Shown here in pieces: positions 1-64,000 of a DNA stretch of 64,000 bases; the first letter of the stretch is position 1; each line of letters starts with the position of its first letter. Source of the DNA: Macrostomum lignano (lineage: Eukaryota). The stretch is taken from NCBI GenBank assembly GCA_002269645.1, contig NIVC01002448.1, positions 1 to 64,000 of the forward strand. Direction: 5' to 3'. The position numbers and the translations under genes were made by a program. The notes under the pieces are model-generated. The model was not told where the DNA came from and searched no databases. It saw nothing but the letters and a program-made list of their open reading frames with translations.

Positions 1-441
1 TAAATCTGTGCAGGGTTGTGTTTCACGCTAACCTGACGTACATCGTAAACGCATTATGAATTTCGGAGTAGATATAATGGGAGCAGCTCGTCCGTTGCCT
101 GGCATCGGCCTATCTAATTTACCAAAAATTGTATTTTTTCGAAAATCTAAACATCGCCTGCTTAAGGACCCACATGGTTCTTGGGTCTGCTTTCAATTGT
201 TGAGCATCAATAGATCTCAATTTGATTTATTTTTCTAAATAAAAATCAAAAACGAGGGCTGAATGGCAATTTTAATGAATAGCATTGGGATTTCAAATGC
301 TCTGAAAGTAGAAACTCTTAAGGCTTTTAAAATAATTGGCTTGAGATCGCTAATAAAGCTCGAATCCGTAGCCAACTCAAAAAATAATTTCAAGTCTTAG
401 GTAAGTCAATAATCCTTGATTTCACAAAGACGCAGCTGATC

Positions 442-1533
442 ATGCGATGTCTGAACAGCTTCATCCTCCTGGCAGCCGGCCTGCTGCTCGCCTGTCGAGT
501 CATCGGCATCGCCTCGAGCGCCGGCAGGGGCCGCAACTTCACCTACGTCGGCTGCTACCTGGACGCCGTCAACGGTCTGTGGCAGATGACTGACCAGAGG
601 AACTACGACATCACCAAGATTGGCGGTGTCGGTCTTCATCAACTAGAGCTGTTCAGGGCCTCCAGCCACAGCATGACACACGAGCTGTGCAGCGCCCTGT
701 GCGCTCTCGGCAGTCACCCGTACTTTGGAGTTCAGGCCGGTTTTCACTGCTTCTGTGGGAGCTCCTACGGGCAAATACAACTGAGTGAGAGTGATTGCTT
801 TAAAACATGCAGCGGTAACATCACTCAGAAATGTGAATCCGCTTTTCGTAACTCGGTGTTCCGGCAGCACTACACTCGTGAGCATGTTTTGCTTTTGGTT
901 GCAGATGTGCATGACATGACACGTCTTGAAGCCATCCCCGTACAGCTGGTTGCATATGTGCGTACAAGATACGTCTTGAAGCCACCCCGTACAGCAGCAA
1001 TCCGATGTCGACAGCGTCGACCAACGTTCTCGAGGTTTATCGACGTTCGATGACAAATACATACTTTTTGGCATTGCTTCGACAGAAAACGACGTCATCA
1101 AAAAGTCGCGCCGACGTCGGATTGCTGTTCGAGATCCTTTTTCTAGACGTGCTGATGAACGCTGCTTGAAGTTAAATTCTCTTCGCTTTGTAATTTTTCT
1201 GAGCGATAAATATTTTGTAAAAATAAAGCCTTTACCGGTCAGACGGCCAGACGTCATGGACGTACAGCCTACAGTTTTGAGTTTCATCGCTTTTTTGCAG
1301 ACCCGAACAAGTTCGTACCTGGCAACGAGTCCTATCTCAAACTGAATGCGTTTCGGATCAGCTACCGGTCTGCCAGCGGCTTCAGCCTGGCTACCTGCAT
1401 CTACCTGTGCACCGGGGACTGCCAGGCCGTGCTATTCTCCCAGCAGCTGCACCTGTGCTACTTCATGGACGTGCCCGCCATTCCGGCTGCTCTGCTGAGC
1501 ATTCAGGGCCTGCAGTTCTACGTTCGCGGCTGA
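442..1533 (+). CDS. Secreted WSC-domain protein with a C-terminal PAN/apple-like Cys domain (2 exons, 222 aa)
   Basis: Exon 1 442-877: hydrophobic signal peptide, then the WSC pattern YVGCY...MTHELCSALC...YFGVQAGFHCFCG...C..TCSGN..QKC. Donor GTGAGC at 878. Acceptor TTTTTTGCAG ends at 1300. Exon 2 1301-1533 is phase-compatible (C+AC=His) and reads PNKFVPG..SLATCIYLCTGDCQAVLFSQQLHLCYF..stop. Confidence 0.8.
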
Positions 1534-1926
1534 GAGGGGCCGCGCTCGCACAGTAGCACCGAAAATGTCCATTCGAATCCGCATGTAATGGTTCTGAATT
1601 CCTCGATCCAATCGATTACAGATTGCAAACTTTTGCTAAGCGATTTCGGCCTGTATCACTATTGTGATACATGTATGCCACTGTGCATTCAGTTTGAATA
1701 ATTAATAAAATTGGAAAGAGCATACAACGTCGATCTCTTACCAATGTGCATGTAAATTACACGTGCACTGTACTGTAGCTGCCAAGGGGTCACCCCCAAC
1801 TCGCTTCGACAAAATTGCAGCATAAAAAGTTGCGCCCCTATAAAAGTAGCGCTCCTTTGGAAACCAATATATAGACCTGCAGGAGCTCGACTTTTGTTAC
1901 CTCTCGGACGACGGTGCATGTATAGT

Positions 1927-2635
1927 ATTCACGGGTTAATGCTTCGTATGTCTCATAGAAGTGCTATCACGATACATGTCTCTCCTTGACTTGAAATCGA
2001 TTCACGGTGACGTTATAAGCGGTTCGCATCATGACGAGATGGATTTCTTAAAGCTATTTGCTGGGCAAGAACGATTTTAATTGACCAGTGGACTGGATTG
2101 CCGGTTCCAGGAGTTGGAACCAGCAGAGCTTTGGATCCGGAATTTGATGCTCTACTGGAAGATCTTGCAGATCTATCATTTGAACAAGCTTCTGAATATG
2201 ACTTTCGAGAGCTCAACGAAACTGAGATTCACGGTATCCAAGCCGTGGAGACGACTGCTCGAACGCAATCAACTGATGTGAAGACAAGCAGGCAGCACGT
2301 TGCACTGCAATTTAAGCAGTTTCTGCAGTCTAATGGTCTTCCGGACAACATCGAAGGCATGCCAGAGCGATACCTGGTGCAATACCTGAGACTCGGGTTT
2401 GTTTCTCTAAAGCGTAAAGATGGGAATTCCTACAGTGTCAACAGTCTGGTTGGATTTCGTGCCAGCATTCATCGCTATTTGAAACAGGATCGCGCGACAT
2501 TGAGGTAATTGGGAATTCTGTATTCATCAATATTAAATTAGTTACGACGCGTTTCGCACAACAGTGCGCATCTTCAGGTTCACACTTAGGTTAATAACTC
2601 AGGTTAATGCTTATACGAAGCATTAACCCGTGAAT
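1927..2635. mobile_element. Putative non-autonomous Crypton-like element: DUF3504/tyrosine-recombinase N-terminal fragment between 23-bp inverted repeats
   Basis: ORF 2098-2508 contains FKQFLQSNG...LVQYLRLGFVSLKRKDGNSYSVNSLVGFRASIHRYL, resembling the core-binding region of DUF3504/Crypton recombinases. Perfect inverted repeat ATTCACGGGTTAATGCTTCGTAT at 1927-1949 and 2613-2635. No catalytic domain follows. Confidence 0.5.
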
Positions 2636-2767
2636 TTTACCATAGACATTGGCAGCGGGCAGGAAATAAAAATTCGAAAAGATTCACACTCAAATAGTAC
2701 GGAGTTACCATAGACAGGGCAAGAAATGGAGTTTCTGCCCGTCCTTGCAAATTAGGGTATAAGTCGA

Positions 2768-2890
2768 TACGATAGACTTGTGTGGGCAGAAAGATGGAGA
2801 ATTCGAGGGTCGCTTCTATATCTATCTATCTATCTATCTATTCGCGACCCTCGGATTCTCCATCTTTCTGCCCTCACAATGTCTATGGTA
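2768..2890. mobile_element. Small foldback/MITE-like element with ~46-bp inverted arms around a (TATC)n microsatellite
   Basis: 2768-2813 is the near-perfect reverse complement of 2844-2890 (core GGGCAGAAAGATGGAGAAT.CGAGGGTCGC). The centre is a TCTA repeat. Confidence 0.65.
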
Positions 2891-3821
2891 TTGATATATT
2901 ACCCTATGGCCTACATATATGACGGCTCACGCTCATTTCCTGGGCTCTTTCTTTACCAGTGCAGTGCAATGGCCAATCCTCACTGAAGAATGAAGACTGG
3001 GAGCAAAACGAGGAATATCTGCAGATTAAGTACGCTCGTACGATCTGTCTGTTTTTTGGTGTCTATGACGGAAAGACTCGGATGCGCAATTAGCGTGAAC
3101 TGTCGTTATCTGTAGGTTAATAACATCCCTTTTTAAGCCTACGCCCAAGTCACACTCACTAACTGATTGTAGTATAGCAAATAAGTTGGCCTTTCGCCCA
3201 GACACTGTCCAATTTTAATCCAATTCAATCTGACTTAACTCAGTCTAACATTGAGACAGCTCTGTTGTTTTTCGTTAACTTATTTTCCTCAAATAGCTCA
3301 ATAATCGACACTTGTCTCCGAGAATTTGAATGTGCATTTGCCACCGTCTGTTTTCTCAAAGCGGGTAAGCGGGTACACAGCCTCAATCAATTTCGAAAGA
3401 CAAGCGGAATGGACGGGTGGAGGTTCTCGTTTTGTAGCAGAGATTAAGCAAGGAACGAGGAACTTACAAGGAACTGTACGTCGGATTGTGTATTACCACT
3501 TTGCTTGTGCACGCATGCGAGTGTGCAGACAGACGCACTTATGATTTGCAGCTTGGGGAGATTGCTTGGGTTTAACGGAAGTTCCTTTTTCACTGACAGT
3601 ACAATAGGGACAGATACAGTCTAGCTTTTAGCGGACAGCGCTTGCTTGCGGAGCAAATGCTTTGGTTCGGCTTGATTCACTTTGATCTTGTCTGCTTTTG
3701 AAAAGGAAATCTGCAATTTTCCTACCTGTGAGTTCAATTTTAATCCTTGGCTGTAGCTTTCTATAGTTTTCTTCTGGGCTTTCAACTTTTGGCTGTTCCA
3801 TCTATTGTTGAAGGTTCTTCT

Positions 3822-3925
3822 CGATGGCTGGGGCTATTCCTGTCCATGGCTGATTGTTCCTGTCCATGGCTGGGTGTTCCTGTCTATGGCTGGGTGTTTC
3901 TGTCCATGACTGGGTGTTCCTGTCC
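3822..3925 (+). repeat. Short tandem array, 20-bp unit TGTCCATGGCTGGGTGTTCC, ~5 copies
   Basis: Units start at 3841, 3861, 3881, 3901 and 3921. Confidence 0.85.
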
Positions 3926-4185
3926 TTTGCTAGTGTTATTTATTACTGTATGCTATCATTTTCTTTTTGCTTGTCTTAGACTTGCGCAACATTTCCTGTA
4001 GACTTATTTTTTTCTGCATGAAAATAAGATTGGAATATACCTCATAACTCGCTCATTAAGTTTCAGAGCTCTAACTTTTCAGGAACCCTGGACACCAATA
4101 CAAGTAGCTACTTCTGTACAAGTACAAGTAGAACTGAAACTTTATCAGAGCGCGTGCACTTTCCTGACCTCAGGTGCGAGCGACA

Positions 4186-7100
4186 ATGAAGAAGGTTACA
4201 TCCGTCAAGATGAGCCTGAAGGAGAAGTTCAACAGAGGTCGATCGACTGGTGAGCAGCCTGATGTAATACGCAGTCGCTTGCACACTCCGCAGCCCTCAA
4301 AACGAGTGGCTAACTTACATGCATCTTTCGGTGTTCAGTGAAGAAAGCTTTTTATGCAACATTCTTGCTGCAGAAAAGAAGCATCAAGTAGGGCAGAAAC
4401 AAAAAATTGGCTCATTAAGCCGACTTGCAGACTTGTACTGAGTAAGCTTCTGCCATTTAGGCATTCACTTTTGTAGCTCGTATCGATCCCGACACTTCTC
4501 AGCTTGCTTGTTGCGTAAAAAGTAGTCCAGTTGAGCTCATGACCGTGTGGGGTTATAGTATCACTCTCACTGAAAATCATATCGAGATTAGTTAATCACT
4601 GTTATTGGGTGTTAATTTTCTACTCGTATGTTTAAGCATGTTTGTTTGGGAGCAGGGCTTGCCTGATAAAACTGCAGATTCTAATAGTACGCGATTCAAC
4701 GCGTTTACTGGTAAGTTTTGTAGGCTAATTTAGGCTAATTAAGTATTTCTCTGATTCTGAACGTTTCATACTATTGAGTAGTATGAAAGAAGGACTAATT
4801 TCACATGGAATTAGCAATCGGTATTTCAGCTTACTCTGACATCCTGTCAATTTAATCATCCATAAGCTGCCTCTTGTGAATCTATCGCAAATAAACACAG
4901 CGACTATCTGTCTGGATCTAATTAAATTGGCCTCAAAATACTCCAGTCATCAGTTTTTCAAACACACTTTCAATTATTCGTAGTGACTCCCAATTTACAA
5001 TTAAAACAGGTGGCAAAACCTAGGTTCGATGAGTCTGTCAGCAGTAGTACGATCGGCTGCCGAACACTTTGAAAACAGCGAAGCAACTATAAAAGTTATG
5101 GTCAAAGAAATATGCCTAACTCACAGCAATGTAGCCAGCCAGGTGGTGGATGCTTTATAGATGACGTAATAGGTGCATTGAGCTAAATATTAGCTGCATT
5201 CAACCTTGCTATACATGCTGTTGCTGGGTGCAGAAGTGGAGACATCTTAATAAGTGCACTATTGACACTGCATGTAGAACTACTTACAATTTCGTTATTT
5301 TAGATAGTAGCGAAGCTACTCATGACAAGGACCTCCGCACGGCCTGTCTGGGCCGACCCGTTGCTCTCGGCACGCTGTACGATGCGCGAAACGACCGCTT
5401 CATCACCGGGACCAAGCTGTGGTCGCAAGCCGCAAAGCTCAACATAACCAAAAGTCAAGTGGAAGTGAGTCCAACTCCAACTATAAGCATCGAAAAAGAG
5501 TGCACATTTTCGGACAAGGCGAAGCTGCTCAAACTCAGTCCGGATCTAAAGCTCGGCTTCCTGTGTGGCAACACCGAGGTCGAAGGCTCTGGTCGGTACC
5601 TGAACGACTCAAAGACCAGTCTCAACTCCGAGGAAGTCACTCTGGCCTACCGGATTGTCACAAGGTTCGACGAGCTGCACTTGGAGCCAAGTGGAGGCGT
5701 CGAGTTTCCACAACAGCTGGCGGACACCCCGGCGACCCATGTGGTGACGGGCATCAAGTTCGGAGCCAATGCCTTTCTCGTGTTCGAAAAGGAGAGAGAG
5801 CTGCTTGGCGAGGCCTCAGCGTCGGAAGAGAGTCTCGAGTCGATGGTGTCCGCTCTGAAAGCCGCCTTCAGTGAGTCCGACGCGCCGCCCAAGTACAGCA
5901 GCGACTTTGACGACAGCGTGTATGACAGGGTGAAGTGCCGCTACTTCGGTGACTTCGATGTTGAATCTCCACCGACGACCTTGCGAGAGGCGTTCGGCTG
6001 TGTGAGCAGGTTCTCAAGCGACAGAGCCAAGACTCCACTGGTGGCATACTTGACACCCCTGAGCACGCTTGGAGGCAAAGTGGCTATGCTGAAGCGGAAG
6101 ATCACGGATGAGCAGCTGAACGAAGCTGGCGACTATCTTCAGAAGCTCAATGATGTCATCAGCGCGGCCGAAACACAGCAACGAGTGCTGGCATCGAGTC
6201 CTTGGCAGACGCAGCGCGCAGAGCTTTCAGAGTTTGTAAACCTAGTTGAGAAGATGAAGACCAGATACACGGAAAAGCTGTTGAAGACTCTGCCAGGTGC
6301 TCGAGAGCACAAGAAAGGATGCGACAAAATCGCCAAGCTGTTGACCAATTACCGAGAAAATTCTCCGTTCGGACCCGCTCAACTTCTTGGCTGGATTTCA
6401 AATCGAGAGAGGGAGTGCATCGCTCTGCAGGCGTTGGCAGCTCAACTGAGTTCAGTGGGCATCAAGCTCATCAAGGATTCAATAGACAAACAGCAGTTTG
6501 AAAGTTCAGCCAATCAGAAGTTACTGGCTCAGCTGACCTTACCAGATGCATCTCCCTACCTGAAGGACTTGAGGCTTTTTCTGAATAAAGTGACTCATAC
6601 ATTTTTTGTGGAACGAAGCGCCGACACCTGGATTGACTCGGAAGATCATGACACGTTAAACAAACTCGCGAATGAGCTAATCGAAGTTGCCAAAAGAAAC
6701 GAATGCATCCTTGGTTCGCAGGTGGCTGTTGCTCTGGTAAGCGAGTCTACACGTAGCGACAGTAATCGGATCCAAATCACCAAGCTGTACAGAAAAGAGC
6801 AACAGTGGTGTCCTCTGGAACTGCCACTTGCACCGAAGAATATTGTGTGCGAAGAGATCAAATCTACTACGTCAAAGCTTTCGTGGTCAGCTGTGAAGTG
6901 TGACCTTGGTCTCCCAGTACATTACAGAATAAAAGTCTACCAGGCGAGCAAGAGCTCGAAGTGCTTGGTCTTCACAAAATTAACTGACAAAACGAGCATT
7001 GATATTCACGACCTCGAACCAGGCACAAAGTTCAAAGCCAAGATCTCGACGATGACTGCATTTGGCGACTCGGAGGAATCCAAGAGTGTTCACTTCGAGA

Positions 7101-8905
7101 CTAATCCTCTGAAGCTTTGCTCCGAGTACGCTCGTAAGGTCCTGTGCGAGTCAAAGCCGCTGAAGAAAGAGGGTGATAAAACTTTTCCTGGGGAGATTTT
7201 TCAGCTCAAGAAGCGCCTTCTAAAGCTGCCTGAGAGCTGCCATTGTCCCGAGGGCGACTGTAACTGCCCAGAGTCGTTTGATATTGGCGAGAGCAAGGAA
7301 AACTTGACAGAGCATTCAAAATATATGCTAGTCGTGGGCGAGACTGGAACGGGAAAGTCCAGGTTTGTCAATGCAATCGCCAATGCTTTCTATAAAGTGC
7401 AGTATAAGGATCCTTTTCGGCTTAGACTCATTTCTGAAGTTGATCCCAGCTCATTAGAGTCAAGCTCCACTGCCTCTAAGCGAATGAGTAAGCCCAATCA
7501 GGCTCACTCTCAGACGTCAAAGGTGTCAGTATACACCCTTCACCCGGTGGACACTTCAGGAGGATGCTGCTCTGGAAAGAGTGCTCTGGACTGCCCACTG
7601 ACTGTCATCGACACCCCGGGTTTCGGAGACACTCGGGGTTTTGAGGAGGATCAGAGAGCGGTAAAGAAAATTGCTCGAATTCTCGGAGAAGATAGCAGCT
7701 GCATCCCGAGAATGACAGGCGTCCTGCACGCGATCGGCTTTGTTGTGAAGGCGTCGCAGAACAGACTAACTGCGCCACAGAAGTATATCTTTAATCTCAT
7801 TTTGTCGCTATTCGCAAAGGATGTTGAGAAGTTAATTCTTCCGATCTTGACATTCGCTGACAGCGGTGAGCCACAGGCCTTAGCTGCACTCAGAGAGGAC
7901 AATGTACCCTGTAAAAATTACCAGAGCTTCAACAACGGTGTTCTTTTTTCCGACAACTCAGAATCAAAACCACAAAGTCATGACTGCTCGACTGAAGAGC
8001 GAAAACACCAAATGATGCTGAAGCAAAACCATCTCAACTGGGAGCAATCCTTTATAAGCTATGACGAGCTGTTCAATTGGTTGAAGCAGTCAGAAAGCGT
8101 ATCACTGAAAATTACTCGTGACGTTTTAAGACACCGTGACAGGCTGGAAAACGTGAAGGACCAGCTTCTATTCAAAGTAAATGCGTGTCTCGATCAAATT
8201 TCTTGCATTGAACAAGAGCTTGAGCTGGTAAAAACCTTGGACGCTGTGATCAAGGATGCGGACATGAACAAGAAACGAAAAGTGATGGTGCCGAAGAAAG
8301 TGAAGAAGATGACTCGACCAGGCCGCTACGCCATGATCTGCAAGGTCTGTGAGAACACCTGTCACAATGACTGCTCCAGGGGCCCCGAAGATATTCAGAG
8401 GAAGTGTCGGGCGATCACTGTTTTTGGCAGCTGCACTGTATGTCCGAAGAAGTGCAACTGGAAGGAGCACGAATCAGCCGATCATTATTTCGTGCACACC
8501 ACGCAAGAGGAACTTGTGGACGTAGAGACGATCTGTAAAAAGTACGAAGAGAGTGTGAAAGATAGGAAAGATAAAACGCAGCTGATTTCAGCCATGAGAC
8601 AAGATCTGAAGGAGAAGCACAGCGAGTTAACATACGACATCGTCACTATCCGCAAGTGTCTCAACGAGCTTGATAAATGGGCACTTCGGCCATGCCCCCT
8701 TAGCGTGGTCGAGTACATTGACAACCTCATCGCCAGCGAGGAGATGGAGCACAAGCCCAACTGGCAGGAGCGCAAGAAGTACTTGTTGGAGGCTCGCCAG
8801 TCTGCCGAAATCATCGCCCAGACCCGAGAAATTGAGGATCCATTCGGAGATAGGATTTCTGAGACACTGCAGCTGTGTGAGAGAGCCATAAGTGAAGACA
8901 ATTAA
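4186..8905 (+). CDS. Stonustoxin/neoverrucotoxin-like (MACPF-type) N-terminus + FN3 + septin/AIG1-like P-loop GTPase + Cys/His-rich motif + coiled coil (about 1220 aa)
   Basis: Exon 1 4186-4249 (MKKVTSVKMSLKEKFNRGRST, donor GTGAG, phase 1) joins exon 2 5304-8905 (acceptor TTATTTTAG, G+AT=Asp) in frame. SNTX-like start CLGRPVALGTLYDARND and ATHVVTGIKFGANAFLVF. FN3: LSWSAV..HYRI...LEPGTKFKAKI. G1 GETGTGKS (7337-7360), G3 DTPGFGD (7610), G4-region FVVKASQNRLT. CKVCENTCHNDC..CTVCPKKCNWKEH. Confidence 0.85.
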
Positions 8906-9801
8906 CGATCATCACGACAATTGACAATTTGTGACTAACTCGTTCTACTCTGGTTGTTTTCTTTTGCTTTGATATGGGACGGAATATTTGTGCTTGGGGA
9001 AATAAATTAACAAATGTTATTCGTTGATTTTCTTTTTTTAGCAAAGATAATTTATAATATAACAACTCTGCAAGTTTCTACTGTATTTCGCACTGGAAAT
9101 TAACTTTTAGGTAAGGGTACACTGCTTATGTGGCCTAAAAGTGTTGATTTTGGACCTATAGGCCTTGTAATGCCGGCCAATAATTTAAAATACTTGAATC
9201 CGATTTTAACAAGCCCACTATCTATTTGTCAGCAACGGGGATGCTTTAATTGACTTGAAAACTTAGTTTTTATTTTTCTACAGGGTGTTGGTGTATTGGC
9301 CTCTGGTTTGATGTAATTTTTTCTGGTCTTCTTAAACCGTTTTTCAGTTTTTTATTTACACTAGTCTTGCGGTACGAAGCCCTGGTCTATTTTCGATCAA
9401 CGCGTATTTATCTATCTCAAAACTTAACTCTATTTCATCGTCGCTTACTAAAGTCTTCTGTTCTCGTGACTTCATATATCGATGTACGCTCGTAAATGCA
9501 GTAATTTTGATGAATCCCAATTTAAAAGTAGCAATTCGCATTAAATGTGACCTTAAGCAAAACGTTTTTAAGAAAGTGGGACGATTTAATTAACCTGTAA
9601 AACGTAAATGACCCGTTACAAACGGGAAGCCTTTGCATGTAGGAGATGATTAATTGACCGACTGGCGGATTTATTTATTTATATAGTGACAAATATGCGT
9701 GCACGGTTCGGGTTACGCAGTCTATACTAGCTATGTTAGAACTTCAAACAATTGGCCAAACATCAAATTTAAATTGTTTTTTGAAACGTATCCAAATGTA
9801 T

Positions 9802-9961
9802 CCCTGATACGTATCCAATTTTTATGATCCTCTAAAGAATTAGCTCGTTTCTACAAAAATGGTGAACAGATAATGCTTTTATTTATTATTATTATTTATT
9901 CCACCATTTTTGTAGTAACGAGCTTCTTTAGAGGATCATAAAAATTGGATAAGTGTCAGGG
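9802..9961. repeat. Long hairpin / MITE-like inverted repeat (~60-bp arms, 37-nt AT-rich spacer)
   Basis: 9802-9864 is a near-perfect reverse complement of 9902-9961. Confidence 0.8.
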
Positions 9962-11273
9962 ACGTTCCTGCAACCAAAAAAGTTACGTATCGGAGACGTC
10001 CAACTTTCTATTGGATACGTAATTTTGCTATGCGGGCACCCTGATCTGCATGGTTTTCGATTTAAAGTTTATATTCTCCACTTCTCGATCGTTTTGAGGT
10101 TCCTTTAAGCTTTTAACCTGTAGCTGAACTCAGTTAAAACTCAAAAGTCTCCCATCAGCTTGGAATGTGAATTTTTTATCTGAAGTGGCTTCGCCGTCAA
10201 GTGGCCCACTGCTTTGTTTTAGTGGCGTCATACTTTCAACTTACTAAAAATTTCATCTTTAAATTTCAGTGATATTGAATGGCTTTGTATAGTACTAGCT
10301 GCTTTAGTGATTTAGGACACCTTTTTTTCACTTGCCCTTTTCCTAAACTTTTATTTGTCGTTAAGTATTTTAACCATGTGGTCAACCATCTGAAGATTTT
10401 ATTTTTTGGATTCTTAAAACTCGTTCACACCGGCAATCAACTAAAGTCATCAATCATCAAACACGCCATTGATGTACTCGTACAAAGCGACGGAAAAATA
10501 TGGACAAGCTGTGTGATCACTCTAAGTTTGGCTTTATTTGATAGCTGTGGGAACGAGCTTTTAATCTTATTAAATATATATTATATATTTAACTAGTAAA
10601 ATGAGTTGTTTCTACGTCGGTATCTATAGGTATGCGGTTGATTTCAGAAAAAACGGCTCAACCGATTTTCACCAAATTTGCACTTTTTGATCCGAAATTT
10701 TCCCCTGACGGTACATGTATCCTGGCTAAGTATTTTTTAACTATAAATGTATGTTTATAAACTATATATTCATGCTAAACTTCCTCAAAATACAAATTGG
10801 TATCAAAGTTTTCTCTGCTAGTACATGTCGTCATGATGCGCACCTCCTTACCATTTACTGGATTTTTGTCTTCGCACTCATCACAAAATACCAACAATGC
10901 ATGTCAACAAGTATTATTGTGTCCAGGAGTAGAACTGCTAGCCGAGTGGGTTAGCTTAGAGTTCTGTTAGGTTTGGTTCCAGATTTCACTACTTTGATAC
11001 GGCAGCAGCTCTGAGCTAGGCGCGGTAGAAATATATGTACATGTACGGGGTTGGAGTTGCGATCCTCAAAAGTACCGGCACTGTACCAGCTGTACACGTA
11101 CAGCCATCGGATGCGCCACGCAATTGCAGCACGTGAGCACGTGAGAGCCTGGCCACCTTGCAGCTATATAGTGGGTCAGATAAAGAATCAGCGCTCAGTT
11201 CAGTCTAATCGAATTGACTTTCCGAAAGCGCTCGAGATTATTGAGAAGTTTTTGGTGTGACGCCATACATGTA

Positions 11274-11486
11274 ATTATAAATTAGCACATACATGTAATT
11301 ATAAATTAGCACTTACGTGTAATTATAAAGTAGCACATACATGTAATTATAAAGTAGCACATACATGTAGTTATAAAGTAGCGCATACATGTAATCATAA
11401 ATTAGCACATACATGTAATTATACATTAGCACATACGTGTAATTATAAAGTAGCACATACATTTAATTATAAAGTAGCACATACAC
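11274..11486 (+). repeat. Tandem array, 24-bp unit CATACATGTAATTATAAATTAGCA, ~9 copies
   Basis: Periodicity is directly visible. Confidence 0.9.
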
Positions 11487-11934
11487 ATGCATTTGCACTG
11501 ACGAGCAATCTTTGACTCTCAGGCAGGTGTGCCCCGGAGCTGCACTCTTACCCCACCCATAAGTTGTTTACCCAGCCCCGTTTTGTCTCGCAACCCCCAT
11601 TTGTCTGCCCCAGCTTGATGCGCACCCAGTCTGATTGGCTGGGCTGCCCCCTGACGTTCCCCCCAATTATCTCTGGCCCAGCTGCGCCTCAACTTGCTAC
11701 GATAATATTATGTTGTTTTTGCGATCTATGCGTGGCCAATCGGTTTTGGGTGTAACGGTGAAAATATACGTATGAATAAGTTTGCGGCAGGCGAGGGACA
11801 CCGATCCCTCGAAACACTTGTCGCTATCAGGAAAACCCCACGCGCTCTTTCTCGCCCGGCCATGATTAGTAGACGAAGCGTCAATTCAAGACGAGTGAGT
11901 GATTCTTTCGGGAAAAGTCTGCTATTGTGGATAC

Positions 11935-12754
11935 TGTCACGTTATTGGCGTAGAGGTTATGACCCTTAAAAGGGCTGTTTGACGAGAATTGTCGTAAGTT
12001 GTTGTAGTCCCAAAATGAATCGAAGTCAGTTCTTGCGAAGCGGATTGTGTAGCGGAGCACTTGGTGTATAAGGGCAGGAAACTGCCGTAGCTAGTTTATT
12101 GTCGAGATCAATATTAGACTGGTTAATGTCAATACAAAACTTATAGTGTTCTGGGCACTGGCGGCTGCAACAATGGTTTTGAAAGTGATTAGAATATGAA
12201 GTCGAGTGGCAGGCGAAGTGAGTGATGGCGACGCAACGTAGTGAGTGATGGCGATGAGCACAGTGGAGGCAGTGAGTAGTAAGTAAACAGGCAGATAAGT
12301 AGCGGTGAGAGTGGCGTTAGCCGTGGCAGTACACAGTGGAGTACAGTGTGTAAACAGGCTGGCCCAGACAGAGGAGCCATGGCGAGAGATAAGGAGGCTC
12401 GAGGCAGCCAGGAGAGAGAAGGAAAACGAGAGCCAGACGCCCGAAGCCAGAAGTGAGGAGGCCCCAGCCCGCCGCCAGGCGGGGGTTAATAAAGAGCGCA
12501 GAAAGGTTAGCATAAAACACGGAGAGTTTTCATTGGCTGGCGAGGGAACTTGAAATTATCGATCGTGCTAAAATTTACAGACGAACGCAAGGTCTACCAA
12601 ATACACAGTGAATTAGCAATTGATACAGATTATTTGCACGCTACTACAAGTAAACGTTAAAATAAACTATTGGAGAAATTTAAATGAGAAATTGCAAGGG
12701 AAACTATAGTCCAACGGCCCTTTTGCAGGACCACCTTAAACTAGCAACGTCACA
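11935..12754 (-). mobile_element. Solo LTR (same family as 62794-63599)
   Basis: Termini TGTCACGTTAT...CAACGTCACA. 4-bp direct repeat ATAC on both sides (11931-11934, 12755-12758). Reverse-complement homology to 62794-63599 along its length. Confidence 0.75.
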
Positions 12755-13019
12755 ATACGGTACCAGAGGGAATTAGGGACAAGGGAACTGGATGTACCAG
12801 GTCTTAGTCAAAATGATGAAGGAGCTCATCCCCGCATCAGCTGTGTGCACCAGAATTCGATCATTTAAACGCTGACTCATAGCCGTTAGAGATCGGGCTA
12901 AACCGGAACTACGGAAGAGCTACATGTATAGACTGTAGCTGATGCGTAGTTATTAAGACAGCCTAATATAGCAACTTAAATGTGCATGGCTACGACGCTA
13001 CGACGTAGTTCGTAGCTAC

Positions 13020-14330
13020 GACGGGAGCAGCTTGTCCGCTGCCTGGCATCGGCCCATCCAATTACCCTAAATTTCATTTGCAACGAATCTGATTCAAGGA
13101 CCCCCTGGTGCTTGAGTCTGCTTTCATTAATTGAGCAACAATGGATCCCAAATCGATTATTTTCAGTCTAAATGCTACGGAAATAAATTAATGGCGCTTG
13201 ATAGGAGGTTGAAGTGCAATTAGAGTAAATAGCGTTGGCATTTAAGATCAACAATGCGCTGTATTATTAGCAACCGATCCAATCAGCTGAAGTGGAAATT
13301 CTAAAGGCTTTTAAAATAATTGGCGGGCTGAAAGCTTAAATATTAGCTACCTCAAAATTATCCCAGCCATGAAATACATTTTCGACTCAAGTCAATTTAT
13401 AAGTCGACTCTAATCCTTGGTTCGCTAAAAGTTCGTCACGAATCTACGAAAAACGACGTCATACGTCATCATAAAGTCGCGCCGCCGTCGGATTGCTGTT
13501 CGGGATCCATGTTCTAGACGTGCTGATGAACGCTGCTTGAAGTTAAATTCTCTCCGTTTTGTGATTTCTCTGAGCAATGCAATCAAATCTGCAAAAATAA
13601 AGCCGTTAACCGATCAGGCGGCCGACGTCATGCATGACAGCTACAGCCTACAGCCTACAGCCTACAGTTTTGAGTTTCATTGCTTTTTTGCAGACCCGAA
13701 CAAGTTCGTACCTGGCAACGAGTCCTATCTCAAACTGAATGCGTTTCGGATCAGCTACCGGTCTGCCAGCGGCTTCAGCCTGGCTACTTGCATCTACCTG
13801 TGCACCGGGGACTGCCAGGCCGTGCCATTCTCCCAGCAGCTGCACCTGTGCTACTTCATGGACGTGCCCGCCATTCCATCTGCTCTGCTGAGCATTCAGG
13901 GCCTGCAGTTCTACGTTCGCGGCTGAGCAAGACCGCTCGCATAGTTCCACAAAAAAGTTCATTTGCATCGCCCTGCTGCACTACTGCATGGTTAAGATTT
14001 AACCCCCGTGATCCAGTTAATTTTATTTACACAATTTAGCTAGGCAATTCGGCCTGTATCACTATTGTGATAGCCAGTCAAATTACCAACATGCATTCAG
14101 CTTGTTGGTTAATAAAATTTGAAAAAGCATATGAATATAACGTCGATATTTTACGTAACATACACGTTGTACATCACGCGCATTGTACATGTACGCTCGT
14201 AGCTTCCACAAGGGGTTCGGCCAAAACGCTCCGACAAAAATTGCGGCAGCGGCACTATCAAAATAACGCTCCTTCAGAAACCAACGACAGGAGCTTAATG
14301 CATTTTTTGCCGCCTCTTAGACGTGGTATC
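13020..14330 (+). repeat. Diverged segmental duplicate of ~80-1920 lacking the WSC exon
   Basis: 13020-13420 resembles 80-430. 13450-13926 resembles 1085-1533. 14040-14330 resembles 1640-1920. The equivalent of ~431-1085 is absent. Confidence 0.85.
13694..13926 (+). pseudogene. Orphan copy of the PAN/apple-like terminal exon (or alternative terminal exon)
   Basis: Intact acceptor TTTTTTGCAG. 229/233 nt identical to 1301-1533 with the same stop. No first exon found nearby. Confidence 0.6.
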
Positions 14331-15640
14331 CACGGGCCTAGAAAAAATAGGGGTTGGTCACGAGACAGCTTGGGGCGCCCGCAATCGGAGACAGAAGCCA
14401 ACCCAAGGGCGCCTAAAAAGAGACAAAAGCACTCAACAATTGAGACTTAAGGACATCCACGAAGAGACAAGAGCACTAGAGATAGAGGCCTGCACCCTGT
14501 TGCAGCCTCAAGCGACGGTTGCGCCGTTGCATGGCGACTCAATCCATGCAACATAATTTTGTGCCGAGTTTTATTGCCAACAGCCGCTGCAAGAAGGTGT
14601 TGCTGCTGATGCTACCATTCGAAGGCAGCAGGCATGCACACGATGTTAGGTCGCGACTGGCGGGGTCTGCCTGCTGTCTGACGCCGGCGCACTATAGCTG
14701 CATTCGTTTGGCCGCGTTACACCTGTATGTTCACAACCAGGCTCTGAGACGCGCTCTGTGACAGGTTGTGTCACAACACTACTGGGCGCAGTGTAAGGTG
14801 ACAAGACCATTGGGGTACCACGCGCCTTTCTAACTAAACAACAACAACCCGGCCGACAGCCAAAAATACCATTAAATATACTATATAAGCAGTTCACAAA
14901 AAACACATCACACGAACCACTATATGCTGACTGTGCAGAGTGATTGGTAACTATACTCGATAACAATTGTAATTTCTGTATCTATACGTTTCACAAAATC
15001 CATTAACCATGTGCGAAAATTTTCATGTGCGTTACGTAGTTGCAACCTGCTGGTAGGGAAACTCCTTAATCGGCAATATCTTCTTGCTACTTTACGAAGC
15101 AGCATTACATTCGAAAACCCAACCATGACCGCAGCTACTTTCTTTTTATACCTAAAAACACGGCTTCTGCCGCTGGAGATCCCTACCGATATAAACTTTG
15201 TTTTAACTTGTCAAAACTTCGCAGAAATGTCGCGCCGATTCAAGCACACGATAATTATCGGTTGACATTAATTGTCACAAATAATTGGTAAACATGCATT
15301 TTGGTAAACTCATTTCAGAATTCAGATTCGATTCTGACGATTCATTTCGATTTTAATGACCAAGGTTGCAATTTCATTTGCATGAAAAACCTGTCATGTC
15401 TCGAAGCAATATGCGGCTAAGTCCCAAGGTTTGTCATTGTCAATAAGACTAGGGACAACAGATGCCAGATGGAAGGAATCCCCTAGCCCTTAACATCTGC
15501 CACACCCACAGCCACTACCATCTGATTCTCTCCTCTGCAACGGTCTGCGCTGCGTCCTAATTATATACTCGTACTGTCGAATACCTGCTACAATTATGTA
15601 GTAACATTCAATGATCGCAGCTATGCAGTAGACGGTGCGG

Positions 15641-15940
15641 CGGTAATGGCTAGAGTTCCGGCACCGGAACCCGTTTTCTAACAGCTAGGGATCCGGCAGT
15701 GCCGTATAGAAGCATATAAAGACTGCTAAGAACATATCTTAAGAAGTCTGAATATTAGAAGCATCTCGTCCCGAATCTTATCATATCGTCTTAAATTTTA
15801 ATCTAGAGCAAAATCTCAATATCAGGTATCAGCCACCTGTAGAAAGAAAAATATAATGTTCCATCTATATTATAATGGCACTGCAGGATCTGTAGCCATT
15901 AGAAAATGGGTTCCGGTGCCAGAACTCTAGCCATTGCCCG
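15641..15940. mobile_element. MITE-like element with ~68-bp imperfect terminal inverted repeats
   Basis: 15641-15708 vs 15872-15940 (TAATGGCTAGAGTTCCGGCACCGGAACCCGTTTTCTAA and its complement). Confidence 0.65.
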
Positions 15941-16039
15941 GTGCGGCTGTGGCATCTAGCACCCGCTGCTTTAATTCATTTGTAGACAATGTAGACAAAT
16001 AGCCTATTTAGACATATTTTAGGCAATCCTCTAGTTTTG

Positions 16040-17960
16040 CACATTTAATTATTTTTTTATAGTTTTAATAAAATTTGAAGGAAGTTTTAACGAAGTTTTA
16101 ACAAGTTTAGCACTCTTAAAAAGTTTGCTAAGTGGATTGTAAGTAAAGGGGGGCTAAGCTTAAGCTTAAAAGTAAGCTTATAAAAGGTTATGGTTATAGG
16201 GTTAGGGTTTAGGGCTAGTGATTAGCAAGTTTGTTTCACCATGTTCATTTGGACTAGACTAGGCATCATAGTAGTGCACCACCTAGAAAAGTAGGCCTAT
16301 ATTGCCCAGGCCAAAGACCCCAAAGTGTTGTGCGAGTGGCAACAGTGCCATAGAAACTCATCTAGGTAGGTGTCAAACAGCCTTTTGGATGTGCATGCAG
16401 AAGTTTAAATATTTATTCACAACTAAAGACAGTTTTTTATAAAATAATTAAGCATATAAAATTAGAAGAGTGCTATATTATATTCATTGGCGTTGCTAGG
16501 CTGGTTTCAATTCCAACCTACTTTAACAACTGTTGACAAATGAATTTTTGGCAAAAGTCAATAAGGGCAAAAACTATTTTTGCAGTCACCATTAGCCTAA
16601 AGCAAGCCATTTTGGTGAACAATTTATTAAGAATTAAAAAATTGAAAAATGGAAGTTCTTGCTTAAACAGTCAATGTTATATAAAGTGTAAATGTAAAGG
16701 CAATATAATAAAGTATATTTCTTTTAGTTATAGGTCCTAACCAATTATTTTATATTTAAAAAGCTTGTATACTTCAAATTTTAATAAAATTCAAAATTTT
16801 TATTTTCAACAAGCCAGGTCTTGCCTTAGCTTTGTTAGTTTGGTCATACTCAACTCATAGTTTGAAAACTTAGTTTAATATACTATTAATTCATAATGAC
16901 TTGCTTATAAAAGTGACTTATCTAAATGTCTTATTACCAAAATGACTTACCAAACTAATATAAAAAATAAGTTATAAATATATTTTTTCCTTTTAACTTT
17001 AAGTTTAATCAAGCCAAAGCCAGAGGTTAAGGTTAGCAAAATTATATAACTTTTTTCTCTATAAATATAATTATTTAATTGAATAAACCAAAATATTTTA
17101 TCATAAAAGGCCTACTTCTTTTTTACTCATAAAATATTAAAAAATTTAAGATTATTTTTAGCCTTAGGTCTAATCTTTTATGGTATATATAATATATATT
17201 CTTTGTCATAGCATTAGACCATATCATTATTTAACTAAGTGATCTATTATTAGTATTAATATTATTTTTTACAGTAGTAAGAGAATTTGGCTCAGGCAAT
17301 TAGCCTGTTTGGCCAATATATTATAGAGCTATGTATTTTATTATAGAGCTATGTATTATCTAAGACCTTTTTAAATTATTGAATAATATGCTAGAAAATC
17401 ATATTCTTTTAATTTAATTTCCTAGTCTTTACATAGACTTTTTAAAAGCAAAGGGCTATATATGCCTTGTTACAATTTAGGTGAAATTGTTATAGAAGCA
17501 ATAAGAGGCATCACTGCTCATTCTGCCACCCTCTCCCCTAAATAGAGATGGAAGTGCATGGAAATATACATAGTCATATGCACAGGCATACAGGACTGTA
17601 CAGTAGCCCTAACTTTATCATTAGACATACTCTTCACTATGCCTTGGGGTAATTCCATTAACAGACCCAAGCTAAGATTCAAATTTGAGAGTGCTGCCCT
17701 AGAGCACTATGCTATAGCCATCCAAGGCCTGGGCTTTGAATTTATAATAAACTAGATAGCTAAACTAGGTGTTAAAGGCCAGAGGCATCTGCCATCAATA
17801 TTCCTTATGTAAAAGAATACCTTTGCAGACATACCAATACAGTGTATTATTGGAAATGCTTTTGTCCTTACTGTCTCCAATCATTTAGATAATAGTCATT
17901 GATTTGCCAGGAAGATTCCTCTGACAAAATGTTTTTCTAGTTACTATTGAAATTCTAAAG
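16040..17960 (-). mobile_element. Heavily decayed, CpG-depleted element, possibly Merlin/IS1595-type DNA transposon
   Basis: Minus-strand translation near 16330-16395 gives TSKRLFDTYLDEFLW, resembling the C-terminal YLDEF.WR motif of ISXO2-like/Merlin transposases. The rest is riddled with stops. No CpG from 16493 to 17980. Confidence 0.35.
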
Positions 17961-18191
17961 AAAATGATGAGAAATACTCTCGCATCGCTACTGACATCAG
18001 TAGTTAAATGAATTTTTTAGTGTGGCATTTTTTACTGAATCCTCCTGGCCTTCCAATTGGTTGCCAGTCAGTGCGGGGGTGGGCTGAGTGCGAACCCTCT
18101 TACTTATTGAGCCAGCACGGGCATTGCTGACCGGAGTCCAGCTCCTCCACCGCCGCCACATCTCGCACCTCAGCCAAGCACAACCAGCCAG

Positions 18192-21100
18192 ATGTCGTCA
18201 TTCACCGTGCCAGACGGCCTGACCGAGCTGCTCCAGGACTTCACCGTGGCGGTGCTGCGGGCCCAGCCGGCCAATCTGGTCCAGTTCGCCTCCGCCTACT
18301 TCCAGCGGCTCGACCTCGGTCAGTCCTCTGAGGCCGCCGGCCCAGCCGCCGCTGCCGTCGCCTCCTCCGACTCCGCCGAGCGCCAACTGCGCCGCGAGGA
18401 CTCCGGCGCTGAAATTGACGACGACGACGATCTGGCCGCCCTGCCCGACTCGGCCGCCGCTGCCCGCGTCTGCGGCGCCTGCAGCCGGCGCCGGGTGAGC
18501 GTGGCGGCGCCCTCCTTCGACCCGGAGAAGCACGAGGCCACCTACCAGCGCCGGGTGGTGCCGAAGTCCGACGAGCAGCGGCGCCGGCTCATGGAGACCG
18601 TCAAGCACATTCTGCTGTTCCGCAGCCTGGACCGAATCGGCCTGGGTCACGTGATCGACGCCATGGAGGAGAAGCCGGTGACGGCCGGCGAGGTCATCAT
18701 CGAGCAAGACGGCGAGGGCGACAATTTCTATGTGATCGAGCGCGGCGTGTTTGAGGCTTTTGTGAGGGACAAGGCGAGCTCCGAGAGCCGGCATGTGCTC
18801 ACCTACAATCACGAGGGCTCCTTTGGCGAGCTGGCGCTCATGTACTACTGCCCCAGGGCTGCCACGGTCATCGCCAAGACTGACGGCGTGCTCTGGTCGC
18901 TGGACATGGAGACCTTCCAGCAGAAGGTGGGGCTCGCTTGGCTGACTCGGGTAGCGACTTGGTAGAAGTGGGAGAATTAAGGCTAATAAACAGGTAGGCA
19001 GATAGGTAGACAGACAGTCACGCAGACAAGCCAGACAGGTAGGCAGCCAGACAGGTAGACAAGCCAGACAGGTAGACAAGCCAGACAGGTAGACAGTCAG
19101 ACAGGTAGGCAACCAGACAGGTAGACAAGCCAGACAGGTAGGCAGCCAGACAGGTAGGCAGCCAGACAGGTAGGCAGCCAAACAGGTAGACAAGCCAGAC
19201 AGGTAGACAAGCCAGACAGGTAGGCAGCCAGACAGGTAGACAAGCCAGACAGGTAGGCAGCCAGACAGGTAGGCAGCCAGACAAGTAGGCAACCAGACAG
19301 GTAGACAAGCCAGACAGGAAGACAAGCCAGACAGGTAGGCAGCCAAACAGGTAGACAAGCCAGACAGGTAGACAAGCCAGACAGGTAGGCAGCCAGACAG
19401 GTAGACTGACGGCAGGCTGACGGCAAGAGAAGCAATACAAGTTGCTGAGAAATATATTTTCACTCCTAATACCTCCGATTGCTTCATTACAATCGCTCCG
19501 AGTCATCTCACGAGCAGCTTAGTGGCTGGATGCACTGGGATTTCTCTCCCTACTCACATTGAGCAGCTCAATTGAGTCTGTGCGCACCGCTGCATCCGCC
19601 TCCGCTGCCCCACTCAACACGGGAGCAGATTGCTGCATAATGGGATTAAAAATACTAGATTGACTATTTGCTTTTGTCCGCATCTTTCATTGTTGTGTTG
19701 CTGGGAGTGGCTTATTTAGATAAGCTGGGAGATGTAGATGATGAGTGCAGCTGAGCACTCCACTCTCTCTGCAAGCTGAAATAGTTTAAAGAATAAAAGT
19801 ACACGGGTCCGCCCGGCCTCCCAACTGTCGCAGGTGCTCATGGCCGCCTTCAAGCACCGCAAGAAGTACGAGGCCTTCCTGTCCTCGGTGCACCTGCTGG
19901 CCGAGCTCACCCAGTACGAGCGGCAGAATGTGGCGGACGCGCTGAAGGAGCGGGAGTTCTCGGATGGCGAGCCCATCCTGCACCAGGGCGAGATCGGCAA
20001 CGAGATGTTCTTTGTGGAGGAGGGCGAGGTCAAGGTGATGCGGCGCAACTCCGACAATGGCCTGGAGATGCAGGTGAGGCTGGGATGGAGATCAGATGAG
20101 GCTGGGATGGAGATGCAGGTGAGGCTGGGATGGAGATGCAGATGAGGCTGGGATGGAGATGCAGATGAGGCTGGGATGGAGATGCAGGTGAAGCTGGGAT
20201 GCAGATGCAGGTAAAGCTGGGATTCAGATGCAGGTAAGGCTGGGATGCAGATGCAGGTAAGGCTGGGATGCAGATGCAGGTAAGGCTGGGATGCAGATGC
20301 AGGTGAGGCTGGGATGCAGATGCAGGTAAAGCTGGGATGGAGATGCAGGTGAGGCTGGGATGGAGATCAGGTGAGGCTGGGATGGAGATGCAGGTGAGGC
20401 TGGGATGCAGATGCAGGTAAGGCTGGGACGGAGATGCAGGTAAAGCTGGGATGCAGGTGAGGCTGGGATGCAGATGCAGGTAAAGCTGGGATGCAGATGC
20501 AGATGAGGCTGGGATGGAGATGCAGGTGAAGCTGGGATGCAGATGCAGGTAAAGCTGGGATTCAGATGCAGGTGAGGCTGGCATGCAGATGCAGGTAAGG
20601 CTGGGATGGAGATGCTGATGCAGGTAAAGCTGGGATGCAGATGCAGGTAAAGCTGGGATGGAGATGCAGGTGAGGCTGGGATGCAGATGCAGGTAAAGCT
20701 GGGATGCAGATGCAGGTAAAGCTGGGATGCAGATGCAGGTGAGGCTGGGATGGAGATGCAGATAAGGCTGAGATGAAGACGCAGGTGAGGCTGAGGGTGG
20801 TAATTGGGTCTGGATTGGGTTTCCAATTTAATCATGCTCAAAAGCAATTAGTGGCAGGGTTTTTCTCTGTCTGGGATTTCGGCATTGGCACACAGATACA
20901 CACATTTTGACACCTGCAATCAGAGGCCAGGAGGGGTAAGCATAGCTGGCCTGATTTGCAAACCGACACCTCGCTGCCACCCGCAGGTGAACCTGCTCGG
21001 CAAAGGCGATTATTTTGGCGAGCTGGCGCTCATCACCAAGGAGCCGCGCGCCGCCAGCTGCTACGCGGTTGGCCACACGAAGGTCTGCGTGCTGCACGTG

Positions 21101-21232
21101 TCCGACTTTGAGCGCCTGCTCGGACCCTGCGTGGAGGTGATGCAGCGGAACATTGACGCCTACAAGAAGCAGCTGAGCGACATCTTTGGCGACGAGGCTG
21201 GCAAAGCCGCCCTGGCCAGGGCTGCCGTGTAG
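18192..21232 (+). CDS. PRKAR2: cAMP-dependent protein kinase type II regulatory subunit (3 exons, 406 aa)
   Basis: Exons 18192-18926, 19834-20073 and 20987-21232, all phase 0 with GT-AG boundaries. RII D/D domain [18 protein letters not shown]. Inhibitor site RRRVSV. Two cAMP cassettes [16 protein letters not shown] and [16 protein letters not shown]. Confidence 0.95.
18990..19405 (+). repeat. Intronic minisatellite, 16-17-bp unit GCCAGACAGGTAG(GCA/ACAA)
   Basis: Visible periodicity in PKA-R intron 1. Confidence 0.9.
20064..20795 (+). repeat. Intronic minisatellite, ~23-bp unit GGAGATGCAGGTGAGGCTGGGAT, ~30 copies
   Basis: The first unit spans the exon 2/intron 2 junction (ATGCAG|GTGAGG at 20073/20074). 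Confidence 0.92.
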
Positions 21233-23713
21233 GCCCGGCATCGGCTGCACCCAGTGACCCCCCTCTGCTACACACATTTGATACGTTATGCATCTGTCCA
21301 CAGGCGTTACCTTAAAATCTCTTATGGCCCTTTTGTCAAGCGTTAGATTATTGGATTTTGTAAATTGATAAACAAATCATAGTTCGAACGTTGCTCTCAT
21401 TGTTCTATCTGTGTTCCCCTTCCCCCAGTCCCAGTCTTATAAACATTCGCTTCATAAATGTAATCCCAGCTTTTGTGAGCGTTTTTTTTGAAACTCCAGT
21501 TTTGCGAGATTAAACCCCCACCTCACCGTGTGCTCACCTTCACCCGTTCTCCAGCTGTTTTGTTCCCTGGGACCGATGCCATGAATGACTGCTTACGTGC
21601 TTTTTCAGTCTTCTAGGAGGATGCATCGCAATATTGTCTATGGCCAATACTTGGCAGACTTGTCCAGACCAGTTGCCTCCACCGCATCTCGGCATCTCTT
21701 TCCATAATGTCCTCTTGTTGAGCTTCGCTTTGGAGTTGTCTGGCAATGAGATTTGCTTGTAGGAAGGCTTGCAAAAACCGAATGGGAAGAAAGCTGACCT
21801 ACCCAGAAGTCCATCATGAAATCAGTCCCTGAAGTGTATAGAGAGCCCACGGGAAGCTTCACTATCATCTTATGCTAGCTTATTTCTATGCTTAACCCAA
21901 CTTAGCCATTGTCTATCGCGAGTGTGCTATTAACCTGTTCAATGTGTTTCTCTTCAACTTTGTGTTTTCATTAATATTTAAATTTGACTCGACCAACTGC
22001 CCTGACTATGGATTCTCTCACTTTTTGTGTTATTATTGTTGTTGTTTACCGACAGACAGCCTGAGCTGTTTGTTGTGTGGTCAGCGTCTTGTGTTCCAGA
22101 GCGTTTACTATCTAAATACATCTGCTAGTGTTTTCAATTTACCAACAAGTTGGCGAGCTTGACTCTGATTTTCTGCTTGACCTCGGACGGCCGAAGGTGC
22201 CAAATTTATTGATTTGTAGCGATTGATAGCTTATGGATATTTCTTAGGGAGGTCTGTTTTAGGGATATTTTTTAGTTATTCGCTTTATTGACAGAATAAC
22301 GATAGGCTGTTTGACTGATGCGCGATGGCTAAACATGAGAGGCTGGGTCCGAAATCTCCTCCTTTGTCTGTCTTCTCTGCAACTGTAAGCTGTAATTGCA
22401 GCTCAGCGGAGCTCAAACTCCTACAGGCCTTGTTCAGTTTAGAGTTCTTCGGAGATCGGGGGACTTGGACACAGATCTGCAATTACATTCTCGCCTGAAG
22501 CCTCTGACTCTCCCTATGCTTTCGTGACCGCACAGTTCAAAGCGGCAGGTAAATCAGCAGGTGCAGCAGCGGTAATTAGGGAGTCATTCGAGGCGAAGCA
22601 AGCTGGTTTTAGAATAGGGAAAAAAGAAGATTTTCTTGTGCGCTGCTCTGCATTGTCCGAACCTGCTTCCGTCTGCTTTCTGAGCCTCCTCGAGGGCCTG
22701 CGTGATGGGGAATTAGCTGGGAGCTGCATCTGCGCACCTGGCTGAGATCCGTGACCGAGGGCTCACTGATGCCAAGACTCGGACAGGGGTAGGCTTGGTT
22801 AATTAGCTCAGTGTAGGATACCTGCAAATTCATATCGTGCCCCCGCCAGCTTGCCACAATGCCAATTAATTATTAGTCTGAGTTGACTTCACCGATGTCT
22901 GCACAATTTGATATTATAGGCTTTGCGTTTTTGCCATTTTGTATTGACAGCTCACTTTGTTTTTCTCTGTTTTTCTCCCTCCTAACTTTCCACGGGAATC
23001 CAGCAGTTTCGCTACCCATTCCTTAATTTTTGACAGCGATTTTGTTATTCCCTGTTTTTGCCATTTTTAGTGCGCTTTTTGTAGAAGTTTTTTTTCAGTT
23101 TGTTCTTGCTTTTGTAGCCATCCTCACCCGCGTTTAATCCGCTTTGATCTCACAATTTTCTGCTCTACAGAGCCAACTGTTGCGTGTGTGCTGCTCAATC
23201 TCAACCTGAACTCACTGTTGCCATTGGTTACTGCTGCTGTGATAAGCTGTTGTTTGCCAGCAGATAAATATAAGAGTCCGAGCAAGCGGTGTACCCGCTA
23301 ATAGCTGATATATATATACACAATATATCAATTCAGAGGCCTGTTGTTGGCTTGGCTGCTCATTTCTGTCTCACCTGGACCCGGATGCATTCTCGCTCTA
23401 TTAATAATGCAGAATCACGCCTATATGGGTTGGGCAGTTTCTTCTGATAAGCTTGCGCGGCTTAGCCATTGCTCAGTATCTGTAGCACAGGTGGACTGCA
23501 TGCGGGCATCTGCGAGCACAGGCAGGCTCTGAATCTTTTTCTCTCTCTGACTGGCTCCCTGCGCAATTCGCTGCAGTGTCCTGCGTCAAGCAGCGACAGA
23601 CGCTCTCCTTTTTGAGTCAGCGATTGTCGTAAACATGAGCTTGCCCAAATACACTGGCACATATCGAGTGGAATGGCGTGTGTTTAGCAGTCTGCTTTAT
23701 GTGATTCCACAGC

Positions 23714-24450
23714 ACCCTATATTCAGTAATTCTATATATAACCCCGTATTGAGTGATTTCATAACACCCTATATTGAGTGATTCCATAACACCCTATATT
23801 GAGTGATTCCATAACACCCTATATTGAGTGATTCCATAACACCCTATATTGAGTGATTCCATAACACCCTATATTGAGTGATTCCATAAAACCCTATATT
23901 GAGTGATTCATAACACCCTATATTGAGTGATTCCATAACACCCTATATTGAGTGATTTCATAACATTCCATATTGTGTGATTCCATAACACCCTATATTG
24001 AGTGATTCCATAACACCCCATATTAAGTGATTCCATAACACCCTATATTGAGTGATTCCATAACACCCCATATTAAGTGATTCCATAACACCCTATATTG
24101 AGTGATTCCATAACACCCTAGATTGAGTGATTCCATAACATTCCATATTGAGTGATTTCATAACACCCCATATTAAGTGATTCCATAACATTCCATATTG
24201 AGTGATTCCATAACACCCCATATTAAGTGATTCCATAACACCCTATATTGAGTGATTCAATAACACCCTATATTGAGTGATTTCATAACATTCCATATTG
24301 AGTGATTCCATAAAACCCTATATTGAGTGATTTCATAACATTTCATATTGTGTGATTCCATAACACCCTATATTGAGTGATTCCATAACACCCCATATGA
24401 AGTGATTCCATAACATTCCATATTGAGTGATTCCATAACACACATATTGA
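23714..24450 (+). repeat. Tandem array, 25-bp unit ATAACACCCTATATTGAGTGATTCC, ~29 copies
   Basis: 25-bp period (23761, 23786, ...), no unique spacers. Confidence 0.95.
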
Positions 24451-25029
24451 TTGAGCGTAATTTTTTGAGTATCTTGACGCTCTCCGCCACTAACATTTTA
24501 CAGAATTTATGTTAGCTAGCTTGATATAAAGCGAAATTGACGATTTAGCGCCAATTAAATCTAATAAACACGAGCTTTTTGAATAGAATTTTGAGCCAAT
24601 TTCACCCACGGGCTAAATTACGTGGAGTACCTGCGCAAATACAATTTGCGACGCACATGTACCATGAGCTGTGATCTAATGACAGCCCATTTTTTAATAG
24701 AATTTTGGCCTGACAGAATATAGTACGGTAACAAATATTTTGCTAATTTAATTTAAATTTTCGGCTTCAGTGAAGACTGTTACTCGATATACGCTCGTAA
24801 TACGATTTCTCAATAAAAAATGTGTCTACATAGAAGGACCCTTTGAAGTGTTTTGAGCTAAAATTAATTCTGTATCTTGTGATTAGACTTCTTTGATGTT
24901 ATGTGGGCTGCAACGACGCAAAGAAAATCAGACGAAGAGAGAAGCGATCTAATCAGCTCTTGCGCTGACCAGTTTGTAAAGCAACCGATCGAGGGGCTGG
25001 GGCTGAGCTGAGTCGCAATAGCCTGCAAG

Positions 25030-25320
25030 TCAGTCAATCAGTCAATCAGGGGCGGCATCTTCAGGTTGTCACGTGCGGTTGAATTGAAGACATTTTTGAG
25101 CAGACGGGCCTGAGTCCTCCTGTCGGAGATAATGGTTGTCAGGGCTCAAGCCTTAACACAAGGGAGCCGAGGTGACGGAAGTCGTCACACACTTTGACGG
25201 TTGTTTCCATTCGGCAGAGCCAGCACCGACGAAGTCGCAGTGCCCACGTGGAGCCACACCTCAGTCTTGGACGCCTTCGTGGAGCCTTGAGAGAGCATGT
25301 TGAGCAGCCGGAACGCAGCA
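25030..25320 (-). mobile_element. Truncated non-LTR retrotransposon (RTE/CR1-like) fragment
   Basis: Minus strand reads KASKTEVWL...LPNG then, with a frameshift, VKVCDDFRHLGSLV, like the RT C-terminal KTE..F.YLGS motif. A short (TGAT/TGAC)n tail follows at ~25031-25050. Confidence 0.5.
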
Positions 25321-27388
25321 CAGAAGGCCGGGCCTAATAAAGGGTTTTTGGGCTGCACTAAACTCTCTAAGATGTACGTATTTTACGTGAGAGCAGCTCC
25401 GGTGTCTACATACATTACCGCCATCATAGATGCAAATAAAAAGGCAAATTATTTTTTAACAGAGATGGTAAGCAAATGAAGAATCCGTGACTTCATCTGA
25501 TGTACGGGTACACAGAATGGACCTTGCTCCCCTAACCCGACATCAACTGGCCCAAGAGGTAGTGGTTGGGGCACCCATCAAGAGTCAGTGGCGCCTACCA
25601 AGACACCAAATATTGGGACCCTTTAGGGTTGCGAGGTCTCTAGTTACCTATTAAATTCCTACGTACGCCATTGCGCTTGTTGTGAGACTTTCAGCATCAG
25701 TAGCTCTCCACCACGTTGTACTTTCCAGAGCTTCGGACTCACTGTCAATTCCTGTTTGGTCCAAAAAGCCATCCCAGCACGCCACAAAATTAAACAAAAT
25801 CGATGCATAAACACGCTGGGAAGTGCATACTTGGCTCGTTGCAGCTTAATAACGAAATGTCGTGTTTGACATTCCGTGTTGGACGGACACCAAGGCTTAT
25901 ACTCAAGCAGACAGCTAGAAATGCAGAAGACCGCTCAGAGCAGCTCAGCAGTAAATGCGTCTGACACGTCGGTAAAAACCACTTTCGATTCCGTGTGCGG
26001 CCCAAATTCATGTGGTTCTTGTGCACAAAAATTTGCCGGAGGTTGTCGAGCGATTGACAGCCACAATGAGGGCCAACCCCCAGGACACAGAGAGTGTACA
26101 TGCTTGACAAAGAGAAGGCCAGGGCCGCCGTACACCTGTGAGAGGGTGTGCATTATTGTAATGTGCTATGTGCCTGCGTCCAGTGTTGGCGTACTTGCAT
26201 GTGCTCACAGTCGTTTCATAATTATTTTACCATTATTTTACAGGCAGGACAGGTTGAAAATGCAGACAGATGGAAATACAGGAAATTTGAAATGCAGACA
26301 GGTGGAAAGTCAGACAGCTGTAGAAGCAATTTTGCAATTTCGGCCTGCAAATTATCAGGAAAATCGAGGCATACAAAAGGAAATATAAAAGATGGGGATG
26401 CAGGTGGGCCAGTCCGGCTGCTGACAAAAAAGCGTCTGTCCGAGTGTGTTGCGGGTTTAATTAAAAAATCGGGGCTTGTCAGGAAACTCAGTATACCTCT
26501 CTCTTGTTCAGTCCGTGTGTGCTGGGCGAGCCATGGCCGAGTGAAACGTGACAGCTCAACCTGGTTGACAGTCAAGCCAACTCTAAGCACGAGTTTGAGC
26601 ATTCAAATTTCAATTGAGAAGTTTGCATTATGGACCTCCCACAAGACACACCGCCACAGTTCACAGTGTGAGGCCTCTTCTTCTTTAACCCCTCTACTCT
26701 CTCTGCAGGTGGATTGTTTGCTCAGCGCGAGCTCAAAACTCTTCTACACTTTCTCCTCTTCTTTACGGTTTTTCTTGCCGAGAAAACAGGGTCGACACGT
26801 TTTTCACTAAGAAAAGCGTCCCGGCGCGTGTGAGCAGTTTGCCAGCAGAACTGAGCCTAAATACACTCGGCTGGTGAGGAGGGAAGCCTCGGTTGAGTTC
26901 TTTATAGCGTTTGGTAAAAAAAGAAACTTGAGAGAGCGGAAGTCGGGCGGCAGTGGCTGAAAACTGCAGCCTCGATGCTGCCTTGAGCTGAGCAGCCCCA
27001 GAGGAAGAAAGCAGGAAGAGGAGGCAGGGGTTCAAGAATACTCGTATGAGCATATACGCTTACCAAATATATGATCGGAAGGCTGATACGACGGTGCACA
27101 GTGGATGAAGGCAGAGTATAGAATTGCTATTGAACTTGCATGAACTATATGCGGGTCTCCGAGGCTGATGGGCCTGCCAGAACAATCGTGATTGATTCGT
27201 CTGGCCGCAACTCCAGGAAATGTCGTATACTGCAGGTAACAAAGGTGGAAGATTACCGATCCCGGCGGCAACAAGCCTGAGCAAACAATGGCTAGCAGGT
27301 CTGACGGAGATTCGAGTAATGTTGAGACATGATTAAATGGGCAGAACAGACTGAGTCTGGGAACTTTTAACTGTTTTGAGCTTTTGGA

Positions 27389-27790
27389 GTGACAGCTCGG
27401 GGTGACAGCTCGGGGTGACAGCTCAGGGTGACAGCTCAGGGTGACATCTCGGGGTGACATCTCGGGGTGACAGCTCGGGGTGACATCTCGGGGTGACATC
27501 TCGGGGTGACATCTCGGGGTGACATCTCGGGGTGACATCTCGGGGTGACATCTCGGGGTGACATCTCGGGGTGACAGCTCGGGGTGACAGCTCAGGGTGA
27601 CAGCTCAGGGTGACAGCTCAGGGTGACAGCTCAGGGTGACAGCTCAGGGTGACAGCTCAGGGTGACAGCTCAGGATGACAGCTCAGGGTGACAGCTCAGG
27701 GTGACAGCTTACTGTGACAGCTTAGGGTGACAGCTCAGGGTGACAGCTTAGGGTGGCAGCTCACGGTGACAGCTTAGGGCGACAGCTCAA
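27389..27790 (+). repeat. Tandem array, 13-bp unit GGGGTGACATCTC / AGGGTGACAGCTC, ~30 copies
   Basis: Visible periodicity, with variants arranged in blocks. Confidence 0.95.
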
Positions 27791-29904
27791 AGATCTTAGA
27801 AGCGCCATAAGGGGCGCCAAACCTGACGTAAAAGCCTGACCTATTGTTGGGGGAGGGGGGCCGCGACCCCCATGCCCCCAGGACACATATGTACATGTAG
27901 ATCATGTGCGTTGAACCCAAATTGCGTGCCTTAATCTGGTGAGATGCGCTCATTGATCTGGTGCCCGAAGCCTGCTTTTGCTCCAAGAGACAGCGCTTGT
28001 TGGGCGGCGAGCGTGGGAAAATCATGCCTGAATTTCATGCTACTCATAGTATGCTTGTAGCCAGGCGCTAAAAGATCATTAATAAGACACTACTAATAAA
28101 ACACAGAGCGAAATTGTTAGTCAACTTTAAGTAAAGAATTTTTTTCTCTGAAAATTTTCCTAAAAACTTACAAGCACAACGTGCTCCATTTTCTTCGAAA
28201 AAATCATAAAACTGAAAATCCGAGATGAAATCTGAACGTGGCGCAGGTGCTCGCCAGAAAAAAATATTCGCCAGAATTAAAAAAGTCTTTTCAGATGCTG
28301 CTGGCTTGCATCCAGTCACCAAGAGTCTCAAAGAGGGCTGTGAAATTTTGTGACTGGTCCAAAACAGCTGATGAAAAATATTCTACTTTTATCATGGTTT
28401 AGGGAAGCAGAAATGACGCAAACACGTCTCTAGTTTACGCATGAATAATTGTAGGGAAAACATTTTTAATAATTCTCGTCTGTAGCAAAACCATGTGCGG
28501 TTGAAAAAGAGTCAACTTCGTCTCGATCTATCCCCCGTTCTCGAATTTACAGCGTCTTGGCAGAGCTCCTCAGCTCCTTTCTCTGCGGCCGGCAGCAACT
28601 CTGATGAGCTGGCGTTCTTCTCCCGCCGGTCAGTCCCGTCCAAAACCCAGCGAGCCGTGTCATGAGGGGGGCATGGGAGAGAGCGGAGTCTGCGCGAATA
28701 TGATGAACTCTGCTAAATACGACGGCTGCGACTCGGCTGCATGGGAGATCGAGATGAGTCGGCCACGCTTCGGTGAGCTTCGAAGTGAGCTCGAACTCTT
28801 GAATAGCTACTGGCTCATGGGAGAGGAGATTCGGACGTTTATAGTGATGATGGTAAGGGCTACTGCTGCACTTTTACTTGCTGAGTTAGTTTGCAAAGTT
28901 TCCTTAAGTGTCGTGCTAGCCATATTCGTGGCTGTCGTCTCACTCCTCTCCACCACTCTCCAGTTAGCCAATATCGACACACAAATATAGTTTATTGTCT
29001 GTTAGTGTTGGTGCGTTTGAGCACTGCAATTCTCAATCCAGGAGTTTCCTTTTGTCGCATGTTGTCTTTTTTACTGTTGATAGAACTCGAAGTCTAGAAA
29101 CATCACTGATAATAATTGTCCACCGTCAAGTTTGATTGAGAGGTCGTGAAGCCAGTTGGACGTGTAAATACTCAACATGCCTGGTGCAACTCACAACAAT
29201 TGTTTCCTCAAAAAACCGAAATTGAGTCACCAACAACGTGTGTTATAGTTTTAGTGTAATTGCAGAATTAAAATTATTTTTTTTAATCTTAAAATTTGAA
29301 TATTTTGCTTCAGTTTACTATTGCGGTATTTCAGCCAAAAAGTCTAGCGAAGAAATAATTTTTCACTTCTATCAACATTGGTATTGGATTGGTAAACTAC
29401 ATGTATATGAGTTTATGGCTATATAAATGCACAAAATATACTACTGAAACTGGAATGCTAGTAGACATCAAAGAATAAATAATAGTTAGCTCGTATAGAG
29501 TCATTGCTAATCCAAAATAGAATATATTTGTTATAATTAGAATTATTTTTCAAAATACGAGTTACAGTCGAAAACGCAGTTAACAACATGTAAGCGGCGA
29601 GTTGCAAATACTACTAATATTCGATGGGATGGCAAAACAAGCTGTTCATTATATTTCTACTTGAAAAACCAGCAGTAGATAATAGCAAGCAGGCAAAATT
29701 GCCTGAATGATGCGCCATAAGGAATTTATCTCAGTACAGACAACAGCTGCTTACTAAACTGAAGTAAATTTTCACCAAATGCAAAAATTCCATCGAAAGC
29801 GAGAGATACCCCAGTGCTGGGCAGTGTTTATTAATGCTTCGTTAACTGTCAATGGTTAATAAGCGTTGACTCGCAAAAGTTGAAGTAGTTTTTATCACCT
29901 CAGG

Positions 29905-30840
29905 AATGGCACCCCTGTAATGGCACCCCTGTAATGGCACCCCTGTAATGGCAACCCTGTAATGGCACCCCTGTAATGGCACCCCTGTAATGGCACCCCT
30001 GTAATGGCACCCCTGTAATGGCACCCATGGAATGGCACCCCTGTAATGGCACCCCTGTAATGGCACCCCTGTAATGGCACCCCTGTAATGGCACCCATGG
30101 AATGGCACCCCTGTAATGGCACCCCTGTAATGGCACCCCTGTAATGGCACCCCTGTAATGGCACCCCTGTAATGGCACCCCTGTAATGGCACCCCTGTAA
30201 TGGCACCCCTGTAATGGCACCCCTGTAATGGCACCCCTGTAATGGCACCCATGGAATGGCACCCCTGTAATGGCACCCCTGTAATGGCACCCATGGAATG
30301 GCACCCCTGGAATGGCACCCCTGTAATGGCACCCCAGTAATGGCACCCCTGTAATGGCACCCCTGTAATGGCACCCATGGAATGGCACCCCTGGAATGGC
30401 ACCCCTGTAATGGCACCCCTGTAATGGCACCCCTGTAATGGCACCCCTGTAATGGCACCCCTGTAATGGCACCCCTGTAATGGCACCCATGGAATGGCAC
30501 CCCTGTAATGGCACCCCTGTAATGGCACCCCTGTAATGGCACCCATGGAATGGCACCCATGGAATGGCACCCCTGGAATGGCACCCCTGTAATGGCACCC
30601 CTGTAATGGCACCCCTGTAATGGCACCCCTGTAATGGCACCCCTGTAATGGCACCCATGGAATGGCACCCCTGTAATGGCACCCCTGTAATGGCACCCCT
30701 GTAATGGCACCCATGGAATGGCACCCATGGAATGGCACCCCTGGAATGGCACCCCTGTAATGGCACCCCTGTAATGGCACCCCTGTAATGGCACCCCTGT
30801 AATGGCACCCATATAATGGCACCCATGAAATGGCACCCCT
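29905..30840 (+). repeat. Tandem array, 14-bp unit TGGCACCCCTGTAA, ~66 copies
   Basis: 14-bp period. Variant TGGCACCCATGGAA is interspersed. Confidence 0.97.
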
Positions 30841-31726
30841 AAAATGCCGAACCCCTAAATAAGAATATCTAGGTGTCATTGATTCAAAAACACGAATTAG
30901 CTTTTGGAGGATGCAATTTGATGTCCGCACTGAGGCGCAGTGCTGATTGACGCACAGGCTGTATTGAAGCTCTTACACCATGCATGAGAGTAGCAGCTCT
31001 TCTGGTAGCATCGTTGAATATCTCGCCGGTCAGTGGGCTTGGCGAATTGATTCTTGTTTGAAAAGATGCTCAAGAAAACATTAATCCGTGTCCTTAATTT
31101 TTGTGCATAGCCGGGTTGCTCCGTTCCGATGCTAGCAAAAGTGCAAGCGTACTATCATTTCAAAAATAGACGTGGCGTGTTTCAGTTCCAGTTCCAATGA
31201 GGAACTTCCACAGTAGGGAAAACAAATATAATAGCTTCAGCTTTTAAAACGCACATTTTTGTTTCTGCTTTTTCGACTCATAATAGCCTACCTTGAGTAC
31301 CGTGAGTACGCAAAGCAAAATTAAAAGGGAACTTCAATAAGCTACATGTACAGAGAACATGTACTCTCCAAACTATCAATCTCTCCTCCGCCAAATATCT
31401 TCATTTCTAAATCCCTCTCTAAAAATAGCACTTGCATCTCTTGTTAGAAAAATAAGGAACGTCGTGGATCTACTAGCGTATAAAACGGGGTGGGCACTGA
31501 TTCAATTGGGCAATTGAAGCGCGCTTTTAACTTTGGTTAAATGGTGCGCTTCTGAAGACTCTAAAATCAGCATAGAATCGCCTGCACAGTCGGTGAGTTC
31601 GGCAGAATTTGCTTCTGCATTGCTGCTTTAAGTGTGGCACATTGCTCCACTATGAAACAATTACCCCTTGTTTTTACTGGTGATGGAAATCCCAACTATA
31701 AACAGCCTACTGTTTAGAGTAAACAG

Positions 31727-32465
31727 CCCTCAACTCATAGACAACCCCCAACTCATAGAAAGCCCTCAACTCATAGACAGCCTCCAACTTAAAGACAGCC
31801 CCAACTCATAGACAACCCCAACTCATAGGCAGCCCCAACTCATAGACAACCCCCAACTCATAGGCAGCCCCCAACTCATAGACAGCCCTCAACTCATAGA
31901 CAGCCTCCAACTTAAAGACAGCCCCAACTCATAGACAACCCCCAACTCATAGACAGCCCCAACACATAGACAGCCCCAACTCATAGACAGCCCCCAACTC
32001 ATAGACAGCCCCAACTCATAGACAGCCCTCAACTCATAGACAAACCCCAAATCATAGACAGCCCCCAACTCTTAGACAACCCCCAACTCATAGACAGCCC
32101 CCAACTCATTTACAGCCCCCAACTCATAGACAACCCCCAACTCATAGACAGCCCCCAACTCATAGTCAGCCCCCAACTCATAGTCAGCCCCCAACTCATA
32201 GACAGCCCTCAACTCATAGACAGCCCCCAACTCATAGTCAGCCCCCAACTCAGAGACAACCCCCAACTCATAGACAGCCCCCAACTCATAGACAGCCCCC
32301 AACTCATAGACAGCCCTCAACTCATAGACAGCCCCCAACTCATAGACAACCCCCAACTCATAGACAGCCCCCAACTCATAGACAGCCCTCAACTCAAAGA
32401 CAGCCCCCAACTCATAGACAACCCCCAACTCAAAGACAGCCCCCAACTCATAGACAGCCCCAATA
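31727..32465 (+). repeat. Tandem array, 17-18-bp unit CCCCCAACTCATAGACAG, ~40 copies
   Basis: Visible periodicity. Confidence 0.95.
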
Positions 32466-32814
32466 CAGAGACAGAATTTCATTCATGTGCTTTGCTCGGC
32501 TGTGTGGGCAACTCGGCTCGAATTTTTGTGGTGTTGATTGCTTTTACATCCTTTCTTTATTTTGACATGACGTCAAGAAATTTGCTTAAAAGATTGATGC
32601 AACCGTTTCTCGCTCACCCATTTCGTTTCGTTTCGTTCGCTTCCCTTTGCCTCTTCTTGGCCCAGTTGGCTACAAAAAAATCGGCATATCCCCGATGACC
32701 TAAAAAAATATAGAACGGCTTTGCCGTACGTAACATAATTTAATAGCATGAGTTACGAAGTAAATTGTAAGAAAAATTGACAAATGCGTTTCTCACTTCA
32801 GGTAGACAGTCACA

Positions 32815-34763
32815 ATGAGTCAAAAAGTCAAGCCAAATTCTGTGGATAAACTAAAATATGAATTGCTGCTTTCTTCGCGGAAGCTCAGCGATGCAGAGCC
32901 AGTTGAGTACGAACTGCAAATGGACCAGACAGCATGCGATGAGAAATACCAGGTTCGGAAAATGGAGCTCGGTCGCAAAGATCCAACTTCAGCTGTTGAA
33001 GAGAAGGTGATCATGATGGTTGGTGAAACTGGGTCGCTGATTAATTCAATGGTCAACTACAACTTTGGACTGAAGTTCGAAGACAATTATCGCTTCAGTA
33101 TTAGCCCCGATTCCAAGGAAAAAAGCCAGCAGAAGTCTCATTCAAAAAGCCAGACACAGTGGGTCACCTCCTATACATTTCATCACCGCGAGGGCTGCCA
33201 GCAGCCATTCACTCTGACGCTGTTGGACACTCCTGGGTTCGGTGACACTGGCGGCATCGTGAAGAAGAAGAAGAAGAAGAAGATTGTAGCTCGAATTCGG
33301 GAGTTCTTTTCTTCTCCAGCTGGCGTCGATCATCTGGACGCTGTGGGCTTCGTGGTGCCGTCTGGTGTCACCAGGCTGACATCGACCAGCGATCCGTCTA
33401 TGACGCGATAATTTCCCTCTTTGGGAAGGACATTGGCGATAACATCTTTGTCATGATCACTTCCGCCGACGCTAGCGTCCCACCGGTACTGGAGTCGCTC
33501 AAAGAAGCGGGTATCGTGTACAAGTCGCACACCAAGTTCAACAATTCGGCTGTGTTTGCCAAAAGCCACGAAATGGATTCCAAGAGCCAGATGTTCAACA
33601 AGATGTTCTGGGACGTGGGAATGCAGAGCTTTAAGGACTTCTTTTCTCAGTTAAACAAGACAGAGGCCAAAAGTCTGACTCTAACAAAAGACGTTCTGAC
33701 TGAGCGTCAGAGATTGCAAACTCACTTAATTGCCATCAAGAACGAGATCCACTTAGGTATCAGCGCTCTTAACCAACTGGAGCGTGAGATAGATGTAATA
33801 AAAAGTCATCGAAAAGATCTGAACCGGAACAAGAACTTCACCTACACGGTTGTTGAGGAAAATAGGGTAGAAGAAGCTATTCCTCCAGGACATTACATCA
33901 CAAACTGTCTGAACTGCAACCGAACCTGTCACTATCCTTGTGCTATTCCGGTAGACAGTGACAAAGCAGGCTGTGTTGCAATGTCTGATGGCATATGCCG
34001 CGAATGCCCAGGGCACTGTGTGTGGTCGGTGCACAAGAACAGGCAAAATCGGTTCATTTTTGTACGGGAATCCGTCACGAAGACTTCGGAAGAGTTGAAG
34101 AACCGCTACACCGATGCGCAGGGCAAGCTGTTGACAGCCAGCCAGTTAGCGGAAAAAGTCTACGGAGATTATCTGCAAACCGAAGCCAAAGTGATGCAGC
34201 TGATTAGCGAGAGCACAAAGTGCCTTAAGAGACTGCATGAGATTGCTCTGAAGCCTGATCCGCTGAGTGAGGTGGACTACATTGACAAGCTGATTGAGGC
34301 GGAGGACATGAATAAGCGTGAAGGATACCCTGAGCGAATCCAGCAGCTTAGGGATATTAGAGAGCTCGCGGCCCGTGCAGAGAACTTGAAGAAAGATGAA
34401 CTGATGCAGGTGCTGCTGCAGAACGAGACGAGAGTGTACCAGAAGTACAAGGATTTTTTCCAGAAGCCGAAAGCCTCTCTGTTGTCTCAAGCCGGGTCAT
34501 GGTTCAAGTCCAAGCGGCCAGGTGGTTCAAGTTCACGAGACGAGAGTGTACCAGAAGTACAAGGATTTCTTCCAGAAGCCAAAAGCCTCTCTGTTTTCTC
34601 ACGCCGTGTCATGATTAAAGTCCAAGCTGCCAAGTGGTTCAAGTTCACGAGACGAGAGTGTACCAGAAGTACAAGGACTTCCTCCAGAAGCCGACAGCCC
34701 CTCTGTTGTCTCAAGCCACTAGCTTGCTGCCATTGTTCAAATCCTAAGGTGGGAATTTCGTAG
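32815..34763 (+). pseudogene. Septin/AIG1-like GTPase + Cys-rich + coiled-coil paralog with P-loop deletion and one frameshift
   Basis: ATG 32815 follows an acceptor at 32801. The P-loop reads VGETGSLINS (GKST missing). G3 DTPGFGD is intact. A 1-nt loss at ~33387 (ACC^AG) separates RLTST from the QRSVYDAIISLFGKDI frame. Cys motif CLNCNRTCHYPC..CRECPGHCVWSVH is homologous to the 4186-8905 protein. Confidence 0.7.
34424..34717 (+). repeat. Triplicated 112-bp unit at the 3' end of the GTPase paralog
   Basis: CGAGACGAGAGTGTACCAGAAGTACAAGGA starts at 34424, 34536 and 34648. Confidence 0.9.
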
Positions 34764-36589
34764 CACTCGGTTGTTAAAGTGAAGACTGTGTTTTCGGTGT
34801 AACGGAACTGGTTCTTGTTTTTACATCTGGCATGTTTTTTTCCTTTTACAAAAATCTGGTCTTAAAAAAAAGCAATGTATATTTTACTTGAACTTCACTT
34901 TTTTCTAGGGTACCTGATGTCTAAGCCAAGGCAACTAGAATCATATCTTTTTAGTACAACTACACGTTTCACAAACATCTTTTCCTACTTAATTTGGCTG
35001 CTTAATCTAAGAAACTAAAATTTAATGCTACAATACTCTAATTTTACTACGAGTACTACGTACTAATATCCTATGTCGCTACTATACGTTCTACTATTCA
35101 CTACCCAGTTACTATAAGCTCTTTTTGTTTACTGTATCCATATTATTTAACTGTATCCTCTTTAATTGCGTATTCAGAAACCAAGAAAAGCAAAATTTTT
35201 ATATAGGCGTAAAAATTTGGCATGTGTAAAATCTTGACAGGTGTAAAATCTTGGCACTTGTACTTGTAAAATCTTGGTGCGAGTTGACCTTCGCCAAATA
35301 TATTGATATCACTCGGTACAAGAAAGTTTCTTAATTAGCACAACTGCAAAGATGTATTCTACAAACAATAAGTGATTAGGAGGCTTACTAAAAATCGAAG
35401 GAGCTGTTCGGAAGTCTTATATTACGCTTTTCTTGCGTTTGTGATTTAATGTAACACCTTGTTTTTTATTCAAGCTTGTTTCTCTTGTTTTTGTTTCTAG
35501 CATGTTTTTCATATTTTGTTTCTACACAATTTTGTTTCAGTTTGTTTATGTTTGTTTGTTTCTTGTTTGTCTCTTTCTGCTGAACAAAAATATTTATCCT
35601 GCTCTGCCTTATTCGCGCGGTGTTTCACATAACCAGAATATTATGTTTTATACGAGCGTACGAGTACTTTAAGTTCATAACGATTACTATTTTATCCTCA
35701 GTAGTCTCTCGCAAATATTTATCCAGCTAAGAGGTTAAATTAAGTCTGTTGCTTCTGTTATATTTTTGCTGTGTTTTATTATTTTACTCAATGTTTTCAT
35801 AACGAATTAGAGGACGAAATGAAGTTGGCTATATAAATTAACTGCTTTAAAATCTATCCAATAAGTTAACGAGTTAATGTATCCAGTAGACAGCAGTGAA
35901 TTGACTATTTTATTGGCTGAACTACTACCTTTTTTCCAATATCCTTGCGTCCAACTTTCCTCAAATATATTTGATTACATCTATCAAGCTTGTTCAATAC
36001 ACTTGGCTTATTTTTTATGCCGGCACTACGTACGAGTACTAAGATCGTACTAAGCTTTGAGTAAGCTTTAGGTTTTTGTGTTATTGCGTCACAATCGTAT
36101 GCAACTGTACCTACGGTAGACCAAGGTCTAAATTTTTTTATTTAAATTCAGATTGAGTTTTCAAAAGTTTAAATGCTAAACATGCATGCAGTACGGTGTC
36201 TTGCACTTTCGTTGAAGGAGTCACTGCAGTTCTGAATTTTTGCCGTGAGCTGTCTGCAGTCTGCAGCTGAAGGAGAAAAGCTGGTTTGGTGAAACCAATT
36301 TTCACAGATTGGAGGTTGCTGGTTGGCTGAGGATCAGCTATTATCGCTACCTTTTAAGCTTAACCTGCTTGTTTCTTGCTTTTCAACGGATAAATAAATA
36401 TATGGCTAAATCGATCGTACAGAGCCTACTATGATTGGAGGCTTTTCAGCTACACTTACTGATACGATAGCAAAGCATCAAACTGCAAACTCATAAAATG
36501 AGCACACGGCTACATTCAGATTAAAAACTTCAAACTTCATTCCTTCAAGAAACTAAACTGATATTTCTTTCTTGCCCTTCCTGCATTTT

Positions 36590-38930
36590 TCAATTTATCT
36601 GAAAAAGAACTGGCAGCTTGCAAACAAACAACTAGACTCATAGAATACTGCTTGTACTGTGCTTATTGGCGCCGCTCTGTCCCAATGCGCCTGCAGATAT
36701 GCAACTGACGACGAAAAAGCATAATCACTTGATTGGCCTCTGAAAAACTGCCTTGCCAAAGCCTTGGAAAGCAGGATCTTGTGGGTCAACCCCGTTCAGC
36801 TTTAAGTATACGATAGCTTGAACAACCCTGAGCTGAAGCAATCTCAAGGACCAACAGCCAACTGCAGCAAAGCTTCGGCACTGGTACAGCGGCTACACAA
36901 GCTGCTCTCTGACGAGCAAGCTGAGAGCAACCAAGCAGCTCATTCATGGACTCTTTGTCAGCCTTCACGAGCGAGCTGTACAGAGCTGCAGGACGCAAAT
37001 TGAAGCAAACAGCTAGAACAGAGGAGGTTAAGCATTCATTTTAAAGGCATTACTTCCGACCGGCGCTGCTGAACTGCTGGAGCAACTGTGCAGCGTTGAG
37101 CGATGAGACGGGCATCTGCAGATGGAGAATTTTCTTGCGACAGTTTGTTAAAACTGGCGTCGATACCATGTTTACTGTCAGAGGGGGAAACAGCTTCAAA
37201 CAGTTTGGTGAACTCAACTTCAACTTTTTAATTTTTGTGACCTCCAAATGCAAATCCAAAATAAGAGAAATATTTGCAAAGTTAGACTTAATGACAGACG
37301 AGTCCATCATTATTGAAATTTATAGAAAGTTGGCCTAGTAGATCAGCGGATTGTTCGTCAAGCACAGCATCTCGTTGTCTGTTCAGCTGAACGTGAGCAG
37401 ACTGTCCACAGTGCAACATCTCTGTTGTCTTCAATTGACAACTATAACGCTTGGACTCGCGACTGCGGCCCCCCCATCCGGTACCGCAGTCGCCACAACG
37501 AGTATCCAAAAGACGGCTCGCCCTCTCGGATGCAGAATCTCAGCGATTGCTGCAGCAACCAGACTGAGGTTTCTTTTTCTTGGCCGAAGCTCGTCAGCGC
37601 TCTGAAAGGCGACTCAAATTACACTCGACTCGACCCACCTGTGTTTTTGAACCCCGAGAGAACACATGTACTGGTAAAATACTTTGCAAATTGTTTTAAC
37701 TGACACTTGACCAGAAAATTTCGATGACCAAAGTTTCGAAACTATATTTTGCTAGACTGGTTAGAAAGTGGTTCGAAAGCTTCTTTCTCTCTGAAAATCT
37801 TCGGTGGAACTTTTCGGAACTCTAAGAACTGACTTCACCTAACTATGGACTTTATGAGTCCACCTGACCCCTGTGCTGAAAAAATAAAAAGCTAAATTTT
37901 CGAGACGATTAATTCAAGAGAGTAAATAAACGAAAGTTATTTGTCTGCCAAATTTATACACAGTTATATATTCGATTCCATTCACCTTGTTGCTGGTTTT
38001 AATGAGCTCGCTGAGCATGAGCTGCAAAGGATTTATGAGCCTGTTCTGCAAGACTATCGACATCACAAAGAACTGCAGGAGTCGCAAGGATCGAGAGACA
38101 TACTCGATTTCGGGAACAATGCTCAGACTGTCGCGAATCGCGCAGTGGAAAGCGGACCTGCACAGGTTCTGCAAGAGGTACCCGAGTCCCAAGGCGTTTT
38201 TCAGGTATCCGGGAAGCTGGTGGGCTTCATCTAATTATAGCAGAGTGCGAAATACTTTGCCTCACCGTGACTCACTCTTCTCACAAACTCGAGACGAAAT
38301 GGAGCTGTTAAAGTTTGTCCACCTGCCGGTGTCCGCTCTGGCGCTACCGCTGTACGACAGCGCGAAGCCGGACCTGATCAATTTTGCCAGCCTGGCGCTG
38401 TACCTCACCAATGCAATGCAAGTATGAAAGATATGGATAACAAACATTCCGTACTCCAGACTGGACGGAACAAAGAAGTCTAAGACTAAAGCCTCTCAAT
38501 TCTAAGGCCAAGCAGCAGCTGATTCTGGACCTGCTGATGGTGGATGTCGCCACGGAGGCATTCAAGTCATTCTATTTCTCCGAACTGCAAGCAAGGCAGG
38601 AGCTCAGCAGCTTCTGCAACACCAGCCTGTGGTGAATCATGTGGCAAATTGCGTTGATGACAAATCGTGCTGTTTTTTGCCGTATCAACTACTCAGAAAT
38701 AGTTATCTCAGCGATAAATGATTAAATTTGTTAGAATACACGAATGCTCATCTTGACCAGGAGATCGGCTTTGGCGAAGAGTTTCGACCACGCGTTCCTC
38801 CACAATCGCGATTTCAACCGAATCGCCAGAAACATTCTGAAGTCCAATGCGAGCAGCCCCAACCATGACAACTGGGAATCTGTGCTCATTCTGGGTCGAC
38901 TTTTTTATTTTGGAAGCTTTGAAAGCTGTA
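36590..38930 (+). pseudogene. Fragmented coding-like region of unknown family
   Basis: Several GC-richer stretches give protein-like text on the + strand (36800-37000, 37340-37670, 37990-38450, 38500-38635, 38740-38900) but are broken by stops and frame changes. No recognisable motif. Confidence 0.3.
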
Positions 38931-40368
38931 ACGATTAACGATTAACTTCAGAGGAAAGTTAAATAAAACTGGTTAAAATGTACTGAGCTTTTGTTTAACA
39001 ATTCAAGTTTTCTAGGATGACAGGGGCACTGTTATCAGAGCACCTTTGTGGCGCCCGTAGGCTTAAGGAAGCCGAGCACAATTCTCGATTCCGTCAACTG
39101 CATCTCATACCGTAAAAACAGTTTTCTAGCTCAGATATTTATTATTCACGACTGAAATACATCGATTAGCTATGTTATCTGAATCTAACATTTACATCTA
39201 AATACCTGGTTGGAGCTCATTTTTAAAGCACCTGGACCAACGATGCTAAACACGGGGATCTTGACGAGGCCTGTATGATCAAAATCAATGAAGGCTAAAA
39301 CTTGCAATTGGTGAGAAATCCACTGAATTCTGGTTATGAACTATCATCTGCCGAACAACAGTGACACTATTAGTTTCAGTCTTCTAGATTTCAACCTTCA
39401 AGAGTTGCCATTTTTAATTATGATATCATAGAGCAAACATAGGCGCAGGTGCCTGGCAAAGGGTTGAGCTATGTCTATCGTAGTCGGAGCCACTGGTCCT
39501 TTTCGCACTGCCCTTTCACGCCCCGAGCGACTTTAAAGAACGTTGGATGCACGTTTTTGTCGTTTCAATGCTTGAAGCCATGCAATGTTTCAAATGCTGT
39601 AAAAACTACTTTAAGCTATAGTGCAGTTGATGTGCTTTTGGGAAGTTCAGTTTCCTAAACAACTTTGTACGGCAGTCAGACATGGCTTACCAAAAAGATG
39701 TACGCGCCATCTATTCATATCGCCGAGGCTGTGTCTCTCTCCCGAGACAGTTGACAGCTCACTGCCCGTCCAGTAGACTCAGCTGCTCTTAAAAGAGTTG
39801 TCACATGACGCTCATAAATTGTTTACACAGTTATTTTAATGCAAAATGCTTGACTTAGACTGATGAGTGCACAGACAAACTTGCTATTGTTAATTTTGCA
39901 CCCTTGGGCACCCAGGTCTCATTTCAGTAGGCAGCTATGCTCTCATGACTAGTTTTAGACTTATGAGTTAAGTTAAAGTGCCGATAAACTAAACAGCTAC
40001 TCTTTAGAGATCGGGCAGTTTGAGAAAGTTATTTTTCTCAGAGCACTACAAATATATGCTGAGAATGCCTGCCAGCTAAAACGGCCAGGCAAAAACAATT
40101 TTATCAACGCCAGCAAAACAGGTTTATGATACTTATAATTGTAAGCTCGTACTTTTTAATATATATTTGAATAATTCTAAAAGCTTCCAGGTGAGTTTTT
40201 TACGCAAAATTTGTTCTAATACAAGTAAGAGCTTGCCTCAGGAAATAAACTACTTAATAACCAAGTTACTGGTACAGGGGTATATGCTAAGTATATAAAA
40301 TATAATCGTAAAACTAAATTATACAGCTGCAGTCCCACTGGGCTTGATACCCGCAATTGTTAATTTAA

Positions 40369-40529
40369 TCTAGACATATTACAGATCGCAGACCATCTAG
40401 GTAAATAAGTAAAAAGCTCTAGATAGCTTGGGGGGAATCGCTGAGATGTCACCGCAAATAAAATTCACACGAATAATTTTTGTCCCTTGCCTATTGGCCG
40501 CCCCAAGCGGGGCGGCACCAGATTGCTAG
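40369..40529 (+). mobile_element. Short non-autonomous Helitron-like element (3' end well defined)
   Basis: Perfect hairpin GCCGCCCC-AAGC-GGGGCGGC (40497-40516), then 9 nt, then CTAG|T (40526-40530). Candidate 5' A|TC at 40369 is tentative. Confidence 0.5.
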
Positions 40530-40668
40530 TTTCTACTAACTCCATTCACTCAAATACCACAACCGCAGGATTCGATTGAGTCACACCGAACCGGCGTACC
40601 GGTCTGGACGCTTTCCAAGAAACAGTCCAGCGGCCATCAGCGCACTGATTTTTGACACCAGATTAACA

Positions 40669-41948
40669 ATGGCTGAAGGAGGTTTCGATGAAATACGAGT
40701 AATTTGATTTATTTTTGTTCCTTGATTGTCTAGTCAACATGCTAGAAAATAGAACTGACATTGATACATTTAATTTTGCAGAAATTGGTCGAGTTAGTCA
40801 ACAAAGGTGACTTCCAACAGATAGTGCACTTATTGAAAGCAAGTAAGAAGAAGACTGTCCTCATGCATTTGGCCGAAACTGCTCAGCAGAGATCGGCCGG
40901 AACAGAAAAGTGCGTAATGTACTTATTTGCTCAGAACTTTGACCCTTTTGCAACGACCGGGCTGGCGACACGGCTGCTCACCTGGAAGCCAGAGCTGACA
41001 ACCTCCAGATTCTTGTACTGCTGCCGTTCGAGAGCAAGTGGCTGCAGAACGAGCAGGGCGCGACCCCCTTGATGGAAGCGGTTCGGGCTGATTCGTGGAG
41101 GTGTGCCAAGCACCTGTTGCACCAGCTGCGGCAATCTAAGTACAATGAATGCCTGAGTAAAGGAAACTCCAAGAGAGAGCAGCTTTTGGGACTGAAAGAC
41201 AAACACGGTCAAACAGCGTTTTCACTCGCCAAAGGTGCCATAGCCAATCTCATTGAACGGTTAGTTGTTTGTACTACTGATAGATAGATGTAAATGTTGA
41301 AATCATCAATAATAGTCACACTTTCAGTCACAAATTAAATTCAGAGAGATGAGACTCGTCTTTGATAAGTACGGTTTGATCAGCGGTCTGACTAGTGAGG
41401 TGAGTGCCTGACAGGTGGGGTGATAAAAGGACAGGCCTTACTGCACCGCATTCTCCACTGCAGGAGCAGGCAGATCGGCAGAGGCTGGAGCAGCTGGCTC
41501 AAGCTGGTGACTTCGAGGGCCTGCTTAGAGCTGCCAATCGTGACAACTGCGACCTGCCTGACCCTAATGGATTCACCGCAGCAATGTGGGCCGCCAACAA
41601 TATCAACTGCAGCAACACGGATTTGTGGCAGAAGCTGCTGTCACGGGCAGACCCAACATGCGCCTCTACTGCGTCGTTGAGCTGCCTGCATGTGGCAGCT
41701 CGCAGCGACAACTCGGACGCCGTTTTCGCCCTAATAGACGCAGGAGCCTCCGTAAATTTTCAGGACATCTATGGCAACACGCCTCTCATGGCGGTCGCCG
41801 TAGAACCTCCTGCACCAGCCTTAGAGGTCGGGAGCATCCTGCTGGGGAGAGGTGCCGATTGGAGCCTGAGGAACGAGTATGGCAGAACTGCATTGGATTT
41901 GGCGCAATTCAAAGCCGAGGCATTTCAGCTGGCAGAGATGCTCGCCAA
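40669..41948 (+). CDS. Ankyrin-repeat exons (about 5-6 repeats), with one lesion in the model
   Basis: Candidate exons 40669-40698, 40782-40842, 40935-41259, 41345-41399, 41464-41948. Ankyrin motifs GDTAAH, GATPLMEA, GQTAFSLA, GFTAAMWAA, SCLHVAA, GNTPLMAV, GRTALDLA. In-frame TGA at 40940, or a missing T in TTTT at ~40946-40949. Ends at a strong donor AA|GTGAGT. Confidence 0.65.
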
Positions 41949-42386
41949 GTGAGTCAGGAGATTAGACTTCCATTCGAACTGTCAAGTGGGATCGCTATAA
42001 GAAGTAAATTATAAATAAGAATGCGTTCAGCTTGCAGATCATAGAAAGAATTGTAATTTTTAGTAAGCCAGTATCATGGCGCCTGGAAACAGAGTCAATG
42101 TCTGCTAAATTTCAGATACGACGGCACGCCGTATTTTGAAGTGGACTGCAAAGCGCCTGTAAGTCGCTCTTGTTAATCTCTTGCAGATATTTGCCAAACC
42201 CCACAGCCAGGAAACTGACTCAATTAGCTATCGTCCTAAGAAACTTGAGAGTAGGAATGAAAGCGCATTTGTAGGTTTAAGACCACAATAAATTCCGTAG
42301 GGAAAGCAAAAATCATTTTGTGCTCATTCGAGTTTTAGGGGCTACAAAACGAAACTAGCCGAATAGTCTCTAACTGGAATCCGCAG

Positions 42387-44090
42387 ACCGACTCAATGGG
42401 CCCAGTCAAGCTCAGCATCCCAGAAGCCGAGACAGATGCAACTTGTTGCTTTCAATTTGTTCGAGACAGCTACAGCTACAAAGACTCAACTGGGAGTGGA
42501 GCGAAATTTTCCGGTGATATTTTCAATCTGAATGTGGTGAAGAAAAATGATGACTCCAGCGTCGGTCCAGTGTCATTCAGCGTTGCTGAAGGCGGAGCTT
42601 TCGTCATGCCTCCAAAGATTCTTCTCGTTGTCGGCTTAGAAGACTCGGGATTGACCGAGTTTATTAACGGAATCGCCAATGCATTCTACAGAGTTCCGTA
42701 TTCCCAAAACTTCCGGTTCTGGCTGGCTCAAGAAAGAGGTGAAAGAGACATAATTGTGTACACATTATTCCCTGTGAACACTGGCGGTGCCGATGGAAGC
42801 TGCAGGAGCGCTATGGACACCCCGCTGACACTTATCGTTGCGCCAGAATTTAGAAACAGACTAAACCCGAACGAGGGAGATCAAATTCATAAGAAAATCG
42901 CAGAGGTGCTCGGCGATGGAGGAACTTCTGCAGTGCCAGGCGTCACCGGACTGTTGCACGGCATTTGCTTCGTCCTGAAGGCATCGCAATACAAACGTAC
43001 CGATTCTCAGATAACCGTTTTTAAAGAAATTACGTCACTGTTCGGCGAGGAAATCGAACAGATCTCGCTGCCAGTTTTGACTTACACTGGAGGATATGCG
43101 AATTTTGCACACCCCGATCTCAAAGACGGCAACGTGGCATACAGAAAGTTTTTCAAGTTCAATAGTGGAGTTCTGTACTCTGATAATGTCGACAGTGGTA
43201 GCTCGAAGCGGGATTCAAATCTCTCGTTAAAAACAAAACTAGAAGAGAAGATGCAGCTGGATGCAAAGGCGAGAGCCTGGGATGAGGATGAGCACAGTTA
43301 CCTTGAGCTGTTTGAAGCGATGGAAAAGACACGAATCGGTGTGCGTCTCCGATCGAAGCAAAAAGCCAAAGACAGCCCAAGTAATCCAAGACAACTCGAG
43401 GTTTCCCTTGCACTCCTGATGAAGGAGCTGACAGAAACCTTGGAAAAACTTGCCATATTTGAGAAGGAGCTAGAGCTAGTCAGTAAAACAGCTGGCAACC
43501 CAGGCAAAACTAAATTCCTGGTGAAAATAATGCAAAACTCAAATTCAGAATTGCCCAGAAACCAAGTTGCTATAAATTGCAAAAAGTGCAACATGACGTG
43601 CTGCATTTTGGAGCGATCGGCACATTGGAGAGATCAGCCACAGCAGGAAATCGACTGCACAGCCTGCCCAGGAGGTTGCAGTCTCTCTGAGCATAAGCCA
43701 GGCAAGAAATATTTAGAAACCGTCGAGAAAGAAGAAGAGAGGACAGCGGAAACCATCACACGGCGGTATCCCGGTAAACGGCGTAGAAAGCAGGTCGAAA
43801 GCCGTCTCAAAGTCGATATAGACGAACACAGGGAGCACTTATCAAACAGCTTAGTAAAAATGCACAAATGCATGCAAGTTCTTGAGCAGCTGGCCCATCG
43901 CCAGTACCTGCTAAGCACTGCCGATGAGTACGTTGAAGAGTTGATAAATAAGCAAAAGCAAGAAGAGCAGCGAGACTGGCAGACTCGGGCGAGGCTTCTG
44001 CGAGACGCCAAGAAATCAGTGGAAGAAATCACCCAGATTCGAGCCAGCGGGGCAGCGGGAGGAGCAATAAAGAAAGCTGCAGAAGAATGA
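42387..44090 (+). CDS. Degenerate (pseudo-)GTPase paralog + Cys-rich + coiled coil, open 564-aa frame, probably the last exon of the ankyrin gene
   Basis: Collinear with the GTPase half of 4186-8905 (YTLFPVNTGG..SAMDTPLT vs YTLHPVDTSG..SALDCPLT; GVTGLLHGICFVLKASQ vs RMTGVLHAIGFVVKASQ). G1 is GLEDSGLT and G3 is IVAPEF. Acceptor CCGCAG ends at 42386. Confidence 0.75.
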   Translation, partial: TDSMGPVKLSIPEAETDATCCFQFVRDSYSYKDSTGSGAKFSGDIFNLNVVKKNDDSSVGPVSFSVAEGGAFVMPPKILLVVGLEDSGLTEFINGIANAFYRVPYSQNFRFWLAQERGERDIIVYTLFPVNTGGADGSCRSAMDTPLTLIVAPEFRNRLNPNEGDQIHKKIAEVLGDGGTSAVPGVTGLLHGICFVLKASQYKRTDSQITVFKEITSLFGEEIEQISLPVLTYTGGYANFAHPDLKDGNVAYRKFFKFNSGVLYSDNVDSGSSKRDSNLSLKTKLEEKMQLDAKARAWDEDEHSYLELFEAMEKTRIGVRLRSKQKAKDSPSNPRQLEVSLALLMKELTETLEKLAIFEKELELVSKTAGNPGKTKFLVKIMQNSNSELPRNQVAINCKKCNMTCCILERSAHWRDQPQQEIDCTACPGGCSLSEHKPGKKYLETVEKEEERTAETITRRYPGKRRRKQVESRLKVDIDEHREHLSNSLVKMHKCMQVLEQLAHRQYLLSTADEYVEELINKQKQEEQRDWQTRARLLRDAKKSVEEITQIRASGAAGGAIKKAAEE

Positions 44091-44749
44091 ACCAAATAAG
44101 CTGCCGCCGCTAATTAAGGAGTTTAATTTACCCATGATAAAGAGGATACTTATAATTTTTTTGCGTCTGATGCTTGGCAGATGAAATGGCCGGAATAAGG
44201 TCTTCTTTAGTATGAACAATCGCACGCTGTCACTCTGAAAAGTTTGCCGTATTGACTCTTGACCTGCCTTAATTTAGGATTTGCTATTGAGACCTGGTGT
44301 TTTCGTTGTAAAAAGACATTCAGTATCCTGAGTTCAGAATCATTTTTCAAAAGTTCAAAATGAACTTTCCAGAGTTTTGACCAGACAGCTATCCTTCCTA
44401 AAGACTAATTTTTGACAATGACTACGTCATCGTTTTTTACCACACTGACAGCTTTTGTACAGTTTGAAATTTGTTACATTAACAAACGACAATATCCCAG
44501 CTGTTGTTTGGTCTCAGTCATCATCATTTATCTTTTCTTGGATCTAATCCGCAAATTTCTAACAATAAATTCGGTTTAGTTTAATCTGTAGAAACAGTAT
44601 TCTGCACTACATTATAATAGATTTCTTTGGTTTTTTATTTAAACATTTTCTTTCGTAGTATTCCGCCATTTGATCGTCTAATGAATCAATATGAATGCTC
44701 TCCTGACACATCAAATCACTTCAAAAATATACTTGTAAAAATATAATTT

Positions 44750-46143
44750 ACCCCCAGAATCTCACGATTCTTACCCCCATAATCTCACGATTCTTACCCC
44801 CAGAATCTCACGATTCTTACCCCCAGAATCTCACGATTCTTACCCCCAGAATCTCACGTTTCTTACCCCAGAATCTCACGATTCTTACCCCAGAATCTCA
44901 CGATTCTTACCCCAGAATCTCACGATTCTTACCCCAGAATCTCACGTTTCTTACCCCCAGAATCTCACGATTCTTACCCCAGAATCTCACGATTCTTACC
45001 CCCAGAATCTCACGATTCTTACCCCCAGAATCTCACGATTCTTACCCCCAGAATCTCACGATTCTTACCCCCAGAATCTCACGATTCTTACCCCCAGAAT
45101 CTCACGATTCTTACCCCAGAATCTCACGATTCTTACCCCCAGAATCTCACGATTCTTACCCCCAGAATCTCACGATTCTTACCCCAGAATCTCACGATTC
45201 TTACCCCCAGAATCTCACGATTCTTACCCCCAGAATCTCACGATTCTTACCCCTAGAATCTCACGATTTTACCTCAAGAATCTCACGATTCTTACCCCAG
45301 AATCTCAGGATTCTTACCCCAGAATCTCAGGATTCTTAACACGAGAATCTCAGGATTCTTACCCCCAGAATCTCACGATTCTTACCCCCAGAATCTCACG
45401 ATTCTTACCCCCAGAATCTCACGATTCTTACCCCAGAATCTCACGATTCTTACCCCCAGAATCTCACGATTCTTACCCCAGAATCTCACGATTCTTACCC
45501 CCAGAATCTCACGATTCTTACCCCCAGAATCTCACGATTCTTACCCCCAGAATCTCACGATTCTTACCCCCAGAATCTCACGATTCTTACCCCCAGAATC
45601 TCACGATTCTTACCCCAGAATCTCACGATTCTTACCCCCAGAATCTCACGATTCTTACCCCAGAATCTCACGATTCTTACCCCAGAATCTCACGATTCTT
45701 ACCCCCAGAATCTCACGATTCTTACCCCAGAATCTCACGATTCTTACCCCAGAATCTCACCATTCTTACCCCCAGAATCTCACGATTCTTACCCCCAGAA
45801 TCTCACGATTCTTACCCCTCTCACGAATCTCACGATTTTACCTCAAGAATCTCACGATTCTTACCCCAGAATCTTAGGATTCTTACCCCAGAATCTCAGG
45901 ATTCTTAACACGAGAATCTCAGGATTCTTACCCCCAGAATCTCACGATTCTTACCCCTAGAATCTCACGATTCTTACCCCCAGAATCTCAGGATTCTTAC
46001 CCCCAGAATCTCAGGATTCTTACCCCCCGAATCTCAGGATTCTTACCCCAGAATCTCACGATTCTTACCCCCAGAATCTCAGGATTCTTACCCCCAGAAT
46101 CTCACGATTCTTACCCCAGAATCTCAGGATTCTTACCCCCTAA
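44750..46143 (+). repeat. Tandem array, 23-24-bp unit CCCCAGAATCTCACGATTCTTAC(C), ~58 copies
   Basis: Visible periodicity. Length variation lies in the C run. Confidence 0.97.
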
Positions 46144-46519
46144 AATCGTAGAGCGATTAGAATTCGCTGGGGTGGCAACACTGATTACTGTTTTACACTC
46201 TCTGTGCCAATCGATGGTTAATTGGCCCTCCACCAAACCCAACCAGCCAATAATTTTGGCGCACACAAAACCTCCAAAATGACGGTCTGTGACTCCGGAG
46301 CCGCAACCATCTTACGCCATAATCATTGCTCCAAGCAAATTTTCCAAAAGACGCCAAAATCCAGATGTCAGTTTATAAACACGATGAAAACGGCAAATAA
46401 ATTGGTCCATTCGTTTAATAAATACAACATAGATAAATATATATATATATTTAGTGACATAAAGGCAAACATGATGAAAGCGTATTCAAATCACTGGGAA
46501 ATTCCGCAAGTGTTTTAAT

Positions 46520-62643
<16,124 letters not shown>

Positions 62644-62793
62644 TCACATGAAGTTAAGGATAGAATATTAATTTTTTTATTGAGAGAAATCAATTTAAAA
62701 AAGATTATAAAAATAAAATACAAGATAAATTATTTCCTAGGAATATAAGCAAGTTTAAAATAAGGCTTTACATATAAAAATATTCATTAATTT

Positions 62794-63599
62794 TGTGACG
62801 TTGTCAGTTTAAGGTGGTCCCGAAAAGGGCCGTTGGACTACTGTTTCTCCATAGTTTCAACCCTTGAGTTTCACCGTTTCAACTAAACTTTTCCATTTGT
62901 TTATTGCGACGTTTACTTGTAGTAGTGCCCAACGATTTTGTGGCAATTTCTAATTCACTGTATATTTTGCTATCCTCTCTCGCGACCGTATAAAATTGGC
63001 ACGATCGATAATTTTAAGTTCTCTCGCCAGCCAATGAAAGCCGCTCGTGCTTCGCGCTACCCCCTCTGCGCTTCCTTATTAGCCTTCGCCTGGCGGGCTG
63101 GGGGGTTTCACTTCGCCTCTCTTCTCTTCCCTTCTCTCGGCTCGTTCTCGTCCTCGTCCTTGGCCTTGTGTGTGTTTTTGCGGCCTTGTTTTCCTTCTCT
63201 CTGTCTGGCTGCCTCGAGCCTCCTTACCTCACGCCACGACGGACGCCAACCTCGCCACTGCTCATCTGCCTACTGCGTCTCACTGCCTTCACTGTACTCA
63301 TTGCCATTGATCATCACGCTACATCGCCACTGCACCGTTCGTCTGTCACTTGACTATCCAATTTATCTTAAAAGAAACCATTGTTGCAGCCGCCAGTGCC
63401 CAGAAAGCCATAGTTTGTTATTTGCCAGTAACAACCAAACTTACTATTTATATTGATAATAAAAACCGACTACGGCAGTTTCCTGCCTTTATTGCCAAGT
63501 GCTCCGCTACACCATCCACTTCGCCTAAGTTGACTTCAACTTATTTTGGGACTAAAACGGCCCTTTTAAGGGTCACGGCCAACATCAAATAACGTGACA
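62794..63599 (+). mobile_element. Solo LTR immediately upstream of the helicase-PARP gene
   Basis: Termini TGTGACGTTG...ATAACGTGACA. 5-bp target duplication AATTT (62789-62793, 63600-63604). TATAAAA at ~62989 and AATAAA at ~63458. Homologous to 11935-12754. Confidence 0.8.
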
Positions 63600-63827
63600 A
63601 ATTTCTCATTTATATTATGCAATATTCTAGTTTATACAATAGTATTATTTTTTATAACTGATTACATTAAAATTTTGTTTAAATATACAAATACTAAACC
63701 TTAATACCTATTTGAAATGACAAAAATTAATAAATAATGAAGTAATGAAAAAATTACTTTAAACTTGTTTCATAATAAACATAGTTTCAAATATATTATT
63801 ACAAAGGTAATATCATACATGCGCAAC

Positions 63828-63969
63828 CTTGGGAATCACCCAGCCGTTTCTATTGGCAACACACACATATAAGTCGCTATTGGCTGAGAGCAGTCATGTG
63901 ACTACTATTCTGTCCCATAGCGACTTACATGTGTGTGTTGCCAATAGAAACGGCCAAGTAAATCCCAAG
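63828..63969. mobile_element. Foldback/MITE-like element
   Basis: 63843-63880 matches the reverse complement of 63917-63954 at 37/38. Outer CTTGGGA / TCCCAAG. Confidence 0.7.
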
Positions 63970-64000
63970 TTTGCACCCAAGCATGGATAAAATTAAAATA

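Follow-up and report, generated by a model that had tools for sequence, protein, structure and literature searches.

The window analysed here is the whole stretch of 64,000 nt at positions 1–64,000 of the forward strand of contig NIVC01002448.1 from the flatworm Macrostomum lignano. Three members of one GTPase family lie in it, all on the plus strand and 6–24 kb apart: copy 1, fused to a toxin module; copy 2, a standalone unit; and copy 3, which follows ankyrin exons. That these are homologous units, as the first-pass annotation had proposed for the same positions, was borne out by tblastn searches with copy 1, which recovered the other two with E-values of 3e-59 and 3e-49, far above chance. 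They share a core in which a GIMAP/Toc34/septin-like G domain precedes a long helical hairpin, then a beta-rich Cys cluster and finally C-terminal helices, and the N-terminal modules set on this core differ between members. Mutual identity is only about 22–31% (to copy 1, 31% for copy 3 and 29% for copy 2); the copies are old, distant paralogs and not a locally co-evolved set. A duplicate contig contains a fourth member of the family, some 3 kb upstream of where the window starts.

Unrelated genes interrupt the cluster, namely a gene for a PKA type II regulatory subunit (PKA-RII) and a WSC-domain ORF. The minus strand carries an SF1 (Upf1-like) helicase gene (46520–58777, 1,824 aa), which we treat as context only. 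It had been described as a helicase-PARP gene; the helicase part is solid (AAA_11, E 1e-10; AAA_12, E 6e-16) and the C-terminal PARP match marginal (E 0.004 over 27 residues). Given these two intervening genes and the marginal PARP score, the 'immune neighbourhood' suggested for the cluster is weakly founded.

Copy 1 has two plus-strand exons. Exon 1 (4186–4249) comprises the ATG at 4186, 21 codons and 1 nt in total, and ends at a GT donor (4250); joined to the AG acceptor at 5302–5303, it gives an open 1,221-aa product collinear with the M. lignano protein P0001. Exon 2 (5304–8905) encodes the MACPF, helical, FN3, GTPase and coiled-coil regions, the Cys cluster and the C-terminal helices. In agreement with the toxin, FN3 and GETGTGKS reading of the first pass, Pfam matches above the cut-offs were obtained for MACPF_SNTX (PF24674, 31.2 bits versus 27, profile positions 6–158 of 301), Stonustoxin_helical (PF21109, 30.7 bits versus 27) and fn3 (36.9 bits versus 25), and the G motifs are complete (P-loop GETGTGKS, 7337–7360; DTPGFGDT, 7610–7633; TFAD, 7850–7861). 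Only copy 1 combines the G1 (GxxxxGK[ST]) and G3 (DxxG) motifs of an active P-loop GTPase. The intact motifs, together with an omega of about 0.10 over the GTPase-coiled-coil part (against P0001), which indicates purifying selection, argue that copy 1 is functional; judged by its sequence, it is the catalytically competent form of the family. No signal peptide was seen in copy 1, and no deposited gene model was found for it.

The toxin module of copy 1 has a history of its own. A dS of 0.20 separates it from its upstream tandem paralog (P0001/P0002 type) over aa 23–445, which cover this module; the value is 0 over aa 145–204 and reaches saturation, at about 1.6 to >2, over the FN3 and GTPase parts. 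That is, gene conversion with the tandem neighbour homogenised the toxin part of copy 1, along a tract at 5304–6630 on the plus strand.

Copy 2 (32815–34763, plus strand) is a standalone GTPase-coiled-coil unit; all three frames are closed just 5' of its ATG (32815), and it therefore lacks an N-terminal module. Its P-loop reads GETGS----LINS (GETGS directly followed by LINS, 33022–33045) versus GETGSGKTTLINS in the two closest intact paralogs. G3 is retained with G1 lost (DTPGFGDT, 33226–33249), G4 is changed from TFAD to TSAD, and an (AAG)n insertion encodes K7 (33262–33282). A 112-bp tandem repeat of 2.6 copies (34423–34717, plus strand) lies inside the 3' end. Alignment to an intact standalone paralog in the segment L005, which is 84% identical to copy 2, indicates that the native C-terminus was exchanged for an out-of-register tail of about 70 aa. 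The absence of an N-terminal module and the loss of four P-loop residues had been recognised before; a 1-bp deletion in a C run (CCC) at 33385 had been overlooked. It splits copy 2 in the window into ORFs of 198 aa and 436 aa. In the duplicate contig L002 the extra C is present and the frame runs uninterrupted for 649 codons, and over about 3.5 kb (32500–36000) this base is the sole difference between the two contigs. The frameshift is likely to reflect either a PacBio homopolymer error or a lesion of very recent origin.

Copy 3 (about 40669–44090, plus strand) encodes ankyrin repeats joined to a dead GTPase domain. In its 5' ankyrin exons (exon 1, 40669–40698; exon 2, 40782–41259), one base present in L002 is missing at about 40953. 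This 1-bp deletion breaks the frame, and the deposited model consequently begins at 41072, not at 40669. The internal ankyrin exons (41345–41399, 41464–41948 and 42116–42158) follow from exact spliced mapping of the protein model P0004, and for P0009 Pfam matches to Ank_2 and Ank were found. The last exon (42387–44090) carries the dead GTPase, the coiled coil, a partly kept Cys cluster and the C-terminal helices. Its 564-aa ORF (42396–44090) has GLEDSGLT (42633–42656) as P-loop, VAPEFRNR (42837–42860) in place of DTPGFGDT and TYTG (43080–43091) in place of TFAD, and the SQT loop is deleted. The first-pass description of copy 3 (GLEDSGLT, no DTPG, a 564-aa frame behind ankyrin exons) thus holds, and the GenBank model PAA57762.1 (824 aa, 100% identity) agrees with it; the underlying annotation is RNA-seq-based, that is, transcript-derived.

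Some of the lesions at this locus invite a technical explanation. Near-identical duplicates lack the 1-bp homopolymer deletions at 33385 and about 40953, and a duplicate of copy 1 has a 1-bp deletion and a 75-nt insertion of its own, as might be expected if every lesion had arisen in the assembly, which is PacBio-based and highly duplicated, and the three GTPases were in fact intact. We consider this very improbable, since copy 2 shows its 12-nt P-loop deletion in two contigs, in frame and so unlike a typical error, and the changes in copy 3, multiple substitutions and a 23-residue loop deletion, are shared by four protein models from two assemblies; the dead motifs are identical in P0004, P0005, P0006 and P0009.

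In the phylogenetic tree, copy 2 clusters with the intact proteins P0010 and P0011 (100% bootstrap), and copy 3 with P0005 and P0006 forms the sister group of intact copy 1, P0001 and P0130 (100%). Since the lesions differ, the clades differ and each clade contains intact sisters, copies 2 and 3 were inactivated independently, as the first-pass annotation had held. Copy 3 has ankyrin exons despite its place within the toxin-FN3-GTPase clade. This position, the low dS confined to the toxin module of copy 1 and the varied fusions in other animals also support the earlier idea that modules were shuffled around one shared GTPase scaffold. We found over 1,000 animal homologs, whose N-terminal modules vary; fusion partners of the core are SNTX, FN3 arrays, SEA or tandem G domains. 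In vertebrates, relatives that combine SNTX-helical, thioredoxin, FN3 and GTPase parts are database models only (such as salmon P0003 and lizard P0102).

The family is animal-wide and uncharacterised, and the closest predicted folds are GIMAP7, GIMAP2 and Toc34. In the open literature we found no paper describing it, and the module of about 300 aa after the G domain (coiled coil, Cys cluster, helices) matches no Pfam family. The AF2 model of the copy 1 core (pLDDT 86) gave GIMAP7 (3zjc), Toc34 (1h65) and GIMAP2 as top Foldseek matches, and that of copy 3 (pLDDT 78, with fold retention driven by the alignment) matched GIMAP7, GIMAP2 and GIMAP1.

We then asked where substitutions had fallen in the dead lineages. 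In the G domain of the copy 2 lineage, 13 of 101 conserved sites were changed versus 9 of 54 other sites (p 0.63); elsewhere in the protein the counts were 1 of 92 versus 14 of 122 (p 0.0025). For the copy 3 clade, where protein models from an older assembly were used, the corresponding values were 4/44 versus 25/140 (p 0.24) and 1/47 versus 38/242 (p 0.009). A control pair of intact paralogs avoided conserved sites in the G domain as well as in the rest (p 4e-6 and 1e-6). The sole DNA-based selection estimate for copy 3 comes from its ankyrin exons, with a pN/pS of 0.38 against L002 (18 substitutions). Under neutrality, the probability of finding no stop codon is about 0.025 for copy 2 and about 0.03–0.06 for the copy 3 paralogs. 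Neutral evolution of both copies, which by the first-pass annotation would have spoken against a regulatory role for them, is not what these patterns suggest: the dead copies as a whole are not decaying neutrally, with a C-terminal module under purifying selection and a relaxed G domain. The same signature in two independent pseudoGTPases points to the C-terminal module as the carrier of a nucleotide-independent function.

The copy 2 lineage is 3.5-fold accelerated, with an overall omega of about 0.85 versus 0.24 for its sister, and this value, the disrupted C-terminus and the frameshift in the window mean that copy 2 may already be dying. One could accordingly regard the locus as an ordinary cluster of tandem and segmental duplications in a fast-turnover family, in which copies 1 and 3 are independent genes doing unrelated jobs and copy 2 is a young pseudogene whose frame stayed open by chance. 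Besides its rate, the P-loop deletion, the microsatellite insertion, the repeat-derived tail and the frameshift of copy 2 would fit such a history, as would the highly redundant, repeat-rich M. lignano genome (PMC5730564). Copy 2 also has no deposited gene model at either duplicate locus, which is uninformative because the intact L005 paralog likewise lacks one. Whole-gene neutrality does not, however, predict a tail that spares conserved sites next to a G domain that does not; the low chance of an open frame argues against it too, and the frameshift is all that separates the window from an intact-frame duplicate. We therefore hold this explanation to be rather unlikely, if a serious competitor.

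Taken together, copies 2 and 3 have lost their motifs, kept their frames and constrained their tails, with retention of the fold predicted for copy 3 and loss of nucleotide binding judged from the motifs. Retained pseudoGTPases fit this picture because substitutions spare conserved tail sites in both lineages, and the two copies look like non-enzymatic family members rather than junk. Our preferred interpretation, held tentatively and with somewhat less than even confidence, is a mixed cluster of a competent copy 1 and two independent pseudoGTPases kept for their C-terminal module, likely as nucleotide-independent subunits or adaptors. Copy 1 would be cytosolic; GTP-dependent dimerisation of its G domain and the helical stalk would gather monomers and thereby allow the MACPF parts to oligomerise on a target membrane. 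Copies 2 and 3, with seemingly no canonical nucleotide binding left, would be retained for the C-terminal stalk/Cys module, and copy 3 also for its ankyrin repeats. They would most likely act through the shared module, and may enter assemblies of active members or scaffold other partners.

A more specific proposal is that of a true sensor/executor set, in which copy 3 and perhaps copy 2 hetero-oligomerise specifically with copy 1 or its neighbour and gate pore formation, like paired NLRs or GMS/GKS IRG proteins. The tail module conserved in both dead copies, the common clade of copies 1 and 3 and the physical clustering would suit it, and fold relatives do form functional heterodimers or pseudoGTPase subunits (GIMAP2/GIMAP7, PMC8201404; septins, PMC10731463). 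A toxin-type gene paired with a standalone one is also present in L005. But L005 and the window are paralogous segments, and gene adjacency is therefore inherited and did not evolve independently. Moreover, the toxin-type gene beside copy 2 has been lost from the window: where L005 has a toxin-FN3-GTPase gene of the P0008 type, the window contains an 18-bp satellite (41 copies, 31723–32461, unstranded). The low identity of copy 1 to its supposed partners and its missing transcript model also count against a dedicated set, and since G1, G3 and G4 are all gone in copy 3, a nucleotide-dependent partnership across the G interface is unlikely. On balance, we find such a set improbable. We would give slightly less credence still to an extended version, by which the whole family is a GTP-gated assembly platform for cytosolic MACPF pore-formers and the flatworm ankyrin 'sensor' and standalone 'cap' pseudoGTPases co-assemble via the coiled-coil/Cys module to control the pores.

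If the platform reading were true, a paraseptin instead of an NLR would serve as the scaffold of a sensor/executor immune module. Both immunity and membrane remodelling have been linked to GIMAP- and septin-like GTPases, whose mechanisms are poorly understood, and M. lignano, a transgenic and RNAi-amenable flatworm, is a tractable organism for asking whether dead subunits regulate a GTPase-coupled pore-former. Should the dead copies prove inert, the locus would still show cleanly how gene conversion can be restricted to a single module within a multi-domain gene.

Among known systems, the N-terminus of copy 1 resembles stonustoxin and neoverrucotoxin (SNTX-type MACPF/CDC), passing the MACPF_SNTX and Stonustoxin_helical profiles and, like them, lacking a signal peptide; copy 1 is a putative pore-former. 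Thioredoxin-like and PRYSPRY domains come next in SNTX, whereas in copy 1 FN3 and the GTPase-coiled-coil core follow, and no Thioredoxin_11 (PF18078) or SPRY match was found in it by Pfam. To GMS/GKS IRG proteins and paired NLRs the likeness is one of concept, that of a degenerate NTPase paralog that regulates or senses for a nearby active effector. No copy or relative matched IIGP (PF05049), and NACHT and NB-ARC gave only sub-threshold, P-loop-only matches and none at the Pfam cut-off. GMS IRGs keep nucleotide binding, and paired plant NLRs are typically head-to-head, whereas the window genes share a strand and have unrelated genes between them.

Toc34/Toc159, likewise paraseptins and known to form dimers through the G interface, are among the top structural matches (1h65, 3bb1); they are, however, plant membrane-anchored receptors without toxin, FN3, ankyrin or Cys-cluster modules, at 14–17% identity. 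The GIMAP family is clustered, lineage-expanded and immunity-associated. Human GIMAP7, GIMAP2 and GIMAP1 (GIMAP/AIG1) are the best structural matches for the G domains of copies 1 and 3 (Foldseek E 1e-7 to 1e-5), and the predicted models match 3zjc, 2xtp/2xto and 3v70 with a probability of 1.00 and a target-normalised TM-score of about 0.4–0.55. The match takes in the P-loop, DTPG and the helical extension that comes after the G domain, and GIMAPs assemble in a GTP-dependent manner into homo- and heterodimers and scaffolds (PMC8201404). In contrast to GIMAPs, the family in the window adds the tail module and MACPF/FN3 or ankyrin fusions. In the AIG1 (PF04548) search copy 1 stayed below the cut-off (24.6 bits versus 27, profile positions 49–158 of 212) and copies 2 and 3 gave no match; some relatives passed narrowly (P0010, 29.0; P0107, 36.9), only over about the first 125–128 profile positions.

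Septins are matched by the family profile in their G domains (E 1e-7, with PDB septin matches spanning only about 100 residues), and UniProt labels relatives 'Septin-type G domain'. The match is limited to about 70–100 N-terminal G-domain positions, copies 1 and 2 stay below the Septin (PF00735) cut-off (21.1 and 22.0 versus 26.2; positions 7–76 or 7–91 of 280), and no septin unique element was detected. Nucleotide binding persists in most septin pseudoGTPases, whereas the P-loop lysine is missing altogether from copies 2 and 3. Septin pseudoGTPase subunits evolved repeatedly and remain in hetero-oligomers (PMC10731463), and they are the best precedent for both copies.

Using each unit as a tblastn query, we found that the window holds exactly three homologous GTPase units, each of them on the forward strand (22–31% mutual identity, best E value 3e-59), as the first-pass annotation had described. 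Copy 1 comprises two exons (4186–4249 and 5304–8905, forward strand) that encode 1221 aa. Its MACPF_SNTX, Stonustoxin_helical and fn3 domains each score above the Pfam cut-off, the AIG1 and Septin matches are sub-threshold, and both motifs of the GTPase (G) domain, GETGTGKS and DTPGFGDT, are intact. That is, the toxin module, FN3 and P-loop previously read from the sequence were recovered in full. The spliced product had no exact entry in the protein collection. The cluster reaches beyond the window: the duplicate contig L004, whose positions 16711–23787 match window 1–6993 at 99.3%, has a fourth family member, the toxin-FN3-GTPase P0002, at 10001–13787, ~3 kb upstream of the point that corresponds to the window start. 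When copy 1 was compared with P0001, a protein of this tandem-neighbour type (73% identity overall), dS was 0.20 for the toxin module and zero across aa 145–204, versus saturated values (~1.6 to >2, omega ~0.10) for FN3 and GTPase. The step is sharp, falls at roughly aa 445 (0 to 0.2 on the MACPF/helical side, ~2 beyond) and marks a gene-conversion or exchange tract limited to one module (window 5304–6630 versus 11040–12400 of the compared DNA L003). Given these dS values and the neighbour ~3 kb upstream, the paralogy of copy 1 and its tandem neighbour is old and the homogenisation or exchange of their toxin module recent.

Copy 3 is the other shuffling event, in which a core of the toxin clade had its N-terminal part swapped for ankyrin exons. 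Its product is 100% identical to GenBank PAA57762.1 (BOX15_Mlig023044g1, 824 aa), whose deposited, transcript-derived gene model spans 41072–44090 on the forward strand of contig NIVC01002448.1, coordinates identical to those in the window; the final exon begins at 42387, downstream of four annotated ankyrin exons. A 1-bp deletion at ~40953, similar to the lesion in copy 2, makes this model shorter than that of its duplicate (932 aa). In the motif alignment the P-loop reads GLEDSGLT, VAPEFRNR replaces DTPGFGDT, TYTG replaces TFAD and the SQT-containing loop is missing. The original description of a degenerate P-loop without DTPG behind ankyrin exons was accurate, and the proposed module shuffling on a shared GTPase scaffold is borne out by the dS step in copy 1 together with the ankyrin exons on the toxin-clade core of copy 3.

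Copy 2 starts at 32815. A coding extension upstream is impossible, all three frames being closed, and the P-loop reads GETGS----LINS versus GETGSGKTTLINS in the nearest intact relatives; the absence of an N-terminal module and the in-frame P-loop loss had been correctly noted, but a break in the reading frame at 33385 had been overlooked. The duplicate contig L002 (NIVC01003337.1) has zero substitutions relative to window 32500–36000, the sole difference being one extra C in a C run, and its version of copy 2 is an unbroken frame of 649 codons. The simplest explanations for the frameshift are that the assembly is wrong in this homopolymer or that the lesion arose very recently. GCA_002269645.1, a Canu assembly of PacBio reads polished by Pilon, contains ~180 Mb of blocks duplicated at ≥95% identity (PMC5730564). 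Frame-breaking 1-base deletions in short homopolymers are found at window 33385, at window ~40953 and at the L004 equivalent of window 6357, each as the sole or near-sole difference from a >99% identical duplicate contig. All three probably reflect PacBio consensus error in duplicated sequence; a pseudogene should therefore not be called from a frameshift in this assembly until reads have been checked.

A paralogous segment, L005 (NIVC01002140.1), has flanks homologous to window 29070–32046 and 32788–35897. It carries a toxin-FN3-GTPase gene of the P0008 type (9200–12690) and, ~5 kb downstream, an intact standalone gene of the copy 2 type (17917–19632, 571 aa) that shares 84% identity with copy 2 and retains GETGSGKTT and TFAD. 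The toxin-type gene switches frame just past DTPGFGDT (~11428), so its model ends at 485 aa; it is absent at the syntenic spot in the window, where an 18-bp satellite is found instead (31723–32461). A 14-bp minisatellite (x24, 30500–30840) also lies upstream of copy 2. Since an intact standalone paralog exists, we rejected the view of copy 2 as an N-terminally truncated version of P0010, a family protein with 476 extra residues. The annotation, derived from RNA-seq transcript assemblies from which non-coding and repeat-overlapping transcripts were filtered out (PMC5730564), holds no gene model for copy 2, an uninformative absence given that the intact L005 paralog is likewise without one.

Between copy 2 and this standalone paralog, pairwise dS is 0.147 and omega 0.54. 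Polarisation by P0010 placed 38 changes on the copy 2 branch versus 11 on that of its L005 sister (p 1.4e-4), with implied omega values of roughly 0.85 versus 0.24. Taken alone, the value of ~0.85 would suggest a pseudogene. Within the G domain of copy 2, changes fell on 13 of 101 conserved sites versus 9 of 54 others (p 0.63); outside it, 1 of 92 conserved sites was hit versus 14 of 122 others (p 0.0025), and this site-class result held whether the conservation threshold was 0.4, 0.5 or 0.7. In a control pair of intact paralogs, conserved sites were avoided inside and outside the G domain alike (p 4e-6 and 1e-6). In view of the intact frame in L002 and of the site-class result, we downgraded the explanation of copy 2 as a plain pseudogene by frameshift. 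That it is no working gene could still be argued from its C-terminus, rebuilt by a 112-bp repeat, from its (AAG)n insertion and from the frameshift in the window, but the constrained part outside the G domain and an open frame that would survive neutrality with a probability of ~0.025 speak for retention. These substitution patterns suggest that, for most of its existence, copy 2 was a pseudoGTPase kept for its tail; what status it has today is uncertain.

Copy 3 has dead motifs that are identical across four protein models of its type. Its model P0004 aligns with P0005 over 575 aa without gaps at 9% divergence, a level at which a stop codon arose in 94–97.5% of neutral simulations. In a protein-level test on P0005, P0006 and the copy in the window, 1 of 47 conserved sites varies in the coiled-coil/Cys/helical part, versus 38 of 242 others (p 0.009); avoidance in the G domain is not significant (4 of 44 versus 25 of 140, p 0.24). 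The ankyrin exons have a pN/pS of 0.38 based on only 18 substitutions, and the GTPase exon differs between the window and L002 by one non-synonymous and no synonymous change. Retention of the dead copies, as initially proposed, finds support in the tail constraint of both, with the reservation made for copy 2 today.

The two losses also have separate histories. In a neighbour-joining tree built with a simple distance measure, copy 2 clusters with the intact P0010 and P0011 (100% bootstrap), and copy 3, P0005 and P0006 share a long branch whose sister group is the intact copy 1, P0001 and P0130, again at 100%. An exhaustive representative search with copy 3 revealed no dead clade outside M. lignano, where its nearest relative is an intact toxin-FN3-GTPase (37% identity). 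Of 135 representatives in which DTPG is kept, only ~3 lack the P-loop pattern, and both G motifs are present in 118 of the 120 best matches to copy 2. Judged from this tree and these searches, the claim of independent inactivations holds.

The surroundings, supposed at first pass to be an immune gene neighbourhood, are not clearly immune. The neighbouring gene (46520–58777, reverse strand, 1824-aa model), labelled helicase-PARP at first pass, encodes an Upf1-like helicase with strong AAA_11 and AAA_12 matches; its PARP match is marginal (27 residues), and it is mainly the helicase part that justifies the label. A Cys-rich ORF piece in the same region (48895–49326) has no Pfam match. Between copies 1 and 2 lie the exons of a PKA RII regulatory-subunit gene (RIIa and cNMP_binding, 18111–21229, forward strand), a housekeeping-type gene inside the cluster. 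A WSC-domain ORF (442–1053, forward strand, 203 aa, E 1e-11), likewise in the cluster, is conserved in L003 (93%) and L004 (99%) and is not on record among the called genes. A 23-bp minisatellite (x61, 44748–46140) separates copy 3 from the helicase gene, and a low-complexity long repeat (60262–62227) gives spurious ORFs of 460–600 aa.

Searching with copy 2 retrieved >1,000 animal proteins at ~40–45% identity from sponges, cnidarians, molluscs, crustaceans, echinoderms, fish, amphibians and reptiles, most of them unnamed or labelled 'Septin-type G domain-containing'. Their N-terminal modules vary (SNTX helical/thioredoxin, FN3 arrays, SEA, tandem G domains, or none) and the core is constant, with GxxGK and DTPGxG invariant and the Cys/His set nearly so. 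One match labelled cyanobacterial, P0056 (Roseofilum sp. SID1 MAG, 1010 aa, 42% identity to copy 2), groups with the sea-anemone sequence P0066 (94% bootstrap); it was either acquired by horizontal transfer or is host contamination in the metagenome bin. The core profile matches septin G domains (E 1e-7). In the core of copy 1 as modelled by AF2 (pLDDT 86), the G domain is followed by a long helical hairpin, a beta-rich Cys domain and helices at the terminus, and Foldseek ranked GIMAP7, Toc34 and GIMAP2 first and septins lower. Together, profile and predicted fold place the family in the septin/Toc34/AIG1 ('paraseptin') group, yet by Pfam criteria it qualifies neither as AIG1 nor as Septin. 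In the literature searched on stonustoxin/MACPF together with GTPase/AIG1/GIMAP, no paper describing such an architecture turned up. The family itself thus appears undescribed, copies 2 and 3 appearing to be pseudoGTPases of paraseptin type, a known kind.

Pore formation by MACPF/CDC toxins requires oligomerisation. By analogy, the GTPase-stalk of copy 1 may gate oligomerisation of its own MACPF module; G domains of GIMAP and Toc34 dimerise with GTP (PMC8201404). The dead copies could be nucleotide-independent subunits or adaptors that join through the shared C-terminal module, a putative role that does not imply action on copy 1; the sensor/executor pairing with copy 1 suggested at first pass is hypothetical. 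The model for such a subunit role comes from septins, among which pseudoGTPase subunits arose repeatedly and stayed in hetero-oligomers (PMC10731463).
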